Part shown: positions 1 to 64,000 of the stretch, in pieces
Numbering within the stretch: position 1 is the stretch's first letter
Layout of the letters: each line of letters starts with the position of its first letter
Assembly: GCA_964468545.1 (NCBI GenBank)
Contig: CAYXTT010000001.1
Location: 1,894 to 65,893 of the forward strand
Reading direction: 5' to 3'
Length of the DNA stretch: 64,000 nucleotides
From: Candidatus Woesearchaeota archaeon
Lineage (GTDB): Archaea; Nanobdellota; Nanobdellia; Pacearchaeales; GW2011-AR1
The notes under the pieces: model-generated
What the model was told of the DNA's origin: nothing
What the model saw: only the letters and a program-made list of their open reading frames with translations
The model's database searches: none
Program-made: the position numbers and the translations under genes

Positions 1-1966
1 CGACATCAAAGCCAACCTTGCAGGACTTGGCGTAAGATACGAAAACTTCAACAACCGAACCAACCAAGGAAAAGAAAAAATAGGAAACATCAAAAACAAA
101 ATAGAAAAATTAAATATTGAAATATCAAAAATTCGAACATCCTCCCCAGAAATAAAAAAACAACAAGAACAAAACAAAATTCTTCAAGAACAATTAGACA
201 AACTTGAACAAGAAAGAAGAAAATTCTACATCCTAAAATCCGATTTATCAACAACCGAAAACCAAAAACAACAAAGAGAAAAAATCCTAATCGAATCTTC
301 AAAAGAAATCCAACTGATAGAACAGACAATCACATCCCTCTTCTACGAAATAAAATACTCAAAATCCGTCGAGGAAAACGAAAAACTCAAGACAGAAACC
401 AAAAATAAAATCGAAACAACAATAGGGCAAATATTAAAATCAGAAAAAGAAATTCTCGAAAAAGAAAAAAGAAACGCGATTTTAGAAACAACAATCAAAC
501 GAGAAGAAAAACTAAAAGACGACATAATCCAGCTCAAATTCTGTCCAATCTGCAAACAAAACGTAGGAGAAGACCACAAGCACAACATCTCGATAAACGC
601 GAACGCGAAAATAGACTCAACAAAAAAAGAAATCGAAGAAAATCTCCGAACAAAACTTGAAGACAACACGAAAGCAACCAACCTTAAAGAAAAATTATCG
701 ACGCTAAGAATTAAACTAAACGAATTAGACATTGACCAAATAAAATTAAAAAACTCCGAAGAGAAAAAAGAACAAATAAAAAAAATCACGAAAAACCAAG
801 AAGAAACAAAAAAGGAATTGGTATACCTAAACGAAAAATTTCATTCAATAAAAACAGAATATGAAAAATTAAAAAACATAGAAGAAAAATACGATGAAAC
901 AAAATTAGCTCTTCAAGAAATCTCCTTCACCGACATGGACATCGACACCGAAATAATAATCAAGAAAAAAGAAACAAACCGGTTGTCAATGGAACTCAAA
1001 TCAACAGAAAGAGATATCGAAGAATCCGAAATCGAACTAAAAAAAATAGAAATCGCGATAAAGGAAAAAGAAAAAGAGGCAGGAAAAAAAGAAATTGAAG
1101 AACAAAAATTATACGAAAAAGCGCAAAGATTCTTCGACGAAAGAAATGAAACTCAAGACCAGCAAAAAACAATCGAAACTGATGTCATCGGAATACAACA
1201 CATAATCAAAAACTTCGAAGACAAAATAAATCAAAACAAAATACAAAGAGCGCAACTCTCAGCGCAAATAGATTCAATAAAAACAGAACTTGCAGAATTC
1301 GAACAAATAGAACTTCTACCATTGCCAATCGACCAAATAAAAGAACGTCTCCAAAAAGCCCAATTCCAAATATCAAGACTCGGCAGCGTAAACATGCGAG
1401 CCCTCGAAGTTTTTGACACCGTCGAGGAACAAGTAAAATTAATCCAAGAAAAAATCGCCACAATCCAGTCCGAAGAAGAAAAAATCAAAACCATCATCAC
1501 TGAAATCGACAAGAAAAAAAAGAAATCATTCTTGACAACCCTAACCGCCATCAACGAATTTTTCACAAGAAATTTCACCCAACTTTCCCACAAAGGGCAA
1601 GTGTTCCTCGAGCTCGAAAACAAAAATGACCCATTTGATGGCGGACTAAATATTTTAATCAAAGTTTCAAGAGGACGATACTTCGACATCAAATCCCTCT
1701 CCGGCGGCGAACAAACAATGGTCGCACTCTCGCTAATCTTCGCAATTCAAGAATACCGACCCTACTGCTTCTATGTGTTCGACGAAATCGACGCCGCCCT
1801 CGACAAACATAACTCCGAACTCCTAGCTGCCCTAATCAAAAAATACATGACATCCGGCCAATACATAATCATCACTCACAACGACACCCTAATCTCCGAA
1901 GCCTCAAACCTCTACGGCGTATCCATGCAAGAAAATATAAGCAAAATTATTTCTCTCAAAATATAA
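1..1966 (+). CDS. rad50: Rad50 ATPase, 5'-truncated by the window edge. Frame 2 is open from nt 2 to 1966; the track ORF 818..1966 is its C-terminal part.
   Basis: Long coiled-coil translation with a CPIC zinc-hook motif near nt 545-556. C-terminal ABC signature LSGGE, Walker B/D-loop DEIDAALD and H-loop ITHN. Confidence 0.8.
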   Translation, partial: DIKANLAGLGVRYENFNNRTNQGKEKIGNIKNKIEKLNIEISKIRTSSPEIKKQQEQNKILQEQLDKLEQERRKFYILKSDLSTTENQKQQREKILIESSKEIQLIEQTITSLFYEIKYSKSVEENEKLKTETKNKIETTIGQILKSEKEILEKEKRNAILETTIKREEKLKDDIIQLKFCPICKQNVGEDHKHNISINANAKIDSTKKEIEENLRTKLEDNTKATNLKEKLSTLRIKLNELDIDQIKLKNSEEKKEQIKKITKNQEETKKELVYLNEKFHSIKTEYEKLKNIEEKYDETKLALQEISFTDMDIDTEIIIKKKETNRLSMELKSTERDIEESEIELKKIEIAIKEKEKEAGKKEIEEQKLYEKAQRFFDERNETQDQQKTIETDVIGIQHIIKNFEDKINQNKIQRAQLSAQIDSIKTELAEFEQIELLPLPIDQIKERLQKAQFQISRLGSVNMRALEVFDTVEEQVKLIQEKIATIQSEEEKIKTIITEIDKKKKKSFLTTLTAINEFFTRNFTQLSHKGQVFLELENKNDPFDGGLNILIKVSRGRYFDIKSLSGGEQTMVALSLIFAIQEYRPYCFYVFDEIDAALDKHNSELLAALIKKYMTSGQYIIITHNDTLISEASNLYGVSMQENISKIISLKI

Positions 1967-2039
1967 CCCCCACTTCGCGTGAAGGCGGCAAAGCCATCCT
2001 ACAAATAAACGAAGCAAAGCTTCGACAAATCACTACCCT

Positions 2040-2531
2040 CTACTTTCTACCATCTATTAACCACCTCGGCACCATCCTTCGCGTATACCTCGCAAAACTT
2101 TTCTTCTCTCCAACATAATACCGACGATACGCCATCACAACATCATCACCCTTATACTCATCCGGCATCGCCAAAACAAACCTCGTCAAACCTTTCTTCG
2201 CAACCTTCGGCTTATTCGCAACACACCACTCAACAACCTTCTGCGACTTATGAACTTTCCCATATCTCAAAGTATACTCACTACAAAGAGCCAACCCAAG
2301 CCGACAAAGAAAATCATAATTATCCAAACTCTCCCGAACCCAAACGCAACATGGATGATTAACATGCGTCAATTTATATGGCGCCGAACCACAACAAACC
2401 CAATGAGCCGAACAAAGCATCTGCGCGCTTTCCAGTATCATTTTCACAACATGCTTGTCATTGTGATACGTCGCACACTTCCTCAAATTTTTATCAAGCA
2501 AAAAAATATTCATCTTCTTCCTTACCTCCAC
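2040..2531 (-). CDS. Cys-rich hypothetical protein. Possibly a pyrimidine-dimer DNA glycosylase (endonuclease V-like), but the match is weak.
   Basis: 163 aa. The N-terminal pattern MNIFLLDKNL...DKHVVKMILESAQML is reminiscent of the Pyr_excise family. It lies convergent to rad50. Confidence 0.3.
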   Translation of the reverse strand: MEVRKKMNIFLLDKNLRKCATYHNDKHVVKMILESAQMLCSAHWVCCGSAPYKLTHVNHPCCVWVRESLDNYDFLCRLGLALCSEYTLRYGKVHKSQKVVEWCVANKPKVAKKGLTRFVLAMPDEYKGDDVVMAYRRYYVGEKKSFARYTRRMVPRWLIDGRK

Positions 2532-2590
2532 CTAAATGTTTTTCTCTCGAAAAACAAAAATCCTCAAAAAATTAAAGAGGAAAATTAAAA

Positions 2591-3823
2591 TTAATAATAT
2601 GAAGTTTCTACTTCTTCAATTGGCTTTTCCTTCCGTGTAAGAAGAACAACCAAAACAATAAGGAGAACAACAAAGACAATTACAAGAACTACCGTCAAAG
2701 CAACAACCGAAGTCGAAACACTTTTGCCGACGACGTTCGCGCCAAAAACAGTTTGTTCACCGTTAACGCCCACAGAAAAAGTATAAGTTCCAATCTCAGC
2801 ATCATCTGCCGCAGTCACGCTAATAACAACGCTCTCGCTCGAATCAGGGCCAACAGTAACTACTGAGGGAACTGAAACACTTAAGACATTGCCAGAAACG
2901 GACTCTATATTGAAAACCTTAATGCTATCCGCAGAATTAACAATAACCAAATCATAAGTCACTGTCTCTCCAGCATTCAAATCCTTATTCTTCGCAGCAG
3001 CCAAAACCATAGTCGAAGCCGAATCGCCAACACTAATTAACTTAGTGGCAATCGCCTCAGCATCGTAGTTGTAAGCCCTAATTTCAAGTTCATAAACGCC
3101 ACCCTTGGCATTATCAGGAACTCTCAAAGGAACAACTATCTCCATGGAATCTTCGTCGTCACAATTGCTCACAACAACATTATCGTAACCATCTTCAGAC
3201 AAGATACAATCTTCCGTAGGAATCAAATCCCCAACATACCCTCGCGAAGAAATCGCCAAGGCCGGAATCGAAACCTGGACATAAACATCGTCCAATCTGT
3301 CATAACCATTATTCTTAACAACAACAGAAATCGGAACAACATCGCCAGCCGAAACCCTCGAAGAATAATCAACAGTCAAAACTTTAATAGTATAAGATTC
3401 TCTCTGCATACTAACAGTATACTTCTGCTCCGTTCTCTTATCCTTAGAAACAATCTCAACATAAAGAGTATATTCCTCAGACAATTCGTCAGAATCAGAA
3501 GGTAACTTCAAGCTTAAAAGTTTGGTATAAACATTGCCACCTTCAACATCAAACCTGTCAGTCGAAGCGGAAACATCCTCACGATAACCTTCCATAGAAA
3601 CCTTGACTCTCACATCGCTCTCATCGCCGCAAGCCCGAAATGTTACTCGCACAGGAACAACATCGCCGACATTACCAACCATTGTGGTCGAAGCCCCCAG
3701 CCCAACGCTATTAAATTCTACAGCGACGTCATTAGCAAGACCAGCCGAAGCAAAACTCAAAACCATCAGAGTTAGAACTGCAACAAAAGGAATTAAAAGC
3801 AAATTTCTTTTCATTTTTTCCAT
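2591..3823 (-). CDS. Surface or secreted protein with an N-terminal signal peptide and a C-terminal transmembrane anchor. Ser/Val-rich, with a beta-rich CARDB-like repeat character.
   Basis: The N-terminus MEKMKRNLLLIPFVAVLTLMVLSFASA is hydrophobic. The C-terminus VVALTVVLVIVFVVLLIVLVVLLTRKEK is a transmembrane segment followed by basic residues. Confidence 0.5.
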   Translation of the reverse strand: MEKMKRNLLLIPFVAVLTLMVLSFASAGLANDVAVEFNSVGLGASTTMVGNVGDVVPVRVTFRACGDESDVRVKVSMEGYREDVSASTDRFDVEGGNVYTKLLSLKLPSDSDELSEEYTLYVEIVSKDKRTEQKYTVSMQRESYTIKVLTVDYSSRVSAGDVVPISVVVKNNGYDRLDDVYVQVSIPALAISSRGYVGDLIPTEDCILSEDGYDNVVVSNCDDEDSMEIVVPLRVPDNAKGGVYELEIRAYNYDAEAIATKLISVGDSASTMVLAAAKNKDLNAGETVTYDLVIVNSADSIKVFNIESVSGNVLSVSVPSVVTVGPDSSESVVISVTAADDAEIGTYTFSVGVNGEQTVFGANVVGKSVSTSVVALTVVLVIVFVVLLIVLVVLLTRKEKPIEEVETSYY

Positions 3824-3936
3824 CCTAATTTAGTTAAACACTCAACAAATAAAAGCTATTTAAACCTTAGCATTGTTGTAATTTTAAAAGGACAAAAAGA
3901 TTTAAATAGTATACCATCGTATACCGAATATCGTAA

Positions 3937-4218
3937 ATGAGAGTAACAAAAATGGCAATTAAAAAAATAACAGAAAAAATCACAACCATAAAACTTCTGG
4001 AAGAAACAAAACTCCGAATCGAAAAACTCCGACAAAACAAAGGCGAATCCTACGACGACATTCTTAGAAAAATCCTCTACATCTTAAACACCGCGCGAGA
4101 CGAACCCGACAAAGCAAAACGAATTCTCGAAAAAATTTCCGAACTCCGACAACGAATGCTCGACGAGGAAAAACAACAGGAAGAAGATCTGAAAAAAGAA
4201 AACGGAAGAGAAGAGTAA
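3937..4218 (+). CDS. Small ribbon-helix-helix-like DNA-binding protein.
   Basis: 93 aa. TIKLLEETKLRIEKL...GESYDDILRKIL fits the strand-helix-helix pattern. It has a charged C-terminal tail. Confidence 0.35.
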   Translation: MRVTKMAIKKITEKITTIKLLEETKLRIEKLRQNKGESYDDILRKILYILNTARDEPDKAKRILEKISELRQRMLDEEKQQEEDLKKENGREE

Positions 4219-4485
4219 TGGACGAAGAACTTAATAGACGAAGAACTTAATGAAAAAATAACAGACAGAATAGATTCAGCAATAGCCAGAGCCCATCAAT
4301 TCTTACAAAGCTGCACCATCGAAGAATTAGTTAAAGAATCTATCAAATTAGGAGCAGCAAAAGAAAAATTAGAAACCATCAAAGAATACTTTGTGCCAAG
4401 ATTGTACGAAGAATTAAAAACAAAAATCAGCATCCTTGAAAAAAAATACCTCATAGAAGCACAATACCAAGATCGACAAAGATAA
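4218..4485 (+). pseudogene. Small hypothetical ORF disrupted by a 16-bp tandem duplication.
   Basis: ATG at 4218 overlaps the upstream stop (TAATG). The duplication GACGAAGAACTTAAT(A) at 4222-4252 shifts the frame; MDEELNRRRT* then terminates. Without one copy, a clean about 83-aa ORF reads through to the TAA at 4483-4485. Confidence 0.45.
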
Positions 4486-5310
4486 CTACAAACTCCCCCA
4501 CTCTCTCATCCCAACAACCGAATCTCCAACAGCGTCGGGACTTTCACATATCAAAACAACATCTTTATCTAACCCAGACAAAAATTCCAACACCTTCTTC
4601 CATTCAGACAAAGGCGTCACCAAATGTTTCTTCTCGCCCTTATCTCCAAACTCAATCCCTGAAAAATGCACGTGCCAATTCTTCAACTTGAAAACCTCTT
4701 CAATTTTCTCAAACTCATAATTTTTATAACGAGCCAAAACATGCGCAATATCAATACAAACCCCGCAACCCGTCTCGCGAACCAATCGCCCAACCTCGTC
4801 AATCGAACCAAAAACATTCACCTTCCCCATAACCTCCGGACACAATTCAACATCCCATTTATTTTCCTTCACAACTTCCATCATCTCAACCACCCCTTCC
4901 TTAATCTTCTGAAAATCCGCTTCCATCCATTCTGAATTCTGACACCTGACACCTGACACCTTATTCAAATTCTTTGAGTTTGAATAAAATCCCGGATGAA
5001 AAACAACCCGCTTCGCCCCGAGCCACGACGCAACCTCGCAACATTTCAAAATCCGAGCCCTCGACATCTCAACCTTCTTCTCTTCCTTCGAATTCAAATT
5101 AATCCAATATGGCGCATGCACCGACAAATAAATCCCCAACTTTTTCGCAACCCGACCAATTCTCAAAGCATCCTCTTTCTTTTTAATATAAATCCCATAA
5201 GTAAACAAAACCTCCGCCGCCCGAAAACCCAACTTATGATACATCTCCAAATTCGCAACCGCATCACCAACCGACCCAATCCCCGTCGGACCAAATCTTA
5301 TATTAGACAT
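4486..5310 (-). CDS. nfo: Endonuclease IV (AP endonuclease, xylose-isomerase-like TIM barrel).
   Basis: Motifs HAPYWINL, HPGFY and IDIAHV. 274 aa. It carries an in-frame repeat insertion, listed separately. Confidence 0.8.
   Translation of the reverse strand: MSNIRFGPTGIGSVGDAVANLEMYHKLGFRAAEVLFTYGIYIKKKEDALRIGRVAKKLGIYLSVHAPYWINLNSKEEKKVEMSRARILKCCEVASWLGAKRVVFHPGFYSNSKNLNKVSGVRCQNSEWMEADFQKIKEGVVEMMEVVKENKWDVELCPEVMGKVNVFGSIDEVGRLVRETGCGVCIDIAHVLARYKNYEFEKIEEVFKLKNWHVHFSGIEFGDKGEKKHLVTPLSEWKKVLEFLSGLDKDVVLICESPDAVGDSVVGMREWGSL
4939..4987 (+). repeat. (GACACCT)x3 tandem heptamer followed by a 9-bp-stem hairpin (TTATTCAAA-ttctttgag-TTTGAATAA). It is inserted in-frame inside nfo.
   Basis: Read directly from the sequence. 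On the coding strand it translates as ...NSKNLNKVSGVRCQNSEW... Confidence 0.8.
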
Positions 5311-5351
5311 AATAATTAAATAATCATCAACAATTTAAACATTTCCTATAA

Positions 5352-6614
5352 TCACTCATATCTCATTAACGCATCCACCGGCTTCAACCTCGACGCTCTA
5401 TACGCCGGTATCGCTCCCGCAATCATTCCTATAAATATTGAAAGCAAAAACACCCCGATTATCAGCGTCGGACTAAAATAAGTAGAACTAAACGACAATC
5501 TCCCAAACGAACCACTCGCCAAACTTCCAATAAGACCCGCGCCAAAAACACCGAGGACAATTCCGCCAATCCCGCCAATCAATCCCAGCAAACCCGAACT
5601 AAACAAAAATATAACAAGTATATCCTTGTTCTGCGCACCAATCGCTTTCAAAATTCCAATCTCTCTCGTCTTCTCCATCACAGAAGTAAACATCGTGTTC
5701 GCTATACCAACCGCCCCGACAATTAACGAAATCGCCGCAATAGCCGCCAAAAACAACGCAATCGAATTAAGTGAAGAACTAACCGTCGCCTGAATTTCCG
5801 CAGGATTTGAAACACTAAAGTCGATATTCTTCGTCTGAAGAATCCCACGAGACAACATCAACTTCTGGGTTATCTCAGCAACCGTCTCATTCGTCAAATC
5901 CACATCTTTTATCTTCACAGAAATAGAATTAAACTTTTCATCTCCAACATTATCAATAACCTCTCGCGCCATCAAAATCGGCATGTAAATATTTGAATCA
6001 ACACTCCCACTCTGCTCCAGTACTCCGACAATCTTGAAAATTTTCCCCTCTATCGTAATCTGCCTATTTATTTGCATCCCATCAAAAACAGAATTCGCAA
6101 CACGATAACCAACAACAACCGAATTCGAATCTCCCTGCATCAAGTATCTCCCCGAACTCAAACCCGTCGTGATAAAATCTTTCCACACTTCCGCATCAAC
6201 TCCCTCAATATTCACCGTCGACGATTTACTCAAATAAGTCACATCTGCCCTGCCAGAAACCATCCCCATCACAAAATCAATATTCTGAATCCCTTTCAAA
6301 ACAATCACATCTTTCGCAGTAAGATTTTTTTGCTCCGACGAAGACGAAGAACTTCCAAAATCTCCGCCGCCGCCACGAATCTGAAACCCACCCCCGGAAC
6401 CCATCGCCCGCGAAGCCCCGGGACTAATCGTCAAAACATCCCCCCCTAAATTCCCTAAACTTTCCTGCAACTGCTGCTGCGCCCCCTGACTAACAGAAAC
6501 AATCGAAACAACCGCCGCAATTCCAATCACAATCCCGATAATCGTCAGATAACTTCTCAGTCTGCTATGTATCAACATATTAAGCGAAAGTTGAAACGCT
6601 TTTTTCGTTTTCAT
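5352..6614 (-). CDS. ABC transporter permease of the FtsX/MacB type.
   Basis: 420 aa. An N-terminal transmembrane segment, a large extracytoplasmic domain, then a C-terminal cluster of transmembrane helices typical of FtsX-domain permeases. Confidence 0.75.
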   Translation of the reverse strand: MKTKKAFQLSLNMLIHSRLRSYLTIIGIVIGIAAVVSIVSVSQGAQQQLQESLGNLGGDVLTISPGASRAMGSGGGFQIRGGGGDFGSSSSSSEQKNLTAKDVIVLKGIQNIDFVMGMVSGRADVTYLSKSSTVNIEGVDAEVWKDFITTGLSSGRYLMQGDSNSVVVGYRVANSVFDGMQINRQITIEGKIFKIVGVLEQSGSVDSNIYMPILMAREVIDNVGDEKFNSISVKIKDVDLTNETVAEITQKLMLSRGILQTKNIDFSVSNPAEIQATVSSSLNSIALFLAAIAAISLIVGAVGIANTMFTSVMEKTREIGILKAIGAQNKDILVIFLFSSGLLGLIGGIGGIVLGVFGAGLIGSLASGSFGRLSFSSTYFSPTLIIGVFLLSIFIGMIAGAIPAYRASRLKPVDALMRYE

Positions 6615-6616
6615 GG

Positions 6617-7621
6617 TTACTTCCTCTTCCTTTCAGCTAAAACCCAATCTGGAACTCCCTTAGAATTTTTCCCACCCTCAATCTTTTTCGACCCCGATTT
6701 CAATCCCAAAAATAATTTCTTCATCTTCCCGGGATATTTACTATGATACCAATATCCTCCTCCCGCAACCAAAACAACAACTATCCAAAACCAAACACTC
6801 TTGAAAATACTACTACTCTGTTGCGTCGTTGTAAAATTACCTCTTTGAAAATTTCCACCAATAACTTGCCCCGTTATATTTATTGGAGAAGCCGAAATAA
6901 ACTGAACATTTTTCACAACGCTCCTTCTTCCTCCAATGCTATCCGTATAATCTAACTGAACCTGCAAATCACTTCCCTGACTTCTCCCAACTTGCGTCAA
7001 ACTAAAACTAACAATAGTATAATCCCCAGAATCAAGATTCCCAACCATCTGCCCATTAGTTCCAGAAATTCTATAATTATCCTGCTCCGGAATTCTAACT
7101 ATCAAAGAATTCGCAGTATTCACGCCCGTATTCGCAATCGCAATCGAAACATCCGTCCCAGAAGATTCCTGCACAACTAAATCAAAATCCGTCTGCACAT
7201 TCGAAACTTCTATCGGAAAAGAACTAATAACCCCTGAATTTAATTTGCTATTCATATATTTTAATTTAAATTCATTTTCCCCCTCAACGGCATCCTTACT
7301 CACACGAATCTTATAATGCATGACAACCTCAAAAGAACTCGCGTCCTTATACTCTCTAACAGGATTTTCATTTTCATCGACGCTAAACGGAAAACTATCA
7401 ATCAATTCAAACTTCGCATAATCAACCGAATTCCCCAACGACGCCTTAACCCAAACATCAAAATATTCCCCGGGACTTACAGGATAAGGTTCGTACTTTA
7501 ACTGAGTTATCTGAGTACCATCATAATCATAATTATACGAATAATTCAAAACCTCCTCTGCGGAAATAATGCTCGTCAAAAAAACACACATCACTAAAAT
7601 CAAAATAAATCTACTTTTCAT
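6617..7621 (-). CDS. Secreted or membrane-anchored protein of the ABC transporter operon (substrate-binding or accessory role).
   Basis: N-terminal signal peptide MKSRFILILVMCVFLTSIISA and a C-terminal transmembrane segment. The stop overlaps the permease start and the start overlaps the ATPase stop. Confidence 0.45.
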   Translation of the reverse strand: MKSRFILILVMCVFLTSIISAEEVLNYSYNYDYDGTQITQLKYEPYPVSPGEYFDVWVKASLGNSVDYAKFELIDSFPFSVDENENPVREYKDASSFEVVMHYKIRVSKDAVEGENEFKLKYMNSKLNSGVISSFPIEVSNVQTDFDLVVQESSGTDVSIAIANTGVNTANSLIVRIPEQDNYRISGTNGQMVGNLDSGDYTIVSFSLTQVGRSQGSDLQVQLDYTDSIGGRRSVVKNVQFISASPINITGQVIGGNFQRGNFTTTQQSSSIFKSVWFWIVVVLVAGGGYWYHSKYPGKMKKLFLGLKSGSKKIEGGKNSKGVPDWVLAERKRK

Positions 7622-8325
7622 CTTCTCTTGCGCATCTCCCCACTTTCAATATTTTTCTCAATCCTTCCGTCCATCACATAAACAATTCTCTTGGCATACT
7701 GGACCAAGTTCAAATCATGAGTAACAATAACAACCGTTTTCCCCTCGCCATTTAATTTCCCAAGAAAATCCATCACAAATTTTCCCGTCTTGCTATCCAA
7801 ATTTCCCGTCGGCTCGTCCGCCAAAATAACTTCCGGGTCATTCGCCAAACTCCTCGCAATCGCAACTCTTTGCTGTTGCCCTCCAGACAACTCGTTCGGT
7901 TTATGATTAAGACGGTCTCCCAATCCTAATTTCACCAAAAGTTTCGTCGCCCTCTCTCTCGCAATTTTCTCGGAAGTATCAACAATTTCCATCGGCAGCA
8001 TCACATTCTGAAGCGCACTCAAAGTAGGTATCAAATTAAATTGCTGAAAAATAAATCCAACTTTCTTACTTCTCAACTTCGCCAAAGACGATTCGCTTAT
8101 TTTACCAATATCTTTATCATCAAGATAAATCGTCCCATAAGAAGGAACATCAAGAGCACCAATCATATTTACCATCGTGCTTTTCCCACTCCCGCTCGGA
8201 CCAACGACAGCGACAAACTCTCCCCTCTCGACTTTCAAATCAATTTCCTTCAAAACCGTCAATCCGCCCGCCTTGCCCATGTCATATCTTTTCCATACAT
8301 CATCAAGAACAATCACGGGTTTCAT
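7618..8325 (-). CDS. ABC transporter ATP-binding protein (MacB/LolD-like).
   Basis: Walker A GPSGSGKST, signature LSGGQQQRVAIARSL and Walker B ILADEPTGNLD. Confidence 0.9.
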   Translation of the reverse strand: MKPVIVLDDVWKRYDMGKAGGLTVLKEIDLKVERGEFVAVVGPSGSGKSTMVNMIGALDVPSYGTIYLDDKDIGKISESSLAKLRSKKVGFIFQQFNLIPTLSALQNVMLPMEIVDTSEKIARERATKLLVKLGLGDRLNHKPNELSGGQQQRVAIARSLANDPEVILADEPTGNLDSKTGKFVMDFLGKLNGEGKTVVIVTHDLNLVQYAKRIVYVMDGRIEKNIESGEMRKRR

Positions 8326-8346
8326 ATTCTCTCATCGGTTTCCTAT

Positions 8347-8367
8347 TTTTAAACAATGTGGATTTAA
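8347..8367. promoter_or_regulatory. Near-perfect 19-bp palindrome TGTGGATTT-a-AAATCCACA between the ABC ATPase start and the DedA stop.
   Basis: The inverted repeat is seen in the sequence. It could be a terminator for the DedA-like gene or an operator for the ABC operon. Confidence 0.4.
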
Positions 8368-8393
8368 AATCCACAAATAAAATCAAGCTCGCA

Positions 8394-9095
8394 TCAAATC
8401 CCCGAATTCCCCAATCGCCCAAAAATTCTCGGAAAACTAATCCTCAAAATTCCTCCAATTTCCCCTCGATAAAAAAACAAAGCAACAACAGTTATTACAA
8501 TCAAACTAGCAATCGAAAAATATATTTGAAAATAATTTGAATAAATCATCCCATTAATCAAATAAGCCGTAAAAAAAGTATTCGGAAGATTCCCTAAAAA
8601 AGTAGCAAGAAAATAATCTCTCAAATTAATTTTCATAATCCCCCCAAGAAAATTCGGAATCGTCGGCGGAACAAAAAATATCGTGCTCAAAATAAAAACT
8701 GTCTTGAAAGGACTTTTCTCGACGACCTCATCAAATTTTTCCAAACCACGACCCCGCCGTTTAAGATAATTCTGCACATATTCTCTCCCAAGTTTTCTCG
8801 CAATATAAAAATCAACAATCGAACTCCCGAGAATTCCAATCATCGCATAAACAACAAGACCCGGAAGAGAAAAAATCAACGCACCCAATCCTGTCATAAC
8901 ACTCACCGAAAACGAAAAAGAAGCAAGCACGATAAACGCCAGCGAATACAAAAATCCCGCGAGAAAAGGATTCAGCGAAACAAATAAATCTATCGAAGAA
9001 GAATTCAATCCAAAATATCCGGACAAAACACCGACGGCAACTGAGACAACCACAAAAACAAGAAACAGCAAAAACTTCTTCTTGGAACCGCTCAT
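8394..9095 (-). CDS. DedA/TVP38-family membrane protein.
   Basis: Multi-pass membrane protein. The core YIARKLGREYV...FKTVFILSTIFFVPPTIPNFLGG is typical of DedA/SNARE-associated proteins. Confidence 0.5.
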   Translation of the reverse strand: MSGSKKKFLLFLVFVVVSVAVGVLSGYFGLNSSSIDLFVSLNPFLAGFLYSLAFIVLASFSFSVSVMTGLGALIFSLPGLVVYAMIGILGSSIVDFYIARKLGREYVQNYLKRRGRGLEKFDEVVEKSPFKTVFILSTIFFVPPTIPNFLGGIMKINLRDYFLATFLGNLPNTFFTAYLINGMIYSNYFQIYFSIASLIVITVVALFFYRGEIGGILRISFPRIFGRLGNSGI

Positions 9096-9394
9096 ATTTT
9101 CTTCACAACTCTCTCCTCATTTAAATCCAAAATATAATGCTTCTTCAAACTCCCATTTATCACCTCGACATTAACTCTGCCCCTCGACGAATAAACATTA
9201 AAACCATTTATCTTATAATCGCCAACGCCGATACTCTTGTTAAGAATGCTCGCCACTCGCTCCCTATCTAACTCGCTAAGCGGAATTATATGTTTATGAA
9301 ACTCGACAAAATAAATCAAATGAAAAATCAAATTTGCAAAAAGAATCAACGCGACAACCAACAAAACAACCAACAAAAATAAACGTTTTTTCAT
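9092..9394 (-). CDS. Small membrane-anchored hypothetical protein.
   Basis: An N-terminal transmembrane helix. Its stop overlaps the DedA start by 4 nt. Confidence 0.4.
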   Translation of the reverse strand: MKKRLFLLVVLLVVALILFANLIFHLIYFVEFHKHIIPLSELDRERVASILNKSIGVGDYKINGFNVYSSRGRVNVEVINGSLKKHYILDLNEERVVKKI

Positions 9395-9488
9395 AACAAG
9401 ATATAGAATCTAAATTATTAAACATATCTCTCTAAATTCCACGTCCATCATTTTTATAAATCCTCACACCCACTCAACACAAGATAAA

Positions 9489-10220
9489 ATGCCAATATCA
9501 ACGGGAAGAATTATTTTCAAAAGCATTGGAAGAGAAAAATTAACCAGCCTGCTCGGACTAGGATTAGGAGCAGAATTTTTTTACTCGTTCATAATAATCG
9601 TCTGCAGTTTAATAATTTATTTCGGCACAAAAGAACTTTACGAATTAAGCTCACACAAAGGAATAAAATATTTCAGACAAGCATTTCTATTTTTCGCAAT
9701 CGCCTATTTCTTCAGAGGGTTCATAAAATTTATAGTTATTTACTTTGATATCAACGGAATACTAGAACTTTCTCCAATCACATTTGGAATCACAGGACTA
9801 GCAACTCAACTTTTATTTGTATACTTCAGCTCGATGGCAATATTTTATCTTCTTTATAGTGTAATGCAAAAATGGAATAACAATTCCCGCAAAATTTATT
9901 TATTACACTTTCTTGCCATAACTCTCGCTCTAATAAGCGTCTTGTCAAGAAACCCGCTAGTTTATCTGGGACTAAATCTTTTCCTTCTTGCCGTCGTCGT
10001 TTTCATTATTCGAATCTCTTATCAATATAAAAAGAACAGAAAAGGAAAACACCATCTTTACCTGACTTACATTCTTCTTTCTTTGTTCTGGGTACTTAAC
10101 ATCATAGACACTTTAATCCCAAAATTTTTCCAGGGCTTCCAATTATTTATCTACCTGGCATCAACATTAGTATTCTTGCTTGTTTTATACAGAGTTATAA
10201 AAAATACTGGGACTGATTAA
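9489..10220 (+). CDS. Multi-pass integral membrane protein, hypothetical.
   Basis: 243 aa with about seven hydrophobic segments. Confidence 0.5.
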   Translation: MPISTGRIIFKSIGREKLTSLLGLGLGAEFFYSFIIIVCSLIIYFGTKELYELSSHKGIKYFRQAFLFFAIAYFFRGFIKFIVIYFDINGILELSPITFGITGLATQLLFVYFSSMAIFYLLYSVMQKWNNNSRKIYLLHFLAITLALISVLSRNPLVYLGLNLFLLAVVVFIIRISYQYKKNRKGKHHLYLTYILLSLFWVLNIIDTLIPKFFQGFQLFIYLASTLVFLLVLYRVIKNTGTD

Positions 10221-10221
10221 A

Positions 10222-10491
10222 ATGACAAAAAGAGGAAAACTAGAAATAATAAAAGACGTCCTATCTATAATTTATAAAAACCACAACTCCATAAAAATAA
10301 CCCCGCTAATAAGACAATCAAACATATCATCCACAAGATTCAAGGAATACTATTCTGAACTACTTAACAAAAATCTCATAAAAGAAAATAACCACAAAGA
10401 AAACAAAACAATCTCCCTTACCGACAAAGGACATCAGTTCCTAGAAAAATACAAAACGATAATCAACTTCATCAACGAATTCGAATTATAA
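10222..10491 (+). CDS. Small winged-helix-like putative transcriptional regulator.
   Basis: 89 aa, basic and helix-rich. It is translationally coupled to the membrane protein upstream. Confidence 0.35.
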   Translation: MTKRGKLEIIKDVLSIIYKNHNSIKITPLIRQSNISSTRFKEYYSELLNKNLIKENNHKENKTISLTDKGHQFLEKYKTIINFINEFEL

Positions 10492-10492
10492 T

Positions 10493-10972
10493 TCAAGAAC
10501 TCGCCGCCTCCAAAATATCCAAATTAATCTTCCCTAAATTCTGAACAAGATAAGTATGCAACTTCTTAATCACCAAATCCTGCAATCCCTCCTTCAACAT
10601 CCCATGACATCTCCCGATATTACTCTCTGGAATCATCACAACACCGTCGGGCAACACGCAACTCATCGTCTGATGCTCCAACCTAATCGAATCTTGATTA
10701 TTCAACTCTCCCACCAACAACTCGACATCAACTTCACACCCCGCGTCAGAACTCCCCTTAATTGTATACTCAAAAATCATATCCGTTCCACCAACAAACT
10801 TCACCCTATCACAATTTTTCAAATTCTCATTAAAACAATTCCAACTATCGCAACTCTTATAACTAAAAAACCGAAACCACGTAACAGCCAAAACAACAGC
10901 CAACAAAATCAAAACAATAACCAACTTCCAACCAAAACGTCGCGACTCCTTCTTTTTCAACATTCTTATCAA
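10493..10972 (-). CDS. Cys-containing secreted or membrane-anchored hypothetical protein.
   Basis: An N-terminal transmembrane helix (LVIVLILLAVVLAVTWF) and six Cys residues. Confidence 0.4.
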   Translation of the reverse strand: MIRMLKKKESRRFGWKLVIVLILLAVVLAVTWFRFFSYKSCDSWNCFNENLKNCDRVKFVGGTDMIFEYTIKGSSDAGCEVDVELLVGELNNQDSIRLEHQTMSCVLPDGVVMIPESNIGRCHGMLKEGLQDLVIKKLHTYLVQNLGKINLDILEAASS

Positions 10973-11039
10973 AACAAAAAGAAGTATATAAAACTTATCA
11001 AAACAAAAAACAAAAAGCCCTCAAACAAGGGTATTAATT

Positions 11040-12191
11040 TTAAAGCGAAATTAACTGAACACTATCTGACGAAACCTTGCCAAACGTCTTCGCCGCCACC
11101 GCCCTCGAACCAAGTTTTTCAGCGGCCTCGACGACAACATCGGTCGCAGACAAAACCATCAAAACAAAAGCGTCCTTCGCATCAACACTATCAAGTTTCG
11201 AAACAGGAATATTCTCGACAACTTTCAAATCTTCGTTAACAACAAGAACATTCCGCCCCTTGATTTCAGAAGCAATCTCTCTCAACTTGACAATATCGTC
11301 ATCACTCAAATTCCTCCGAACAACATTCTCATTAGAGTTACGATTTGCAATCTGCGAACTGAAATCAGATTTACTCAAAAAAACCCGAGTCGGAACTTTT
11401 TTCCTAAGGGCCTGTAAAATTTCCTTCCCGGCCAACTCCTCGACTTCCTTACCATCAGGCGCAACAGCGATATAAACAACCTTCGCATTATCACAAACAT
11501 TCTGTGCAATCAATTTTCCACCCCTATCACCGTCGACAAACAAGGTTAATTCCTTACTCTCTCCCAACGTCGCGATTGTTCTAGGAAACCGAGTCCCCTG
11601 CATTCCAATAACATTCTTAATGCCACACTTCAACAAATTGATAACATCAGCTCGCCCCTCGACAACAATAATATCATCAGACGAATCAACATCAGGACCA
11701 GCAGCCAAACTTTCCGGACCATAACTTACAACCTTCGAAACTCGCGTCGAATCTCTCAACTCAGCTCCCATCTCCGTCGAATCCATTCCTTTATTCTTAA
11801 TCCCAGCCAACAAAGCCTTCGCCCGCTCCATAATATAATCACGTTTCGAACCGCGAACATCAGAAATATCTCGAATAGTTATCTTCGCATCCGTCGGACC
11901 AATTTTGTCAATCGTCTCCAAAGCCGCAGCAATAATCGTCGTCTCTGTCTTATCCAAAGCAGTCGGAATCACAATCTCACCAGTCGTCTTCCCATTCTCA
12001 GAATTCAAATCAACCTCGATGCGGCCAATCTTTCCTTCCTTCTGAAGCTCCCGTAATTCCATATCAGAACCAAGCAAACCCTCGGTCTGCCCAAACAAAG
12101 CCCCAATAACATCCGGTTTTTGAAACGGACCCTCAGCCACAAAATCAGCAATAATCGAATACTTTATCGACGTCGGACTAATCTTGGCCAT
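11040..12191 (-). CDS. dnaG: Archaeal DnaG primase (Toprim domain).
   Basis: The N-terminus ...FQKPDVIGALFGQTEGLLG and the Toprim motif IIVVEGRADVINLLKCG. The size, 383 aa, is typical. Confidence 0.85.
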   Translation of the reverse strand: MAKISPTSIKYSIIADFVAEGPFQKPDVIGALFGQTEGLLGSDMELRELQKEGKIGRIEVDLNSENGKTTGEIVIPTALDKTETTIIAAALETIDKIGPTDAKITIRDISDVRGSKRDYIMERAKALLAGIKNKGMDSTEMGAELRDSTRVSKVVSYGPESLAAGPDVDSSDDIIVVEGRADVINLLKCGIKNVIGMQGTRFPRTIATLGESKELTLFVDGDRGGKLIAQNVCDNAKVVYIAVAPDGKEVEELAGKEILQALRKKVPTRVFLSKSDFSSQIANRNSNENVVRRNLSDDDIVKLREIASEIKGRNVLVVNEDLKVVENIPVSKLDSVDAKDAFVLMVLSATDVVVEAAEKLGSRAVAAKTFGKVSSDSVQLISL

Positions 12192-12485
12192 CTCGTCTTA
12201 AAACAAAACAACCTACGATATTTTTACAAATTTTCTTTGCCATTTTATTCTCCATATTTAATTCATTAGAAATATACCTAGTTAAACTTTCCAACCGTGA
12301 ATATGATAATCATGAACTGCAGGTAATCCCTAACGAAAAACACAGCAAATTTCAACTTATAAATCTTTCCAATAAACAATTAACAACAACCAACCCTTTA
12401 AACCCTTTTCCATATTTCAAAACCAAAAAAATTTCACACAAATATTTATAAAGATTTTATCCGCTAAAAAATAAATAAAGAGGAC

Positions 12486-12563
12486 ATGGAAAACAAAAAA
12501 GACAGCGACCTCGAAGATGAAGAGTTTGATGACGAAGAAGAACTCGAAGATGAAGAGGAATAA
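12486..12563 (+). CDS. 25-aa hyper-acidic micro-ORF (MENKKDSDLEDEEFDDEEELEDEEE).
   Basis: A strong Shine-Dalgarno-like AAAGAGGAC lies 4 nt upstream of the ATG. It is divergent from dnaG. Confidence 0.3.
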   Translation: MENKKDSDLEDEEFDDEEELEDEEE

Positions 12564-12574
12564 TCCAAAACAAA

Positions 12575-12655
12575 ATGCCCGAAGAAGAAACTGATTTGAA
12601 CGCAGACTATATGGACATGAATCCAGACGTTGACCTAGAAGAAGACCTCGAATAA
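12575..12655 (+). CDS. 26-aa acidic micro-ORF (MPEEETDLNADYMDMNPDVDLEEDLE).
   Basis: It follows 11 nt after the first micro-ORF and has a weaker ribosome-binding site. Confidence 0.25.
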   Translation: MPEEETDLNADYMDMNPDVDLEEDLE

Positions 12656-12706
12656 TTTTTCTTATTTTATTTTATCCGAACTAAAAACTAATATCTAATA
12701 CCTTAA

Positions 12707-13270
12707 CTAATCACCCAGCATCCGCGCCTCTCTAAACATCCCTAATGCCTTATACATCTTCAACAATTTTTCCCTAATCTCACTCTTTTCCATCTCATCC
12801 AAATTCATCTTAATCAACTTCTCATAAAATTTCACCGCCCCCAACCTCTTCCCACTCATCTCCAAATCTCTCGCCAAAACAAAATAAATATTTTTTCTCG
12901 CCAACTTTATTTTCGCCATTTCAACATTATTAGCTTCCCGCCCCGCCCGAATAAACATCTCCTCAGCGTCGTCAATCTTCCCAACTTTCGTAAACAACTC
13001 AGCCGCGCTCAAATAACTCTCGACCTTGTCCCGAAAAGAAATCTCAATCCCTGCCCTGTTCGCCATCGCCTTCGCCGCTTTCTCAAACATCTTCCTCTCT
13101 TTATATAACTCGCACAACTCCCCCCACAAAAATCTCTTAATCTCAAAATTAAACCCCGGCACTCGCACCGCCGACTCCAAATAAATAATCTTATTCAAAG
13201 CCGTATTCATCTCTTTCAACTTCTCCACAATCTCTTCAACCGTCCGCTCCCGCACTTGAATTCCCATCAC
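12707..13270 (-). CDS. Helical, TPR-like hypothetical protein.
   Basis: 187 aa with a helix-repeat character. A GTG-ATG start lies directly after a 36-nt promoter-like repeat. Confidence 0.45.
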   Translation of the reverse strand: MMGIQVRERTVEEIVEKLKEMNTALNKIIYLESAVRVPGFNFEIKRFLWGELCELYKERKMFEKAAKAMANRAGIEISFRDKVESYLSAAELFTKVGKIDDAEEMFIRAGREANNVEMAKIKLARKNIYFVLARDLEMSGKRLGAVKFYEKLIKMNLDEMEKSEIREKLLKMYKALGMFREARMLGD

Positions 13271-13300
13271 AAAAAAACGAAGAGAGAGTTTTTAAGAATT
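13264..13300 (-). promoter_or_regulatory. Copy 1 of a 36-nt leaderless-promoter-like repeat (AATTCTTAAAAACTCTCTCTTCGTTTTTTTGTG-ATG).
   Basis: A TATA-like CTTAAAAA sits about 25 nt upstream of the start codon. It is near-identical to copy 2. Confidence 0.5.
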
Positions 13301-13721
13301 ATTGCGATAGAGTTTTTTCCAAGCAATCATAAGTCCCAAAAAAACGATAACCACTTTTCTCTCGTGACGCTCCACGCCCCTTGGCAACATAACATCCTAC
13401 TGTCTCAGCTCCAACTTCCCTGACTCTCTTCTCTGCCTCTTCCATTAACTGAACAGCAAGCCCCCTGCCAAGCCCTTTATTTCTATAATCCTCACTAACA
13501 GCTAATCTAAAAATCGTCGCCATCCACGGGTCCAAAACCACAGCCACACTCCCGACAATTCTCTCATCATCCTCAGCCAAAATAATAGACCCAGGAGAAA
13601 ATTCAATCTTCTGCCGAAGCAAACTTCTCTTGTCAGAACTAGGGATATAAAGACCGACAGAAGTCCACAACCCTATAACCCCATCATAATCCGAATCAGT
13701 ATAACCCCTAATCACAACCAT
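13299..13721 (-). CDS. GNAT-family N-acetyltransferase.
   Basis: The acetyl-CoA-binding motif RNKGLGRGLAVQLMEEAE and the GNAT fold pattern. Confidence 0.75.
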   Translation of the reverse strand: MVVIRGYTDSDYDGVIGLWTSVGLYIPSSDKRSLLRQKIEFSPGSIILAEDDERIVGSVAVVLDPWMATIFRLAVSEDYRNKGLGRGLAVQLMEEAEKRVREVGAETVGCYVAKGRGASREKSGYRFFGTYDCLEKTLSQ

Positions 13722-13758
13722 TACAAAAAAACAAAGAGAGACTTTTTAAGAATTTAGA
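13722..13758 (-). promoter_or_regulatory. Copy 2 of the 36-nt promoter-like repeat, immediately upstream of the GNAT ATG.
   Basis: AATTCTTAAAAAGTCTCTCTTTGTTTTTTTGTA-ATG. It differs from copy 1 at 2-3 positions. Confidence 0.5.
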
Positions 13759-13810
13759 TACTTTACAACAAAAAAAAACAAAACAGGAATTAAAAATAAA
13801 TTCCTAAAAA

Positions 13811-15091
13811 TTATATTTTTTTCTCGACGAGGGATTTACAAACTCCAGCAGCAACAGTAACCCCAGCATCTCGAATCGCGAACCTCGACATGTTTGGATT
13901 CTTATCAGCAGACTCCAAAACAAGATTCCCAATCGGCTTAACTCTAACAATCGCAACATCTCCATTTTTCAAAAAATCTGGATTCTGTTGTGAAACCTGT
14001 CCCGTCGCTGGGTCCAACTTCGCCTTAAGTTCAATGAATTGACATGGAACCTGAGCCGTGTGAACATGGAAAACTGGTGTATACCCTTTTGCAATAACAG
14101 TCGGATGATTAATCACAGCAATCTGTGCCTCAAACTCCTCGACCATACTTGCCGGATGAGCCGCATCACAGATAACATCCCCTCGAGCAACATCTTTCTT
14201 GCCAACGCCTCGAATGTTAACACCAACATTGTCTCCAGCTTCAGCTTCTTTCAACTGCTCATGGTGAGCCTCAATACTTCGAACCTCACCCTGAATACCA
14301 GCCCCAGACCGACCTGGAATCACAATAATTTTTTGCCCAACTTTCATAATTCCAGTCTCAACCTTTCCTACAGGAACCGTACCAATTCCAGTAATCTCAT
14401 AGACATCCTGAATCGGCATCCTCATTGGTAAGCCCGTCGGTTTTTCAGGTGCAGGGAACTTATCAATCTGTTCCAAAACAGTAGGACCGGTATACCAAGC
14501 CATCTTATCAGATTTCTTAGCGATATTATCACCCTTCAAAGCGGAACCCGCAATAAAAGGCACATCCTTGTATCCTACCTTGCTAATAACATCAGTAACA
14601 TTTTTCTTAACCTCATTAAACTTCTCTTCGGAATAATTAACAACATCCATCTTATTCACAAGAACTGCAAGTTGCTTAACTCCCATAGTTCGAAGCAAAG
14701 AAACATGCTCCCGAGTTTGTGGTTGAACACCACCATCAGCTGCTACAACTAAAAACGCCGCATCTGCCTGTGAAGCACCAGTAATCATATTCTTGACAAA
14801 ATCCTTGTGCCCAGGCGCGTCAATAATAGTAACCTCAAAATTCTTCGTGACAATTTTCTTGTAAGACAAGTTAATAGTAACTCCTCTCTCCCGCTCCTCT
14901 TTAAGATTATCCATCACATACGCAAATTCAAATCCGGCCTTACCATGCTTTTCCGCTTCTTCCTTGAACTTTTTCATTTCCTGTTCGGAAACCATCCCAC
15001 TATCATAGAAAAGTCTGCCAACACAAGTCGACTTCCCGTGATCAACATGTCCGACGAAGACAACATTAATTCCTGGTTTTGTTTTAGCCAT
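13811..15091 (-). CDS. tuf: Translation elongation factor 1-alpha (aEF-1alpha / EF-Tu).
   Basis: [30 protein letters not shown] and NKMD. 426 aa. Confidence 0.95.
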
Positions 15092-15321
15092 ATTATATTA
15101 ATTAAAATTTAGGTTTTTAAAGATTGCGGTTGTGAAAAAAATTTTTAAAAAATAAAAAATAAAATTTACAATCACAAACCGGACAATCGAAAACCACATA
15201 ACTTTCATATCATCCGACGACAACTCTTAAAAAATTCACCACCAACTTATCCTAACATTACAATCGCGCACGAAGCGCGAAACACTCGCGAAAAAAATTT
15301 AACAACACTGTCCCCTCCCAC

Positions 15322-15392
15322 GCGAAACAAAATTTTGGGCGCAGATTGTCCGACGAAGTTGGACGACGCCATAGAAAAATTTTGTTTCGCAC
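15322..15392. other. Long hairpin in the 370-nt tuf-fusA spacer. A 15-bp stem, GCGAAACAAAATTTT...AAAATTTTGTTTCGC, encloses a 40-nt loop.
   Basis: The inverted repeat is read from the sequence. Nearby are a GCGAAAC triplicate, a CGCGC-acgaa-GCGCG hairpin, and the palindrome AGAGGATATCCTCT at 15441-15454 just downstream of the fusA stop. Confidence 0.4.
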
Positions 15393-15460
15393 TAAATACG
15401 AAATCGTAGATTTCGCTTAACCAAGGAGATACAGAGCCAAAGAGGATATCCTCTTAGGCC

Positions 15461-17632
15461 TTATTGATTCTCCGCCAACCCCTTCCGACTTCTAATCTGC
15501 TTAATCACTTTCGCCTGCAACTCCGACGGCAATCTCTTGAACGACTGCGACACCAATGATGAAACTCCTCGTCCCTCCGTCGCTGAACGCAAATCCGAAG
15601 TCCACCCAATCATCTCTTGAACTGGGAGCTCAGCCCGAATTATAATCCCGCTCTCATCCTGCTGAACATCAACCAATGTCCCCCTCTTCGTCGAAACCAA
15701 ACTCGTCACCGCCCCCATAAAATCCGTCGGCGCTTCAATCTGGTGAATCTGAACCGGCTCAAAAATCACAGGCGTCGCCTTCGCAAACGCTTCCTTAATC
15801 GCATCACGAACCGCCGGATAAACTTGCGCCGGCCCACGATGAATCGCGTCCTCATGCAACTTCATGTCAACAACCGAAACTTTCATCTTATGACACGGCT
15901 CCCTCGCCAACGGCCCCGCATCCATAACCTGCTCAAACGCATCCAGCAACAACTCAATCACTTCGCCAATCTGCACAATCCCCTTCGTCCTATCCAAAAA
16001 AATCGAACCCTTGTAAATATCCCTATACTGTTGCGCCTCATCCCTCGGTATACCAAGTTTAACCAGTGTCTCATCCAAAGTCTTGTCCTTCTTTTTCATC
16101 CTCCCCTTCGGCAAAATCCCGTCGGCAATCGCCGCAACAATCGACTCCTCCAACGGCTCAACTGTAACAAAAAAATCATTATGCTTATTCGGCGTTCTCC
16201 CGACAGCAACACCACTCGGCTTCACAACTGACTCACGAAAAACAACAATCGGCGGACCCATCTCAACCTCAAGCCCTTTCTCTGTCTTAATTCGATTTTC
16301 AATAATTTCCAAATGTAACTCGCCCATCCCAGAAATCAACGACTCCCCCGTCTCATCATTAATCTCAATCCTCAATCCCGGGTCCTCTTTCCCAACCTGT
16401 CTCAAAATCTCAATCAGCTTCGGCAAATCTGCAGTTCTCTTCGCCGCAATCGACTTCGTAACAACCGGTTCAAACAAATGACTAATCGCCTCGAACGGCT
16501 CAATCGGATTTCTCGAAATCGTCTCGCCAACGACAACATCTCTCAACCCGACAATCCCAACAATATTCCCAGCAACAACCTCATCTAACTGAACTCTCGA
16601 CGCACCTTTGTAAATCGAAACCTGTTGCGCCCGAACTTTCGTCCCCGCAATATTCATATACAACTCATCACCCTGTTTAATTTTCCCTCCAAACAATCTG
16701 CCACAAGCAACCTCCCCCGCGTGCGGATCAACCACAATCTTAATCGGCACAAACGCAACTTCACCGTCGATATTACAACTCCTCAAATCCTTCCCAACCT
16801 CTGAATTAATATCGCCATGCCAAATTTTCGGAATCCTATAATCCTGCGCCTGAACCGGGTCCGGATGATTCCTAATAACCATATTCAAAATAACCTCATG
16901 AATCGGCGCCCTCTTCGCCAACTCCTTATAATTCTCCCCACCCTTCTCATACGCTTCAATAATCTCCTTGAACGAAATCCCTTTCTTCTTCATATATGGA
17001 ATACTCAAAGCCCAATTATGAAACGCCGACCCAAACGCAACCGACCCATCACCGACGCCAACTTGCCACTTCTGCTTATAATCCGATTCCGCAATCTCCG
17101 CAATCAACTTGTTCACCGAATTAATAATATCGACAAATCTCTTCTGCATTTCCTCCGGCGTCAACTTAACCTCACGAATCAACCTATCAACTTTATTGAT
17201 AAACAAAATAGGCTTAACCCTCTCCTTCAACGCCTGTCTCAAAACCGTCTCCGTCTGCGGCATAATTCCCTCAGACGCACAACACAAAACAATCGCGCCA
17301 TCAACCGCCCTCATCGCTCTCGTAACATCCCCGCCAAAATCAACATGCCCAGGCGTATCAATCAAATTAATCAAATAATCCTGCCCCTCAAACTTATGGA
17401 CCATCGACACCGACGCTGAATCAATCGTAATCCCACGCTCCGCCTCATCCTCGTGAAAATCCAAAGTCCGCGCCTTCCCCGCCAACGCCTCCGACATCAT
17501 CCCAGCCCCCGCCAAAAGATTATCCGAAAACGTCGTCTTCCCGTGGTCAATGTGCGCGCAAATCGCAATATTCCGAATATGCTTCGGCTCATTCTGCAAT
17601 TCCTTAACTCTCGCCATCGTATCAACTGCCAT
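15461..17632 (-). CDS. fusA: Translation elongation factor 2 (aEF-2).
   Basis: AHIDHGKTT and the diphthamide region HEDAIHRGPAQV. 723 aa. Confidence 0.95.
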   Translation of the reverse strand: MAVDTMARVKELQNEPKHIRNIAICAHIDHGKTTFSDNLLAGAGMMSEALAGKARTLDFHEDEAERGITIDSASVSMVHKFEGQDYLINLIDTPGHVDFGGDVTRAMRAVDGAIVLCCASEGIMPQTETVLRQALKERVKPILFINKVDRLIREVKLTPEEMQKRFVDIINSVNKLIAEIAESDYKQKWQVGVGDGSVAFGSAFHNWALSIPYMKKKGISFKEIIEAYEKGGENYKELAKRAPIHEVILNMVIRNHPDPVQAQDYRIPKIWHGDINSEVGKDLRSCNIDGEVAFVPIKIVVDPHAGEVACGRLFGGKIKQGDELYMNIAGTKVRAQQVSIYKGASRVQLDEVVAGNIVGIVGLRDVVVGETISRNPIEPFEAISHLFEPVVTKSIAAKRTADLPKLIEILRQVGKEDPGLRIEINDETGESLISGMGELHLEIIENRIKTEKGLEVEMGPPIVVFRESVVKPSGVAVGRTPNKHNDFFVTVEPLEESIVAAIADGILPKGRMKKKDKTLDETLVKLGIPRDEAQQYRDIYKGSIFLDRTKGIVQIGEVIELLLDAFEQVMDAGPLAREPCHKMKVSVVDMKLHEDAIHRGPAQVYPAVRDAIKEAFAKATPVIFEPVQIHQIEAPTDFMGAVTSLVSTKRGTLVDVQQDESGIIIRAELPVQEMIGWTSDLRSATEGRGVSSLVSQSFKRLPSELQAKVIKQIRSRKGLAENQ

Positions 17633-17791
17633 CTTAACAAATAAAAAATTCAGTTTAAAAATCTTTGGTGAAATAAATTTATACTAACCAATTTTAATTT
17701 ATATCAATAAATTTCGCAGCGTAAAAATTTTCGTGGTGTACTAACATACATAAGGAGAATTTTACTAAGAAATAGTCAGCGAAAATCAAAA

Positions 17792-18409
17792 TTATCTTGC
17801 TGCATCAGCCGCCTTTTCCGAATCATTCCTCTTCGAAATCGCATAACTCTCGCCAGAATTCGCCGCCGCCAGCATCAACTCCTTCGCCAACGCCTCGACA
17901 ATCGTCGCCTTTTTATTAAACGCCTTGTCATAAGCCCCATTTACAAAATATCTCAAAACTAAATTCAATCTCCGTCGCGGAGAAACATCAACCGCCTGCG
18001 GATACTTCGCCCCCCCATATTCAATCGATGTAACCTCGTCCCGTGGCGCCGCATTCTCAATCGCCTTCACAAAAACCTTCAACGGATTCTCCCCCGTGCT
18101 CTTCTCTATAATCTTAAACGCATCAATCACAATCATCGTGCACCTCGTCTGCTTCCCACTAATCCACCCCGTAATAATCCTGTGCTTCTTCCCTCGACTT
18201 CCCGGCACTTGCAACAAATTAATCAATCTCTCGACGACATTAACCTTCGCCCTCGTCGGGTCCCACTTAATCCTCCCATGCGATTTCAACAACAACTTCG
18301 GCGACAAATTCACAACTTTCTTCAATCCCGGATCCTCAACTCGAACCTCTGACGCATCAAACAATCCAAAAACTTTCATCTCTACCATCAAAAAACCGAC
18401 CTCCCACAC
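17792..18409 (-). CDS. rps7: Ribosomal protein S7.
   Basis: KVFGLFDASEVRVEDPGLKKV... The true start is probably the internal MKVFG (about 18379). Confidence 0.9.
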   Translation of the reverse strand: MWEVGFLMVEMKVFGLFDASEVRVEDPGLKKVVNLSPKLLLKSHGRIKWDPTRAKVNVVERLINLLQVPGSRGKKHRIITGWISGKQTRCTMIVIDAFKIIEKSTGENPLKVFVKAIENAAPRDEVTSIEYGGAKYPQAVDVSPRRRLNLVLRYFVNGAYDKAFNKKATIVEALAKELMLAAANSGESYAISKRNDSEKAADAAR

Positions 18410-18593
18410 ACCATAGAATTCATTTTATTAGACTGTCCATATAGACAAATTTCTCGCTGACCCTTCATTTTATCTTCCTCTCTAATAATTGTCCTATTAA
18501 ATGGAGCACCGACGATATACTCAACACTCACAAGCGTATCATACCTTCCATTAAAACCATCCTTATTATCTCTTAACCATCTCAACTCCCATA

Positions 18594-18730
18594 AAAAATC
18601 CGTGTTAGTCCGTGTTAGTCTATGTGCTATTTTTTCTCCAGTTACACAAGTCACACCAAGCAACCCAAGTCGTGCGACAAGCGACAAGCGACAAGCGACA
18701 AGCGCAATGAAATTTCTCTGAAATTTCATC
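18594..18730 (+). repeat. Composite repeat element A in the S12-S7 spacer. It has a CGTGTTAGTC decamer block, an AGTTACACAAG segment, (GCGACAA)x4 and the hairpin ATGAAATTTC-tct-GAAATTTCAT.
   Basis: Tandem repeats and the inverted repeat are read directly. It shares its architecture and partial sequence with element B at 23433-23565. Confidence 0.8.
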
Positions 18731-19148
18731 GTCTCCCCTTCTCAATCTTCCCCATCCACAATCTATCCAATGGCTGGTCATTCACTTTAATTACTTGAAA
18801 TCTAATCCCAGACAAATCCCCTTTCGTCCGTCCCTGCTTTCCACCAATCCTCTCAACTACAACCTCGTCGTGCTCATCGATAAATGTCTGCGCCAAGTTC
18901 CCAGGAATAAACGCCGTAACTTCTTTCCCGTTCTTAATCAACTGCACCTTGCAACATTTCCTCATAGCTGAGTTCGGCTGCTTCGCCTCTTTCTGAACTT
19001 TCTTTATAACAATCCCCTTCGCCTGCGACGCTCGCCCAATCGGGTCAAATTTCAAACTAATCCCAAGCCGTTTCTTTTTATGCGGCAACTTATTATCACG
19101 AAACTTTTTCCTATCCTTCTTCAACTTCCGCCCGCTCATTATTCCCAT
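18726..19148 (-). CDS. rps12: Ribosomal protein S12.
   Basis: GIVIKKVQKEAKQPNSAMRKCCKVQLIKNGKEVTAFIPG. Confidence 0.95.
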   Translation of the reverse strand: MGIMSGRKLKKDRKKFRDNKLPHKKKRLGISLKFDPIGRASQAKGIVIKKVQKEAKQPNSAMRKCCKVQLIKNGKEVTAFIPGNLAQTFIDEHDEVVVERIGGKQGRTKGDLSGIRFQVIKVNDQPLDRLWMGKIEKGRR

Positions 19149-19229
19149 ATCATATCAAGTGAAAAATCCCTTTAAAAACTTTTAGCAAAAATTTTTGATG
19201 AAACATTTCAATATATCCTACAAATTTCC

Positions 19230-19655
19230 CTACACAATCTTCAACTTCGCAATCCCAAAAAAATTTTTCAAAACATCTCCCAATTCTTTTTCTCTCAATC
19301 GCCCTCGGCCAATCAACGCCGCCTTGCTTTGCCTACCAGCCGTAAGAACAACCGAATCCCCCCTCACTTCAATCTTATTAAAATCAACCGGCGCAACAAC
19401 ATCCTCGACAAATTTCCCAATCTCCTCGGAACTATCCACCAACGGCATCGCAACAACTTTAATCTTCCTCCGCAAAATCTCATTCAATCTCTTTACATTA
19501 ACCGCCCCTTTCCCGATAGCCAAAGAAACTTTAAATCTCGGAACCGCAAAAATAATTTGATTATTATAAACAAAAACCCGCTTCGTCTGAACTCGCGTCG
19601 TCCTCTCAAACAAATTAATATACCTCATCAACTGCATGTCAATCGTCCCTGCCAT
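19230..19655 (-). CDS. nusA: Archaeal NusA-like transcription termination factor (KH domains).
   Basis: 141 aa, with the KH GxxG pattern LAIGKGAVNVKRL. It occupies the conserved position between L30e and S12. Confidence 0.8.
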   Translation of the reverse strand: MAGTIDMQLMRYINLFERTTRVQTKRVFVYNNQIIFAVPRFKVSLAIGKGAVNVKRLNEILRRKIKVVAMPLVDSSEEIGKFVEDVVAPVDFNKIEVRGDSVVLTAGRQSKAALIGRGRLREKELGDVLKNFFGIAKLKIV

Positions 19656-19675
19656 TATAATCCCCTCCTAAAAAA

Positions 19676-19740
19676 TCCGCGTTCATCCACACTCCTTTTT
19701 CTTTAGCAATACAAAAAGTTACACACAAATAACAATCCAT
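19676..19740 (+). repeat. Degenerate copy of the decamer element (AAAAATCCGCGTTCATCCACACTCC...AGTTACACACAA) in the nusA-L30e spacer.
   Basis: About 70% similar to the heads of elements A and B. Confidence 0.4.
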
Positions 19741-19979
19741 CATTTCCTAACAGAAAAAACTTCACATTCAAAATCAAGATTTAATTCCTTGGCAACGTCT
19801 TCCTTCAACTTCAAAACATCAAATTCAATCTTCGCAGCCTCCAATTTCTCGACAATTTCATCTCGAGTATCTTTGCAAATAAAAACATTTTTCAACTTTT
19901 TCCCGCCCTTCAACGCCTGCCTCAACCCAAAAAAAACTTTCCCCCTTTCCATCGCTTCCGCCAAATCTTTTACACTCAT
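19740..19979 (-). CDS. rpl30e: Ribosomal protein L30e (L7Ae/L30e fold).
   Basis: GKVFFGLRQALKGGKKLKNVFIC. Conserved position downstream of rpoA. Its ATGA start overlaps the rpoA stop. Confidence 0.7.
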   Translation of the reverse strand: MSVKDLAEAMERGKVFFGLRQALKGGKKLKNVFICKDTRDEIVEKLEAAKIEFDVLKLKEDVAKELNLDFECEVFSVRK

Positions 19980-22900
19980 TTCTTTTTCTCCTTAACTTTA
20001 TTAGCCAAACTTCCTGTCACCTTAACCAACAACCCCGGCAATCCCGTCCCAACCGGAACCGGCTGATTCAAAATAATATTCTCAATCACCGACGCTAATT
20101 TATCTTTCTTCCCGGTTTTCGTCGCTTGAACAAATTGCTTGACTGGTGTTTCAAAAGATGCCCTCGCCAAAATCGAACTCTTGTCAGAAATAATTCCCAT
20201 TCTCGTAATCCCTTTCACTATCCCCGAACTAACCATCGTATCCGCAACCAACATCGCATGTTTACCATCAACCGCCAACCCCTGCGAACTAATTATTTTA
20301 TTAATTTCATTAATTATCAATTGTCGCGCCGCCTCAATCCCAAGAACACTCGCAACCTCATGAATATCATTACTCAAAACCTTATTGCCATCAACTCCCT
20401 TAAACGCCAGCACATCTTTAAGATTAGAACCCGCCGTCAAAATCACAAAATCTTTCCCCCTCTTGACAACCAAAACCTGAGAAATCTTTTTAACTCCAGT
20501 TAAAATAACCTCCTTAATTTTCTCTTTTGTTTTATAAATAGTTTTAAAATCTTCCTTCGTCATATCCAACACAAACCCATCAGACAATCTTTTCATACTA
20601 TAACCCTTTATCTTCAAAACCTCCACAACTTTTTCCAATCCAATATGCACCGACCTCAAAGCCTTCTCGTCAATATTAACTTTAATCTTCTTCGTCCCAA
20701 AATCAATACCAATGCCAGAAATAACCTCCTTCAACTTGACCTCTTTGATTTTCTCCGCAACAACCCTCGCATCCTTCTCATTATTGTGTTCTTTATCCAA
20801 CCAAATTTCCATCGACGGTGTTTTCGGCAATTTCCTCGCATCTAAAATTTCAATAATACGTGGCAATCCCTGCGTAACCTGCATCTCAGCAACACCAGCA
20901 GAATGGAAAACATTCAAAACCATTTGCGTCGATGCCTCGCCAAAACTCTGAGCAGTTACAACACCAATCGCTTCACCCGGAGCAACTTTCTTATTATTAT
21001 GCCTCTCTGAAATGTCAACTCCATCAACTCCATACACGAACTGAACAATATTATTAGAAGCATCCCTCACCGTCCCATCATAAGCCATAACTAAATCTTG
21101 CAACGCATTCGCCAACCTTCTATACAAATAACCCGACTTCGGCGTCCTCAACGCAACATCCATTAACCCATCTCTGCCAGTCATCGCACCAAAGAAAAAT
21201 TCATCAGGTCTAAACCCATCCATCAACGAACTATAAACAAACCCGCGCGCCCTCGGCGACAAATCATCCTTCCTGAAAAACGACAATGTTCTACCGGTAT
21301 ACCCAAAATCGATTCTCCTTCCATGCAAAACCTGTTGCCCAACCGAACACGCAATCTGTGTAATATTCAACATACTACCAGATGCCCCAGAACCAATCAT
21401 CTTACTCGCCAAATTATCCTTAGGAAAACCTTCCTTAACCGCGTCGCCGATCTCCGTTCTCGTTTCATTCAACACCTGCAAAATTTTTGTCTCTCTTGTT
21501 TCTTCCGCACTCTTTCCCGGCAACAAATCCAAACTTTTATTATAATAATTTTCTATAATCTCTTTCGTCTTCAACTCAGCAGATTCTATAATCTTCTCCG
21601 TTTTCTTCTTCACGGCGTCGGGAACATTCAAATCATCAGCCGAAAGCGTAAACCCCGTCCTCGACAAAAACACCGTCCCCAACATAAAAACCTGTCTCAA
21701 TAATTCCATAGTTTCATCTCGACCCAATTTTATATCCGCCGCCCTCAAAGCATCTCCCCGCCCAGTTTTAAAGCTCGTCGCATTAAACTTACCATTTTTA
21801 GAAGATATACCATGCGCAATCCCCACAACTTCCTTCGGCACAATCTTCTCAAAAATACTTATTCCCGAATTCATCTTATTTAAACCGCCAACCTTGATAC
21901 CCGATTCATACAATAACTGCGTCGCATCCTCTTTATTTAATTCCGACTCACTCAAAATAAAATTCCCAGAAACAGCATCCTTAACACACCCAATAAAATT
22001 CATATTATTTTTAGGAGAAAACAAATTAGCATTTACATTCAACAACAACTTCGCTTCAGCCCTCGCCTCCTCAGTTTGCGGCGCATGAATATTCATCTCG
22101 TCGCCATCAAAATCCGCGCCATAAGGACCACAAGTCGCCGGATGAATTCTAAAAGTTCTCCCGGGAATTATCTTGACAAAATGCGCCATCAACGAAGCCC
22201 GATGCAAAGAAGGATGCCTGTTAAACAAAACCACATCTCCGTCAACAAGATGCCTCTCAACAATATATCCCGTCTCCAGTTCTTCAACCAATTCCTCTCT
22301 CAAATCATCAGTAATCCTCTTCCTCTTCCCGTCAGACCGAATAATATAATTCGCGGCAGGATAACTCGTCTTAGCAACCAACGCCTTCATTCTCTTCATG
22401 TTCACACTCGTAACCCTCTCCGCAACCGTCAAAATTTTCGCAACTTCAATCGGTATACCAACCTCATTCAACTTCATATTAAGATCTGGCGAAATAACCG
22501 TCCTCGCAGAATAATTAACTCTTTTCCCTGCCAAGTTTTTCCTAATCCGACCTTCCTTCCCCTTAATCCTCTCGGTAATCGTTTTCAATGGCTGCCCACT
22601 CCTATGCCTCGCCGGCGGAATCTTCGCAATCGAATTATCAAAAAAAGTCGTAACATGATACTGCAACAAATCCCACAAGTCCTCGATAATAACTTCCGGC
22701 GCACCCGCATTCAAATTCTCCCACAACCTCTGATTCGACCTAATAATGTCCGACAACTTATGAGTCAAATCATCCTCTGACCTCTCTCCCGACTCCAAAG
22801 TAATCGACGGTCGCACAGTTACCGACGGCACCAACAACAAAGTCAAAATCGTACTCTCCGGTCTCAATGTCGCAGCATTAATCCCAAGAATTTTCAAATC

Positions 22901-23416
22901 CCCATCACTAACCTTAACCAATCTCTCTCTAATCTCCGACGGAAACAATCTCCTTCTCCCGCTCCTAAAAGTCGTCGGCTTCTCCAGCCTCACCCTTTCC
23001 TGAATAATCCCACAATGCGGACACCTCTTCCCGTCCTTCGCCTTCTTAATTCTCATTACTAACCCCTTCGACAAATCCTTCTCATCCTTAATCAAAACTT
23101 TCCCACACGCCTCACAAGTGCACCTCAAAACCAAATCAATAATTGGTAAATACTTAATATGAATCACCGGCCGCGCCAGCTCAATCATCCCAGGATGACC
23201 AAGACATTCTTTCAACCGCCCTCCGCAAGTCCGACACCTCACTCCCGGGTCAATCGCACCAAGTCGCAAATCCATCAAACCACCGTCGACAGGATATCCA
23301 TCAACATCATAAAGTTCCGGCGTCACAATCTTCGCAACCGATAATTTCTTAATCTGCTCCGGATTCAACAACTGAAACTCCATTCCCTTAACTTGCTTCT
23401 TCACCGGCCTATTCAT
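19976..23416 (-). CDS. rpoA: DNA-directed RNA polymerase subunit A, with the A' and A'' parts fused in one reading frame. The track start 23434 is a TTG; the first ATG gives MNRPVKKQVKGMEFQLL.
   Basis: The N-terminal Zn motif CRTCGG...C and the A' catalytic regions. The frame continues through GVDGVDISE...GEASTQMVLNVFHSAGV into A''-type C-terminal motifs (VDGKHAMLVADTM). Confidence 0.9.
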   Translation of the reverse strand: MNRPVKKQVKGMEFQLLNPEQIKKLSVAKIVTPELYDVDGYPVDGGLMDLRLGAIDPGVRCRTCGGRLKECLGHPGMIELARPVIHIKYLPIIDLVLRCTCEACGKVLIKDEKDLSKGLVMRIKKAKDGKRCPHCGIIQERVRLEKPTTFRSGRRRLFPSEIRERLVKVSDGDLKILGINAATLRPESTILTLLLVPSVTVRPSITLESGERSEDDLTHKLSDIIRSNQRLWENLNAGAPEVIIEDLWDLLQYHVTTFFDNSIAKIPPARHRSGQPLKTITERIKGKEGRIRKNLAGKRVNYSARTVISPDLNMKLNEVGIPIEVAKILTVAERVTSVNMKRMKALVAKTSYPAANYIIRSDGKRKRITDDLREELVEELETGYIVERHLVDGDVVLFNRHPSLHRASLMAHFVKIIPGRTFRIHPATCGPYGADFDGDEMNIHAPQTEEARAEAKLLLNVNANLFSPKNNMNFIGCVKDAVSGNFILSESELNKEDATQLLYESGIKVGGLNKMNSGISIFEKIVPKEVVGIAHGISSKNGKFNATSFKTGRGDALRAADIKLGRDETMELLRQVFMLGTVFLSRTGFTLSADDLNVPDAVKKKTEKIIESAELKTKEIIENYYNKSLDLLPGKSAEETRETKILQVLNETRTEIGDAVKEGFPKDNLASKMIGSGASGSMLNITQIACSVGQQVLHGRRIDFGYTGRTLSFFRKDDLSPRARGFVYSSLMDGFRPDEFFFGAMTGRDGLMDVALRTPKSGYLYRRLANALQDLVMAYDGTVRDASNNIVQFVYGVDGVDISERHNNKKVAPGEAIGVVTAQSFGEASTQMVLNVFHSAGVAEMQVTQGLPRIIEILDARKLPKTPSMEIWLDKEHNNEKDARVVAEKIKEVKLKEVISGIGIDFGTKKIKVNIDEKALRSVHIGLEKVVEVLKIKGYSMKRLSDGFVLDMTKEDFKTIYKTKEKIKEVILTGVKKISQVLVVKRGKDFVILTAGSNLKDVLAFKGVDGNKVLSNDIHEVASVLGIEAARQLIINEINKIISSQGLAVDGKHAMLVADTMVSSGIVKGITRMGIISDKSSILARASFETPVKQFVQATKTGKKDKLASVIENIILNQPVPVGTGLPGLLVKVTGSLANKVKEKKK

Positions 23417-23432
23417 CTTACCGCCCCCAAAC

Positions 23433-23565
23433 AAAATCCGTGTTCGTCCATGTTAGTCCGTGTACCATTATTTCCAAAACTATAAGTTACATCAAGTTGC
23501 CCAACTCCTCCGAATGCCGAATGCCGAATGCCGAATGCCGCGAATGAAATTTCCGATTTCATTCG
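23433..23565 (+). repeat. Composite repeat element B in the rpoB-rpoA spacer. It has the decamer block AAAATCCGTGTTCGTCCATGTTAGTCCGTGT, an AAGTTACATCAAGTTGCCC segment, (CCGAATG)x3.5 and the hairpin GAATGAAAT-ttccg-ATTTCATTC.
   Basis: Seen in the sequence. The 3' hairpin arm overlaps the last two rpoB codons. Confidence 0.8.
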
Positions 23566-26500
23566 TACTTGTTTTTGAGTTCGAATTTAGTTAACAAATG
23601 CAAACCCTGCAACTCTTCAATCAACAACTTGAACGCATACGAAACCTCGACGGGCTCAACCTGATTCGAATGACAAAGCGAACAAACTTTCTTGTTATGA
23701 ATTTGGTCATCGATAACAATAGCCCCGCACTTCGTGCAAATATTTATCACAACCTTATCAGAATCATATCTCTCTTTCAATAACAGCGACGCTCCGTGCC
23801 CGACCAATGCCTCTTGCTCCATTTCTCCAAGTCTCAAAGCTCCACCTCGTGCCCGACCTTCAATCGGCTGTCGCGTCAACAACGCAATCTTCCCCGACGC
23901 CCGCGAATGCATCTTGTCCGCGACCATATATTTCAACTTCAAATAAAACATATTACCAATAAAAATCTTCACCGGCATCCTCTGTCCCGTAATTCCATTA
24001 TACATAACCTCTTTCCCATTCTCTCTAAACCCAAGCTTCTTCAAATTATTTTCCAAACTATCAATCTTCTCTCCAGAAAAAGCCGAAGCATCAACAATTC
24101 TTCCCGACAAAGCCGCAACCTTCCCAGCCAAAACATCCATCAAATAACCGACAGTCATACGCGACGGTATACCATGCGGATTAAACATAATATCCGGACG
24201 TATACCACTAATAGTAAATGGAACATCACACTCCGGCGCAATCATTCCAAGTATACCCTTTTGCCCATGAGGCACCGAAAATTTATCACCAATCTCGGGA
24301 ATCCTCAACTCTCTCGTCCTCACATGAACAACCATATTCCCCTCCTGATCCTGCGTCACAAAAACAGCGTCGACAATTCCAGTTTCTTCCTGCCTTATCG
24401 CTGAAGAATTCTCTTTTTTCGTCTGAATAGAAATCTCACGCGCCTCGCTCAAAAATTTAGGAGGACTAACCTTCCCAATAACAACTTCTCCCTCGACCAT
24501 CTCGGCCTCAGGAAACACAATTCCATCATCTTCCAAAAATCTATAATTCTCTTCAAGTCTATAACCAGAAACATCTTTATTCGGAATAGTAATCTCATCC
24601 TTAAGCCCACCCGCATAATTTAACTCAACCGAAGTATACGGCCTAAACCTCGAGCTCCTGCCAAATCCCCTATCAACCGAACCTCCATTCAAAACAGTAG
24701 CGTCCTCCATATTGTAACCTTCATAAGGCATGACAGCCAAAACAACATTCTGCCCAACCGGATGCACATCCAAAGTATCATAAATAAAACTTCTAACCAA
24801 CGGCTTCTGCGGATAATGCAAAAGCGAAACATCTGTATCAATTCTCACCGGAAAATTCCCAGCATAAATTCCAAGCCCCTGTCTATAAGCCCTCGAACCC
24901 CCCTTGACCATTCGCGCCGGCGGGTCATGGTCGCCAAACGGAATCAACGAAACACTAACTCCAAAAATATCTATAGCATCAACTTCCAAATGCGTATGTT
25001 CCTTCGTTAAATCTTTCTCATCCAAACAAATATAACAATCGTCCTCTTCGGCCGCGTCCAAATATTCCAAAATTCCCTTTTCAAACAAACCCTCCCAAGT
25101 CAAAACCCCGCTCTTAACCAATTCTAAATGCTCATTCTTCAATCTCGAAACTCCATCCTCGACGACAATCAACGGCCGAATCACACGACCAATTTCAGAA
25201 CTAATAAAAACCGTATCTAAAAATCTATCAAACCTCACCGAAACCTCAAACGGCAATCTTCCCTCTCTTCTAAAATTCCTAACCTTCCCAACAAATCCAT
25301 CAACATCATCAACAGCCCCGATAAACCTCCCGTTATAAAAAACATCAACAGCCCCTTCCACATCTCTCATCCCAGAATCCTTCAATACCCTCAAAACATT
25401 CTCATACTCTATCGTCGTCCTCGTAGAAATCCTCGCCAACAAAGCCAAATTTTTTCTCAATCCAATCTCTGTTCCCTCCGGCGTCTCAATCGGACAAAAC
25501 CTGCCATAATGCGTCGGATGCACAGTCCTCGCCGCAAAATTTTCTTGTTCACCCGGCAAAGTCGAAGTAACTCTCTGTAACTGCGACATAACCGCGAACG
25601 AATTATTTTTATCCATATTCTGCGTCACCCCGCTCCTCTCACCAATCCACGACCCAGTCGCAATCGCCGATTCAACTCGATGAGTAAACAAAGTCGACTT
25701 CGCAATCGTCTTAATCGAATAAAACTTCCTCCTTTTCATCGTCTTCTGCAAAGTGTGCTGCACCTCCCTCAAAAGAATATTAATATTAACCCTAAATAAA
25801 TCAGACAACAAATCCCCAGACAACCTCACTCTCTTGTTTGCGTAATGGTCCTTATCTGTCATCGCCGCACTCGGATTTTCCCTCGCAATATAAAACTGCT
25901 TAATAAACTTACAAAGTGTCCTCGCCTTCTCCATCCTCGATGCCTTATCTAAACCAATATGTGGCAAAAAATACGAATCAATTCTCTGCTTAACTCTATC
26001 AAGCATTTCCTTATTCGTCCCCTGCAACGAACTCTTCTCCGCAATCCACATCAACGCATCATTAACACTTCCAATCCCCGCAAACTCATAAAGATTAACA
26101 ACCAATCCATCCGTCTGCTTCCCAATAAATTTCACAATATCAGCGTCGCTGATCAAACCCAACGCCTTCAATAAAACAATCGCAGGAATATCCCTAAATC
26201 TCGAAAACGAAACCTCCAAAATTCCATAAGGACTCTCAACCAAAGAAACCGGAATTTTATACGCCCCTCTCTGCGAAAATAATCTCAGCATCAACCTATT
26301 CCTTGTTTTCTGCCATTCAACAAAAGTTTGATTCGACGCCAAATCCTCCGCCATCACCATCACTCTCTCATTTCCATTAATCAAAAAATAACCTCCATGA
26401 TCTCTCGAATCAATATAATTCTTCACTAAATCCTCGTCGCTCATCCCACTGAGATTACAAACTCCACTCTTAACCATAATCGGAATTCTCCCCAACTGAA

Positions 26501-26813
26501 CATCCTCGGTCTCAACCTGCCCCCCATAATTAATCGTCATCTCCATCCAAATCGGCGCCGAATAAGTCAAGCTCCTAAGTCTAACCTCCGCCGGCATAAC
26601 CAACCTCGAAGAACCATCCGCCTCGACAATATTGGGCTTCCCAACACGAATCTTCCCCAACTTAATTTCAAAATCATCCGTAGACAAAGAATCAGACAAC
26701 TCCGTCACAATCTCTTGCATCCTATTCTCAATAAAATCATTAAACGATTTTATATTCGACTCAACCAAAGAATGATTCTTCAAAAATTCTTTAACTAAAA
26801 TATGCTCAGTCAT
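23559..26813 (-). CDS. rpoB: DNA-directed RNA polymerase subunit B (unsplit).
   Basis: 1084 aa. Conserved RNAP beta regions, and a C-terminal Zn motif CTKCG...CSLC. Confidence 0.95.
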   Translation of the reverse strand: MTEHILVKEFLKNHSLVESNIKSFNDFIENRMQEIVTELSDSLSTDDFEIKLGKIRVGKPNIVEADGSSRLVMPAEVRLRSLTYSAPIWMEMTINYGGQVETEDVQLGRIPIMVKSGVCNLSGMSDEDLVKNYIDSRDHGGYFLINGNERVMVMAEDLASNQTFVEWQKTRNRLMLRLFSQRGAYKIPVSLVESPYGILEVSFSRFRDIPAIVLLKALGLISDADIVKFIGKQTDGLVVNLYEFAGIGSVNDALMWIAEKSSLQGTNKEMLDRVKQRIDSYFLPHIGLDKASRMEKARTLCKFIKQFYIARENPSAAMTDKDHYANKRVRLSGDLLSDLFRVNINILLREVQHTLQKTMKRRKFYSIKTIAKSTLFTHRVESAIATGSWIGERSGVTQNMDKNNSFAVMSQLQRVTSTLPGEQENFAARTVHPTHYGRFCPIETPEGTEIGLRKNLALLARISTRTTIEYENVLRVLKDSGMRDVEGAVDVFYNGRFIGAVDDVDGFVGKVRNFRREGRLPFEVSVRFDRFLDTVFISSEIGRVIRPLIVVEDGVSRLKNEHLELVKSGVLTWEGLFEKGILEYLDAAEEDDCYICLDEKDLTKEHTHLEVDAIDIFGVSVSLIPFGDHDPPARMVKGGSRAYRQGLGIYAGNFPVRIDTDVSLLHYPQKPLVRSFIYDTLDVHPVGQNVVLAVMPYEGYNMEDATVLNGGSVDRGFGRSSRFRPYTSVELNYAGGLKDEITIPNKDVSGYRLEENYRFLEDDGIVFPEAEMVEGEVVIGKVSPPKFLSEAREISIQTKKENSSAIRQEETGIVDAVFVTQDQEGNMVVHVRTRELRIPEIGDKFSVPHGQKGILGMIAPECDVPFTISGIRPDIMFNPHGIPSRMTVGYLMDVLAGKVAALSGRIVDASAFSGEKIDSLENNLKKLGFRENGKEVMYNGITGQRMPVKIFIGNMFYLKLKYMVADKMHSRASGKIALLTRQPIEGRARGGALRLGEMEQEALVGHGASLLLKERYDSDKVVINICTKCGAIVIDDQIHNKKVCSLCHSNQVEPVEVSYAFKLLIEELQGLHLLTKFELKNKYE

Positions 26814-26832
26814 TTTTCACCTCTTTAAAAAA

Positions 26833-26892
26833 CGACCAGCGACCAGCGACCAGCGACCAGCGATATGAAAAAATCAAAGATCTTTTCATATT
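26833..26892 (+). repeat. Mini-element E in the rpoH-rpoB spacer. (CGACCAG)x4 is followed by the hairpin ATATGAAAA-(11 nt)-TTTTCATAT.
   Basis: Seen in the sequence. It lies between the rpoH stop and the rpoB Shine-Dalgarno GAGGTGA. Confidence 0.8.
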
Positions 26893-27080
26893 ACCACCCT
26901 ATAATAAATTTCATCCGCACGAAAAATTTTAACAACATCTCCCTTTTCGCACCCCTCAGGAAGCCCCGCATCACTCTTAGAAATCTTCGGCAACTGCGCC
27001 AAAGAAATATTAAATTCCTTAAGAACCTTCTCAGCCTCGCTCGAACTCAACTTCACATGTTTGGATTGGAGCACGTGCAT
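26886..27080 (-). CDS. rpoH: RNA polymerase subunit H (Rpb5 homolog).
   Basis: 64 aa. ...LPKISKSDAGLP...GDVVKIFRADEIYYRVVI is typical of RpoH. Confidence 0.9.
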   Translation of the reverse strand: MHVLQSKHVKLSSSEAEKVLKEFNISLAQLPKISKSDAGLPEGCEKGDVVKIFRADEIYYRVVI

Positions 27081-27171
27081 TTTTAGAATATCGCCTTTAG
27101 ATATTCAAAACACCAAAAGTGGCTTTAAAAACTTTTTGCTTTCGCTATTACAAAGTGGTTCGAGTCAAAAA

Positions 27172-28968
27172 TCACAAATCTACAGAAACCATTTTATAAA
27201 ATTCAATCAAATGCGGAATTAAAACTCTACTCCAAGTTTCATACAGTTTATTCGACCCAGAATTCTCCAAAATACTTTTTATATTAACCATTCGCCCAGA
27301 AGAAATAGAACTCTCTCTCGGAATAATTTCACCATTAGTACGAATTGCGTAAACCAACCCAAAATGAACTTTATCGACAGGATTATCTGGCCGATATAAA
27401 GTCCCAAGAAATACCGGCTGACCAACATCGCCAGAAATTTTAACCTCTTCGCCAACTTCCCTCTCTAATCCAGACACAATAAAATTAGGCCCATCTTTTC
27501 TACCAATATGCCCACCAATACCAAGAGAATGCTTCCCAAATAATCTTTCATCGCCATAGTCCTTGATGTCCTTTGCTCTAACATAGCTAAAAACCTCCCT
27601 CTTATCATTAAAACCCAAAACATAAGGAATCAACTGCAACACTAAATCATCTCTCTCGCAATCATAACGAGAATGAAAGAAACCCTCTCCCTCAATTAAA
27701 TCGAACAACTTTTTCTTTTTCTCATCCGAAACAAACTCAAAACCTTCTCGCTCACCCCTAGTCGCCAACAACAATCTCGCATCCTGAACCAAAACATCCC
27801 TGCCTAATTTCGCATAATTCTTAGCAGCCATTCCAAAGTCAAACGACTTAAAATATTTCGCAGTCTTTGGACCTTTCTGAAACTGATAATGGGAACCACT
27901 TCTATCATCCCCATAAAGCTTATCTGGAAACTCAGTCCTAAAGACAGCAATCTCACCAAGAGACATACCATGATGAATCTCTAAATCCGTCGCTTCCTCC
28001 GATGTAATTTCAAAAACCAAATCCCCATCAAAACCATTATCAATAAAACCGGCCCTATGAAGCGATCCACTAATACCCTGATGAGAATGCGCTTTCAATT
28101 CAACATTACAACATTCAGGCACATTCAAAACTTCTTCCGAAGAAACCAAATAATACTCACCTCTTTTAATCTCTAAGACCCCTCCTTTCGCATTCATTGG
28201 TTCAAAATAATCTTCAGCCGAATACTTTTCGCTTTTAGTTAAATCAATCACATTCGGATTTCTTCTCGCTCTTAATGCGACAATGCCCTCGCTATTCCTT
28301 CCCTCCACATCAGAATGAATCTGCAATGCCCCTCCCATATCAGGAGTATCAATAGCCTTCCCATCTACATAATATAAAATAGGATTACTCGACCACGATT
28401 CCACAATTTCCCTCGGCGTCAACTGCGCATTAAACCCTTTAAAAAATCTCAACTGATTCAAACTAATCCCAGGAAAAAGACCAAGATTAAAAGCCAACGG
28501 CTGAAACAAAAGCCACATCATCAACTCTCTGTCTCCACCATAAGAACTAAGCGCTTCATCAAAAGAAGAATTAAAATCTGTTAAAAATCTTGTATTAGGG
28601 AAAACTCTCCCAATACTACTTTTCGGAGAAGATTCAATCATCCTAAATCCATCAAAATGAACACGCTGAACAAGCGGAAGCAAATAAGTAAATCCTATTT
28701 TCGATTCAAACCCACCAGAAATATCAACCCTTTGTCTTCTTCTCGCCGGAAGCTCAAGCAACGACCTATAAACCGCCTTATCTCTACTTGGTCTAAACAA
28801 AGCCTTATCAGTATCAATCACATATACCTCCTCTCCAATCGTCGGCTCAAACGAACTCGGCTGAATTCTAGATTCATCAAATTCAGGATCAACAATAGCT
28901 CCGCTCCTCGCTAACTCTCGAATTTCCTGAGAAACAAGACAACAATCATCTAAACTCATAAAAATCAA
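27172..28968 (-). CDS. Large dCTP-deaminase-family (dUTPase-fold) protein with a duplicated barrel, plus about 230 extra C-terminal residues that may carry a Nudix-like box.
   Basis: The N-terminus LVSQEIRELARSGAIVDPEFDESRIQPSSFEP matches the Dcd start (ILSD.DI...I.P....IQPsSiDLRLG). Also SSIGRVF and LHRAGFIDNGFDGDLVFEI (Dcd gfIDpGf.G.itLE). The C-terminal GGHIGRKDGPNFIVSGLEREVGEEV resembles a Nudix box. Confidence 0.6.
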   Translation of the reverse strand: MIFMSLDDCCLVSQEIRELARSGAIVDPEFDESRIQPSSFEPTIGEEVYVIDTDKALFRPSRDKAVYRSLLELPARRRQRVDISGGFESKIGFTYLLPLVQRVHFDGFRMIESSPKSSIGRVFPNTRFLTDFNSSFDEALSSYGGDRELMMWLLFQPLAFNLGLFPGISLNQLRFFKGFNAQLTPREIVESWSSNPILYYVDGKAIDTPDMGGALQIHSDVEGRNSEGIVALRARRNPNVIDLTKSEKYSAEDYFEPMNAKGGVLEIKRGEYYLVSSEEVLNVPECCNVELKAHSHQGISGSLHRAGFIDNGFDGDLVFEITSEEATDLEIHHGMSLGEIAVFRTEFPDKLYGDDRSGSHYQFQKGPKTAKYFKSFDFGMAAKNYAKLGRDVLVQDARLLLATRGEREGFEFVSDEKKKKLFDLIEGEGFFHSRYDCERDDLVLQLIPYVLGFNDKREVFSYVRAKDIKDYGDERLFGKHSLGIGGHIGRKDGPNFIVSGLEREVGEEVKISGDVGQPVFLGTLYRPDNPVDKVHFGLVYAIRTNGEIIPRESSISSGRMVNIKSILENSGSNKLYETWSRVLIPHLIEFYKMVSVDL

Positions 28969-29066
28969 AACTTTGTTATTTTATTTAAACACTTGTATCT
29001 TAAAAAATATATTTCAAAAAACAACTCTCGGTAACTTTTTAAATTGAAATCCCTCATAAAATTTAT

Positions 29067-29141
29067 GGCTCCGTAGCTCAGCCTGGTTAGAGCACTGGAC
29101 TTTTAATCCAGGTGTCGGGGGTTCAAATCCCCTCGGGGCCA
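29067..29141 (+). tRNA. tRNA-Lys (anticodon TTT).
   Basis: A cloverleaf can be drawn. The anticodon loop is CTTTTAA, the T-loop is TTCAAAT and the acceptor is GGCTCCG/CGGGGCC. Confidence 0.85.
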
Positions 29142-29220
29142 TATAAGGAATTGAAGATTCCTTTTCTATTCTGAATATATTTAAATTCACGACACCATGG
29201 TATCGGCGAACAATTCGCTT

Positions 29221-29292
29221 TGAGTTGTGCTATTTTAATTATTACACAACGAAATGCAAATTGCGAGTAAGATTCAAATCCCCTCAGAGTCA
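29221..29292 (+). repeat. Degenerate decamer-element tail (TGTGCTATTTT...TTACACAA) followed by a partial copy of the tRNA-Lys T-loop and 3' stem (GATTCAAATCCCCTC).
   Basis: Sequence similarity to elements A and D, and a 14/15-nt match to the tRNA-Lys T-arm 125 nt upstream. Confidence 0.4.
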
Positions 29293-29297
29293 CCCCC

Positions 29298-30944
29298 CTA
29301 CATCCTAAAAAACTTAGCCAACCTCGGGCCATTTTGCCTATGATAATGAGATCCCTTTTCAGAAGAACCATACAACTCCCTCGGAGAACTCTTCATAGGA
29401 TAAAACTTAAAGCTCGCAATTTTCTGTCCATCTCTCAATAAAAACGGCTGCCCAAAATTTCTAACCTCAAGAGTCGCCTGCGCATTCCAATTAGGATCAA
29501 AAAATCCCGCATAATGAACTCTCACCTCGCCCGAATCAGTTTCAATATCCATCATCTCGGAACAAAAATCCTTAGGAACACTAACAACCTCCTTGCTCGA
29601 CAAAATATAAAAAGAATTAGGCCCAACGATAATCTGCTTCTTATCTTCCCCAGACAAATATACCTTATCAAAATACTCCGAAAAAAGATGGTCCCTCCGC
29701 GAAAGATCAATAGGAGGAGTATTATGTTTCGCCACAAAACCAGGATTATTTTCATCCAAATCCAAACTCGCAGAAACAATATTATCATCGACAATAAAAG
29801 AATTTCCAGACAAACCATCCCCCGTCTTTGAATCAAACAAAATCCCCTGACTCCTATTAAGTTCATTCAATTCAGACGCATCAAGACAATCAATCCCAAA
29901 ATCAAAAAGTCTCATCTGATTAAGACAGTCCCCCTCATGAACAATGATATCAAAAGAACGCGGATAAACCTCTATCCAAAGATCCCCCTTGTAACCAAAA
30001 GGAATCTTATCAAAAGACCTACCCCCCTCGACAATCAACCTAACATGAACATCTATTCTACCAATAGAACTCTTGGGATTAATCCGTCCCCCTATCCCCT
30101 CGGGCAAATTAAGACTTTCTTGCAATTTAAAAACATAAATGCACCCCTTATGCAAAAACCCATTTTTACTCAAATCAATATCATAAGAACAATTACGCTC
30201 CAAAAAAGAATCAAAATTAGTTCCAGAAGGAACAGAGGAAAAGGGCAAACAAAAACCCCTACTCCCCAACCTCAAATCCAAAGAAGATGGCTGAATTTGA
30301 CTTTCATTTATCTTATTATTTGAACAAATCACCCTCCTATCAATTAAAGACCTTATCCCATCATCAGAATAAACACCCTTCCCTTCACCCCCCTCCCCAA
30401 CAATCCTTCTCAAAATCCTCTCGACCTTCCCATGTAAATCAGTAATCGTCCAATCATTTTTAAAAACATAATCTGCCATCTCCACACATCTTTTCAAATC
30501 CTGTTTATTCGAATCACCAGACATCATCTCTCTCTGCTCACTAGCCACAAACTCATCAAACGAAACACCATCGACCATCTCTCCCCTCTCGACAACCCGC
30601 GCATACCTCGTTTCAACATCAGCGTCAATCGCAAACAAAACAAAATTCCCTTTTTTCTTTAGCGCCTCAACCTCACTCGGACACCTAACACTCTCAATGA
30701 CACAATCCCCTCCTTCCTTCTCTGCCTTTTTATACAATTCCTCGACGATATACCCCACGCCAAACTTTTCTCTCAAATCATTAGCAACTAAAACCATATT
30801 CACTCTATTCAAACTCAACCCTCTCTTTAAAATCTCTTCACTCAAAAAATCTCTAACAGAACAATGTTTAAACCCCCTGCTCTTAAGATATTCAACAACC
30901 ACTCCTTTCCCCGCACCCAAAGTCCCAGTAACCCCAATAATCAT
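29298..30944 (-). CDS. Fusion protein: an N-terminal P-loop nucleotide/nucleoside-monophosphate kinase domain joined to a C-terminal duplicated dCTP-deaminase-family domain.
   Basis: P-loop GVTGTLGAGKG, about 190 aa. Then SQIQPSSLDLRLG, GRINPKSSIGRIDVHV, VHYAGFFDPNWNAQATLEV, and a C-terminal GSHYHRQNGPRLAKFF tail shared with 27172-28968. Confidence 0.65.
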   Translation of the reverse strand: MIIGVTGTLGAGKGVVVEYLKSRGFKHCSVRDFLSEEILKRGLSLNRVNMVLVANDLREKFGVGYIVEELYKKAEKEGGDCVIESVRCPSEVEALKKKGNFVLFAIDADVETRYARVVERGEMVDGVSFDEFVASEQREMMSGDSNKQDLKRCVEMADYVFKNDWTITDLHGKVERILRRIVGEGGEGKGVYSDDGIRSLIDRRVICSNNKINESQIQPSSLDLRLGSRGFCLPFSSVPSGTNFDSFLERNCSYDIDLSKNGFLHKGCIYVFKLQESLNLPEGIGGRINPKSSIGRIDVHVRLIVEGGRSFDKIPFGYKGDLWIEVYPRSFDIIVHEGDCLNQMRLFDFGIDCLDASELNELNRSQGILFDSKTGDGLSGNSFIVDDNIVSASLDLDENNPGFVAKHNTPPIDLSRRDHLFSEYFDKVYLSGEDKKQIIVGPNSFYILSSKEVVSVPKDFCSEMMDIETDSGEVRVHYAGFFDPNWNAQATLEVRNFGQPFLLRDGQKIASFKFYPMKSSPRELYGSSEKGSHYHRQNGPRLAKFFRM

Positions 30945-31061
30945 AAAAAGAAATCCGCCCCCAACCTTATAAAAACTATTATACTAAACTATACAAAACC
31001 CAACTAAGCCTAAACCCACAAACACAGACAAACCACACAACATTACCCAGCCCCCATAAAC

Positions 31062-31709
31062 CTAACACCTAACACCCGTCGAACCCCACGCCCCATCTCC
31101 TCTCGTCGTCTCGCTCAACTCCTCAACAACCTCGACCTCAACCGTCGCAACCGGAGCAATAACAATCTGCGCAACTTTATCCCCCGCATTAATCTCAAAA
31201 TCCTCGTCGCCAGTATTCAAAACCACAACGCCATACTCTCCTCTATAACTACACTCAACAACCCCACCCAAAATACAAATTCCCTTCTTCAACGCCAACC
31301 CACTCTTCCCTCGAATATTCGCCCAATAACCTTCCGGCAACTCCATCGCAATCCCCGTCGACACCAAAACTCTTTTCCCCGCACCGACAACATAATCCTC
31401 AGTCGAAAACAAATCCATCGCCGCATCACCCTCGTGCGCATACCTCGGCACAACCGCATTCCCCTTCAACTTCTTAACTTTAATTTTAACCCCACTCTTT
31501 CCAATTAACTCAAACCTCTTAACTCTCCGACCATCTTCAAAAATTTTATATCCCTCAAATTCCTCCAAATCTCTAACCCAAACCTGCCCATCCCCATAAA
31601 GCGCCCGATAAACAACAACATATCTCAAACTATCACAATCTTTCGCCAACGCAACAATTTCATATTTACCTCCTTTAAAATGCCTATATCTCTCTCCTAC
31701 TTCAACCAT
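31062..31709 (-). CDS. dut: dUTP diphosphatase with an N-terminal DUF1653-like domain.
   Basis: N-terminal YRHFKGGKYEI...VVYRALYGDGQVWVRDLEEF (DUF1653 pattern). dUTPase motifs AAMDLFS, RGKSGLALK, GGVVECSYRGE and RGDGAWGSTG. Confidence 0.8.
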   Translation of the reverse strand: MVEVGERYRHFKGGKYEIVALAKDCDSLRYVVVYRALYGDGQVWVRDLEEFEGYKIFEDGRRVKRFELIGKSGVKIKVKKLKGNAVVPRYAHEGDAAMDLFSTEDYVVGAGKRVLVSTGIAMELPEGYWANIRGKSGLALKKGICILGGVVECSYRGEYGVVVLNTGDEDFEINAGDKVAQIVIAPVATVEVEVVEELSETTRGDGAWGSTGVRC

Positions 31710-31786
31710 CCCAATTAATTAAAAACCATCTTTATAAAAATTATTATACTCAAAACAAATTCGCGTCAATCCTGTGGCTCAATTTT

Positions 31787-32578
31787 TCAAACCCTAACCC
31801 CAACTTCCTCAAAATAATCCGCTATACTCTTTCTCAACTCCTTCAAAAATTCCTCACTCACATCTTTCTCGTCGACAAAAGAAGAATCAACAAACTTACC
31901 CTTATTCTTAAACCCCTGCAAAAAAAACCTCCTCGGCTTTCCCCTACAAACCTCATTTATCCACCTCGCCATCTCAACGACACTCTCCTTTGAATGCAAC
32001 CGCCCAACAACCGTCGTTCTAAACTCATAACCCCTGCTAAAATCCGTGTTAGTCCGTGTTAGTCCGTGTGCTAAATTTAATTCCTTATCAAGTTGTCCAA
32101 AATCATAAATCATCTTCATCGACCTTTCCACCGACGACAAATCAACGCTAACGCCAACAATTTTGGAATAATCCTCACGACAACCCTTAACATCCATCGC
32201 AACATAATCCACCAATCCTTCGTCAATCAACTCTTTAAGCCGAGAAGGAAACGACCCATTCGTATCAATCTTCACCTTAAACCCCATCTCTTTTACCCGA
32301 CGAACAAAATCAAAATCCAAACTCATCAACGGCTCACCCCCACTAATACAAACCCCATCCAACTTTCCAACTCGACTCTTTAAAAAATTCAAAACCTCTT
32401 TTTCTGCGAATTGCGAATTGCTAATTGCTAATTGCGCATCAACGGAGTTGACGAGTTCCGGATTATGACAAAACCCACAACGAAAATTACACCCGCACAA
32501 AAAAACAACACAACAAATTTCCTCCGGATAATCAATCGTCGAAACCTTTTGCAACCCAGCAATTTTCATTCTCCACAT
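31787..32578 (-). CDS. nrdG: Anaerobic ribonucleotide reductase activating protein (radical SAM). It carries two in-frame repeat insertions.
   Basis: CGCNFRCGFCHNPE radical-SAM cluster motif. The heptamer repeat encodes AQLAISNSQFA and the decamer repeat encodes GLTRTNTDF. Confidence 0.8.
   Translation of the reverse strand: MWRMKIAGLQKVSTIDYPEEICCVVFLCGCNFRCGFCHNPELVNSVDAQLAISNSQFAEKEVLNFLKSRVGKLDGVCISGGEPLMSLDFDFVRRVKEMGFKVKIDTNGSFPSRLKELIDEGLVDYVAMDVKGCREDYSKIVGVSVDLSSVERSMKMIYDFGQLDKELNLAHGLTRTNTDFSRGYEFRTTVVGRLHSKESVVEMARWINEVCRGKPRRFFLQGFKNKGKFVDSSFVDEKDVSEEFLKELRKSIADYFEEVGVRV
32041..32072 (+). repeat. (TCCGTGTTAG)x3 decamer block (AATCCGTGTTAGTCCGTGTTAGTCCGTGTGCTA), in-frame inside nrdG.
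   Basis: It is identical in type to the heads of elements A, B and D. An AAGTTGTCC segment follows, as in element B. Confidence 0.8.
32406..32451 (+). repeat. (GCGAATT)x2(GCTAATT)x2 heptamer block plus a short hairpin TCAAC-gga-GTTGA, in-frame inside nrdG.
   Basis: Seen in the sequence. Confidence 0.75.
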
Positions 32579-32680
32579 TCACAAGCAAACATCATTCTAT
32601 CCTTGAACTCCGCAAACTTCCCCTCGTTCCATTGCGCAGTCGGTCGCAAATACCCGACAACTCGACTCCACACTTCACAT

Positions 32681-34897
32681 TTAGTCCTCTCCATCTTCTC
32701 CTCCGAAATTTAATTTAAGTTTCATCGGAACCAAAACTTCATGCCCAATTTTTGACCCCGAAACAATACCATCCTCCTCGATAAAAATCGACGACCCAAC
32801 GCTCTCATCAATAATAATCTCCTCCGCCATTTCCTTCTTGCTGCTCTCAACCTCAATCGCAACAACCTCCCGTTCAGCGTCGCACTTCGGACAATACTCA
32901 TGCTCACCCGCAAGATAACCATGAATCGGACAAATCGAAAATGTCGGCGTAATCGTAAAATATGGCAAATGATAATTATTAGAAATCTTCCTCACCATAT
33001 TCTTAACCGCGTCCTTCGTCATCCTCTCACCAACAAAAGTATGAAACACTGTCCCGCCGGTATACTTACATTGAAATTCATCCTGCAAATCCAACGCCTC
33101 AAAAACATCGTCGGTAAAATTCACCGGCAAATGCGACGAATTCGTGTAATACGGCTTAGCCCCTTTCTGAACCGCCACCTCGTTTGCAACAATAATCCTC
33201 CCAAATCTTTTCTTATCCATCCTCGCAAAACGATAAGTCGCACCCTCACCCGGCGTCGCTTCCAAATTATAAATATTCCCCGTCTCCTCCTGGAACTCCG
33301 CCAACTTATCCCTCATAAAATCCAAAATCTTCAAAGCAAATTCCCGCCCTCTCTCTGTCGCAATGCTTTCCCCCGGCATAAAATTCAAAATCGCCTCATT
33401 CATCCCAAGCAACCCAATCGTCGCAAAATGATTTTTCCAATACTGCCCAAATCTCTGGTATACCTGCCTCAAATAAAACTTACTATAAGGATACAACCCC
33501 ACCTTCGTGAAATTCTCAATCGCCTTCCTCTTAATTTCAAGACTCTCTTTCGTTAACTCCATCAATCTATCCAGTCGCCCGATAAAATCCTCCTCGCTCG
33601 TCGACACATATCCCAACCTCGCCATATTAATCGTTACAACTCCAATCGAACCAGTCTGTGGATTCGACCCAAACAAACCGCCACCACGTTTTTTCAAAGT
33701 AGTATTATCAATTCTCAACCGGCAACACATCGACCTCGCGTCCTCCGGCTTCATATCAGAATTAACAAAATTCGAAAAATACGGTATACCATACTTCGCC
33801 GTCATCTCCCAAATCAAATCATACTCCGGATTATCCCAGTCAAAATCTTTCGTAATATTATAAGTCGGAATCGGGAAAGTAAAAACTTGTCCCGACGCAT
33901 CACCATCCATCATACACTCCGCAAACGCCCGATTCAACATATCCATCTCTGGCTTAAATTCCTTGTATGTCTCAATCTGCGGCTGACCACCAATAATCAC
34001 ATGTTCGTCCATCATATAATCTGGCACTTTCAAATCCATTGTAATATTTGTAAAAGGGGTTTGAAATCCTGTTCTCGTCGGCACCGCCATATTATAACAA
34101 AAACTCTGAATCGCTTTTTTTACTTGCTTGTAATCCAGATTCTCATATCTAATAAATGGAGCCAATAATGTATCAAAATTCGAAAACGCCTGCGCCCCCG
34201 CACTCTCTCCCTGCAAAGTATAAAAAAAATTCACTACCTGCCCCAATGCCGCATTAAAATGTTTTGGTGGCCTACACTCAACTTTCCCTTTCACGCCCCT
34301 AAATCCAACCATCAACAAATCTTTCAAATCCCACCCAACACAATATGCCCCAAGACAATCTAAATCATGAACATGAATATCTCCGGCCTCATGTGCTTTC
34401 CTAATCGCCTCTGGATAAATCCGCCTCATCCAATAATTAGAAATAATCTTCCTCTTAATATACTCATTCAACCCCTGCAAACTATAACCCATATTTGAAT
34501 TCTCCTTTACCATCCAATCGTCTAACCCAATATAATCCTCGACCGCCTCAATTGTATCAAACAATCCCTTAACCTTCCTCAACTCATCATGACTCTGCCT
34601 ATAAAGAATATACGCCTTCGCAACCTTCGCGTGCCCCTCTTCAATCAAAATCTTCTCAACCAAATCCTGAACTTCCTCGACCTCTGGAATCCCAAACTCT
34701 CCGTGAATCTCATTAAGTTTCTCGATGACCATATCTGCCAACCACACTGGTCTCTCTCTATCTTCTCCTCCAACCGCCCGCGCCGCTTTCCAAATCGCCT
34801 CCGCAATCTTCTCTTTCTGAAAAAACACAACACTCCCATCTCTCTTCCTAATTTTCTTTACCATCTTCCACCTCGCCATATTTTTTATCTTCTTCAA
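32681..34897 (-). CDS. nrdD: Anaerobic ribonucleoside-triphosphate reductase, class III. The real start is probably MVKKIRKRDG at about 34864.
   Basis: The N-terminal ATP-cone VKKIRKRDGSVVFFQKEKI and NrdD core motifs (RTGFQTPFTNITMDL). The C-terminus has a CPIHGY...CPKC Zn ribbon and Gly-radical region, then an acidic tail. Confidence 0.9.
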   Translation of the reverse strand: MKKIKNMARWKMVKKIRKRDGSVVFFQKEKIAEAIWKAARAVGGEDRERPVWLADMVIEKLNEIHGEFGIPEVEEVQDLVEKILIEEGHAKVAKAYILYRQSHDELRKVKGLFDTIEAVEDYIGLDDWMVKENSNMGYSLQGLNEYIKRKIISNYWMRRIYPEAIRKAHEAGDIHVHDLDCLGAYCVGWDLKDLLMVGFRGVKGKVECRPPKHFNAALGQVVNFFYTLQGESAGAQAFSNFDTLLAPFIRYENLDYKQVKKAIQSFCYNMAVPTRTGFQTPFTNITMDLKVPDYMMDEHVIIGGQPQIETYKEFKPEMDMLNRAFAECMMDGDASGQVFTFPIPTYNITKDFDWDNPEYDLIWEMTAKYGIPYFSNFVNSDMKPEDARSMCCRLRIDNTTLKKRGGGLFGSNPQTGSIGVVTINMARLGYVSTSEEDFIGRLDRLMELTKESLEIKRKAIENFTKVGLYPYSKFYLRQVYQRFGQYWKNHFATIGLLGMNEAILNFMPGESIATERGREFALKILDFMRDKLAEFQEETGNIYNLEATPGEGATYRFARMDKKRFGRIIVANEVAVQKGAKPYYTNSSHLPVNFTDDVFEALDLQDEFQCKYTGGTVFHTFVGERMTKDAVKNMVRKISNNYHLPYFTITPTFSICPIHGYLAGEHEYCPKCDAEREVVAIEVESSKKEMAEEIIIDESVGSSIFIEEDGIVSGSKIGHEVLVPMKLKLNFGGEDGED

Positions 34898-35240
34898 ACC
34901 CGCTCCACTTAATCATAGTTCCCCCTCGCTGAGCATCAACAAAATTAAACCCATTCGGATATCTCTCCTTCAACTTGTCAATATTCCCCCGCAAACAATC
35001 CTCTAACTTCCACCCAAAAAAATTACAAATCATAGCCGCATACCACATCATGTCCCCAATATTTTCTTTAATCCCGTCCTTCACCGCTTCATTTTTATGC
35101 GCAAAGGTTTTCTTAATACAACTCGCGATATCACCTGCCTCACCTGCAATCCCGAGCCCCCATGTCGCAATCTCCAACTCTGGCTCATTAAATTTCTTCG
35201 ACGTTCTCTTACAAGCCTCCTGATATTCATTCAATTCCAT
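34848..35240 (-). CDS. MazG-like nucleoside triphosphate pyrophosphohydrolase domain protein.
   Basis: 130 aa, EACKRTS...GLGIAGEAGDIASCIKK (MazG/HisE-like helical NTP-PPase pattern). It sits between nrdR and nrdD. Confidence 0.55.
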   Translation of the reverse strand: MELNEYQEACKRTSKKFNEPELEIATWGLGIAGEAGDIASCIKKTFAHKNEAVKDGIKENIGDMMWYAAMICNFFGWKLEDCLRGNIDKLKERYPNGFNFVDAQRGGTMIKWSGFEEDKKYGEVEDGKEN

Positions 35241-35277
35241 TTTATTTTTCCCTATCCCAAACCGCCAAGTCCCGATA

Positions 35278-35305
35278 CACCGCCAACCCGAAGAAACTCA
35301 AACTC
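35278..35305 (-). terminator. Hairpin GAAACTCAA-actcat-TTGAGTTTC immediately downstream of the nrdR stop.
   Basis: A 9-bp inverted repeat. An adjacent 18-nt direct repeat (AGTCCCGATACACCGCC) is also found inside the nrdR 3' end. Confidence 0.4.
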
Positions 35306-35744
35306 ATTTGAGTTTCTTTATCTCCTCCTTAAAATCATCAATATCCCCAAAGTCCCGATACACCGCCGCAAACCGAATATACGCAACCTTGTCAATCTTC
35401 TTCAGCTTATTCATAACCATCTCGCCAATCTGCGAACTTTTGATATCCTTCCCCTTCGCAACCCGATAAACATTCGCCTCAATATCATCAACGACCCCAT
35501 CTATCTCCTCACTCGTAAACGGCCGCTTCTGCAAATTCTTGTCAACCCCAACAAACAACTTCTCCCGCAAAAACTTTTCCCGACGCCCATCCTTCTTAAT
35601 AACATTCAAATCCAACTCGACTCGCTCATACGTCGTAAACCGCTTCCCACATTTCAAACACTCCCTTCTCCGACGAGTCACAGAATCACAATCACGCTTA
35701 TCCGTCACCTTCGTCTCAACAGCAGTACAATATGGACACCTCAT
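35304..35744 (-). CDS. nrdR: NrdR transcriptional repressor (Zn ribbon plus ATP-cone).
   Basis: MRCPYCTAVETKVTDKR...CLKCGKRFTTYE and the ATP-cone VIKKDGRREKF. Confidence 0.85.
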   Translation of the reverse strand: MRCPYCTAVETKVTDKRDCDSVTRRRRECLKCGKRFTTYERVELDLNVIKKDGRREKFLREKLFVGVDKNLQKRPFTSEEIDGVVDDIEANVYRVAKGKDIKSSQIGEMVMNKLKKIDKVAYIRFAAVYRDFGDIDDFKEEIKKLK

Positions 35745-35756
35745 TTAATAGTTAAT

Positions 35757-35879
35757 ACAAGATATTGTATCTCGCACCCCTCTTTGCCACAATTACTTGT
35801 GGTCGTAAGCAATCACTAACCAAATGACTATTTAAAGATTGTTGTAGCCCACCATACATTTTCGTTCACTATAGTTAAC
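35757..35879. promoter_or_regulatory. Two NrdR-box-like palindromes in the nrdR-glyA spacer. They are TACAAGATATTGTA at 35757-35770 and GTTCACTATAGTTAAC at 35864-35879.
   Basis: Imperfect palindromes resembling the NrdR-box consensus acaCwAtATaTwGtgt. The first lies 10-30 nt upstream of the nrdR ATG. Confidence 0.35.
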
Positions 35880-35959
35880 AATACAAACCGACAGTTACGT
35901 TTTTCTAATGATTACGCAAATTTAAATACTCAAAAAAATCATCGACGAAACAAATCTTC

Positions 35960-37201
35960 TCAATAAACCCCAAACTTCCCACAAATATCCCGAACCTCTC
36001 CCTTAACTCTAACGCGAACAGCCTCATCAAAAATATTTTCAATAACGTCCGCAATCCAATTCCCAACAACAACCATTTCATCCTCCTTCATCCCCATCGT
36101 CGTCAAAATCGGAGTCCCAAGTCGAATTCCGGAAGGATTAAACGGGGTCGACGGATCAAACGGAATCGTATTCGCATTAACAACAATCCCCGCATCCTCC
36201 AACGCAACCGCAACTTCCTTCCCTTTCCCCGCCTCACCGACGACAACCGTCTTAATCAAATCAATCAAAATCAAATGATTATCACTCCCGCCACTAACCA
36301 AATTAATTCCTCTCTTCTTCAATGTCTCTGCCAAAACCTTACAATTCTTAACAATCTGCAAAGAATACTCCTTAAACCCCGACGTCAACGCCTCCCCAAA
36401 ACAAACCGCCTTCGCCGCAATCGTATGTTCATGAGGTCCACCCTGCAACCCCGGAAAAACCGCCTTATCAACAGCTTTACCAAACTCATCCTTACACATT
36501 ATAATAGCACCCCGCGGTCCCCTCAAAGTTTTATGCGTTGTCGTCGTCACAAAATCAAAATCAGGAAATGGAGAACAATGGATTCCTGAAGCAACCATCC
36601 CCGCAATATGAGAAATGTCAGCCAAACAATATGCCCCGACCTCCCGAGCAATCGAAACAAACCCCCGAAAATCAATCTCCCGTGGATAAGCCGTCGCCCC
36701 ACAAACAATCATCTTCGGCCTCTCCGCCAAAGCAATCTCGCGAACCCTCGCCATATCAATAAAACCATTTTCACCGACGCCATAAGAAACAAACTCATAA
36801 TCCTTCCCAGAAAAATTAACAGGCGACCCATGCGTCAAATGCCCACCATGACTCAAATCCATTCCCAAAATCTTATCGCCCTTTTCCAAAACCGCCGCAT
36901 AAACCGCCATGTTAGCCGGACTCCCAGAATTCGGCTGCACATTCACATGCCCCGCCCCAAACAATTTCTTCGCCCGCTCAATCGCCAAATTCTCAATCTT
37001 GTCAACAAACTCATTCCCCTGATAATACCGCTTCCCAGGATAACCTTCCGCATACTTGTTATTCAAAACCGAACCACACGCCGCCAAAACATCCTTCGAA
37101 CAAAAATTCTCCGACGGTATCATATTCAAAGTCGTCTTCTGCCTGCCCAACTCACCGACGACAATATCATTCACCTCTTTATCCGAAATCCAAAAAGTCA
37201 T
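35960..37201 (-). CDS. glyA: Serine hydroxymethyltransferase.
   Basis: The PLP-binding region TTTTHKTLRGPRG and the SHMT length and pattern. Confidence 0.9.
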   Translation of the reverse strand: MTFWISDKEVNDIVVGELGRQKTTLNMIPSENFCSKDVLAACGSVLNNKYAEGYPGKRYYQGNEFVDKIENLAIERAKKLFGAGHVNVQPNSGSPANMAVYAAVLEKGDKILGMDLSHGGHLTHGSPVNFSGKDYEFVSYGVGENGFIDMARVREIALAERPKMIVCGATAYPREIDFRGFVSIAREVGAYCLADISHIAGMVASGIHCSPFPDFDFVTTTTHKTLRGPRGAIIMCKDEFGKAVDKAVFPGLQGGPHEHTIAAKAVCFGEALTSGFKEYSLQIVKNCKVLAETLKKRGINLVSGGSDNHLILIDLIKTVVVGEAGKGKEVAVALEDAGIVVNANTIPFDPSTPFNPSGIRLGTPILTTMGMKEDEMVVVGNWIADVIENIFDEAVRVRVKGEVRDICGKFGVY

Positions 37202-39450
37202 AACAAACTACTCTTAGCCTCCGTCGCCTCCTCCGCCTTCAACCGACCAAGCTCCTCCTCGGAATAATTACAAACAATATACTTCGCCAAAATCGGATAC
37301 CTCTCCTTCAAAATCTCATAAATCCGATAAGCAATCTTCTTATACGAATCATGCGCCAACGGAATCGTCCTCAATTTAATCAAATGATAAAGCTCCCTCA
37401 AATTCATACTAATCAAAAACCTTTTCCTAAACCCCAACGGCAAAAGATACTGCGCCTGCCACGGATACTTCTCACGAACCTTATCGTAAACAACCTTCGC
37501 CCTTTCCATTGCAAGCCGATACTCAGTCTCAACTCCCGCAGCGACGATATCTTTCGGCACATCATAACCCAAATCCGCCGTAAAAATCGGACTCGTCTGG
37601 CTACAAATCCTATGCCTCTGCAAATCACGAAATGCCCCATAATCCATCACAATCTCAAAACTAAAATTCTCATGTTCCAACTCCCTCATCGGACAATCGA
37701 ATTCTCCCATCCTCCCAAGATAATTATCCAAAACTCTCTCCTTGTCCAAATCATCCATTAAAACAACATCACGAGCAACCTTCTCAAACGAACGATTATT
37801 AAACCTATACAAAATCGAAGAAACAATTTTATCCTCCGCATTCTCAGGAACCGCAACCAACTTCACTCTCTCCCCATCAAAATCATTATCAATAAAATCG
37901 TAGCTCTGCATATTTTTCTGCGTATCACAAAAATAATCCTTTCTATCAGCAAACTCCAACAGCGACGGCAAAACCTTCCGACCCTCAATTTTCAACATCT
38001 CACCAATCTCATTCATCTCTTTCAACGGATGGGATAAAAGCTTTGAAATACCATAAGACAATTGCCGAGCATTAACCGTCCACCCAAGACTCGTCTTCGT
38101 GCAAGTCGGAAGCAAATAACGAATCGCGTCGAACCGTCGCGAACCACACGCCCTTTCCCAAGCCACTCTCGAATCCCCATCCTTCAAAGGAACCAACCCC
38201 TTAACATACTCCAAAACCGGCTCATGCAATCTCTCATAAGTTTCAAAAAGATAATCTAACATCTCATTAATCTCGTCGACAAACTCAGAATTCCTCAAAA
38301 CCTCGTCAACATAAAACGAACTCCGACTAAACGAAACATACCTAGTCGACTTCTCACAAAAAGAACTCAACCGATTATCCTCGATAACTTTCGTCGCCAA
38401 AATACTAATCCCCTCAAGCCCAAGTCCAACCACCGCACCCTCGGCAATAGAACTGTGCCCATAACCAAGAACCCATTTCTCCATAAACCGAATCGCACTC
38501 TCGCTCGCGTGCTTCGTAACCTCGCCAACATTCGCCCGCTTTAACTCCTTAATCAACAAATTAAAATTACTCTCATCCTCCCTCAACAAACTCAAAAACC
38601 CTTCACGCAAACCTTCCTGCGACCGGCTATATCTCGCCTGCATCAACGCCCAAACCTCCGGATGAAAATTCTTCGCCGCAAAAATCGGACCATCAAGATT
38701 CGTAAAAAAATAATCTAAAACCAACCTCTCATCCGAACTATAACTCAAAACATCGCTCAATTTTTCCCAAATTTCCCCGTGAATTTCCTCCGGCGTTTTC
38801 AGCGACGCCATCGTCCCGTCCGGCGCACAATTAATCATAACCCAACCATACAACTTCGCCAAATGCAAATACGACTCCTCCGCATTCCTCATATGATCCT
38901 CATTCCCCTCATGCCCATCCAACTTCTCCGCCCCCGGATGAAACTCCGACTTCCTCTCGCGCGTCCTCATTAACTCCCGTCCAACCTCATACGGCATATA
39001 CAAAAACACAACAGCGTCAGGCTTCGGCAACTTGAAATTCCCATACTCCAACTCCCGCAACCACTCAAAAAACTTCTCTCTCTCAACCCTGTCTCGAATC
39101 TTCCCACCCTGATGTCCCATGTTCGATTCAACATACCTGTCCAAAATCGTCACATTCCCCTTATCTAACTCATCCTTAACAAACTCCTTCGACGCACTCC
39201 TATCTTCCGCATAAAAAATCGACGCAACCTTCGCCGGAATTTCATTCGCCGGTCCAAACTCCCCATCAAGATACCTCCTCACTATCTTCCCCGTCGGCGT
39301 CGAATAATTCGGAAAATCCAAAGTCACAACCCCACGATTCATCAACTTCAACTTCTCAATCAACAAATTAATCTGCGTCGACTTCCCCGAACAATCCGTC
39401 CCCTCAAAAACAACCAACTTCCCCTTTCTCATAAAAAACCAAACATCCAA
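37198..39450 (-). CDS. thyX: Fusion of thymidylate kinase (N-terminal, about 210 aa) with a tandem-duplicated flavin-dependent thymidylate synthase ThyX (C-terminal, about 540 aa).
   Basis: Tmk P-loop VVFEGTDCSGKSTQ. ThyX unit 1 has GHSSIAEGAVV...RLSSFCEKSTRYVSF, with RHR degenerated. ThyX unit 2 has FRDLQRHRICSQTSP, the RHRx7S signature. Confidence 0.75.
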   Translation of the reverse strand: MDVWFFMRKGKLVVFEGTDCSGKSTQINLLIEKLKLMNRGVVTLDFPNYSTPTGKIVRRYLDGEFGPANEIPAKVASIFYAEDRSASKEFVKDELDKGNVTILDRYVESNMGHQGGKIRDRVEREKFFEWLRELEYGNFKLPKPDAVVFLYMPYEVGRELMRTRERKSEFHPGAEKLDGHEGNEDHMRNAEESYLHLAKLYGWVMINCAPDGTMASLKTPEEIHGEIWEKLSDVLSYSSDERLVLDYFFTNLDGPIFAAKNFHPEVWALMQARYSRSQEGLREGFLSLLREDESNFNLLIKELKRANVGEVTKHASESAIRFMEKWVLGYGHSSIAEGAVVGLGLEGISILATKVIEDNRLSSFCEKSTRYVSFSRSSFYVDEVLRNSEFVDEINEMLDYLFETYERLHEPVLEYVKGLVPLKDGDSRVAWERACGSRRFDAIRYLLPTCTKTSLGWTVNARQLSYGISKLLSHPLKEMNEIGEMLKIEGRKVLPSLLEFADRKDYFCDTQKNMQSYDFIDNDFDGERVKLVAVPENAEDKIVSSILYRFNNRSFEKVARDVVLMDDLDKERVLDNYLGRMGEFDCPMRELEHENFSFEIVMDYGAFRDLQRHRICSQTSPIFTADLGYDVPKDIVAAGVETEYRLAMERAKVVYDKVREKYPWQAQYLLPLGFRKRFLISMNLRELYHLIKLRTIPLAHDSYKKIAYRIYEILKERYPILAKYIVCNYSEEELGRLKAEEATEAKSSLL

Positions 39451-39588
39451 ACCTTAATAAAAAAATATATACTCCAATATATATATCATAAAAAACAACA
39501 ACTTAATATAATAAATTATACAACAAACACTCAAAAAATAATACTCCATCACACAAAAACATATAAACTAAAAACATTAGACATCCCA

Positions 39589-39879
39589 ATGGCAAAAAAA
39601 AGAATAATATTTAAAACATACGTAGGAAGAAGAGAACTCGAATGCTGTACACTAAGTGGAGACACTACTTCTGAAGAACTTAAGAAAGGATTGGGAGCAA
39701 AATTACAAAATGTAGTTTGGGGGGAAGCCACCCCAAAAAATTTTTTCAGCGATAGAGAAACTGAACTTAATAAAGCTCTATCTCAATATTTAGCCCATTC
39801 AGAATATGCCACATCCCGAGAAAAAGATTTTAGAGGAAACTATAAAGTTGTAATAAAAGTTAACAATATAAAAAAATAA
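39589..39879 (+). CDS. Small hypothetical protein.
   Basis: 96 aa, the only + strand gene in this stretch. It has an AT-rich promoter region upstream. Confidence 0.4.
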   Translation: MAKKRIIFKTYVGRRELECCTLSGDTTSEELKKGLGAKLQNVVWGEATPKNFFSDRETELNKALSQYLAHSEYATSREKDFRGNYKVVIKVNNIKK

Positions 39880-39881
39880 CT

Positions 39882-40697
39882 CTACAAACACTCAAAAATA
39901 TTACACGCACTACAAACACTCCCACTCGCCGGCTCCCCACACTTCTCACACTTCCCCAACTCTCTTTCATCAACACTCAAATTCAAATTCAAAAATTCTT
40001 CAACAATTTTCAACTTCTCAGCGTCGCTAATCACCTTCATCCAATCCCGAGTCTCAACCCGATAAGTCCCAAACGCACACGGACACTTATTATACAAAAT
40101 ATCAAACTTCTTCATCTTAGCAAACTTCCTAATCTCCGACTCCGGCACAAAAAACAACGGCTTAACTCGTTGCACAAATCCACTGACACCTGACACCTGA
40201 CACCTGACACCTGTTTTTGGCGCACTCCTCGCGCCCAAAAACAAATTGCCTTTCAAGAAATTCATCAAAACATTCTGACATTCATCGTCGAGATTATGCC
40301 CCGTCACCAACTTATCAGCCCCGAGCTTCCGAGCCCACCGATTCAAAACCCACCGCTTCACCGTCCCACAAACCGAACACCCAGTCAACCCTTTCTTCTT
40401 TTTCAAAACCGCCTTAATAAAACAAATTCCCTGCCCCAACTCCGCCTTCAAATCAACAATCGTCAACCGAACCCCAATCTCCCCACAAAATTTCTCCATA
40501 TTCTTATTATGAACCCTAGACCACTCGCCAAGTCCCAAGTCAATCATCAACCCAGAAACATCGTAACCCAACTTCTTCAAAATATACAACACCGACGTCG
40601 AATCCTTCCCACCCGACAACGCCACAACAACTTTGTCCGACTTTTCCAACAACTCATACTTCCCAATCGTCTCCACAACTTTCTTTTCAACATCCAT
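39882..40697 (-). CDS. PP-loop ATPase of the TtcA/TtuA/NcsA tRNA-thiolation family. It carries an in-frame repeat insertion.
   Basis: PP-loop SGGKDS, then CSVCG and a C-terminal CEKCG...CSAC. The insertion encodes LFLGARSAPKTGVRCQVSGVSG. Confidence 0.7.
   Translation of the reverse strand: MDVEKKVVETIGKYELLEKSDKVVVALSGGKDSTSVLYILKKLGYDVSGLMIDLGLGEWSRVHNKNMEKFCGEIGVRLTIVDLKAELGQGICFIKAVLKKKKGLTGCSVCGTVKRWVLNRWARKLGADKLVTGHNLDDECQNVLMNFLKGNLFLGARSAPKTGVRCQVSGVSGFVQRVKPLFFVPESEIRKFAKMKKFDILYNKCPCAFGTYRVETRDWMKVISDAEKLKIVEEFLNLNLSVDERELGKCEKCGEPASGSVCSACNIFECL
40183..40243 (+). repeat. (GACACCT)x4 tandem heptamer plus the imperfect hairpin TGTTTTTGGCGC-actcct-CGCGCCCAAAAACA, in-frame inside the PP-loop ATPase gene.
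   Basis: Seen in the sequence. It uses the same heptamer as the nfo insertion at 4939-4960. Confidence 0.8.
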
Positions 40698-40747
40698 ATG
40701 GACTTAAAATCCAAAACATTTATAAAGAATTCCTATTTAAAAAATTC

Positions 40748-41716
40748 ATGGCAGAAAAAAAGGAGAACGAACTTTCTAAATCATTCAAAAAACTTTCAAA
40801 AAACTATTGGGCAATCTCAACGATAATACTAGCAGCACTCTTGGTAATAGTATTGTTAACAGGAAACGGAACAACAGTAAGCGCAAACGAAGCCGGACAA
40901 AAAATGTTAAACTTCGCACTCGAACAATATCCAAACACAACATTAGTATCTGTAAACAACAGCGGAGAATTCTACGAAGTAGTCCTTTTAATTAACGGAC
41001 AAGAAGTCCCGGTTCAAGTTACAAAAGACGGAGAAAATTTAATCCCGCAATTAATCCCACTAACAGCAAGAGCAACTCAAGATACTACAACAGAACAACC
41101 GGCTCAAACCGAAGTTCCAAAATCAGACAGACCCGTCGTCGAATTATATGTATTTACCTATTGCCCTTACGGGACACAATCCGAAAAAGGTATAATCCCA
41201 GTAGTAAACCTATTAGGGGATAAAATCGATTTCAGATTAAGACAAATCGGCGCAATGCACGGCGAACATGAAAAAATCGAGGCCGAAAGACAATTATGTA
41301 TAGAACAAGAACAGCCAGACAAATTACTAAACTACGTCCTTGATTTCGCACAAAACGAAGCAATCGGAAAATGCAGTAGCGATACAACATGCTCAGATCC
41401 ATTAGTAAACACACTATTCACAAAATTAGGAATCAATAAAGCAAAAATAGAATCCTGTATAAAAACCGACGGGGAAACTTTATACACCGCAGAAGAAGCA
41501 AATTCAAAAAATAAAGGTGTCGGTGGCTCTCCAACATTAATCATTAACGGAGTAAATACGCAATCCGGAAGAGATTCCGCAAGTTACCTCGCAACAATCT
41601 GTAACGCTTTCGCCGAAGCACCAGAAGAATGTAACGAAGAATTAAGTTCGGCAAGTCCAACTCCAGGATTCGGAGCCAGCACTTCAACCGCATCAAGTAC
41701 CGGCGCTCAATGTTAA
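40748..41716 (+). CDS. Membrane-anchored thioredoxin-fold protein (DsbA-like thiol:disulfide oxidoreductase).
   Basis: An N-terminal transmembrane helix, the CxxC motif FTYCPYG and cis-Pro GSPTLIING. It has a Ser/Thr-rich C-terminal tail. Confidence 0.6.
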   Translation: MAEKKENELSKSFKKLSKNYWAISTIILAALLVIVLLTGNGTTVSANEAGQKMLNFALEQYPNTTLVSVNNSGEFYEVVLLINGQEVPVQVTKDGENLIPQLIPLTARATQDTTTEQPAQTEVPKSDRPVVELYVFTYCPYGTQSEKGIIPVVNLLGDKIDFRLRQIGAMHGEHEKIEAERQLCIEQEQPDKLLNYVLDFAQNEAIGKCSSDTTCSDPLVNTLFTKLGINKAKIESCIKTDGETLYTAEEANSKNKGVGGSPTLIINGVNTQSGRDSASYLATICNAFAEAPEECNEELSSASPTPGFGASTSTASSTGAQC

Positions 41717-41740
41717 TAAAATAATTCTCAAAAGCAAAAC

Positions 41741-42718
41741 CTAAATATTTTTATTAACTTGCCCCTCTATCCAAGCATAAGTTTTTTCCATCCCTTTTCT
41801 AAGTGGATAATTTGGCGACCACCCGAGTTTTTCTTTAATCAAAGAATTCTCAGAATTCCTCCCCCTAACACCCAACGGCCCATCAATATGTTTAAGCGAA
41901 ATTTCCTTCCCCGCAATATCTGCCGCCATCAAAGCTAAATCATTTATACTAACCATCTCCTCAGAACCAATATTAACAGGCCCAACAAAATCCGAATCCA
42001 TCAACCTTCTTACACCCTCCAAACATTCATCAATATACAAAAACGACCTCGTCTGCTTACCATCCCCCCAAACCTCAATTTCTCCTCCCTCACTCGGCAA
42101 ATAAGCAACCTTCCTACACATCGCAGCCGGCGCTTTTTCGCGTCCACCATCATAAGTCCCCTCGGACCCAAAAATATTATGAAACCTCGCAATCCTAACA
42201 GGAACACCTCTATTCCTCATCATCGCCAAATAAACCCTCTCACTAAAAAGTTTCTCAAACCCATAATCACTATCAGGATTAGCCGGATAAGCCATCTCTT
42301 CCCTGAGCCCAATATTAGCAGGATCTCCCTGAATCTCCTGCGGATAAACACAAGCCGACGACGAATAAAACAATTTTCCAAACTTATCACTTAAACTAGA
42401 AAAATTTAAATTAATCTGTCCAGAATTATGCATTATATCAAAATCATGTTCCCTTGTAAAAACAAATCCTGCGCCTCCCATATCCGCCGCCAACTGATAA
42501 ACTTCATCAACTCCTCCCTCTAACGCACGACGACAATTTGCCTTATAACGCAAATCAGCAACAATAAACTCATCTGCACGAGTATGAGAAAACTCAGACT
42601 TCTTCAAATCAACTCCCCGAACAAAATACTTTTCATCCTTAAGTCGATTAACAAGATGACTCCCAATAAAACCCCCAGCCCCACAAACAAGCGCACTTTT
42701 TACCATAAGATAAAACAC
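41741..42718 (-). CDS. NAD-dependent epimerase/dehydratase of the extended SDR family (UDP-sugar 4-epimerase or decarboxylase type).
   Basis: Rossmann motif CGAGGFIGSHL and catalytic YSSSACVYP...K. Confidence 0.85.
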   Translation of the reverse strand: MFYLMVKSALVCGAGGFIGSHLVNRLKDEKYFVRGVDLKKSEFSHTRADEFIVADLRYKANCRRALEGGVDEVYQLAADMGGAGFVFTREHDFDIMHNSGQINLNFSSLSDKFGKLFYSSSACVYPQEIQGDPANIGLREEMAYPANPDSDYGFEKLFSERVYLAMMRNRGVPVRIARFHNIFGSEGTYDGGREKAPAAMCRKVAYLPSEGGEIEVWGDGKQTRSFLYIDECLEGVRRLMDSDFVGPVNIGSEEMVSINDLALMAADIAGKEISLKHIDGPLGVRGRNSENSLIKEKLGWSPNYPLRKGMEKTYAWIEGQVNKNI

Positions 42719-42745
42719 AAAATAGGATTTATAAAAATTTATATC

Positions 42746-43948
42746 TTACACAACGACCTTATCCAAATACCCAACCTCGTCCTCGCTCAACTTCAATTCT
42801 TTTCTAATCGTCTCATTCCCCAATATAATTCTCAACAACAAAAAATCCCGCATCGCCGTCTTCGTAGAAATATGAACCAACTTCGCATACTTCTGACAAA
42901 TCGATTTCTTTTTCGCCGACCTCTGATTCTGCAACCAAATTTTCAAAATCCTCGACGGCTTCTTATAACTCGTCCACCCAACCCTGTCATAATTCTTCAC
43001 CCCAGCAATCCCCGCCCCCAGCAAAAAATATTCATAAACCATAAATCTCCAATGCCTCTGACGACGAATCCGCCCGCGAAAAACATCCGCCAAACTCAAC
43101 GCCCGAATCGCCCGACACAATTCCTCACCCTTGTACGCAATCGGCAAATTCTCCTCAACCCACAAAAATACATCATCAATCGGCATCCCAACCTCGTCGT
43201 AAATCCTCAACATCTCGTCGTCAATTTTCGCACTCTGAAAAACATGTTGCAACGCGCCAAAAATCGACTGCTCCCTATTCCTTTCCCCAACCTCCCGCGC
43301 CAACTCCGGCGAATCCATCCTCGCCAAAATCTGCAAATCATTCAACGCTGCCCGAATATCCCCCCGCGCCCGAATCGCAATCGAAGTCAAAACCTCCGAC
43401 GACACAACACAATTCTCCTTCTCGCAAACATTCTTTAAAACCCCCAACACAACCTTATAATCAACTTCCTTCAACACCACCAACTCCGCCTTCTTTCTCA
43501 ACAAACTAAACTTCTTATCCCAAATATCATTCGCCGTCACAATCACCGGAAACGCCGACCTCTCCAACAAAACCAACAGCTCGCCAAGCCCGCCCCTATC
43601 CTTCACCGCCGCAATCCCATCAACCTCATCAACCAAAATAATTTTCCCCTTCCCAAACAAACTCTTCTGCCTCGACGCTGGTCCAATAATTTCATAAATC
43701 TTTTCCTTATTCCTCAAATCCGACGCATTCAACTCCAAAATTTCAGCATCCATCTCAAACGCAATCGCATAAGCCAAAGACGTTTTGCCAACCCCAGCCG
43801 GCCCATGCAAAACCACTGCCCTCTTCCTCGGAAAACTTTTCAAAAAAACCTTAATCCTATCAATCGCCAAGTCCTGCCCCCGCACATCAGCAAAACATTT
43901 AGCCCGATACTTCTCACACCACGGAATATTCTCCTTATTTATCATCAT
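42746..43948 (-). CDS. rfcL: Replication factor C large subunit.
   Basis: IPWCEKYRAKCFADVRGQ, Walker A GPAGVGKTS and DEVD. Confidence 0.85.
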   Translation of the reverse strand: MMINKENIPWCEKYRAKCFADVRGQDLAIDRIKVFLKSFPRKRAVVLHGPAGVGKTSLAYAIAFEMDAEILELNASDLRNKEKIYEIIGPASRQKSLFGKGKIILVDEVDGIAAVKDRGGLGELLVLLERSAFPVIVTANDIWDKKFSLLRKKAELVVLKEVDYKVVLGVLKNVCEKENCVVSSEVLTSIAIRARGDIRAALNDLQILARMDSPELAREVGERNREQSIFGALQHVFQSAKIDDEMLRIYDEVGMPIDDVFLWVEENLPIAYKGEELCRAIRALSLADVFRGRIRRQRHWRFMVYEYFLLGAGIAGVKNYDRVGWTSYKKPSRILKIWLQNQRSAKKKSICQKYAKLVHISTKTAMRDFLLLRIILGNETIRKELKLSEDEVGYLDKVVV

Positions 43949-44514
43949 TCAAAATCCTCCAATCTCAACTTAACAAAACGAGAACAAACATCCAATAAAT
44001 GATTACTTAAAGAAAACGGGCTCCCTCTCTTCTTATCAAAATAGGTATACAAAATAATTTCAATTCCATCTTTCTCCTGAACCTCTCTAACAATAGGAGC
44101 AAAATCCGAATCTGAAGAAACCAAAATAATTTTTTTCACTTCGGGAAAATCCAACTTCAACCTAGCTAAATCAAAAACAACCCAAGAATCAACACCCTTC
44201 TGAGAATACTTATAATCTCCATCAACCTTCAACCTCTGACACCTACCCTCCTGCACAGTTATCCACTTCTTATAACCAAATAAAGAAACCAACTTATCAT
44301 ACTCCCTCCTCAAAAAATCCTCTTTCCTCGTCGGAACCTTACTCTGATAAGGAGGAGCTGTGCAAAAAAACAAATGCTTCAATTTAAAATTTTCATTCTC
44401 ACAAATATTCCTAAACGACTTCAACAACTTCACTCTCTTATTATTTTTTTCCCGAAATTCTCTTTTTACCAACTTATAGAAACCATCATCAATAATAACT
44501 ACGCAATCCTCCAT
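43945..44514 (-). CDS. NYN-domain (LabA/PIN-like) putative ribonuclease. It is inserted between the rfc genes.
   Basis: VVIIDDGF...ILVSSDSDFAPIVREVQEKDGIEIIL matches the NYN pattern. Its stop overlaps the rfcL ATG (ATGA). Confidence 0.7.
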   Translation of the reverse strand: MEDCVVIIDDGFYKLVKREFREKNNKRVKLLKSFRNICENENFKLKHLFFCTAPPYQSKVPTRKEDFLRREYDKLVSLFGYKKWITVQEGRCQRLKVDGDYKYSQKGVDSWVVFDLARLKLDFPEVKKIILVSSDSDFAPIVREVQEKDGIEIILYTYFDKKRGSPFSLSNHLLDVCSRFVKLRLEDFE

Positions 44515-44622
44515 CTAAAAACCCCCCAACAAACATAAGAAAAAAAACATCTGGCAACCCGAAGATCACCAGGGAATATACTCCTAATATTACTACTAGT
44601 AACACAGCAAACATCTTCACCT

Positions 44623-44763
44623 TTATAAATTTTCCTGTCCATTAAACATCCTCCGCAAAAAAATCTTAACCTTGTCAACCGCCAAATCCTGTCCACGCAC
44701 ATCCGCAAAACAACCCGCCCGATATTTCTCACACCACGGCACATTATCCATATTCATCATCAT
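44623..44763 (-). pseudogene. Truncated duplicate of the rfcL 5' end (MMMNMDNVPWCEKYRAGCFADVRGQDLAVDKVKIFLRRMFNGQENL*).
   Basis: About 80% nucleotide identity to 43860-43948. It ends in a stop after 46 codons. It keeps the ancestral ATGA overlap with the upstream gene's stop. Confidence 0.55.
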
Positions 44764-45101
44764 ATCTTCTCCAGCCCGTCAAAATGAACCAACCTATCAT
44801 TTAAATCATAAACTTCAACAACCTCAAAACCTCCCTTCGTCCAAACATCGCCATCCTTCAAAAAATGCATCGCCTCAATAATCTTAACACTCGCCAAAGT
44901 CTTCGATAAAACACCGCCACCCTTCGTCTCCCTCAACGGAATTTCTCCAAAAAACCAATAATGCTTTTGTCCTAACTTTAAAAAACCATATCTCTTCCCA
45001 ACTTCCAATTTCTCAGGCAAACACTCATTAATCCCTCGTCCCTCAGTTCCAAACTTCCTCAATGCTAAATCCGGACAATACTCAACAACAATTCCCATCA
45101 C
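44760..45101 (-). CDS. Hypothetical protein encoded between rfcS and rfcL.
   Basis: 113 aa. Translationally coupled, with 4-nt overlaps to rfcS and to the rfcL fragment. Confidence 0.45.
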   Translation of the reverse strand: MMGIVVEYCPDLALRKFGTEGRGINECLPEKLEVGKRYGFLKLGQKHYWFFGEIPLRETKGGGVLSKTLASVKIIEAMHFLKDGDVWTKGGFEVVEVYDLNDRLVHFDGLEKI

Positions 45102-46099
45102 TCACCCTCCTCCTTTGTTCCACAAACACAACCCTCCCCCGCCAAAATAAAACTCGCAATCAAACTCTCAAGTTGAATAAATTCGTCCGCACCCTCGACC
45201 AAACGAAACTCCGCCTCACCCGTCTTCTCAGTCAACCTCACCTTCAACGCATTATCAATCGGCAAATTCCAAACCTCCTTCTGAATCGCCTTAATCACAT
45301 CCTGCCCCGAAATCGATTCCTTCAACATAATATCCAACAACTTATCCCGCGAACTCACAAAATCCCCCGACAAAGCATAATCCAAAACAACCTTGATATC
45401 CGATGGCTTCGCCTTCGAAACAATCGTATTCACCAAATCCGGAGTAATGTTCGGCGAAATCGAAGCAGTCGCCTGTAACAAATTAATCACCCGACGACAA
45501 TCCCCCTCGCTCGCTTCATACAACGCATCAAACGCACCAGCCGAAATCGACAGCCCCTCGCTCTCCGCAATCAAATCAATCCTCTTCTTAATGTCCTTCT
45601 TCTCCAACAACTGAAACCTAAACACAACCGCCCTCGACTGAATCGGATCCAAAATCTTCGACGAATAATTACAACTCATTACAAACCGGCAAGTCGAAGT
45701 AAAATTCTCCATCGTCCTCCTCAAAGCTTGCTGCGCCTCTCTCGTCAACGCATCCGCCTCATCCAAAAAAATAACCTTAAACGGCACATTCCCCAATGCC
45801 TTCGTCCTCGCGAAATCCTTAACCTTCTGCCGCACAACATCAATCCCCCGCTCGTCCGACGCATTCAACTCCAAATAATTCTCACGCCAACTCTCACCAA
45901 AAAGTGTCTTCACAATTATCAAAGCCAAAGTCGACTTCCCCGTCCCCGCCGGCCCCGCAAAAAGCAAATGAGGAATATTCATAGAATTCACCAACGCCCG
46001 CACCCTCTTGATAATCTCCTCCTGCCCAACCATGTCATCAAAACGCCGCGGCCGATATTTCTCCGTCCACACCTCAGACCCATAATGCTCCATCAACAA
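45098..46099 (-). CDS. rfcS: Replication factor C small subunit.
   Basis: EKYRPRRFDDMVGQ, GPAGTGKST, DEADAL and the SRC motif region. Confidence 0.9.
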   Translation of the reverse strand: MLMEHYGSEVWTEKYRPRRFDDMVGQEEIIKRVRALVNSMNIPHLLFAGPAGTGKSTLALIIVKTLFGESWRENYLELNASDERGIDVVRQKVKDFARTKALGNVPFKVIFLDEADALTREAQQALRRTMENFTSTCRFVMSCNYSSKILDPIQSRAVVFRFQLLEKKDIKKRIDLIAESEGLSISAGAFDALYEASEGDCRRVINLLQATASISPNITPDLVNTIVSKAKPSDIKVVLDYALSGDFVSSRDKLLDIMLKESISGQDVIKAIQKEVWNLPIDNALKVRLTEKTGEAEFRLVEGADEFIQLESLIASFILAGEGCVCGTKEEGE

Positions 46100-46144
46100 A
46101 AACCTAAAACCAACTTTATAAGGATTATTGTAATCAAAACGAAA

Positions 46145-46216
46145 CTACTTATTCCTCTTCAACTTCCTCTTCCTCTTTTCCTTCTTTAACCTCTTCCTCT
46201 GCCACTTCCATCTCAT
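46145..46216 (-). CDS. rpl41e: Ribosomal protein L41e (23 aa: MRWKWQRKRLKKEKRKRKLKRNK). It may extend to an upstream ATG at 46255.
   Basis: Close match to the eL41 consensus MRxKWRKKRMRRLKRKRRKMR. It is not in the ORF track because it is shorter than 60 aa. Confidence 0.5.
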   Translation of the reverse strand: MRWKWQRKRLKKEKRKRKLKRNK

Positions 46217-46316
46217 CTGACCTTTCTTCTTCCAACGTCGCGAACTTCTCTTCATCTTAATAATTCCAAATCTCCGTTTATAAAGTTTTTTAAAGTTAAA
46301 CCCCATCACAAAACAA

Positions 46317-46389
46317 AGCCCTGTAGTCTAGTGGTCAAGGATACGAGACTCTGGCTCTCGTGACCGCGGTTCGAATCCGCGCGGGGCTA
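46317..46389 (+). tRNA. tRNA-Gln (anticodon CTG).
   Basis: Anticodon stem CGAGA/TCTCG with loop CTCTGGC. T-arm CGCGG-TTCGAAT-CCGCG. Acceptor AGCCCTG/CGGGGCT. Confidence 0.7.
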
Positions 46390-46443
46390 TAAAATAACAA
46401 CGCGAAGCGCAAAACTTTATAACTCAAAAAATCATAAATAATC

Positions 46444-46965
46444 ATGCCCAAAATCAAAGCAACTCTAATCTCGGAAAGAATTACATCAAATTCAACCGAA
46501 GCCCAAACCCTCTTCGAAAAATCCAGCTTCGGCGAAAAACTCGGCGAAAAAATTCTGTACTCACTCTCCGAATCCCTCTTCCTCGTCGAAGAAAAAAAAA
46601 TGGAAATCCACGACCACCAAAATAAAAAACTAACCAACGAAGAAATCCTAAAAAAATTCCAAAACATCGACAAAAAATTCAAGACAAAATACCTCATCTT
46701 CAAAGACCTCCGCCAAAAAGGATACATAGTAAAATCCGCATTAAAATTCGGAGCCGAATTCCGCGTCTACGAAAAAGGCAAAAGAATAAACAACGCCCAC
46801 TCCAAATGGATTCTTTTTCCAGTTACGGAAAACTCGACGATGACCTGGCAAGATTTCTCCGCAAAAAATCGCGTCGCTCATTCAACTAAAAAAAATCTCC
46901 TAATCGCAGTCGCCGACGAAGAAGGCGACGTCTCCTACTACGAAGTCAAATGGACCCAACCATAA
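46444..46965 (+). CDS. endA: tRNA-splicing endonuclease (homotetramer-type EndA).
   Basis: Catalytic domain YLIFKDLRQKGYIVKSALKFGAEFRVYEKG...HSKWILFPV. Confidence 0.8.
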   Translation: MPKIKATLISERITSNSTEAQTLFEKSSFGEKLGEKILYSLSESLFLVEEKKMEIHDHQNKKLTNEEILKKFQNIDKKFKTKYLIFKDLRQKGYIVKSALKFGAEFRVYEKGKRINNAHSKWILFPVTENSTMTWQDFSAKNRVAHSTKKNLLIAVADEEGDVSYYEVKWTQP

Positions 46966-47004
46966 TTCCTAAATCTTTATAACTCTAAAACATTTCTAAA
47001 TCCA

Positions 47005-47859
47005 ATGATAGATGTACAAGAGAAAAAAAATAAAATAATTTCATTTCTAAAAATAAACGGACCATCACTCCCAGTCCGAATCGCAAAAACAATCGAGATG
47101 GACCCCGTCTTCGCGTCGGCAATTCTCTCAGAACTTCTCGGCTCAAAACAAATCAAAACAAGCCACATGAAAATCGGCGCGTCTCCGCTTTATCTCCTTT
47201 CCGGCCAAGAACAAAAACTCGAAGAACACACGGGAAATTTAAAACCCGTCGAAAAAGAAACACTCTTAAAATTAAAAGGAAAAAAAATTCTAACAGACGA
47301 AAACGAAGAACCCTCAACCCGAGTTGCCCTCAGGAACATCAAGGACTTCGCAATTCCATTCAAGTCCCAAGATAAAATAATGTGGAAATATGCATTCCCC
47401 GACGGAGAAAAATTAAAAAAACCAGAACTCATCAAAGAAGCTATCCAGCCAGAACCAATTAGAAAACCCATAGAACAACAATCCAAAATAGAAAACATCT
47501 TCGAAAAAAAAGAAATCGTAAACATTCAAAAATCCATCGAACACCCAAAACCAGAATTTCTAAACGAAGTAAAATCATTCCTCCAAAAACACAAAATTGA
47601 ATTCATAGAAGAAATACAATCAGAAAAAAAAGAAATCGTCGCAAAAGTAAATATAGAATCCGTTCTCGGACATGTCCACTTCCTTCTCATCGCCAAAAAT
47701 AAACGCACAACATCACAAGAAGAAATCAACGCATCGATTCAAAGAGCACAATACAGCAAAATGCCATGTCTTCTAATCATCCGAAAAGAACCCTCTAAAT
47801 CCCTTCAAAAAACAATCGACGAAAATCATCTCATCAAACTGCTAATTATGCAACCATAA
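47005..47859 (+). CDS. Hypothetical protein with an N-terminal winged-helix-like domain.
   Basis: 284 aa. ISFLKINGPSLPVRIAKTIEMD...AILSELLGSK. The C-terminal region is unassigned. Confidence 0.4.
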   Translation: MIDVQEKKNKIISFLKINGPSLPVRIAKTIEMDPVFASAILSELLGSKQIKTSHMKIGASPLYLLSGQEQKLEEHTGNLKPVEKETLLKLKGKKILTDENEEPSTRVALRNIKDFAIPFKSQDKIMWKYAFPDGEKLKKPELIKEAIQPEPIRKPIEQQSKIENIFEKKEIVNIQKSIEHPKPEFLNEVKSFLQKHKIEFIEEIQSEKKEIVAKVNIESVLGHVHFLLIAKNKRTTSQEEINASIQRAQYSKMPCLLIIRKEPSKSLQKTIDENHLIKLLIMQP

Positions 47860-47889
47860 ACTTTTAAACCCAAGACAACACGACTAATC

Positions 47890-48096
47890 ATGGGAAGAAT
47901 AAAATCCACTCTAATCAAAAGAACATCAAGACAACTAATAGAAAATTCGGAAGAATCCTTCGACAAAACATTCGGAAAAAACAAAAAAACACTCGGGAAC
48001 ATCTTGCCAAGCAAAAAAATGCGAAACAAAATCGCGGGCTATATCACTCGAATAAACAAAAACAAAAAAAACATCATCGACGATACAACCAAATAA
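47890..48096 (+). CDS. rps17e: Ribosomal protein S17e.
   Basis: MGRIKSTLIKRTSRQLIE... matches the S17e N-terminus MGRVRTKTVKK. Confidence 0.8.
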   Translation: MGRIKSTLIKRTSRQLIENSEESFDKTFGKNKKTLGNILPSKKMRNKIAGYITRINKNKKNIIDDTTK

Positions 48097-48097
48097 A

Positions 48098-48397
48098 ATG
48101 ACAGAAGAAACAATTAAATCTGAAGAAAACTCTATTTTTATAGGAGCCAAACCATTCATGAATTATGTAACAGGAGTTATAATGCAATTTGGAAACGGCG
48201 CCGAAGAAGTAATAGTCAAAGCACGCGGAAAATTTATATGCAAAGGTGTAGATGTTGCAGAAGTCGCGCGAAGAAAATTCCTCGAAGACAAAAATGTATC
48301 AGTAAAAAATGTCTCAATCGGCAGCGAAGAATTCGAAAACAAAGAAGGCAAAACCGTCAACGTCTCCGTCATAGAAATAACTTTAAAAAAAGAATAA
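48098..48397 (+). CDS. albA: Alba DNA/RNA-binding protein.
   Basis: NSIFIGAKPFMNYVTGVIMQFGNGAEEVIVKARGKFICKGVDVAE. Confidence 0.85.
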   Translation: MTEETIKSEENSIFIGAKPFMNYVTGVIMQFGNGAEEVIVKARGKFICKGVDVAEVARRKFLEDKNVSVKNVSIGSEEFENKEGKTVNVSVIEITLKKE

Positions 48398-48652
48398 CTA
48401 CTTTTTAAATTTCCTTTTCAAAAGTTTATCCACCTTTCCACCAATCAAATCAATCTTCCCTTCGAGAACACCCAGTTTTTTATATCTCTTAATATTCAAA
48501 ACAAAACTAATAATCAAATAAACAACATAAACAATAAACGCAATACTAACAGCTTGTAAAACAACAATAAGTCCGCCAATTTTCTCAATAATCTCCGGCG
48601 GCAAAACTGAAATGATATCAGACAAATTCACAACAACATCACTCACGACCAT
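48398..48652 (-). CDS. Small single-pass membrane protein, hypothetical.
   Basis: 84 aa with a central transmembrane helix and a basic C-terminus. Confidence 0.35.
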   Translation of the reverse strand: MVVSDVVVNLSDIISVLPPEIIEKIGGLIVVLQAVSIAFIVYVVYLIISFVLNIKRYKKLGVLEGKIDLIGGKVDKLLKRKFKK

Positions 48653-48761
48653 CCGACAAGAAGCAATTCCACATATATAAAATTAACCAACCCTATAAAA
48701 CCATCCACTGATGAAATCGTTTTACCACACAACACATCCTAACCTAATCCCTAACGGTTAA

Positions 48762-48833
48762 TGGCTCTGACGAGTGCTGACCTCGTGACCTCCGCCTCAT
48801 GAGAGCGGCGCTCTACCGCTGAGCTACAGAGCC
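48762..48833 (-). tRNA. tRNA with a CAT anticodon (Met, or Ile2 if modified). The T-loop is unusual (GTCAGCA).
   Basis: The reverse complement folds with D-arm GCTC-AGCGGTA-GAGC, anticodon loop CTCATGA and acceptor GGCTCTG/CAGAGCC. Confidence 0.6.
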
Positions 48834-48869
48834 ATACAAAAAACTAACAAATTTAATTTAAAAGACTTC

Positions 48870-50195
48870 CTAAAACAACTCATTCAACCAATTAACAAAA
48901 TTATCAAACCAAGAACCTGCCTCGGATACCACAACTTTATATTTATCATCACAAGACATACAATCACCACCACAATCAATTCCCGTCTCGTCTCCATCTA
49001 AAACATTATCATAACAATAATCACAATAACTGCTATTTTCCCTATCGTCAAAATAAATATCCATATAAAGATTTTCCCCCGTCCCCTCTTTAACTCTTGC
49101 AATTAAATTATCATTCAATTTATTATAAACTCCAATAAACTCCGCCCCACATCGAATAAACTTCTTAACATAAATATCCACACCAACAGAACAACTCCTT
49201 ATTTCCTCCTCTGAATCAACGCAAAAATTCTTATCTCTGCAAATTCTGGATTTAATACCCTCAAGACTACTTACCTTCTCCTCTATTAAATTCATAAAAT
49301 TGTAATTAACTTCGCAACTCGTCCATTCGCCACATTCAATATCTGGAACACACTCACCCAAAAAATTACATTCCAATTTTTGCGGAACATCATAGGAAGT
49401 TCCACAATCATTCAAATCCCTACACGCAGGAACAGTATATCCACCACTACATCCCGACCACTCACACTTCCAATCCTCAACACAAGTTCCATTACAATAC
49501 CTCACCGCCAATGGAACATTCGTCGACACAAAACATTTATTGACATCTTTACACCCTCTTCTCTGAACTCCATCAACACAACTTTCCCACTCACCACACT
49601 TCCAATCAGATTTGCACTTAGATTCCCACACCATTTCTCTATCAACCAAATTCAAATTAAAAATATCCGAATTTGAGAAAACATCTTTGACAACCTCTAC
49701 ATAATCATCAGCACCAACTCCATCCAAAGGACTTATACTTACATTAAATCCATTCTCGTTTACCCTCGCTGGGCAATAGCTCACAAAAACTTTTTTAGTA
49801 TTATTACAAATCGGCACAGAAAAATTCTTAACAACATCAAACACCACATCGAGATTCTGCGGATTTCTCTCGGCGGAAATCTTGTATGCCTGAGACCCAC
49901 CCATAACCGGCACATCCGTCAACTTATAAAATTGAGAATCAAAATCAAAAAATGAAACTTTCAAAAAATTAATCTTATAATCATCTTTGCCTCTCTTTAT
50001 TTCGAGAAAAATAGTTTTAGAATAAGCGTCATAACACGAATCATAACTAAAACTTGGAGCCGCATTTACATCAACACACTCTTCAGAATTAACTACCGCA
50101 TCCTCGGAAGAAAAATTCCACAACATCCCACCTAAAACTAAAATAGCAATAATCAAAATCGCCACATTTATTATCGCCAACCACTTTCCCCTCAT
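48870..50195 (-). CDS. Cys-rich secreted or surface protein with an N-terminal membrane anchor.
   Basis: 441 aa, about 40 Cys in repeated CxxC/CxC contexts. The N-terminal transmembrane helix is LAIINVAILIIAILVLGGMLW. Confidence 0.5.
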   Translation of the reverse strand: MRGKWLAIINVAILIIAILVLGGMLWNFSSEDAVVNSEECVDVNAAPSFSYDSCYDAYSKTIFLEIKRGKDDYKINFLKVSFFDFDSQFYKLTDVPVMGGSQAYKISAERNPQNLDVVFDVVKNFSVPICNNTKKVFVSYCPARVNENGFNVSISPLDGVGADDYVEVVKDVFSNSDIFNLNLVDREMVWESKCKSDWKCGEWESCVDGVQRRGCKDVNKCFVSTNVPLAVRYCNGTCVEDWKCEWSGCSGGYTVPACRDLNDCGTSYDVPQKLECNFLGECVPDIECGEWTSCEVNYNFMNLIEEKVSSLEGIKSRICRDKNFCVDSEEEIRSCSVGVDIYVKKFIRCGAEFIGVYNKLNDNLIARVKEGTGENLYMDIYFDDRENSSYCDYCYDNVLDGDETGIDCGGDCMSCDDKYKVVVSEAGSWFDNFVNWLNELF

Positions 50196-50248
50196 AGCAT
50201 CATAAGAAAAAAAGAGTTTAATTATTTATCTACACATTAAAACATATT

Positions 50249-51211
50249 TTACCAAGATAATTCCTTTGCCCTATTAACAATTCTCGAAGCAACTCCACCT
50301 TCAGAAGTTGAATCATTTTCATCTTTTTTGCGAACAAACTTATCTCCAAAAACTTTAGTACGAGCAACCAACCCCTGCTTTTTTTCTTCTCTCATGACCA
50401 ATGCCCCTTTTTTTGCAATCAATCCCTCCTTCTTAGCATCATATCTTCTTTTTTTAATTAACTCTTTTTTCTTCTTTTTGAGAAGATTTCTTTCTCCATG
50501 AGCCTTCATTAAAATTAAAGCTCTTTTTCTTCTGGCGGCAATTCTATCTAATTTATTTTTTCTCTTCTTCCGCAAAGCAATAACTCTTTCTTTCTTTTTA
50601 CTAATTTTTAACAATCCCTTCTTCTTAATAGCCGCAATTTTTTTCATTTTTTTAACACGTTTAAAATTAATTCTTTCACGACCTCTTTGTTTAACGACCT
50701 CGCGATATTTATTAAAAAATCCCCCAACTTTTTCAAAAACAGAAGGCGATTTTGAAACCACATCAACTCTCTTTTTCTTATTAATAATATCCAACAACAA
50801 ATCACCCAACATCCTCACACGACCATTAATCAACTCCTCATTAGAATAATAACTTGCAAACATCGCCTTACAAAAACCAATCTCTTCTTCTTCATTGTCC
50901 TTTTCAAACTTAGCAATTAGTATAGAATAACTATCTCTCCCATGTGTTCCATAAATCCGTGCAAAATACTCCTTCGCTGTTTTATCAATAAAATCCAATT
51001 TTTCTTTCGCTGTTTTATCTCCTTTCAAAAACTTCCTTAATTTATCAACCGGAGTACTCTCTCGCGCCATCTTCTCTATGCGTATTTTTTTCTTCTTCAA
51101 AGAAACTTCAATAAAAATAAGAATAATAGCGACGATAATAGCAACAATCACAAACCCGAACAAAAACCTGATGCGACCATCTGAAAACAACGAAACAACC
51201 AAATACCACCT
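50249..51211 (-). CDS. Lys-rich membrane-anchored hypothetical protein. The start is uncertain: the track ORF extends to 51394 but would overlap the Sm gene.
   Basis: A transmembrane segment FLFGFVIVAIIVAIILIF, then a highly basic KKKR-rich C-terminal half. Alternative start MARESTP at about 51073. Confidence 0.35.
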   Translation of the reverse strand, partial: RWYLVVSLFSDGRIRFLFGFVIVAIIVAIILIFIEVSLKKKKIRIEKMARESTPVDKLRKFLKGDKTAKEKLDFIDKTAKEYFARIYGTHGRDSYSILIAKFEKDNEEEEIGFCKAMFASYYSNEELINGRVRMLGDLLLDIINKKKRVDVVSKSPSVFEKVGGFFNKYREVVKQRGRERINFKRVKKMKKIAAIKKKGLLKISKKKERVIALRKKRKNKLDRIAARRKRALILMKAHGERNLLKKKKKELIKKRRYDAKKEGLIAKKGALVMREEKKQGLVARTKVFGDKFVRKKDENDSTSEGGVASRIVNRAKELSW

Positions 51212-51285
51212 CATAAAAATCACAACACAATCCCATATAAAAAGCTTCCCAAAATATTTAAATACCCAAACAATCGAATACTCCA

Positions 51286-51525
51286 ATGGTAAACGGAATC
51301 GATAGACCTTTGGATTTGCTGAATTCAGCAAAAGGTAAAGAGATTTTAGTGCAGCTGAAAAACGGCAAGCAACTTGTCGGAACTTTGCTCGCATTCGACA
51401 TCCACATCAACGTGGTTCTCGACAACGCGAAAGAAGTTGAAAACGGAGAACAAACAACAAGCTACGGCTTGACTTTCCTCCGAGGAGACACGATAATTTT
51501 CATCTCCCCAGCCACTAAAGCATAG
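51286..51525 (+). CDS. Sm-like archaeal protein (SmAP/LSm).
   Basis: RPLDLLNSAKGKEILVQLKNGKQLVGTLLAFDIHINVVLDNAKE. A TATA-like ATATTTAAATA lies about 28 nt upstream, suggesting a leaderless transcript. Confidence 0.85.
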   Translation: MVNGIDRPLDLLNSAKGKEILVQLKNGKQLVGTLLAFDIHINVVLDNAKEVENGEQTTSYGLTFLRGDTIIFISPATKA

Positions 51526-51587
51526 AGCGTTCGTCTGATTAATTTCGCAAGACAACGAATTCTAAAAATTAACAAACATAGTGAAAG

Positions 51588-52493
51588 CTACAATTCTAAT
51601 TTATCCAAATCCTCCGCAACCCTAACATTCTTAAAAATCTCAGAAGCCTCGCCCAATATCACTTTCGGAATCTCATCATACCTCTGACTCAAATGCGTCA
51701 AAATCAACTTCCCAACCTTTGCCTTCTTCGCAATCTTCGCCGCACCCACCGACGTCAAATGCCCATACTTCTCAGCAATCTCTTTCTCATCAACAGAATA
51801 AGTCGCCTCGCAAACCAGCAAATCAGAATCCTTAACTAACTCAATAATATTATCATTCATCCGCGTATCCAAAACAAAACTTATCTTCCTCTCTTTCTCC
51901 TTGTAAACCAACTTCTTCCCGTCAACTTTCTTCCCATTAATCAAAACACTTTCCCCCTTCACCAACTCACCAATCAAAGGCGAATTCCCTAATTTCAACT
52001 TTTCCAACTTCTCCTTACTAATTCTAACTTTCTCTTTCAAAACAAAAGCATACGCGACACACAAGACATCATGCTCCATCACCGACGACTCCAAATAAAA
52101 ATCATCGCTCTCAAAAAATTTCCCATCGCCAACCTCGTGAACATCAATCTTTAACTCCGTCCCCTTGTGCGCGAAAAGTTCCAAATACAAATCAATTTTT
52201 CTCCTCGTCCCTCTCGGCCCATAAATTTCCAACTTCCGATTATACCCATTCAACATCAGCGTCTTGAAAAGCCCAGGCAAACCCAAAACATGATCACCGT
52301 GCCAATGCGTAATCAAAATCTTCGTAATCTTACATGGGTTCAACTTCGCCCGCCTAAACTGCCTCTGCGCCCCTTCCCCACAATCAACCAAAATATTCTC
52401 GTCCTTAAATTGCAAATACATCGCCGGATGATTACGCCTCGCCGTCGGAACCGCACTCCCCGTCCCCAAAAATGTTAATTTAATTTTCTCCAT
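51588..52493 (-). CDS. rnz: Ribonuclease Z (tRNA 3'-processing metallo-beta-lactamase).
   Basis: LGTGSAVP and the ITHWHGDHVLGLPGL His motif. 301 aa. Confidence 0.9.
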   Translation of the reverse strand: MEKIKLTFLGTGSAVPTARRNHPAMYLQFKDENILVDCGEGAQRQFRRAKLNPCKITKILITHWHGDHVLGLPGLFKTLMLNGYNRKLEIYGPRGTRRKIDLYLELFAHKGTELKIDVHEVGDGKFFESDDFYLESSVMEHDVLCVAYAFVLKEKVRISKEKLEKLKLGNSPLIGELVKGESVLINGKKVDGKKLVYKEKERKISFVLDTRMNDNIIELVKDSDLLVCEATYSVDEKEIAEKYGHLTSVGAAKIAKKAKVGKLILTHLSQRYDEIPKVILGEASEIFKNVRVAEDLDKLEL

Positions 52494-52522
52494 AAAACAA
52501 TACAGAAAAAGACTTTTTATTT

Positions 52523-52828
52523 CTACCTAATACTTTTCAAATCTACAATTTCTCCATCAGTCTCACCCAAATACTTAGCACTATAAACTACCTCAACACA
52601 TATAGAACTTATAATCCCAGGAACACTCTGCGCATACTTATTCGATTGATATGTAGCACAAAAACTAAAACTCATAATGTCATGCCCATTAAATGCCCCC
52701 ATTTCACAAGCCTTCATTTCCCCCCTCTCTCTTAGCTGTTCTTCGGAAAAACCATGAGTAACCATCTCATAACACAAGCCATTAATATAAAACGGACATC
52801 GTTCATCTGAAGCCATAAAACAATACAA
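52523..52828 (-). CDS. Small Cys-containing hypothetical protein.
   Basis: About 95 aa from MASDERCPFYINGLC. Confidence 0.3.
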   Translation of the reverse strand: MYCFMASDERCPFYINGLCYEMVTHGFSEEQLRERGEMKACEMGAFNGHDIMSFSFCATYQSNKYAQSVPGIISSICVEVVYSAKYLGETDGEIVDLKSIR

Positions 52829-52866
52829 ATACTCTCTTTAAAAGAATTATTGTAATAAAGAATCCA

Positions 52867-52937
52867 AGCAGACACCAGGATTTGCACCTGGGATCAGCGG
52901 GTTGCAGCCGCTTGCCTTACTACTTGGCTATGCCTGC
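52867..52937 (-). tRNA. tRNA-Cys (anticodon GCA).
   Basis: The reverse complement has acceptor GCAGGCA/TGTCTGC, anticodon stem AGCGG/CCGCT with loop CTGCAAC, and T-arm CCAGG-TGCAAAT-CCTGG. Confidence 0.7.
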
Positions 52938-53028
52938 ATACAAGATTTACAAATCAATAGTTTTTAAGATTAATTGCACCTGGGATTAGTATGATTGTAG
53001 AAAAAATTTCGCTTCAAAAAAAATCCGT

Positions 53029-53058
53029 GTTAGTCTGTGTTAGTCCGTGTGCTATTTC
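53029..53058 (+). repeat. Decamer element D (AAAATCCGTGTTAGTCTGTGTTAGTCCGTGTGCTATTT) in the tRNA-Cys/tRNA-Arg spacer.
   Basis: Same family as 18594, 23433 and 32041. A partial tRNA-Cys T-arm copy (TTGCACCTGGGAT) lies at 52971-52988. Confidence 0.8.
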
Positions 53059-53082
53059 TCTAAAAACAGATTACTAACTCAA

Positions 53083-53157
53083 CGCTCCCGACAGGATTTG
53101 AACCTGCGACTTTTAGCTTAGAAGGCTAACACTCTATCCAGGCTGAGTTACGGGAGC
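53083..53157 (-). tRNA. tRNA-Arg (anticodon TCT).
   Basis: The reverse complement has acceptor GCTCCCG/CGGGAGC, D-arm ACTC...GAGT, anticodon stem TTAGC/GCTAA with loop CTTCTAA, and T-loop TTCAAAT. Confidence 0.8.
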
Positions 53158-53230
53158 ACAAGATTAGTTAATTATCCCAATTTAAAAGTTTATTGACAAA
53201 GAATAAAAACTCTACTTTTCTTAAGATACC

Positions 53231-54739
53231 ATGACAAAGAATAAAAACAAAACAAAAGAATTCTCAAGTTTCATAAGCGACTCCGGATTAATCTGGGGAC
53301 CCGAACCAGAAATCTACGGCGGTCTCGCCGGCTTCTACACCTACGGCCCACTCGGCAAACTCCTAAAAAACAAAGTCGAAAACTCCGTCCGAAAAATTTT
53401 CAACTCAAACGGATTAAGAGAACTCGAAGGCCCAACCGTAATGCCCGACTCAGTTTGGGAAGCATCCGGCCATCTCAACACCTTCAAAGACCGAACAATA
53501 AAATGCTCAAAATGCAACGCAACTTTCCGCGCCGACAAAATCGTAGAAGAAAGTTTCGACGTCTCAGCCGACGCATGGAACGACAAAAAAATCCTCGACT
53601 TCATAAAAGAAAAACAAATCAAATGCCCGTCCTGCAAATCGAACTTCGAAAACAAAATCGAAACCCAAAGCCTAATGATGAAAACAAAAGTCGCAGGAAC
53701 AGAAAGCTCCCTAAGGCCAGAAACAGCGACGGTAACCTACCTCCCATATCTCCGATTCTACAACTACTTCAAACGAAAACTTCCATTCGGCGTCTTCCAA
53801 ATCGGCAAGGCCTACCGAAACGAAATCTCCCCAAGACAACACGTTCTCCGCGGCCGCGAATTCACCCAAGCCGAAGGCCAACTCTTCATCGACCCAAAAG
53901 AAAAAAACAGCTGGGAAAAATTCAACGAAATCAAAAAAAACAAACTTCCATTCTGGGACTACAAAAGCCAAGAAAAAAACAAAGAGCCCAAATCAATCAG
54001 CGTCGAAGATGCCCTAAAAAACAAACTCATAAAATCCCAAGCATACGGCTGGTGCATCAATCTCGCATACCAACTCTACATCGGCTTCGGAATTCCAGAA
54101 AATAAAATAAGGTTAAGACAACATCACCCCGACGAAAAAGCATTCTATGCCGACGACGCCTGGGACCTCGAAGTAAATCTCAACGAATATGGCTGGACAG
54201 AAATGTGCGGCGTCCACGACCGAACAGACTACGACCTCACACAGCACTCAAAATTCTCCGGACAAAAACTCGAAGCAACACGAGAGGATGGAAGTAAATT
54301 CACACCTCACGTTTTAGAAATCGCCTTCGGAACCGACCGCCCAACCTACGCACTCATCGACTTATTCTACAAAGAAAAAAAAGAACAGGAAGGTAAAACA
54401 ACTTTCGAAATCCCATACCACATGGCGCCAATCGACATCTCAATTTTCCCGCTAATGAAAAAACCCGAACTAACAAAACTCGCCAAAAAAATAAAAGAAG
54501 ACCTCGAAAAAAATTTCATCATCGACTATAACACATCAGGCAGCATCGGCAAACGATATCTCCGAAGCGCGACTGAAGGAACCCCATACGCAATCACAAT
54601 TGACTATGACTCCCTCAAAAACAACGACATCACAATCCGCGACCGCGACACCGAAAAACAAATCAGAATAAAAATCGAAACCCTCAAAGACACACTAAGA
54701 AAACTCTTATCCAACGAAATCAAATTCAAAAACAAATAA
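53231..54739 (+). CDS. glyS: Glycyl-tRNA synthetase, archaeal/eukaryotic alpha2 type.
   Basis: GFYTYGPLG (human GlyRS has YDFGPVG) and TFRADKIVEE (GlyRS CFRADHLLK). A Zn-ribbon insertion CSKC...CPSC. Class II motifs and a C-terminal anticodon-binding domain. Confidence 0.75.
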   Translation: MTKNKNKTKEFSSFISDSGLIWGPEPEIYGGLAGFYTYGPLGKLLKNKVENSVRKIFNSNGLRELEGPTVMPDSVWEASGHLNTFKDRTIKCSKCNATFRADKIVEESFDVSADAWNDKKILDFIKEKQIKCPSCKSNFENKIETQSLMMKTKVAGTESSLRPETATVTYLPYLRFYNYFKRKLPFGVFQIGKAYRNEISPRQHVLRGREFTQAEGQLFIDPKEKNSWEKFNEIKKNKLPFWDYKSQEKNKEPKSISVEDALKNKLIKSQAYGWCINLAYQLYIGFGIPENKIRLRQHHPDEKAFYADDAWDLEVNLNEYGWTEMCGVHDRTDYDLTQHSKFSGQKLEATREDGSKFTPHVLEIAFGTDRPTYALIDLFYKEKKEQEGKTTFEIPYHMAPIDISIFPLMKKPELTKLAKKIKEDLEKNFIIDYNTSGSIGKRYLRSATEGTPYAITIDYDSLKNNDITIRDRDTEKQIRIKIETLKDTLRKLLSNEIKFKNK

Positions 54740-54857
54740 ACAAAACAATTCTCGACCCACCAAAACAAAAACATCTACCACGCTCCTCAATTTATTGCCA
54801 ACATAAATAACATCTTCAAAACCCGAATATTTATAAATACAAAAATCATAGAAAAGT

Positions 54858-55061
54858 ATGCTAACAAAAAAAAGCGTGACAATCTTGGTTATTATCGCAA
54901 TAGTTTTAGCCGGAATCACAATTGCAATTCAATTCTCTAACACAGAAGAAGTTTCAACAACTACACCAGTCACAGGAAACTCAATAAAAGGAAGTAGCGT
55001 CGGAATTAATATTCTTCCACCACAAGTCGAAGACAAACTTACCAGCGGTGAACAATCATGA
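54858..55061 (+). CDS. Small pilin-like protein with a probable class III (type IV prepilin-like) signal peptide.
   Basis: MLTKKS|VTILVIIAIVLAGITIAIQF: a short basic N-terminus, then a hydrophobic helix. Confidence 0.4.
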   Translation: MLTKKSVTILVIIAIVLAGITIAIQFSNTEEVSTTTPVTGNSIKGSSVGINILPPQVEDKLTSGEQS

Positions 55062-55648
55062 AAATTAATATAACAGAAATCATAGGATACTTCGCCATCG
55101 CAGTAATATTAATTTCACTTTTTTCCATTGGAACTAAAATCACCGGATTTGCAGTAACAGATAATGAAACAGGAGTAGTCAATGTCACAATATCCGGCTC
55201 AGGAGCATTAAACTTCACAACAGCTATTCTAGATTTCGGCGCCGGTGCAGTGAATGGAGGACAAGCAGGGGCAACAATAAACAGCGAAGGAAGTCAAGGC
55301 GAAGGAACATGGGCAGCACAAAATGGACAATTAGTTCTCGAAAACATTGGAAATGTAAATGTAAGCTTAACACTCTCAACAAACAAATCAGTAGCCGACT
55401 TCATCGGAGGAACAAGCCCAACATTCAAAGCAAAAACAACAGACAGTGCCTCAAACACTGGAGCATGCACCGGTACCGAAACATTCAGCTCATACGCAAC
55501 AATTAACACAACTCTTCAAACAGCATGCTCTGTCTTTGGATATTCATCCGCCCTCGACGAAATAGATATTGATTTCGAATTATACATTCCTAACGATGCA
55601 ACAGGCGAAAAAACAGTCGGAATAGTCGCAATAGGAACATACACATAA
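55058..55648 (+). CDS. Secreted or pilin-like Thr/Gly/Ser-rich protein.
   Basis: An N-terminal hydrophobic segment. It overlaps the preceding gene by 4 nt. Confidence 0.4.
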   Translation: MKINITEIIGYFAIAVILISLFSIGTKITGFAVTDNETGVVNVTISGSGALNFTTAILDFGAGAVNGGQAGATINSEGSQGEGTWAAQNGQLVLENIGNVNVSLTLSTNKSVADFIGGTSPTFKAKTTDSASNTGACTGTETFSSYATINTTLQTACSVFGYSSALDEIDIDFELYIPNDATGEKTVGIVAIGTYT

Positions 55649-55677
55649 TTTATAAATTAGAATTTATTCAACACCTC

Positions 55678-56832
55678 ATGAAGAGGATTACTATTTTAAA
55701 ACTCATAATATTTATTTCCTTATCCACAAACATCATTTCTGCAGGTGGCGTAGGTATTACTCCTGTACACTACAAAGAATTTTTCGAACCTGGTCTGCAA
55801 AAATCATTCGAATTTCAATCTTTCAACACAGACCCAACCAAAGGAGTACAAGTTTACATAAAAGGAGACCTCGCAAATTACACAAATCTAAGCGAAACTT
55901 ACTTCATCGGCTCAGGAAAATTTATAGTAACAATAAAACTCCCGCAAAAAATAGACAAACCCGGAACACACCAAATAATCGTCGGGGCAATAGAAGCAAA
56001 AGAAAACGGAAAAACGACTATAGGTGGAATCGCCGCAATTCAGGGAAGAATTGATATTCTCGTTCCCTACCCAGGAAAATACGCCGAAGCGACATTTGAA
56101 ATAAATAATATCAACGAAGGGGAAGAAGCAAACTGTAAACTAGAAATTCAAAACCTCGGAACCGAAGAAATCTCCATAAATCCAAAAATAGAAATATACA
56201 AAGAAAATAAATCCAACAACCTACTAACCAAAATTCTAAACAGAACAACACTCGAACCAAAACACACAACAACTTTAATAGAAATCCTAAAGACACAAAA
56301 TCTCCCCCCAGGAGAATATCAAGCAACAGCGACGGTAAATTATGGACCAATAATAGAAACAAACAAAACATTTCGAATCGGCGAATTCTTAGTAGAGATA
56401 ACAGACTACGACTATCTCTTCGAAAAAGGAAAAATAAATAAATTTAATATCGAAATAAAAAATAAATGGAACAGTAAAATAAATGAAATATTCGCAGAAG
56501 TTTCAATCACTGATAACGGCAAATTTATAACAGGTTTCAAAACAGTATCAACAAACACTGCCCCGTGGGAAATCAAAAATCTTACAGGATACCTCGACAC
56601 GACAAACTTCGAAACCAAAAGATATATTGCGAACATAATGCTCTCCTACGACAACGAAACAACAAGCAAACTGGTAGCAATTTACATCAAAAAACCTGTC
56701 GGAAAAATAAACTACTTGCTATACATAACAATCATCACGGGAATCACCGTCGGAATCATACTAATTTATCTACTTAAAAAAATAAGACAGTTAAAAAAAC
56801 TTGCAAAAAAACGAAATGGAAAACGAAATTAA
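55678..56832 (+). CDS. Surface protein with an N-terminal signal peptide and a C-terminal transmembrane anchor.
   Basis: MKRITILKLIIFISLSTNIISAGG at the N-terminus and YLLYITIITGITVGIILIYLLKKIRQLKK at the C-terminus. Confidence 0.5.
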   Translation: MKRITILKLIIFISLSTNIISAGGVGITPVHYKEFFEPGLQKSFEFQSFNTDPTKGVQVYIKGDLANYTNLSETYFIGSGKFIVTIKLPQKIDKPGTHQIIVGAIEAKENGKTTIGGIAAIQGRIDILVPYPGKYAEATFEINNINEGEEANCKLEIQNLGTEEISINPKIEIYKENKSNNLLTKILNRTTLEPKHTTTLIEILKTQNLPPGEYQATATVNYGPIIETNKTFRIGEFLVEITDYDYLFEKGKINKFNIEIKNKWNSKINEIFAEVSITDNGKFITGFKTVSTNTAPWEIKNLTGYLDTTNFETKRYIANIMLSYDNETTSKLVAIYIKKPVGKINYLLYITIITGITVGIILIYLLKKIRQLKKLAKKRNGKRN

Positions 56833-57214
56833 ATATATAATCATCTTTTTCGCTCTCGCCTTTACTATCCCATTCATTCTTAGCTACAACTCACAAACAG
56901 AAAAAACAATAATAAAAACCAGCTTCCTCGTGGGCAACAAACCCGGCTTCGACCTAAACCCAAACGAGCTAACCTTTGGACGAATCACTCCAAACAGCAG
57001 TGCCTCTCGAGCCATCGCAATAACAAACAGCGACGACAAACCCAAAAAAATCTCCATCAAATCATCGGGAGAAATAACAAAATATATAATCGCATCCGAA
57101 AACAATTTCTTTCTAAATCCAAATGAAACCAAAAACATGACATTCTCCGTCTATTCAACCAACCTAACCAAATTCAAAAAATATTCTGGAAAAATAATAA
57201 TCCTCTCAAAATAA
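56801..57214 (+). CDS. Small membrane-anchored hypothetical protein.
   Basis: An N-terminal transmembrane helix IIIFFALAFTIPFIL. Confidence 0.4.
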   Translation: MQKNEMENEIKYIIIFFALAFTIPFILSYNSQTEKTIIKTSFLVGNKPGFDLNPNELTFGRITPNSSASRAIAITNSDDKPKKISIKSSGEITKYIIASENNFFLNPNETKNMTFSVYSTNLTKFKKYSGKIIILSK

Positions 57215-57218
57215 AATA

Positions 57219-58148
57219 TTACGGCACAACTTTAAATCTTAAATTATATAAAACCCATAAAATGCTAAAAAGAAAAACGGCAACAAGCAAAAAATAAAAC
57301 GTTAAATCAATAGTCACTTGCTTGGAAATTTTATTCACCAAACTATTAAATGATTCCCCCATCTCATTAATATCATTAACCCTAAAAAATTGCCCACCAC
57401 TATTGAAAGCCAACGACTTCAAAAAATCCTCATCAGATTTTGAAATAGTATTAAAATTTGTCACACCTCCTTCAATAGTTCCAACCGCAATCGTATTCAC
57501 CATTAAATTATTCGTATTCATATACCTTATAATTCTCGGGGCATCCTCGACATTCAACTGTCCATCACTAATTAAAATAACAGATTTCATCTGCTCTTTC
57601 CCAAAAAGTTTGTTAGCACTAACAACAGCATTATAAACATTCGTTCCCTGAACGCTTCCAAAAGTCAATTCATCCAAAGCCATCTTCGCTTTTAATTTGG
57701 AACTATCTAACTCCTGATAAACCAACGCATCCCCGGAAAAACCAATAACACCAATCTCAACCCCAACTGGCAATAAATCAACAAAATTTTTAGCTTCAAT
57801 AATTGCAGCGCCCAATCGATTCGGAGAAACATCAATAGCACTCATACTCTCCGAAGTATCAACAACAATAACAAACGAAAAAGCACTACTACTGGCATCA
57901 AAAGAAATAGAGGTCCCAGCCAACGAAAAAATCAATAAAACCAAAATAATTAAATTAATATAAAGAGCCAAAAAATTTTTAGAAAAAAATTCAATATCAT
58001 AAAATCTTTCCATAGCTGCAAAATTACCAAATACCACGGCCTTCTTTTTATTATATATTAAGCCAAAAAAATATATGAAAACAAAAAATGGAAATAACAA
58101 AAACAAAAACAAAAACCTAGGATAAAGAAACAAAAACTGCATCACCAC
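57219..58148 (-). CDS. Membrane-anchored von Willebrand factor A domain protein (BatA-like).
   Basis: N-terminal transmembrane segments and the MIDAS-like VIVVDTSESMS...GTNVYNAV. Confidence 0.75.
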   Translation of the reverse strand: MVMQFLFLYPRFLFLFLLFPFFVFIYFFGLIYNKKKAVVFGNFAAMERFYDIEFFSKNFLALYINLIILVLLIFSLAGTSISFDASSSAFSFVIVVDTSESMSAIDVSPNRLGAAIIEAKNFVDLLPVGVEIGVIGFSGDALVYQELDSSKLKAKMALDELTFGSVQGTNVYNAVVSANKLFGKEQMKSVILISDGQLNVEDAPRIIRYMNTNNLMVNTIAVGTIEGGVTNFNTISKSDEDFLKSLAFNSGGQFFRVNDINEMGESFNSLVNKISKQVTIDLTFYFLLVAVFLFSILWVLYNLRFKVVP

Positions 58149-58239
58149 ACACTCCCACTTCTCAATTCCTCAATCACCGACAAACAAAACAATCGACGAA
58201 CAAAACAATCGACGAACTCAAAACATAAAATTTCTAATC

Positions 58240-59199
58240 TCATATCCTGCCTCCCTTATCGGCCCGAAACTTCAAAAAAGCAATAGTCGGGATAACAAAA
58301 GATTTATTCGTCATCAATTCCAACAAATCAATCCGTGATTTTTTAAATATCTCCTTCACCTTCCCTTTTTGTCTAATAACTGCAGCCCTATACCTCTCAA
58401 CCGCAATCTCTGGATCTAAAATCATTTGCCTTTTAGAATAAGGATCCTGCAATGCAAATTGATATTTCGTCCTTGGTAAATTCTCGTCTAACTCATCCCT
58501 TGTCATAATCGCAAAAGTTTCAAACTGAGTACCTATCAAACGAAGTCTTCGTGCACTATTCTCATTCATCTTAATAAAATCAGAAACTAAAACAAAAACT
58601 GTATACGGAGTTTTAACATAATTAAGAACACTATCAATCGCAACTTTTAAATCAAAACCACCACCATAAAGACCTGTATCAGAAAGATATTTCATAAAAA
58701 GTGCAAATTGATTCTTACTATTCGATGGATGCAAAAATTTAACAATCTTATCGCTAAACATTACAAGTCCAATTCTATCACCAGAAGTCATAATCAAATG
58801 ACTCAACGCACAAACAATCTCTATCGCATATTCTGCCTTCAACTTATCTCTCGAACCAAAAAGCATACTACTACTAACATCAACAAGAAAATAAACACTC
58901 AAATCCCTCTCTTCAACATATTTTTTCGCCAAAAGACTATTGGCTCGCAACGACGCCTTCCAATCAATCATACTAGCATCATCAGATGATTCAAATTGCC
59001 TATAAGAATCAAACTCTAAACCCCTCCCTCTAAACAATATATTATACAAAATCTTCTTTATAGGAAATCTACGCAACGCCGATTCAAATTCAGCAATAGC
59101 CCCTGGAACATCAACATTAAATTTAGCCCCTTTTGGAATTTTTAAATCCGGGGGCGTATCACCTGCAACTTTATAACTCTCAACATCTCTATCTTTCAT
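58240..59199 (-). CDS. DUF58-family protein (vWA-like MoxR partner).
   Basis: FLVDVSSSMLFGS. Confidence 0.7.
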   Translation of the reverse strand: MKDRDVESYKVAGDTPPDLKIPKGAKFNVDVPGAIAEFESALRRFPIKKILYNILFRGRGLEFDSYRQFESSDDASMIDWKASLRANSLLAKKYVEERDLSVYFLVDVSSSMLFGSRDKLKAEYAIEIVCALSHLIMTSGDRIGLVMFSDKIVKFLHPSNSKNQFALFMKYLSDTGLYGGGFDLKVAIDSVLNYVKTPYTVFVLVSDFIKMNENSARRLRLIGTQFETFAIMTRDELDENLPRTKYQFALQDPYSKRQMILDPEIAVERYRAAVIRQKGKVKEIFKKSRIDLLELMTNKSFVIPTIAFLKFRADKGGRI

Positions 59200-60200
59200 T
59201 ACGGAACATTGACTCTACCAAGAATATGTTTAATAATCTGATCCGTAGTAACCTTCTCGGCTTCGGCTTCATAATTTAAAATAATTCTATGTCTTAAAAC
59301 ATGATAAGCAACAGATTGAACATCGGACGGAGTAACATAATTCCTGCCATTCATTAATGCCTCAGCTTTGGCAGCAATATACATAGCGATAGAAGCCCTT
59401 GGAGAACCACCATAAGATATATATTTTGAATACTCTGAATTTTTACTTCGCGTCTCATCGGCAATCTTAACAATATATTCTTCAATCGCTTTCGAAGCAA
59501 AAATCTGCTTAACCATCTCTTGCAACTTAAGAATCAAAGTCGGCGACAAAACACTCTTCAAATTATACTGCTCAAATAATTTTGTCGTCACATTTTTACT
59601 CAAAATATCTTTCTCTTCATCATGTTCTGGATAGCCAATCAATAATTTAAACAAAAATCTATCTATCTGTGCCTCAGGAAGAGAATAAACCCCGCTCACT
59701 TCTAATGGATTCTCTGTAGCTATAACAAAAAACGGACTAGGTAAATCATACGTCTTCCGAGAAATCGTGACCCGCTTTTCCTGCATCGCCTCCAACAAAG
59801 CCGACTGAGTCTTCGACGGACTACGATTAATTTCATCAGCTAAAACAAAATTTGTAAAAATAGGACCCTTCAAAATTTCAAAACCCTTTTTCGAATCATA
59901 ACTCATAATACCAGTAATGTCCGTCGGCAAAAGATCAACAGTAAACTGAATTCTTTTCGAATCACAACCAAGAACTTTGGCCATAGCTCTAACAATTACA
60001 GTTTTAGCAACCCCAGGAACACCTTCGATTAAAACATGCCCATCACAAATAATAGCACACAAAATCCCATGAATTATATCCTTTTGCCCAACAATAATCT
60101 TAGACATCTCTTCTTCAACTTGAGCAAACATACGCTTTGCATCAGCAACACCAGAAAGCTTCCGACCATCACCTTCTTTTTTCATCACAAAAACTTCCAA
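59199..60200 (-). CDS. MoxR-family AAA+ ATPase.
   Basis: IVGQKDIIHGILCAIICDGHVLIEGVPGVAKT and VLADEINR. Confidence 0.9.
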   Translation of the reverse strand: MEVFVMKKEGDGRKLSGVADAKRMFAQVEEEMSKIIVGQKDIIHGILCAIICDGHVLIEGVPGVAKTVIVRAMAKVLGCDSKRIQFTVDLLPTDITGIMSYDSKKGFEILKGPIFTNFVLADEINRSPSKTQSALLEAMQEKRVTISRKTYDLPSPFFVIATENPLEVSGVYSLPEAQIDRFLFKLLIGYPEHDEEKDILSKNVTTKLFEQYNLKSVLSPTLILKLQEMVKQIFASKAIEEYIVKIADETRSKNSEYSKYISYGGSPRASIAMYIAAKAEALMNGRNYVTPSDVQSVAYHVLRHRIILNYEAEAEKVTTDQIIKHILGRVNVP

Positions 60201-60218
60201 CCTCCGACATCTCTTCTA

Positions 60219-63200
60219 TCATTGTAATTCATTCACTTTATATTTATTAAACCTTATCCTTTTATAGACATAAAAAATAAATCCTAAAACAAAAACAACC
60301 AATGTTAAAAAGGAAATATAATAAAAATTGTCCCTAACGAGCCCAATAATAGGATATTTAATTTGCTCATTAGAAGCAATCGCCTCCCGACAAGCATCTT
60401 GAGCCTCTCTCGCTAAATTCAAAGCAGTCGAAAAATCTCCAGAATTAAATGCCTCCCTAGCCTGATTAAGCAATTCGGTTAATTCCAAACACTGTGGATT
60501 CTCTGAAATAAGCTTCTCTGTAAAAATCAAAATATTATCTGCCTCTGTCTCATTAATTTTTTTCAATTCAATAAAAAAATATCCCCAATCAGTAAGTTTG
60601 GGAGAAGCCACGTTCGCAAAAATCGTCGCCCTATACTTACCAGCTTTATGAGTATCAACAAAAATTTTCATAGAATAATCTTTCTTTTCACCAACTCTCA
60701 ATATTGGAATAAAGGTATCATTAACTTCAACTCTAATATTATCAGAAAACTGCCCATCGTAAAGAATCTCACTCGTCAAACTAATCCCATTCAAATCAAC
60801 TGTCCCAGCATTTTGTAAACTAAAAGGAACCTCAATATAATTCTCATCAGAAATAATCACATCTTGAGGAACAACAATCCTCAAAGAAAAATACTTCAGA
60901 CGAGTACTCGACCCGCCACTCGTAGGAGTAGGAACCGTGGTTTCCGTAACCGTCGGCGCAGTAAAAGTAAGTTTAAAATTATTAGACGTAGCACTCGTCA
61001 AACTTGAATTATCAACAAAGCTAATATCTAACGCCGTAACATTTACCAATTCAGAAAATGCAGTATTATATCCAGTACTAAAAACCAATCCCCAATTATT
61101 ATAAGAAATATTTGCGGGAATTTTAACACTATTTGCATCAATATTGCTCGACGATACATTCGATAAAATAGTCAGATTCACACTCTGAAGATAATAACTA
61201 TCGTCAGAATCCACATCAGAAAAATAATTACCCAAATCATAACTAATATCCTGATCATAATTCGCTTGAGAATTTCCAATTGCCGACACGAAAACAATTG
61301 GCGCATTAGTATGACTAATATTCAACTTAAAACTAAAATTACTAACAACCGACAATCTCTGGCTGGAATTTAGCGTCGTAACATTTGGATAAACAACAAC
61401 CGTCAAATTTTTATAATTTCTGTAACTCTCGTCGGTAAAATTCGGAGTAAATACCCAGCCGAAAACACTTCCGTCGCCAAAAGAACTAGTCATATTTCTA
61501 AACACTAAATTTTCATAACTACAATCAGAACTATTTTGATAACCACAACTAATAGAATCAATCCAAAACTCATAGGTCAAATTATCACCAACAGAATGAC
61601 TAATTGTAAAATTCAAAACACCGGTAATATTCTCAGTCAAATTAAAAACACTCCCAGAAATTGGCGACACAAGAGTTGCATTCCCATAAATATAAATGTA
61701 AAAAGTTTCAACATCAGTCATTCCATCAGAATCATTAACCGTAACATTATATCCCCAAATCCCCGCATAAGATTCGTTAAAACTCAAATTAAACTCAATC
61801 CTCCCCGTCTCATTCCCAATGCTTAAATTCGGAGCACTCACATTTAATCGCTCAATAAAAAAACTCAAATTAATCCCATTATAATCATCCTCATTATCCG
61901 TCGCTGTCACGCTAAAATCAACATAATCATTTATCGTAACAGAAACATTATCGATAGAATCTAAAACCGGCGCCTCAAGACTCGCACTAATATTCAAATA
62001 AAAACTCCTGCCAACAGGAACACCAAAACTATCACTAATATTAACAAAAATTAAATAATCGCCGACATGAGAAATATTTGGAGTAAAAGTCGCATTATAA
62101 GAAACACTCTGACTACTCGGATTTCCAAACTCGACAAACGAAAAATTAAACAAATCCTCACTACCTCCAGTAAGATTAGTAACAATAATTCCGACATTTA
62201 ACGACTCATTATAATAACTCCTCTGCGCAGAAGGAATCAAAAAATCGTCATCATTAATTATTAAAATAAAGGTCGTCGCATTATTTTCAGATACTAAAAC
62301 AGTCGAACCATTACTAATCGTCGTCGAATTATCTGACCTATAAAAATCATATATAACCGGAGTATCGTCGACATTATCTATGGTAAAATTAAATTGATGA
62401 GTCACGTTCACATTGCCATCACTCGCATAAACCGTTATGCCATGATAACCAACATCAACATCACCGGGGGTAAAATTAATCACCCAACTCCCACTGGAAT
62501 TACTCAAATTGAAATCATTAAATTGCGTATAATTAACATAATAAAAAGTTATATTCTCACCATCAGCGTCGCTAACATATCCATCGCTCAAATTAATCCC
62601 GCCCCAACTTGAATTATCCTCTTCTATTGAAAAATTATAAATCGCACTGCTATTCCAAACAGGAAAATTATTACTATTATCAAAAATCATACTAAACACC
62701 GTCCAATTATAATTACCTGCCGTATCAACAACACTAATATTAATCGTCACATTCTCGCCACTAACAAGACCAGAACGATTCATAGCATCCCAATCAACAT
62801 AAGCCGTCACAACACGATGATTAGTATTCCCATCTTCCTGTAAATTACTCAAGCTACTAACCCTCGACCCACCAACATTCCTAAAATAAACAAACGCACT
62901 ATTATTAGAACTAAAATTTAATCTCTCATCCTCCACCGACGACTGAGAATCAGAAACCAAAAAATCGTCGTCGTAAGCGGTAATACCCTTAGTAATATTC
63001 TCAAACGCCCAAAAATCAGCAACATCGTCAACATAAACTAAATCCTCAATATTATTCACGAAAAAAGAAAAACTCTCCCAACCAATAGTGTTTATCGAAC
63101 CTGTATCGGTCACGCTAATATTCACAGACCAATTACCGACAGCAGAATCGTTCAAAACAAAAGTTACATTCGCCGACGCATTACACTGCCCCACACCAGA

Positions 63201-64000
63201 ACAAATATAAACATAACTTTTTGTAGAATCATTAAAGGTAAACTGAGCCAAACCAGAACTAATCGCAAAAGTCAAATTATTACTCTCGTCAATATCCGTC
63301 GCATTAACCCAGCAGCTCATAACCTCATCCTCAACCATATCTCGATTATTATCACACGCAAAAGTTACATTCGGAGCATCATTAACATTCACTACTTCAA
63401 ACGTCACATTTATTCCGGTCTGAGCATCATAAGAATCATTCATCCAAAAACTAACATTATAATATCCCACATAATCATTCGCCAAAGTAAAATTCAAAAT
63501 CATCGACTTATTATTGCTACCAAGAGACAAATTCAACAAATCATTACAATCTGTCGCACTCAAAGTAGAATTGCACCAACTAATATTATAATCAAAACTA
63601 AGCGGATAACCGTCGCTGTAATTCACCTCACCCTCCTCATCCGTCGCATTATACTGTCGAATCAAATTAACAGAACTCTCATTAAATTGATAAGAACCAC
63701 CATCAACAAGCTCCGTAAAAACAGGAGCGTCATTAACCGAAGAAATATTAAAAACAAAAGGACCAACGCTCCCAGCCTTTGAAGGATCAACGACGCTCAC
63801 TGAAATATTAAAAATTCCCGATTGAGAATTATTTGTAGAATTAATTTTCATCATTCCCGAAGAAGAATTTAAACTTATCCACGGAAATAACAACTCCAAA
63901 TTAGAATTCGAAGAATTATAATTATTAATTGAATAAAAAGAAAAAACCATCCCCAATACAGAATTCGTAACATTCGCACTAAAATTATAAAAAAACGGCG
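60219..64000 (-). CDS. Giant Asn/Ser-rich extracellular protein with a C-terminal transmembrane anchor. It is 5'-partial: the ORF runs off the window end.
   Basis: More than 1245 aa. The C-terminus YYISFLTLVVFVLGFIFYVYKRIRFNKYK is a transmembrane helix plus basic tail. It has many N-glycosylation-like N-x-S/T sites. Confidence 0.6.
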   Translation of the reverse strand, partial: PFFYNFSANVTNSVLGMVFSFYSINNYNSSNSNLELLFPWISLNSSSGMMKINSTNNSQSGIFNISVSVVDPSKAGSVGPFVFNISSVNDAPVFTELVDGGSYQFNESSVNLIRQYNATDEEGEVNYSDGYPLSFDYNISWCNSTLSATDCNDLLNLSLGSNNKSMILNFTLANDYVGYYNVSFWMNDSYDAQTGINVTFEVVNVNDAPNVTFACDNNRDMVEDEVMSCWVNATDIDESNNLTFAISSGLAQFTFNDSTKSYVYICSGVGQCNASANVTFVLNDSAVGNWSVNISVTDTGSINTIGWESFSFFVNNIEDLVYVDDVADFWAFENITKGITAYDDDFLVSDSQSSVEDERLNFSSNNSAFVYFRNVGGSRVSSLSNLQEDGNTNHRVVTAYVDWDAMNRSGLVSGENVTINISVVDTAGNYNWTVFSMIFDNSNNFPVWNSSAIYNFSIEEDNSSWGGINLSDGYVSDADGENITFYYVNYTQFNDFNLSNSSGSWVINFTPGDVDVGYHGITVYASDGNVNVTHQFNFTIDNVDDTPVIYDFYRSDNSTTISNGSTVLVSENNATTFILIINDDDFLIPSAQRSYYNESLNVGIIVTNLTGGSEDLFNFSFVEFGNPSSQSVSYNATFTPNISHVGDYLIFVNISDSFGVPVGRSFYLNISASLEAPVLDSIDNVSVTINDYVDFSVTATDNEDDYNGINLSFFIERLNVSAPNLSIGNETGRIEFNLSFNESYAGIWGYNVTVNDSDGMTDVETFYIYIYGNATLVSPISGSVFNLTENITGVLNFTISHSVGDNLTYEFWIDSISCGYQNSSDCSYENLVFRNMTSSFGDGSVFGWVFTPNFTDESYRNYKNLTVVVYPNVTTLNSSQRLSVVSNFSFKLNISHTNAPIVFVSAIGNSQANYDQDISYDLGNYFSDVDSDDSYYLQSVNLTILSNVSSSNIDANSVKIPANISYNNWGLVFSTGYNTAFSELVNVTALDISFVDNSSLTSATSNNFKLTFTAPTVTETTVPTPTSGGSSTRLKYFSLRIVVPQDVIISDENYIEVPFSLQNAGTVDLNGISLTSEILYDGQFSDNIRVEVNDTFIPILRVGEKKDYSMKIFVDTHKAGKYRATIFANVASPKLTDWGYFFIELKKINETEADNILIFTEKLISENPQCLELTELLNQAREAFNSGDFSTALNLAREAQDACREAIASNEQIKYPIIGLVRDNFYYISFLTLVVFVLGFIFYVYKRIRFNKYKVNELQ

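Follow-up and report, generated by a model that had tools for sequence, protein, structure and literature searches.

Two kinds of short, nonrandom repeat elements are inserted at hot spots in a 64-kb stretch of DNA (the window) from a small, symbiotic-type DPANN archaeon, Nanoarchaeota/Pacearchaeota-like, whose genes lie on the minus strand. The insertions turn over rapidly among relatives, keep reading frames open and free of stop codons, fall in predicted protein loops, and are absent from one relative, whose 20.8-kb syntenic locus has no such arrays. Our tentative reading, to which we give just under even weight, is that they are clade-specific insertions made by template switching of a replication or repair polymerase, which survived only where translation was uninterrupted and partly spread among loci.

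The sequence-only reading had assigned one architecture to at least nine loci. Every locus that it listed was recovered at its position, but two kinds of element had been merged: six hairpin-plus-heptamer elements and four decamer modules. Both kinds are combined at S12|S7 and rpoB|rpoA, where the order on the coding (minus) strand is hairpin, array, ~50 nt, and module. The repeats might also have been assembly or adapter artifacts; they are not, because identical element sequences recur in independent assemblies. The S12–S7, rpoB–rpoA, and rpoH–rpoB segments were identical base for base in contigs that came from separate assemblies of several ENA and JGI samples, the exact TtuA protein was found on five further contigs and the exact NrdG protein on two, and no variation in array copy number was seen among the assemblies.

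In-Frame Insertions in nfo, ttuA, and nrdG

The proposal that intragenic copies keep the reading frame was confirmed for nfo, ttuA, and nrdG, in which the insertions are lineage specific and lacking in more distant orthologs. In the ortholog comparison, the insertion sites of Nfo, TtuA, and NrdG proved to be hot spots that are hypervariable throughout the clade, and in AlphaFold models they map to loops of low confidence. In TtuA and NrdG, the basal orthologs are short at the insertion sites, and many lineages carry different inserts.

The nfo insertion (4932–4987, minus strand) consists of the hairpin TTATTCAAACTC-AAA-GAATTTGAATAA (4961–4987) followed by an array (4932–4961) of (GTGTCAG)x3.3 plus one degenerate unit, the fourth, and encodes NLNKVSGVRCQNSEW. 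Nfo thereby carries a 15-aa insertion lacking in 13 homologs; the 15 extra residues correspond to the 3′ arm of the hairpin and the array, and the 5′ arm aligns with the ancestral FY(G/S)(K/N).

The ttuA insertion (40183–40240, minus strand) comprises the hairpin TTTTGGGCGC-GAGGAGT-GCGCCAAAAA (40214–40240), then CAG(GTGTCAG)x4 (40183–40213), and encodes TGVRCQVSGVS; TtuA residues 166–171 had pLDDT <50. The net length change was +4 aa relative to the basal state and is not a multiple of 7 aa. At this one orthologous site, four relatives had four different arrays, namely (GTGTCAG)4.4, (TGGGAGAGGA)2.9 with a second hairpin, (GTCGCAG)5.3, or (TCGGAGG)4, and the relative L143 had no array. The unit TCGGAGG adjoins a flanking CGGGAGG. 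The (GTGTCAG)x4 array was identical in three species, although third-codon identity was only 0.77; under neutrality, the chance of this 31/31 identity is ~3e-4 per pair.

There are two insertions in nrdG, both on the minus strand. Site 1 (32405–32453) has a weak hairpin (TCAAC-TCC-GTTGA), then (CAATTAG)2(CAATTCG)2CAG, and encodes AQLAISNSQFA; the heptamer array (32405–32436) has 4.6 copies with 92% identity, and its units 3 and 4 read TCG in place of TAG, a would-be stop. Subtracting 21 nt from the array restored the ortholog length to within one residue. Site 2 (32039–32103) is an in-frame decamer module with an upstream TTGGACAACTTGA motif, encoding FGQLDKELNLAHGLTRTNTDF. Residues 41–54 (site 1) and 173–179 (site 2) had pLDDT <50. 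The decamer module is in frame in nrdG of many lineages, sometimes twice, and the nrdG copy of the window is flanked by GATTTT(G/A)G direct repeats.

Elements at Operon Junctions

The copies described earlier as intergenic do not lie outside reading frames; they are located in small ORFs that bridge the junctions rpoH|rpoB, rpoB|rpoA, S12|S7, and S14|S8, where stop and start codons mostly overlap. With 7.2% stops per random codon, as derived from composition, the probability that these ORFs are open by chance is 0.13, 0.025, 2e-4, and 0.008, respectively. Judging from their sequence, these copies are probably also translated, in the predicted bridging ORFs.

At the end of S12 (18674–18731, minus strand), the hairpin CGATGAAATTTC-AGA-GAAATTTCATTG, within which S12 terminates (TGA) and the bridging ORF begins (ATG), is followed by (CTTGTCG)x4.4; in the relative L023, a different hairpin and a 19-mer x4 occupy this place. 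Next come a conserved ~50-nt spacer (TTGG..TGTAACTGGAG) and the decamer module AAAATAGCACATAGACTAACACGGACTAACACGGATTTTTT (18593–18673, minus strand), upstream of the small ORF and S7. The S12–S7 bridging ORF (18388–18729, minus strand) has 113 aa, of which the first ~55 codons are element coded (..LVACRLSLVA..AHRLTRTNTDF..).

At the end of rpoB (23510–23565, minus strand), the hairpin CGAATGAAAT-CGGAA-ATTTCATTCG, which includes the TGA stop and an ATG, precedes (CATTCGG)x4.4, a unit that resembles the 3′ arm of the hairpin and matches its end (CATTCG-CGG). A variant of the decamer module, AATAATGGTACACGGACTAACATGGACGAACACGGATTTT (23433–23473, minus strand), has a TAA-to-GAA change that leaves the ORF open; the rpoB–rpoA bridging ORF (23413–23562, minus strand) has 49 aa and ATGA overlaps at both ends. 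The element at the end of rpoH (26806–26891, minus strand) comprises the hairpin ATATGAAAAGATC-TTT-GATTTTTTCATAT (26863–26891), (CTGGTCG)x4.4 (26833–26863), a T6 run, and the Shine–Dalgarno site of rpoB, all within a 27-aa bridging ORF (26806–26889). This junction is empty in the relative L146 and has a different hairpin and array in L050.

Two further module copies, also on the minus strand, were located elsewhere. One (53016–53057), with a T8 run, lies in the 3′ trailer of tRNA-Arg(TCT), upstream of tRNA-Cys, and is found at the same position in the relative L016. The other (19670–19726; GTGTAACT...TGTGGATGAACGCGGATTTTTT) is degenerate and lies directly upstream of the Shine–Dalgarno site and start of a NusA-like KH gene. 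Of the two degenerate copies proposed previously, the one at 19676 is real, whereas that at 29221 is only a partial 5′ fragment.

Heptamer Arrays and Adjoining Hairpins

The window contains six period-7 arrays with 4.3 to 4.6 copies each, four of them exactly 31 nt long (4.4 copies). Perfect tandem arrays of at least three copies numbered five at period 7 (4939, 18674, 23510, 26833, and 40183), one at period 6, and none at periods 5 and 8–15 in the window. Only 19 hairpins with a stem of at least 9, no more than one mismatch, and a loop of 3–7 were present in the window, and five of these touch a heptamer array with a gap of 0 or −1. A stricter scan, with the loop limited to 3–6, yielded 15 hairpins; four arrays had such a hairpin end within 6 nt, compared with a frequency of 0.0016 for a random position. 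The earlier claim of a hairpin beside every heptamer block holds for strong hairpins at five of the six arrays, whereas the nrdG hairpin is weak (5–7 bp); read along the coding strand, each of the five strong hairpins stands on the 5′ side of its array.

The shared hairpin core ATGAAA...TTTCAT is present, and is explained by hairpins straddling the ATGA stop/start overlaps at gene ends. The arms remain complementary despite changes in both, as template-switch correction would produce. Hairpins are unlike at every locus even where the heptamer is identical, so the hairpin and the array are not one mobile unit. The statement that the sequence differs from copy to copy was only half true of the heptamers, which fall into recurrent families and are not arbitrary. 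Across unrelated loci and genomes, 11 unit pairs were within one mismatch, compared with ~2 expected (P about 0.001), and four were identical, compared with 0.15 expected, which argues against purely local seeds. Single unit copies outside arrays were neither over-represented nor strand skewed.

Copy Number and Reading Frame

All heptamer arrays lie within ORFs, and 10 of the 14 have 4.3 to 4.6 copies; 4.4 copies equal 1.4 plus three added units, the fewest by which a 7-mer array can grow without a frameshift. The same three-unit rule fits an 8-mer array in a bridging ORF, with 4.6 copies, the 10-mers, with 3 units, and, among three 19-mer arrays, the two that have ~4 copies; a noncoding (ATTAGAR) array, by contrast, reaches 18.9 copies. 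Mutation has removed stop codons from within the elements: besides the TAG-to-TCG change in nrdG, the TAA-to-GAA change is found exactly in those module copies that are read in that frame. Counting against the rule, the net length change in ttuA is not a multiple of 7 aa, a 19-mer array with 5.9 copies in a 278-codon ORF of L023 misfits 1 + 3k, and noncoding 14- and 16-mers, to which no frame filter applies, also have 3 to 5 copies.

The Decamer Module

The decamer module, AATAGCACAC(GGACTAACAC)2GGATTTT, is ~40 nt long, with three units (four in one copy) making up ~30 nt, and occurs in four copies in the window plus one or two degenerate ones. Four matches to the decamer block with no more than three mismatches were found, compared with 0.00 expected in shuffled sequences. 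The module core of at least 30 nt, with a TTGG-CAACTT motif upstream, is present at four to six loci in the window and at five or more loci in two related MAGs; outside the window, the genome also has it at S14|S8. With the same core at so many loci, the module behaves like a conventional dispersed repeat. It lies just upstream of a Shine–Dalgarno site and start codon at the S7 region, rpoA, nusA, S8, and RFC, and its T-run is shortened or absent inside nrdG. The module is neither palindromic nor prone to fold (z-scores −0.7 to +1.1). In distant lineages, the CACGGA core is retained at a 10-nt spacing and the 4-nt spacer varies, and GTCCGTGnnn arrays resembling the decamer occur in many bacterial phyla.

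Comparison with Known Systems

The closest known analogs are Borg tandem repeats and Rickettsia palindromic elements (RPEs), the latter reportedly described by Ogata et al. in 2000. RPEs are palindromic repeats of 100–150 bp, homologous over their whole length, that are dispersed between genes and, in frame, at fold-tolerated positions of housekeeping protein genes, and are deemed selfish. The likeness proposed earlier holds for short, lineage-specific in-frame insertions in predicted loops of housekeeping genes and at gene junctions, but the decamer module (~40–65 nt here) is unstructured and the hairpin-plus-heptamer elements share architecture, not sequence. Contingency loci of bacterial pathogens are phase-variable simple-sequence repeats, including heptanucleotides, that likewise form short, perfect coding-region arrays by slippage; however, the copy number of those loci changes, turning surface or restriction genes on or off, whereas the arrays here reside in housekeeping genes, never close the frame, and have the same number of copies in every sample. 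REP/BIME elements and DNA uptake sequences are single motifs, roughly once per kb and often in both orientations, that are also short, dispersed, and kept uniform across genome and species, and uptake sequences sit in tolerant coding frames; the present elements are instead tandem, gene oriented, and about one per 10 kb, and their single copies are not enriched.

Quasipalindrome template-switch mutagenesis, for which Ripley and Lovett are said to have provided models, also renders both arms complementary in one event. Such events, fold-back insertions included, are familiar as infrequent mutations in reporter assays of E. coli and yeast; we know of no case in which they are a fixed genome-wide feature coupled to tandem arrays. 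Fold-back inverted insertions at breaks are similarly short templated inverted duplications of ~5–34 bp beside the templating sequence (PMC11724301).

An archaeal analog, of which the earlier reading knew none, does exist: Borg extrachromosomal elements of Methanoperedens carry perfect tandem repeats (Schoelmerich et al. 2023, PMC9879509). Those repeats are also head to tail, between genes and inside undisrupted ORFs, flanked by partial repeats, productive of disordered protein segments, and subject to rapid turnover between close relatives, with related genomes lacking them; slippage triggered by secondary structure was proposed as their mechanism (PMC9879509), a further point of resemblance. 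By contrast, Borg genic unit lengths are all divisible by three, their units are virtually unique, their regions are at least 50 nt, and their copy number varies within populations (PMC9879509). Here, the units are 7, 8, 10, or 19 nt and recur between loci, the frame is kept by adding three units, the arrays are only ~30 nt, most abut a hairpin, and the host is a DPANN chromosome.

Origin of the Elements

Three points are inferences: that template switching is the mechanism, that the selection filter produced the 4.4 copies, and that copying took place between loci. A stall or break would let the nascent strand fold back and copy itself, creating or perfecting an inverted repeat whose 5′ arm is pre-existing (either coding sequence or the end of a gene, stop codon included) and whose 3′ arm is new. 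Beside the hairpin, slipped realignment on 3-nt microhomology may duplicate a short seed head to tail. In an almost wholly coding genome with ATGA-coupled operons, only frame-open events would persist, so units whose length is not a multiple of three would be added three at a time, taking a heptamer from 1.4 to 4.4 copies, the octamer to 4.6, the decamers to three units, and two of the three 19-mer arrays to ~4; expansion by three units in one step is an assumption. Stop codons made by an insert would later be mutated away, and inserts between genes would remain as small bridging ORFs. The decamer module and a few heptamer families could then spread to other loci, be kept uniform by ectopic copying, and act like selfish dispersed repeats. 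For the hairpin-plus-heptamer class, with four different arrays at the one ttuA site, the generative mechanism suggested previously fits better than copy-paste of a single mobile sequence, whereas the module is dispersed in the conventional way.

Rather unlikely as a general account, though it fits the decamer module best, is that these are nonautonomous selfish mini-elements (RPE/MITE-like), tolerated only in frame, whose copying into new sites would rely on ectopic recombination or on an enzyme with its gene elsewhere. The recurrence of the module core with its TTGG-CAACTT motif, its repeated insertion in nrdG, the direct repeats around the nrdG copy, and the identical heptamer units at unrelated loci are consistent with this; however, consistent target-site duplications and terminal inverted repeats are lacking, the module has no palindrome or fold, the hairpins differ between loci with the same heptamer, and the annotated ORFs of the 64 kb include no transposase, integrase, or reverse transcriptase.

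We also regard it as unlikely that the palindrome with ~4 direct repeats and the three CACGGA boxes one helical turn apart are functional cis elements, whether sites for multimeric DNA- or RNA-binding proteins (operators, segregation, attenuation or pausing before a T-run) or RNA signals tuning junction coupling or decay. In favor of such a role, the nucleotide sequence of arrays and modules is preserved between species whose flanking sequences have diverged, the CACGGA core outlasts its spacer, gene-end hairpins are maintained by compensatory change, and the module precedes a Shine–Dalgarno site and start or follows a tRNA with a T8 run that is shortened or lost in nrdG. Contiguous 7-bp heptads are known targets of ribbon-helix-helix proteins (omega of pSM19035 is one), and a period-10 CpG array matches the RNA polymerase pause consensus G-10 Y-1 G+1. 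Nevertheless, heptamer units vary by locus, so one protein could not read all arrays; single units lack over-representation and strand skew, elements within essential coding regions are replaced wholesale in close relatives, one related genome has none, no significant RNA structure was found beyond the hairpins, and Rfam gave no match for the elements.

Very improbable is templated addition, beside a hairpin or cruciform, of a limited repertoire of heptamer and decamer tracts by a dedicated enzyme (a telomerase-like or other reverse transcriptase, primase-polymerase, or integrase). The small unit repertoire recurs across loci, genomes, and even domains, and the perfect arrays start at a gap of 0 to −1 from the hairpin whatever the unit phase, but no such enzyme or template was found in the window or the compared loci of relatives, and some units visibly come from flanking sequence. 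A permuted control heptamer and another window unit each had 8–9 matches in viral contigs, so heptamer arrays are common in general, and most matches to (CTGGTCG)n came from a single long variable-number repeat that is unrelated. An assembly, adapter, or chimera artifact is already refuted for practical purposes: two Logan contigs end at the elements, but several ENA, JGI, and NCBI assemblies from different pipelines agree, reading frames are intact, and related MAGs carry elements at orthologous sites.

A sequence-specific function or a templated mechanism retains some probability, because identical arrays persist across species, units recur between loci, and the decamer is also found in bacteria. 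Neither the hairpin-plus-array elements nor the modules seem to have been described before; in appearance, they resemble selfish DNA or scars of replication that turn over quickly.

Two kinds of repeat element in the window

At period 7, the window contains five perfect tandem arrays with three or more copies; at periods 5 and 8-15, it contains none. Four heptamer arrays are exactly 31 nt long, and the sixth array, which lies in nrdG, runs to 4.6 copies with 92% identity. The decamer block gave four matches in the window against zero expected. Only 19 strong hairpins occur in the 64 kb, and five of these touch a heptamer array with a gap of 0 or -1; in a stricter hairpin scan, the chance per position of a hairpin end lying at most 6 nt away was 0.0016. 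These results bear out the repeats listed in the sequence-only reading, with hairpin adjacency above chance. The S12-S7, rpoB-rpoA, and rpoH-rpoB segments were identical in sequence across contigs of independent ENA and JGI assemblies, and the exact TtuA and NrdG proteins were found again on other contigs, which excludes an assembly or adapter artefact. The copy number was equal across assemblies (consensus contigs, several samples) and the frame was always open, and a contingency (phase-variable) repeat locus was therefore rejected.

The single architecture proposed for at least nine loci did not hold, as the elements fall into two kinds. On the coding strand, the first kind is a hairpin with a heptamer array directly after it, found in nfo, ttuA, and nrdG (site 1) and at the ends of rpoH, rpoB, and S12; the heptamers are confined to one side of the hairpin. 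The second kind is a decamer module, AATAGCACAC(GGACTAACAC)2GGATTTT, usually with TTGG..CAACTT upstream. Both kinds are combined at S12|S7 and rpoB|rpoA, and a further contig, which comes from this organism or one closely related to it, shows them together at S14|S8; the hairpin comes first, then the array, a stretch of about 50 nt, the module, the Shine-Dalgarno site, and the start codon. The ATGAAA..TTTCAT core noted earlier is indeed present in hairpins, but it originates in the stop/start overlap of operon genes: it is shared because the hairpins contain ATGA, in which the upstream stop overlaps the next start. At the end of the NrdR gene (35257-35318, minus strand), a perfect 12-bp hairpin with the TGA stop in its loop is followed by two copies of a ~16-nt unit (CGGGTTGGCGGT / CGGGACTTGGCGGT) and then a mazG-like gene; the site probably represents a degenerate hairpin-plus-array element.

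RNA folding of composites and modules showed no structure beyond the local hairpins, the folding of module regions did not exceed that of shuffled sequences (z -0.7 to +1.1), and no complementarity was found between heptamer array and decamer block inside a composite. Rfam covariance models matched tRNAs alone in the window and 18 bacterial loci, so a known Rfam RNA family was rejected. No consistent target-site duplications were found in the element flanks inspected, which, together with the one-sided heptamers, dismisses a MITE or transposon remnant. A CRISPR array was likewise dismissed, since each site is one hairpin plus a tandem tract with no repeated hairpins. On inspection, a portable archaeal promoter was dismissed as a general account of the module, as the spacing from A/T-rich box to block varies and the downstream tRNA-Cys has its own TATA-like box.

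Gene setting

The window has a strong and constant GC skew (about -0.45), and the minus strand carries nearly all of its genes. Pfam matches placed rpoH, rpoB, a single-ORF Rpb1-like rpoA, a KH (NusA-like) protein, S12, S7, EF-2, and EF-1alpha in archaeal order, with a nucleotide-metabolism cluster (nrdD, nrdG, thyX-tmk, SHMT, dcd, and dut); RFC subunits, nfo, and a TtuA-type tRNA thiolase are also present. The closest named homologues were from Nanoarchaeota and Pacearchaeota MAGs, and ATGA overlaps are common between operon genes. RNA polymerase subunit A, which is split into A' and A'' genes in most archaea, is one ORF here (19976-23434, minus strand; about 1146-1152 aa, Rpb1 domains 1-5) and in relatives too.

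The glycyl-radical C-terminal motif of NrdD (..SRVVGYLRP..WNEGK..) lies in a separate 42-aa ORF (32566-32694, minus strand) that overlaps both nrdD (32681-34897), at its end, and nrdG, at its start; ahead of it, the main nrdD ORF ends in an acidic tail of ~60 residues and a stop. This arrangement could be a split gene or could need recoding. The gene is divided likewise in seven relatives, the array-free one included, where an ORF of 39-42 aa matches NRDD in Pfam. In one relative (L145, 5673-10199), nrdD is 1508 aa long and carries an intein with a LAGLIDADG endonuclease; the window nrdD has no intein. A promoter-like motif, AAT(T/C)(C/T)TTA(A/T)AAA, recurs 22-24 nt ahead of ATGG (13264-13300, 13718-13754, 42703-42739, and 46090-46126, minus-strand sense), suggesting from its position that many transcripts may be leaderless or short-leader, unlike the Shine-Dalgarno-led genes inside operons.

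The elements are in-frame insertions at hot spots

Comparison with orthologues showed extra residues at hot spots in Nfo, TtuA, and NrdG, confirming that the intragenic elements are insertions. In Nfo, 15 extra residues are missing in 13 homologues; the insert consists of the hairpin 3' arm and the array, and the hairpin 5' arm aligns with ancestral residues. The basal state of TtuA has about 5 residues between ..P.TG and GF.QR.KPLFF, and in many lineages unrelated inserts of up to about 60 residues occupy this site. Among the relatives compared, the ttuA array is (GTGTCAG)4.4 in the window, L050, and L145, (TGGGAGAGGA)2.9 with a second hairpin in L049, (GTCGCAG)5.3 with older degenerate units ahead in L051, and (TCGGAGG)4 without a hairpin in L144; L143 has none. 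NrdG has two insertion sites. At site 2, basal orthologues read DFG-(Y)EFRTT, and many lineages carry TR(T/M)N(T)DEH-type peptides, sometimes twice, which are the translation of the decamer module; the DNA of two distant lineages confirmed this coding. In the AlphaFold models, precisely the residues that the arrays encode (TtuA 166-171; NrdG 41-54 and 173-179) have pLDDT values under 50, so that the inserts of these two proteins lie in low-pLDDT loops. No such arrays were found in the 20.8-kb syntenic locus of L143. At its rpoH|rpoB junction (20380-20445), this relative has a 59-nt spacer starting with a duplicated rpoB start (ATGGCTGAAGTAA), a junction duplication of a different kind.

The copies first taken to be intergenic are in fact inside reading frames. 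Small bridging ORFs span rpoH|rpoB (27 aa), rpoB|rpoA (49 aa), S12|S7 (113 aa), and S14|S8 (64 aa), and shared stop/start codons join most of them to both neighbours, which suggests that translational coupling can be kept after insertion. One relative has a counterpart, a 62-aa ORF after S12. Because stops make up ~7.2% of random codons on the coding strand, as estimated from composition, such openness is unlikely by chance, with computed values of 0.13 (rpoH|rpoB), 0.025 (rpoB|rpoA), 2e-4 (S12|S7), and 0.008 (S14|S8). Furthermore, repeat-derived stop codons are mutated in exactly those copies that are read in that frame: TAG became TCG in the nrdG heptamers, and the module in the rpoB-rpoA ORF, like that in the RFC-junction ORF of L050, has GAA in place of TAA. 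The intragenic copies thus preserve frame as claimed, and the stop-free inserts with their stop-removing substitutions argue that they are probably translated in the host frame and not spliced out as an untranslated archaeal bulge-helix-bulge intron.

Copy number and reading frame

Every heptamer array detected in this sub-clade falls within an ORF, and 10 of the 14 have 4.3-4.6 copies. One bridging ORF contains 4.6 copies of an octamer, modules consist of three decamers (four in one copy), and of three 19-mer arrays, two run to about 4 copies and one to 5.9. A 7-nt unit read by ribosomes would keep the frame only when three units are added at once, and such an addition to one unit plus a 3-nt microhomology (1.4 copies) would give 4.4 copies; we infer that frame-keeping expansion explains this number. 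If 21 nt are taken out of the nrdG array, the length differs from that of the orthologues by no more than one residue. There are exceptions to the three-unit rule: ttuA is 4 aa longer than in the basal state, and 3-5 copies are likewise seen in some arrays outside coding sequence. A non-coding heptamer array in L146, a distant Pacearchaeota relative, reached 18.9 copies; this (ATTAGAA/ATTAGAG) array (9660-9792) extends towards nrdG from the point where a cupin gene ends, with the two variants in separate blocks, as expected of stepwise expansion. A constant tract length of about 31 nt, as in spacer-like integration, was rejected, since arrays of other periods span 29-111 nt with ~3-6 copies.

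Similar arrays in bacteria, phages, and metagenomes

GTCCGTGnnn arrays were found in MAGs of many bacterial phyla, often making up both arms of long intergenic hairpins that lie at gene ends. The decamers, in which three variable bases accompany the core GTCCGTG, are present in tandem in Hydrogenedentota, Acidobacteriota, Verrucomicrobiota (including Akkermansia), Planctomycetota, Lentisphaerota, Nitrospirota, and Prevotella (loci L012, L014, L025, L031, L033, L038, L041-L044, and others), and in L025 the array overlaps a gene end reading GLTRTNTDEQGLTRTDTD*. Neither an Rfam family nor a paper giving the sequence was found for the bacterial arrays.

In viral contigs, (GTGTCAG)x3-4 gave 40 hits (L052-L091, IMG/VR). 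A permuted control also gave 8 hits and another window unit 9, so a universal heptamer was rejected, the specialness of the unit being weak. The phage array often pairs with an imperfect (CTGACAC)-like arm into a long hairpin upstream of a gene start, and the DNA beside it holds other short tandem arrays. Long (CTGGTCG)n tracts of 8-55 units with conserved flanks (..cttgatttactg / ctggtctggcagcataaaatc..) occur in L093-L122 (IMG/VR, prophage-like, about 48% GC); they look like a variable-number tandem repeat of one contig group, unrelated to the archaeal arrays of the same unit, and make up most of the (CTGGTCG)n hits. A metagenome scan with the 30-nt module returned two further contigs only, each of which belongs to this organism or to one closely related, and wider sampling of the module was done through protein homologues; several hundred homologues were found for TtuA and several thousand for NrdG. 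Literature searches yielded no match to the decamer and heptamer strings and, by keyword, nothing relevant on DPANN repeats.

Comparison with known systems and proposed mechanism

The repeats of this DPANN sub-clade are real and seem not to have been described before; they are akin to Borg-like perfect tandem repeats and in-frame selfish inserts. Archaeal genomes are generally not enriched in short tandem repeats (PMC12699852). The tandem repeats of Borgs are the closest described case: as in Borgs, perfect head-to-tail repeats of at least three units occur in genic and intergenic DNA, turnover between close relatives is fast, and related genomes can lack the arrays. They differ, however, in several defining respects. 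Genic repeat units of Borgs have lengths divisible by three (PMC9879509), whereas units of 7, 8, 10, and 19 nt lie inside ORFs here. Borg units are virtually unique per locus, whereas heptamer units recur here over unrelated loci and genomes above chance (P about 0.001), the recurrent families being GTGTCAG, a GTCGC(A/T)(G/T) network including GTCGC(A/T)G, and AGTTGGR. In-frame insertion at structurally tolerant positions, seen in the alignments and low-pLDDT loops, is shared with Rickettsia palindromic elements. The decamer module also resembles these in its dispersed homologous copies, but the hairpin-plus-heptamer elements, as wholes, lack shared homology. Rickettsia palindromic elements form a stable hairpin, whereas here only the separate, locus-specific hairpins fold.

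At the insertion sites, the hairpin 5' arm is pre-existing, and the 3' arm is new and complementary, followed by the tandem array with a partial flanking unit. Elements are replaced wholesale between close relatives. Hairpin arms stay complementary despite changes: in 6 of 13 pairs both sides had changed, and the covariation score of 0.326 compares with 0.166 for shuffled sequences, 1 of 500 of which scored as high. Fold-back with slipped template switching would leave this pattern, with selection for translation filtering the products. We favour this testable mutational template-switch model tentatively, at somewhat less than an even chance. The model does not account for several observations. 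The ttuA array is identical in three species despite a third-codon identity of 0.77, heptamer units recur over unrelated loci and genomes, and GTCCGTGnnn and (GTGTCAG)n arrays are found in bacteria and phages. The module has the same bases at loci of related MAGs, orthologous or not, and even distant lineages retain its CACGGA core, repeated every 10 nt. For the archaeal observations, copying that homogenises units and modules between loci could be the explanation.

Most of the remaining probability is divided among mobile, regulatory, and templated readings. No transposase or reverse transcriptase was found among the annotated window ORFs. Outside arrays, single copies of the units are neither enriched nor skewed, which dismisses a Chi-, KOPS-, or uptake-sequence-like motif and weighs against a simple motif function, and the lack of RNA structure beyond the hairpins weighs against a structured RNA. 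It seems rather unlikely that the heptad arrays and the period-10 CACGGA arrays are a sequence-specific system instead of scars, in which a templated polymerase installs a small repertoire of units beside hairpins or the units are retained as sites of multimeric protein binding or polymerase pausing; the bacterial and phage arrays (GTCCGTGnnn and GTGTCAG) would then belong to the same cross-domain class of cis-elements, one not described so far.

Significance

The inserts have practical consequences, as they inflate the alignments used for DPANN phylogeny, create spurious small "genes", and break short-read assemblies. The hot spots (the TtuA loop, two NrdG loops, and operon junctions) allow the gain, loss, and replacement of sequence to be traced over hundreds of uncultured lineages. 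If a rival reading holds, the repeats would be the first system of their sort, dispersed and either regulatory or templated, to be described for DPANN archaea, and would have relatives in bacteria and phages. If the template-switch model is right, a mutational process writes new peptide loops into the core enzymes and the ribosomal and RNA polymerase operons of a reduced-genome archaeon, and the arithmetic signature of three units at a time would reveal selection for uninterrupted translation.

Follow-up and report, generated by a model that had tools for sequence, protein, structure and literature searches.

The S12–S7 junction described here lies in a 64-kb stretch of DNA, referred to as the window whenever the whole analyzed stretch is meant. 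Its source is an uncultured DPANN archaeon that falls into the Pacearchaeota/Woesearchaeota ("Nanoarchaeota") group, as do the nearest species-level genomes by their labels. The region carries an archaeal gene order (rpoH, rpoB, rpoA, L30e, NusA, S12, S7, EF-2, EF-1a), and since most genes of the window are found on the minus strand, its reverse complement is taken as the sense strand throughout. This strand is very poor in C (C 11.5%, G 28.4%), and the GC skew of the plus strand ranges from -0.2 to -0.65 over the whole 64 kb. We placed the start of S7 at ATG 18388 and not at GTG 18409, because homologues align from residue 1, and the spacer between the two ribosomal protein genes therefore comprises 18389-18725, or 337 nt.

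Read in the sense direction, the spacer opens with a hairpin, continues with a perfect heptamer array that starts directly at the 3' end of this hairpin, and then passes through a segment that we call M into a block of CACGGA-containing 10-mers followed by a U tract (together, element A; Table 1). On the plus strand the hairpin reads ATGAAATTTC-tct-GAAATTTCAT, and the block appears as 2.2 perfect copies of TCCGTGTTAG at 18599-18620 with a degenerate third unit reaching up to 18628. The M segment is semi-conserved with the copies at the same site in four related species (L007, L012, L221 and L222), and partly with element B. An earlier note on this DNA had described a 10-mer block, a (GCGACAA)x4 array and a hairpin between S12 and S7, and all three are present, the array with 4.4 copies; its placement of the hairpin after the S12 stop must be revised, since the stop codon lies inside the 5' arm and the stem encloses, in addition, an overlapping ATG at 18727-18729. 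The terminator-like position that the note gave to this hairpin was likewise not borne out: the stem is AT-rich, with one G-C pair in ten, it has no T tail, and a terminator scan of 17600-19400 was negative, ruling out hairpin A as an intrinsic terminator of the bacterial type.

Table 1. Genes, junction elements and in-gene copies located in the window (positions are those of the window).
Feature	Position	Strand	Description
Ribosomal protein S12 gene	18726..19148	-	140 aa; PF00164; stop TGA 18726-18728
Ribosomal protein S7 gene	17792..18388	-	198 aa; ATG at 18388
Bridge ORF, S12-S7	18388..18729	-	113 codons + stop; called as gene in 5 assemblies
Small-protein coding part	18391..18597	-	ORF residues 45-113; homologous to separate 69-aa ORF of L007
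Hairpin A	18707..18729	-	ATGAAATTTC aga GAAATTTCAT; perfect 10-bp stem, 3-nt loop
Heptamer array A	18674..18704	-	sense (TTGTCGC)x4.4, + strand (GCGACAA)x4.4; perfect, 31 nt
M segment A	18629..18673	-	ACGACTTGGGTTGCTTGGTGTGACTTGTGTAACTGGAGAAAAAATAGCA
CACGGA block A	18593..18628	-	CATAGACTAA CACGGACTAA CACGGA, then U6; model score 49.1 bits, E 7e-14
Element B, rpoB-rpoA'	23413..23565	-	order of parts as in element A; composite proper 23437-23565
Hairpin B	23541-23565	-	CGAATGAAAT/ATTTCATTCG; encloses rpoB stop and an ATG
Array B	23510-23540	-	sense (CATTCGG)x4.4; + strand CCGAATG x4.4
M segment B	23464-23509	-	
CACGGA block B	23437-23463	-	then U/G tract, SD, rpoA' ATG at 23416
Bridge ORF over element B	23413-23562	-	49 codons
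rpoH-rpoB junction element	26806..26891	-	hairpin 26863-26891, array (TCGCTGG)x4.4 at 26833-26863
Junction element	35242..35318	-	12-bp hairpin 35291-35318, then degenerate 16-17-nt tandem pair
In-gene copy, PP-loop ATPase	40183..40245	-	11-bp hairpin with one bulge, then (GGTGTCA)x4.4, translated in frame
In-gene copy, AP-endonuclease-2-like gene	4939..4987	-	9-bp hairpin, (GGTGTCA)x3.3, TCAGAAT x2
In-gene heptamer array, NrdG-type activase	32405..32436	-	(GCAATT[AC])x4.6
In-gene CACGGA block, NrdG-type activase	32038..32078	-	read as ...LAHGLTRTNTDF
Stand-alone CACGGA block + U8	53016..53061	-	~30 nt downstream of tRNA-Arg (53082-53158); 52 bits
Degenerate block remnant	19669..19688	-	GAACGCGGATTTTTT; upstream of NusA SD + start; E 0.026

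Similar arrangements are found elsewhere in the window. Element B, between rpoB and rpoA', repeats the order of parts of element A with different heptamer and hairpin sequences, as had been claimed for it. Between rpoH and rpoB, the hairpin encloses the rpoH stop (26886-26888) and an ATG, the array reads (CGACCAG)x4.4 on the plus strand, and the element is spanned by a 27-codon ORF ending inside the rpoB start region; the ancestral form of this junction is TGATG, as seen in two relatives (L008 and L013). The fourth junction hairpin encloses the stop of an upstream gene ending at 35304, again together with an ATG, and the 21-codon bridge ORF of this element ends beside the downstream ATG (35240). 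At the NusA site, where the window retains a block remnant, the closest species (L007) has a full four-unit block.

Further copies are embedded in genes. The ortholog of the PP-loop ATPase carries (TGGGAGAGGA)x2.9 and another hairpin at the same site, the copy in the AP-endonuclase-like gene amounts to an insertion of ~12 aa relative to homologues, and the heptamer array of the NrdG-type activase has no counterpart in the L087 ortholog (net +18 nt). In base-form NrdG activases (232-234 aa) the DFG motif is followed directly by EFRTT; at this point the activases of many relatives carry "TRTNTDEH"-like peptides that correspond to the translated block. By these alignments, the in-gene copies are evidently insertions into variable loops.

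Both the dispersed family and the arrays exceed chance expectation. The 17-mer TCCGTGTTAGTCCGTGT, allowing up to 3 mismatches, matched 8 times in the window, compared with 0.05 matches expected, and perfect arrays with a period of 5-20 and at least 3 copies numbered five, all of them heptamers, against 0-1 per shuffle. Every base of the S12-S7 spacer is the same in five independent public assemblies, and since these agree across the spacer, an artefact or planted sequence is ruled out. In a wider comparison, six assemblies from different samples (4-20 kb each, consensus sequences only) were 99.8-100% identical to the window without gaps, covering none to three arrays each, with the shortest (L006) stopping at S12. 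No variation in array unit number was seen among these six consensus sequences, at none to three arrays covered by each, and because the assemblies do not vary in length and the host genes are essential, we rejected a contingency-locus or phase-variation reading as well.

Across 77 species-level relatives the S12-S7 gap ranges from ~0 to 1025 nt, being at most 40 nt in 26/77, 41-150 nt in 6/77 and more than 150 nt in 45/77, with a median of 267 and a maximum of 1025 nt among the long gaps. The two genes are thus not "normally adjacent" in this clade, contrary to the premise of the earlier note. Its proposal that the window's spacer is derived fared better: 5 of the 12 closest species have the two genes directly adjoining (about -2 to 2 nt, with TAATG-type junctions), alongside the 26 relatives with short gaps. 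Long gaps contain one to three small ORFs, most of which start at the S12 stop and very few of which are related to one another, and ten spacer ORFs taken from relatives matched no Pfam family. The repeat mosaic occurs at this junction only in a sub-clade comprising the window, L007, L012, L015, L221 and L222. In L221 the 147-nt spacer consists of a hairpin, a degenerate array, M, CACGGACTAA x2.7, an SD and then S7, with no ORF, while four other relatives (L009-L011 and L016) have spacer ORFs but no mosaic. Long spacers without repeats, which the earlier note had named as evidence for an ancestral spacer, therefore exist, but these are not homologous to the spacer of the window. With the mosaic found without an ORF and ORFs found without the mosaic, we conclude that the spacer consists of two separable components.

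In the window, both components lie within a single reading frame. The bridge ORF fills the S12-S7 gap exactly: no stop interrupts its frame between the two genes, its ATG shares bases with the S12 stop codon (ATGA), and its terminal TGA does the same with the ATG of S7 (TGATG). Based on 0.083 stops per off-frame codon on the sense strand, the probability of a 113-codon frame staying open by chance is 5.6e-5. The 113-aa product is an ORFan that matched only itself among 5.8 billion proteins and matched no Pfam family. In L007, the closest species, whose S12 and S7 are each 96% identical to those of the window, the same site holds a separate ORF of 69 aa, to which the C-terminal 69 residues of this product align. 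Between these two genomes the small protein gene has a dN/dS of 0.34 at a pS of 0.56, compared with dN/dS values of 0.014 for S12 and 0.043 for S7. In L007 and L012 the small gene has an SD and ATG of its own (GGAGGGTTGATGTGATG), which were lost in the window, where the gene forms an in-frame fusion with the bridge upstream of it. The ~200 nt ahead of S7, which the earlier note had taken for an AT-rich leader, are coding sequence conserved in L007 and by all appearances a real, fast-evolving small protein gene under purifying selection. The S12-S7 spacer as a whole is, as its reading frame and these comparisons predict, a translated bridge composed of the repeat mosaic and this small gene.

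Since the frame runs through both parts, the ORF could in principle encode a true two-part protein in which the repeat-encoded N-terminal 45 residues are functional, for example as a membrane or signal segment. We consider this highly improbable. In its favor, gene calling found the ORF in every assembly, the N-terminus is hydrophobic (MKFQRNFIALVACRLSLVARLGLLGVTC), and one frame encodes the pattern LG..G.[ST]C..G[EK] in L007, L012 and the window alike; yet the repeats of L007 and L012 encode an ORF of their own that closes with GGLM and a stop codon, in L221 the repeat-encoded part is followed only by S7, and the L007 version is charged and not signal-like. Substitutions show no bias to synonymous sites, and the same nucleotide block is non-coding after a tRNA. 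In L012, moreover, all three 10-mer units were altered together (CGCGGACTTG), a joint change that points to constraint or copying at the nucleotide level, and the lack of any homologue or Pfam family for the whole ORF likewise speaks against a two-part protein.

Open frames are a general property of these junctions. The four bridge ORFs of the window (113, 49, 27 and 21 codons) span every junction element, with a joint chance of about 4e-6 at 0.083 stops per off-frame codon, and relatives have bridge ORFs of 62 aa (L007), 54 aa (L012) and 35 aa (L015), as well as 27 aa between rpoH and rpoB in L007 and 114 aa between rpoB and rpoA' in L087. The ancestral junctions are stop/start overlaps (TGATG, TAATG or TAAAATG), and the start motif has been doubled, one copy being found at either end of the insert; in L222, a second copy of 14 S7 codons precedes a further repeat insert.

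The position of the hairpins is equally regular. At every junction the stem holds the upstream stop, and in most cases also the overlapping ATG. This applies to the four hairpin junctions of the window (after S12, rpoB, rpoH and the gene ending at 35304) and to five junctions of L221 with a hairpin at the upstream stop, where at S7-EF2 and rpoB-rpoA' only the stop lies in or at the stem. L007, L012 and L221 share the stem CGATAAAATG/CATTTTATCG at the S12 site, with three different loops, and in L015 the stem is a variant in which one pair is compensated. The 3' arm always equals the reverse complement of the gene end in the species concerned. All stems are perfect Watson-Crick palindromes devoid of G-U pairs, a feature more in keeping with a recent origin at the DNA level than with an RNA helix under long selection. 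Folding of the sense strand of A and B, and of the antisense strand of A, yielded nothing significant beyond the hairpin (z -0.8, +0.85). A scan of the window at Rfam 15 gathering thresholds returned tRNAs only, and an E-value scan of 18300-18800 gave no Rfam match below E 4.

The arrays, each of which begins at the last base of a hairpin, are similarly fixed in place and free in sequence. Units between rpoH and rpoB are TCGCTGG x4.4 in the window, TTTCACT x5.6 in L007 and of the GGTGTCA type in L221, and at the S12 site the unit length across species is 7, about 19/38, 8, 16 and 16 nt. The GGTGTCA heptamer recurs at three loci in two species, two of these loci being in the window. In the AP-endonuclease gene the period is 7 nt in both the window and L221, with the first three units alike in the window and reading GGTTTCA GGTGTCA GGATTCA in L221, where the array is degenerate, which indicates homogenization within arrays. 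The unit of array B, CATTCGG, repeats the end of the hairpin arm, CATTCG, itself the reverse complement of the rpoB end CGAATG. Hairpin and heptamer sequences differ at every site, are non-homologous between copies and are built from local sequence, and perfect arrays are limited to a narrow clade. Hairpins and arrays are constrained in kind and position only. The suggestion that the composite is a recurring unit accordingly needs to be qualified: its arrangement does recur, as A, B and partial copies, but it is not one unit, since only M and the CACGGA block are homologous.

These properties bring into view the main rival to a functional reading, which we regard as possible though not probable. 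It takes the repeats as non-functional by-products of lineage-specific inverted and tandem duplication, for instance through snap-back or template-switch synthesis or slippage in replication or break repair, which survived where frames and coupling stayed intact and have no function in cis. Hairpins that are perfect palindromes of the local flank, array units unrelated between sites and species, arrays inside housekeeping genes in loops that are variable among homologues, and the confinement of perfect arrays to a narrow clade would all be expected of such a process, and the tandem repeats of Borgs provide a precedent for genome-specific repeat formation (PMC9879509). Borg repeats are perfect head-to-tail units, genic as well as intergenic, that never break ORFs; the unit is mostly unique to its locus and genome-specific with quick turnover between relatives, genic units are divisible by three, and the threshold for a repeat region is at least 50 nt (PMC9879509). 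Like Borgs, the DNA studied here belongs to an archaeal replicon with nearly all genes on one strand (PMC9879509), and its five perfect arrays of at least 3 copies have locus-specific units except for GGTGTCA, which is found at two window loci. As in Borgs, these arrays occur in genes and between them and leave ORFs unbroken, and they are specific to their genome and replaced rapidly from one relative to the next. Unlike Borg repeats, they have a 7-nt unit, measure about 23-39 nt and so remain below 50 nt, each abut a hairpin, and show no copy-number variation among the 6 assemblies (consensus sequences). This last observation also argues against mere by-products, as do the retention or renewal of hairpins at the same stops in 5 or more species and the conservation of array positions and lengths across species. 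A further difficulty for a by-product origin comes from the CACGGA block, which is conserved far beyond neutral sites, occupies a fixed distance from start codons and is strictly confined to the sense strand.

M together with the (CACGGACTAA)x2.7/U-tract block constitutes the only dispersed sequence family in the set, with the block as its sequence-conserved core. A sequence model found 19 copies, every one of them in sense-strand orientation, in ~357 kb of clade DNA. Within NrdG the block is identical at 37/37 positions between the window and L087, compared with ~85% identity in its flanks and with synonymous sites that are about half diverged (pS 0.42-0.57). On this comparison the block is evidently constrained at the nucleotide level. 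Copies precede S7, rpoA', NusA, the NrdG activase and ORFans, and 23-29 nt separate the last GGA from the downstream start codon at 7 junctions, a stretch that includes the U tract and an SD. A run of T4-T8 always follows (U6 in A, U8 in the tRNA copy and U4 in B). Two copies have no following cistron, one after tRNA-Arg in the window and one after EF-2 in L007.

The operon position of block A recalls the E. coli S7 translational operator, a cis element between S12 and S7 that controls the coupled translation of S7 and downstream genes. Unlike that operator, the block also stands ahead of rpoA', the NrdG activase, NusA and ORFans, so that it is not specific to S7. Its CACGGA-N4 core is part of a much wider, uncurated motif family in bacterial and viral contigs. 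The bacterial-type metagenome motif, ACACGGAUGA every 10 nt, matches the CsrA/RsmE binding-site consensus (A/U-CA-N-GGA-N-G-U/A), whereas the archaeal units (CACGGACUAA) lack the G after GGAN of this consensus, and to our knowledge CsrA is not known in archaea. An Rfam search of 18 metagenome motif loci gave spurious miRNA-hairpin matches only. In the bacterial-looking contigs, many instances of the motif are located 0-30 nt after a same-strand ORF, as judged from crude ORF calls that are noisy in high-GC contigs.

Such positions would suit a block and U tract that form a transcript 3' end, either as an archaeal oligo-U terminator or attenuator or as an RNA-processing site, and so would the T4-T8 run after every block and the copies found where a transcription unit truly ends, one behind tRNA-Arg and the other, in L007, between EF-2 and the EF-1a promoter. 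Archaeal oligo-U terminators comprise a U tract of about 5 or more. The block would then divide the long rpo/str unit and tune the amounts of its cistrons, while the hairpin would protect the upstream 3' end. We find this decidedly unlikely. Most copies in the clade precede an essential cistron (rpoA', S7, NusA) by 23-29 nt, and as no promoter intervenes, efficient termination there would be lethal; the NrdG copy is situated within coding sequence; the hairpin is upstream of the block and not beside the U tract; and the scan for bacterial-type terminators was negative.

Several repeat classes from other organisms share some of these features. REP/BIME elements are mosaic intercistronic repeats of enterobacteria, with hairpins near stop codons and proposed roles in mRNA stability and in the translation of adjacent cistrons. 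The repeats described here resemble them in being short modules that form variable mosaics (full in A and B, partial elsewhere) at cistron junctions. They differ in that all REP/BIME copies share one conserved imperfect palindrome, while the hairpins at no fewer than six sites here are unrelated and each derived from its own flank; REP/BIME are extragenic only, while copies here occur inside three ORFs and the junction copies are spanned by ORFs; and the present repeats are archaeal, with no RAYT-type transposase seen. Rickettsia palindromic elements (RPE) are conserved palindromes of ~100-150 bp inserted in frame into genes. In common with them, repeat DNA is here translated as extra loop residues (NrdG activase, PP-loop ATPase, AP endonuclease), but the in-gene pieces are either a 40-nt non-palindromic block or a site-specific hairpin and array.

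These parallels raise the question of a mobile element, MITE-like or an RPE-like in-frame palindrome, that was transposed into the S12-S7 and rpoB-rpoA' junctions. Several copies, including partial ones, are present within 64 kb, the start-codon duplications flanking the inserts resemble target-site duplications, and one copy sits in frame inside a gene. A mobile origin nevertheless seems very unlikely to us, given that no terminal inverted repeats bound the composite and no transposase was found, that the modules occur independently of one another with site-specific hairpin and array sequences, that copies are orthologous between species and not polymorphic, and that the duplications at the flanks range from 4 to about 42 nt, whereas a MITE would have target-site duplications of fixed length and a conserved internal sequence. 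In the searchable literature we found no paper linking DPANN or Pacearchaeota with such repeats, and none containing the motif strings. The combination of features has no earlier description that we could find, and interspersed mosaic repeats are its nearest class.

Taken together, we tentatively favor an explanation to which we give a little less than even confidence, namely that the composite represents a portable junction and translation-initiation module, kept stop-free for coupled translation, with hairpins and arrays that would have arisen by local duplication. According to this model, a ribosome ending S12 would melt the stem and restart at the ATGA overlap, and the same ribosome would read the mosaic and the small protein and then pass to S7 at TGATG, such that the coupling of the str operon would outlive the insertion. 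The hairpin may restrict initiation at ATGA to ribosomes coming directly from termination. Block, U tract and SD would form a portable translation-initiation region, in which the block probably offers the ribosome, or a putative factor, a platform for standby or binding. The hairpin would form by inverted copying of the stop/start flank, and the array by tandem copying in 7-nt steps followed by concerted evolution, with in-gene copies presumably persisting where the frame is kept.

On the side of this initiation module we count the open frame over every junction element and the upstream stop that is always held in the hairpin, the ancestral junctions in the form of stop/start overlaps with the start duplicated at both ends of the insert, and the constraint on the block with its sense-strand orientation and 23-29 nt GGA spacing. 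The mosaic and the ORF each found without the other, and the local origin and concerted evolution of the arrays, are counted on the same side. On the other side are the blocks located after tRNA-Arg, after EF-2 (L007) and within the coding part of NrdG, together with the perfect Watson-Crick stems and the lack of a significant fold apart from the hairpin. Open frames, too, could be a mere filter that lets neutral insertions survive in essential operons.

A broader proposal, which we judge unlikely when taken as a whole, is that hairpin, 7-nt array and CACGGAx3/U-tract make up an undescribed class of sense-strand junction element, which a dedicated trans factor or the ribosome would read, coupling or gating translation in genome-reduced DPANN archaea, and which a genome-specific copying activity acting in 7-nt steps would write or refresh. 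Were such a class to exist, the breadth of the motif, extending to bacterial and viral contigs, would suggest a recognition system that is either ancient or shared by horizontal transfer.

Repeats and ORFans appear to have been absorbed by the most conserved operons of a minimal archaeal genome (rpoH-B-A and S12-S7-EF2) without loss of translational coupling, with every insert kept as a bridge ORF that has stop/start overlaps. The junctions offer a natural set of "portable" initiation regions and stop-codon hairpins for the study of coupled translation in archaea, a process that is poorly understood. The heptamer arrays, which hold fixed positions while their units change between species at 93-96% protein identity, constitute a compact case of concerted evolution, and may reflect a repeat-writing activity like that suspected in Borgs. 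For genome annotation, bridge ORFs and in-gene insertions of the "TRTNTD" type should be recognized as translated repeat DNA.

Outside the archaeal clade, a search with the pattern ACGGA-N5-ACGGA-N5-ACGGATTT matched at least 120 metagenome contigs and 12 viral contigs. Among the matches listed, the metagenome contigs are in the majority bacterial-looking and range in GC content from 0.31 to 0.67. The consensus of this metagenome and viral motif, compared with the CACGGA block at window 18599-18628, is ttTAaCC-ACGGATgrAC-ACGGATgaAC-ACGGATTTt, and downstream of it there often lies either its own inverted copy or other A/C/G-rich blocks with a 10-nt period. Its unit matches the consensus of CsrA/RsmE binding sites. 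Rfam returned no family for the motif in the 18 metagenome loci scanned, and a literature search found no paper describing it.

Strand asymmetry is extreme across the window (1-64000), with a + strand GC skew of -0.2 to -0.65 throughout and a sense-strand composition of 28% G, 11.5% C, 35% T and 25% A; the skew stays negative at 53-57 kb, where genes occupy the + strand. RpoA is encoded as one 1146-aa ORF carrying Rpb1 domains 1-5 (window 19976-23416), rather than as separate A' and A'' genes, and RpoB is likewise unsplit (1084 aa).

The spacer between EF-2 and EF-1a contains, for example, the inverted repeats GCGAAACAAAATTTT...AAAATTTTGTTTCGC, and AAGAGGATATCCTCTT just past the EF-2 stop. Its stretch beginning GTTAGGATAAGTTGGTGGTGAATTTTTT is conserved with L007, the closest relative species; at the corresponding site L007 instead carries a CGGA block of four units. 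Between NusA and S12, L007 also carries a 400-nt insert that is absent from the window, in which several UUCG-type mini-hairpins accompany a tandem array that is possibly G-quadruplex-prone; a second copy of this array lies at a contig end of another relative (L087 1-66). Three further short tandem arrays of the window have units longer than heptamers, and the intergenic stretch holding the one at 58178-58217 also contains (GTTTTT)x3.5.

Spacer and tandem-array features of the window and of L007
Feature	Location	Size or copies	Remarks
EF-2/EF-1a spacer	window 15092-15460	370 nt	nested inverted repeats throughout
Tandem array	window 58178-58217	16-mer x2.5	intergenic
Tandem array	window 4216-4251	16-mer x2.2	
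Tandem array	window 2638-2689	21-mer x2.5	
(GGGGAGGGGATTTTGGAAC) array	L007 9699-9809	x5.9	G-run-rich; part of NusA-S12 insert

Accessory genes lie within or adjoining the rpo/str operon of relatives (L223 650-2075; L221 17684-18116; L007 11420-12130; L222 608-970). These cases include, in the S7-EF2 interval, an NTase/HEPN pair as well as two small ORFs within a 730-nt spacer; a ParE-like toxin pair; and, in the NusA-S12 interval, a gene for a 23S_rRNA_IVP/bAvd-like four-helix protein.

At the S12-S7 junction, one to three small ORFan genes are present in 45 of the 77 related species surveyed (loci L007-L086). They usually start at the S12 stop and are mostly without mutual relationship, and a Pfam search of ten of these spacer ORFs returned no family. 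The junction looks like a hot spot for new small genes that are carried along by a strongly expressed operon.

Follow-up and report, generated by a model that had tools for sequence, protein, structure and literature searches.

Heptanucleotide repeats are the commonest class of long simple sequence repeat (LSSR) in prokaryotes, hairpins that mask the starts of coupled cistrons are classical features of bacterial and phage operons, and translation-dependent polarity is established for archaeal operons. Among the described LSSRs, the TAACTGA heptamers of Beggiatoaceae lie within ribosomal protein (r-protein) operons just upstream of start codons (PMC4679880), and the GGGNATC repeats of Xanthomonas and Nostoc show a preference for four units (PMC4692102). 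Archaeal genes that overlap by ATGA are subject to strict termination-reinitiation coupling (PMC6728339); this coupling is abolished by an untranslated gap of about 20 nt, and overlaps are enriched among the subunits of heteromeric complexes (PMC10666635).

The locus described here is a variant of these known kinds and not a member of any single family, since it has no element-wide palindrome, no terminal inverted repeats and a low copy number. It lies between rpoB and rpoA, the genes of the two largest RNA polymerase subunits, which are normally locked together, in a 64,000-nt stretch of DNA (the window). The host is a Pacearchaeota-like DPANN archaeon; its RpoB has its best matches in MAGs that bear the labels archaeon, Nanoarchaeota or Pacearchaeota. 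Around the junction the genes follow the classical archaeal order (rpoH, rpoB, rpoA, a 79-aa ORF, a NusA-like KH protein, S12, S7 and EF-2), and the minus strand carries nearly all genes of the window (GC skew about -0.45). The parts of the junction are these:

23559 to 26813, minus strand: rpoB, 1084 aa with Rpb2 domains 1-7, ending AAG TAC GAA TGA.
23561 to 23559, minus strand: rpoB stop codon TGA, closing a C-terminus (KNKYE, then stop) conserved in relatives.
23417 to 23558, genes on the minus strand: the rpoB-rpoA spacer, 142 nt, the exact gap from the rpoB stop to the rpoA start.
23413 to 23562, minus strand: an ORF of 49 codons without stops, MKSEISFAAFGIRHSAFGGVGQLDVTYSFGNNGTRTNMDEHGFCLGAVR and then the stop.
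23565 to 23541, minus strand: hairpin CGAAUGAAAU-cggaa-AUUUCAUUCG over the rpoB stop, with a 10-bp stem.
Between the hairpin and the heptamer array in mRNA order, minus strand: a GCG triplet.
23540 to 23510, minus strand: heptamer array (GCATTCG)x4.4, 31 nt, 100% perfect.
23464 to 23509, minus strand: 46-nt linker AGGAGTTGGGCAACTTGATGTAACTTATAGTTTTGGAAATAATGGT, containing GGGCAACTTGATGTAACTT and homologous to the linker of a cassette between the S12 and S7 genes.
23463 to 23433, minus strand: decamer array ACACGGACTA-ACATGGACGA-ACACGGA, then a U4 run.
23421 to 23428, minus strand: G-rich run GGGGGCGG, Shine-Dalgarno-like (SD-like) as read from the sequence and putative in function, 4 nt upstream of the rpoA ATG.
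23416 to 23414, minus strand: rpoA start ATG; the N-terminus MNRPVKK aligns to relatives.
19976 to 23416, minus strand: rpoA, a single ORF of 1146 aa with Rpb1 domains 1-5.

The first-pass annotation had given the limits of the gap exactly, at 23417-23558 and 142 nt as judged by the rpoB stop and the rpoA ATG, and the four parts that it listed (hairpin, heptamers, linker segment, decamers) are all present, save that the heptamer array holds 4.4 copies where 3.5 had been counted. The hairpin arms can also be written CGAATGAAAT-cggaa-ATTTCATTCG. The decamer module reads ACACGGACTAACATGGACGAACACGGATTTT, an array of (ACACGGACNA)x2.7, and its TTTT is followed in mRNA sense by GTTTGGGGGCGGTAAG and then the rpoA ATG. 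These parts are far beyond chance: the heptamer pattern has three matches against 0.01 expected, and the 31-mer three against 0.00. The same region occurs in five independently assembled ENA/JGI contigs at 99.8-99.98% identity with 0 indels, an agreement that rules out an assembly artefact or a planted sequence; among the five there is no strain-level change of array length of the kind expected from phase variation.

At 31 nt and 4.4 perfect copies, the heptamer array is a head-to-tail repeat of a 5-11-nt unit that is longer than chance, which is what defines an LSSR. Like the cyanobacterial STRR, TAACTGA and GGGNATC repeats, the arrays are built from perfect head-to-tail 7-nt units in about four copies, lie mostly between co-directional genes, in r-protein and polymerase operons just upstream of starts and occasionally inside ORFs, and have a sporadic, apparently horizontal distribution and no known mechanism. 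They differ in that the unit varies by site and between orthologous sites, with no single genome-wide unit as for TAACTGA or STRR1-3; in that a hairpin immediately precedes each of the eight perfect period-7 arrays found in about 126 kb of the clade (there are none in about 965 kb of sequence from less close Pacearchaeota); in having no G-tracts for a quadruplex; in lying inside putative relay ORFs; and in belonging to a DPANN archaeon. The likeness to termination-reinitiation pairs (ATGA or TGATG; PMC6728339, PMC10666635) consists in 4-nt overlaps between subunits of one heteromeric complex, but in the known cases two real genes are coupled to each other without an intermediary, whereas here a filler ORF of 49 codons, built of repeats, would link two overlaps in series. 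In hairpin-masked starts, the downstream start is sequestered in a hairpin that the upstream ribosome must open; the hairpin here encloses the stop as well as the start that overlaps it, it is AT-rich, and its masking role is putative. We know of no earlier description of overlaps chained through a filler ORF built from repeats. The resemblance to Rickettsia palindromic elements and other in-frame selfish repeats (PMC10969869) is that of short repeats dispersed between genes and within essential genes with the frame left intact, as a 66-nt module in NrdG illustrates. Unlike those elements and unlike MITEs, the cassette has no long, element-wide palindrome and no terminal inverted repeats (the sole inverted repeat is the stop hairpin, and the ends of the element are not inverted copies), shows no clear target-site duplication, has few copies, and consists of tandem 7-mers and 10-mers. 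Its flanking ATGAA motifs are explained equally well by stop/start overlaps as by target-site duplication.

We fetched the operon from eight close and distant relatives via their RpoB proteins, and a metagenome scan supplied 80 further loci. Distances between rpoB and rpoA fall into two classes: in about half of 84 related loci the genes stand at -8 to +4 nt, as the first-pass annotation had supposed when it held that they normally abut, and the others have inserts of 27-505 nt, which with few exceptions are diverse orphan small ORFs without Pfam matches. The abutting state is exemplified by relative L127, with the junction GAATAAAATGATT (also read AAATACGAATAAAATGATTAGACCA). Since about half of the related Pacearchaeota have the two genes abutting, the spacer is a lineage-specific insertion into an abutting or ATGA-overlapping rpoB|rpoA junction. 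The observation that the first-pass annotation had named as its refutation did not turn up, for the distant relatives have no homologous spacer: they have either none at all or unrelated small ORFs. An orthologous cassette is found at rpoB-rpoA in one related lineage (L136, L212 and L213), 72% identical in a full-length alignment to L136; its array is of GTGTT(T)CG units, it has four decamers, and a 72-aa ORF comes after it. The GTGTT(T)CG units occupy the position of the heptamer array in L136 and also in L147, L147 and L161 retain parts of the cassette, and hairpins of different sequence cover the stop at the analogous place in L136, L161, L147 and L007.

These comparisons bear on what the insertion did to rpoB. 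The hairpin does overlap the rpoB stop (23565 to 23541), as had been claimed, and the GAA codon and the stop TGA lie in its stem; the K and Y codons, which the first-pass annotation had also placed in the arm, are outside it. The further claim that the element reached into rpoB and became part of the gene is not supported. The RpoB end KNKYE is identical in relatives without the element, and the 5′ arm in the mRNA, GAATGAAAT, is in essence the ancestral junction GAATAAAAT(G) with a single change, of TAA to TGA; it is the other arm that is an added inverted copy. With KNKYE the same whether or not the insert is there, RpoB is unaltered and only its stop has changed, from TAA to TGA. The first-pass interpretation is thus partly supported, and it missed what we regard as the central feature of the spacer.

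That feature is its reading frame: over its full length the spacer forms one intact ORF of 49 codons, with an ATGA overlap at each end. Its ATG (23562-23560) overlaps the rpoB TGA (ATGA, 23562-23559), and its TGA (23415-23413) overlaps the rpoA ATG (ATGA, 23416-23413). There are no stops in this frame and three and four in the other two; the probability of an open frame in shuffled sequence is 0.034, and the ORF is called as a gene in all five assemblies. The corresponding ORF of L136 has 52 codons (P = 0.015), and for the S12-S7 copies in L006 and L007 the values are 0.049 and 0.053, these per-spacer probabilities not being independent because the species compared are related. At the rpoH-rpoB junction, all five spacers consisting of a hairpin and an array (window, L006, L007, L126, L212) hold frames of 24-30 codons that end at a TGA 8 nt into rpoB. 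Between species the lengths of these ORFs differ only by multiples of 3 (150 vs 159 nt for rpoB-rpoA; 84, 84, 75 and 78 nt for rpoH-rpoB). More widely, tightly coupled ORFs tile 14 of 17 rpoH-rpoB spacers and at least 21 of 35 rpoB-rpoA spacers; a strict ATG walk failed in the other 14 of the 35, some of which have earlier or non-ATG starts. Overlaps of -4 are common in the window.

The decamers carry the same signature. In the canonical CTA decamer ACACGGACTAACACGGACTAACACGGA, one of three frames is open, and every CTA-CTA copy in a translated context uses it, reading HGLTRTNTD. The copies read in another frame (window rpoB-rpoA, L006 rpoB-ORF, L047, L126 nrdG and L136) carry G or A exactly at the would-be in-frame TAA; in the window spacer the second decamer unit, ACATGGACGA, has GAA in place of the TAA that a canonical unit would bring into the frame of the 49-codon ORF. 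The copy in a tRNA spacer, the only one outside a reading frame, is also CTA-CTA and is therefore uninformative either way. Between the rpoB-rpoA and S12 cassettes, two 2-nt indels shift the frame in the decamer part and then restore it, and in the relatives the frame stays open despite different arrays, the shifted decamer frame and the change of TAA to GAA. A frame that is shifted and then restored within the decamers points to selection for openness and not for a peptide.

A genuine small protein, for instance an RNA polymerase accessory peptide that has replaced the orphan small ORFs of the relatives, is an alternative reading of the 49-aa product. Many relatives encode real-looking ORFs of 42-126 aa at the rpoB-rpoA junction, several of them sharing a 4-Cys motif, the 49-aa ORF is called by gene callers, and L136 has a similar product of 52 aa. 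Yet the sequence is made of 7-nt and 10-nt DNA repeats, and the frame in which the decamer is read changes between paralogous copies (TRTNTDF vs TRTNMDEHGF). A profile search with the peptides returned three database proteins only, all of this clade (P0122 and two relatives), and Pfam had no match for any of ten small junction ORFs (rpoB-rpoA and S12-S7). We consider a functional peptide highly improbable.

The first-pass annotation described the spacer as almost wholly a composite repeat that recurs in the window, and the further copies bear this out. By sequence comparison, the spacer is best described as a modular intercistronic cassette of about 150 nt that is paralogous to the S12-S7 cassette. 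In mRNA order the cassette comprises a hairpin (stop and AUG), heptamer array, linker, decamer array, U-run and G-rich SD-like run. An HMM built from the S12-S7, nrdG and tRNA-spacer copies, with rpoB-rpoA left out, finds 23504 to 23425 at E 7.6e-14; the rpoB-rpoA cassette aligns end to end with that of S12-S7, including the GTTTGGGGG..TAAGATGA tail, and is 58-64% identical to the S12 cassettes. The copies in the window are as follows:

18588 to 18731, minus strand: paralogous S12-S7 cassette of hairpin, heptamers, linker and decamers.
18729 to 18707, minus strand: its hairpin, over the S12 stop.
18704 to 18674, minus strand: its heptamer array, (CTTGTCG)x4.4.
18625 to 18599, minus strand: its decamer array, then U6.
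26806 to 26889, minus strand: rpoH-rpoB spacer, hairpin and heptamer array only, with a putative relay ORF.
26889 to 26865, minus strand: its hairpin, over the rpoH stop.
26863 to 26833, minus strand: its heptamer array, (CTGGTCG)x4.4.
Ending 8 nt into rpoB, minus strand: its putative relay ORF, 27 codons.
32031 to 32102, minus strand: linker and decamer module in frame in nrdG, 66 nt, reading QLDKELNLAHGLTRTNTDFSRG.
53013 to 53088, minus strand: non-coding linker and decamer copy in the tRNA-Arg/tRNA-Cys spacer, ending in U8.
35291 to 35318, minus strand: hairpin with a 12-bp stem whose loop contains the nrdR stop, then a putative relay ORF of 21 codons reaching the next gene.

The architecture of a stop hairpin followed by such an ORF thus recurs at rpoH-rpoB, S12-S7 and nrdR-mazG, and the order of array, U-run, GGAGG-like run and ATG is repeated at other copies of the cassette. 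There are four clear linker and decamer modules in the 64 kb, a decayed one before the nusA-like gene, and further hairpin and heptamer units in frame in nrdG and in the genes of a PP-loop ATPase and a TIM-barrel protein. The 66-nt module of nrdG sits between FG and YEFRTT of NrdG and is missing in L128, L140, L153 and L176.

A dispersal of this sort could be the work of a purely selfish or neutral repeat (simple-sequence, MITE-like or like the Rickettsia palindromic elements) settled in a tolerant junction, stop-free through purging or base composition, with rpoA using its own SD and the 49-codon ORF functionless. Such a repeat would account for modules that lie in frame in nrdG and other genes and also in a non-coding tRNA spacer, for a family that is small and confined to one clade, and for the SD-like run ahead of rpoA. 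The arrays, moreover, have no stop triplets in any frame, so that part of the openness costs nothing, and A and C are scarce on the sense strand. Several observations stand against this account: the openness of the spacer is specific to one frame, with three and four stops in the others; TAA has become GAA at precisely the position that is in frame; several independent spacers have an ATGA overlap at each end; and the differences in length are always multiples of 3. Any purging of variants with stops would in itself mean that it matters whether the spacer is translated. We think a purely selfish or neutral repeat unlikely.

The heptamers differ from site to site within the window (GCATTCG, CTTGTCG, CTGGTCG, CAGGTGT and CAATTAG), and at orthologous sites the hairpin and the length of the array are kept while the unit changes, in genomes whose coding DNA is about 88% identical. 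The orthologous S12-S7 cassettes of L006 and L007, for example, carry arrays different from that of the window. Aligned in register, the units are:

rpoH-rpoB, window: TCGCTGG.
rpoH-rpoB, L212: TCGGTCG / TCGGTTG.
rpoH-rpoB, L126: TCGCCCG.
rpoH-rpoB, L007: GGTGTCA.
rpoH-rpoB, L006: TTTCACT.
S12-S7 array slot, window: (CTTGTCG)x4.4.
S12-S7 array slot, L007: approximately (GGTATCG)x4.5.
S12-S7 array slot, L006: four mini-hairpins with TTCG loops.

Because the arrays are perfect within a genome yet different between genomes, we infer that they evolve in concert, through repeated contraction and re-expansion by slippage. A comparison with L127 is suggestive of array units having been seeded locally from the ancestral sequence.

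Each of four hairpins covers a stop/start, with free energies of -9.8 to -12.5 kcal/mol that are equalled by 0-1 of 500 shuffles; the one over the rpoB stop (-9.8 kcal/mol, equalled in 1 of 500) has in its 5′ arm the final rpoB codon, the UGA and, overlapping it, the AUG of the 49-codon ORF. Relatives keep hairpins with changed sequence, as in ATAAAATGT/ACATTTTAT in L006 against ATAAAATGC/GCATTTTAT in L007, a pair that includes a swap of T-A to C-G. Beyond the hairpin the spacer has no structure: the fold of the whole spacer is no better than that of its shuffles (z = 0.34), the centroid keeping the 10-bp hairpin alone, and the S12 cassette likewise folds no better than its shuffles (z = -0.22). 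In a search of Rfam 15, including C/D-box sRNA families, tRNAs alone reached the gathering threshold and nothing overlapped the spacer at E up to 5. On these grounds a structured RNA is rejected.

Signals of transcription were sought as well. A terminator scan was at chance level, its sole spacer match being on the antisense strand, and an intrinsic terminator is rejected for a stem that is AT-rich and followed by the heptamer array and for a short U4 after the decamers. A sigma-70 promoter scan, whose model does not cover archaeal promoters, was likewise at chance level. By eye, no TTTAAA-type box lies 25-30 nt upstream of rpoA, and such boxes are visible at other genes of the window. A spliced intervening sequence (a bulge-helix-bulge intron) is unlikely since the inserts are kept open in frame.

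The decamers extend far beyond this clade. The exact 25-mer ACGGAC[GT]AACACGGAC[GT]AACACGGA occurs, among the matches listed, in more than 118 species-representative genomes, with carriers in the Acidobacteriota, Planctomycetota, Hydrogenedentota, Chloroflexota, Lentisphaerota, Armatimonadota and Nitrospirota as well as in Streptomyces, Akkermansia, Bathyarchaeia and Pacearchaeota; by our own arithmetic about 0.004 occurrences would be expected by chance in 596 Gb. In the matches listed it lies as a rule between cistrons, with an SD and ATG a few nucleotides downstream, and is often paired with its reverse complement and occasionally in frame inside large genes. A phage-borne origin was set aside, there being a single match in 2.9 million viral contigs, and a literature search by the decamer sequence and the encoded peptide returned nothing.

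A distribution of this kind raises the possibility that the spacer is a cis-regulatory RNA, in which the arrays, with or without the hairpin, would be bound by an RNA-binding protein or offer the small ribosomal subunit a standby site and so tune rpoA/S7 expression, the processing of the mRNA or a partial termination at the U-run. Folding predictions leave the arrays single-stranded beside one stable hairpin, the order of array, U-run, SD-like run and ATG is found in every copy, and the decamer stands verbatim in those more than 118 distant genomes (matches listed), mostly just upstream of SD and ATG. Heptamer repeats in r-protein operons of Beggiatoaceae have been proposed as translational regulator sites (PMC4679880), and the bacterial decamer unit ACACGGACGA matches the CsrA/Rsm consensus (A/U)CANGGANG(U/A) (PMC6849547), from which the window unit ACACGGACTA departs at one position. 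Against such a role, the heptamer units are wholly different at orthologous sites, which argues against a sequence-specific heptamer binder, and the spacer has neither structure beyond the hairpin nor an Rfam match. A CsrA sponge in particular appears unlikely: the resemblance to the consensus is real, but the invariant core of the decamer is CACGGAC, whose positions are not those of the consensus, and no CsrA was found in 2 Mb of sequence searched. None is expected, CsrA not being known from archaea as far as we are aware. We hold a regulatory RNA to be decidedly unlikely as the main explanation of the spacer.

One may also speculate that the cassette is a portable intercistronic relay module that copies itself between operon junctions together with its masked start, filler ORF, SD and stop/start overlap, and that its decamer array ACACGGAC[GT]A is a cross-domain cis-element read by a conserved component of translation or RNA handling. 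This we regard as quite unlikely; if it were true, a conserved component that recognises the decamer would explain why the same 25-mer stands upstream of starts in more than 118 distant genomes among the matches listed.

We favour, with little more than even confidence, the reading that the insert is a translational relay, one that would preserve termination-reinitiation coupling from rpoB to rpoA and so allow slippage-prone repeats to be tolerated. If an untranslated gap of about 20 nt abolishes coupling, then an untranslated insert of 142 nt should break the coupling of rpoB to rpoA; a filler ORF with ATGA at both ends would restore it in two hops. On this model, (i) a ribosome finishing rpoB would melt the hairpin and terminate at the UGA; (ii) it would reinitiate at the overlapping AUG and translate 49 codons through the repeats; and (iii) it would terminate at the UGA that overlaps the rpoA AUG and reinitiate on rpoA. 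By holding the stop and the AUG together, the hairpin would expose the start of the relay only to a ribosome completing the upstream gene, and the relay would keep the operon RNA covered by ribosomes, leaving no naked RNA in an essential operon. The anatomy of the junction, the insertion, the paralogy with the S12-S7 cassette and the conserved open frame are observed directly; from the sequence we infer the translation of the relay, the reinitiation and the part played by the hairpin. The peptide itself is probably meaningless: the arrays would be kept homogeneous by contraction and expansion, and the constraint upon them would be mainly to remain stop-free and in frame. Several points weigh against the relay. 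The SD-like G-run could permit independent initiation on rpoA, making the relay dispensable; the arrays, devoid of stop triplets, supply part of the openness at no cost; and the specific sequence of the decamer, conserved across phyla as it is, is given no role.

If the relay is real, the junction would put to a natural test the rule that genes must overlap to be coupled (PMC10666635), and it would offer a means of recognising "filler" ORFs that gene callers now list as hypothetical proteins. In the heptamer arrays one has a clear case of concerted evolution constrained by the reading frame, and the decamer array, verbatim across bacterial phyla and archaea and found neither in the literature nor in Rfam, can now be surveyed directly. 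For the organism itself, the relay would mean that an archaeon with a minimal genome tolerates junk-like repeats at the rpoB-rpoA junction by keeping them translated.

The decamer array of the rpoB-rpoA cassette occurs at four places in the window, and a scan of species-representative genomes for its 25-mer recovered it at further loci:

23433-23463, 18599-18625, 32043-32069 and 53024-53050: decamer array, ACACGGAC[GT]A
Loci L008-L125, in other genomes: the same array

Among the matches listed, the exact 25-mer is found in more than 118 species-representative genomes, its carriers belong to many phyla of bacteria and to two groups of archaea, the array typically lies immediately 5′ of the SD and ATG, and its reverse complement frequently accompanies it. 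The array is nearly missing from viral contigs. No counterpart was found in Rfam or in the literature we searched, and agreement between the bacterial unit and the CsrA/Rsm consensus is partial.

The hairpin and heptamer modules also lie in frame within genes of the window, which carries short arrays of longer units as well:

40183-40213: hairpin-plus-heptamer unit, in frame inside a PP-loop ATPase
4939-4961: the same kind of unit, in frame inside a TIM-barrel protein
32405-32436: the same kind of unit, in frame inside NrdG
58178-58217: tandem array of the 16-nt unit CGACGAACAAAACAAT, 2.5 copies
4216-4251: tandem array of the 16-nt unit TAATAGACGAAGAACT, 2.2 copies

The heptamer CAGGTGT is common to two window genes and the rpoH-rpoB spacer of L007, a compared locus from another genome; another L007 unit, AGGTTTC, is found again in an unrelated bacterial locus (L053). 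Of the two 16-nt-unit arrays, one is in an intergenic leader and the other falls within a stretch that has no clear ORF. Strand asymmetry is extreme across the window (1-64000), with a GC skew of about -0.45 over the whole length, and the minus strand bears almost every gene.

The rpoB-rpoA junction is a hot spot of varied orphan small ORFs of 42-126 aa (in the compared loci L006, L007, L126 and L131-L210), each tightly coupled to both flanking genes. A search of these ORFs against Pfam returned no matches; several have in common a four-Cys motif, W[GD]DVC..A.DGC...F.D.C...Y.SC. Archaeal rpoA is usually split into A′ and A′′; here it is one unsplit ORF of 1146 aa with Rpb1 domains 1-5 (19976-23416, minus strand), and it is likewise unsplit in relatives (1125-1149 aa).

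The S12-S7 junction also carries inserted orphan genes for small proteins, at 18388-18729 (minus strand) in the window, 18910-19119 in L006 and 14837-15423 in L129. The inserts of the window and L006 code for a conserved, roughly 60-aa domain (...RYD.LV.VE....IIREEDK..GQREI.L.G.S.K.NS..CG...F*), to which, in the window, a cassette-encoded N-terminus is fused in frame; L129 has two other, different ORFs of 108 and 86 aa. In L126, an Avd-like gene (PF22296 bAvd; 14574-14888) is inserted between a nusA-like gene and S12; bAvd is an accessory protein of diversity-generating retroelements.

At rpoH-rpoB, many relatives (L128, L131, L149, L166, L173) carry an insert of about 58 nt, present twice in L147 and L150, that encodes a conserved 21-codon ORF, MAEVTLKIFH..ICSLEVKNG*, whose TGA lies 8 nt into rpoB. 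This insert duplicates the 5′ end of rpoB in diverged form, and in the window's clade the interior of the duplicate is overwritten by a hairpin and heptamer array (window 26814-26885). A further junction follows nrdR:

35240-35318, minus strand: 12-bp hairpin with the nrdR stop within its loop, then a 21-codon ORF

That ORF, MSLSFFGLAVYRDLAVWDREK*, stops 1 nt short of the MazG-like gene, and the nrdR/MazG-like junction is the fourth built on the same logic, a hairpin over the stop followed by a bridging ORF.
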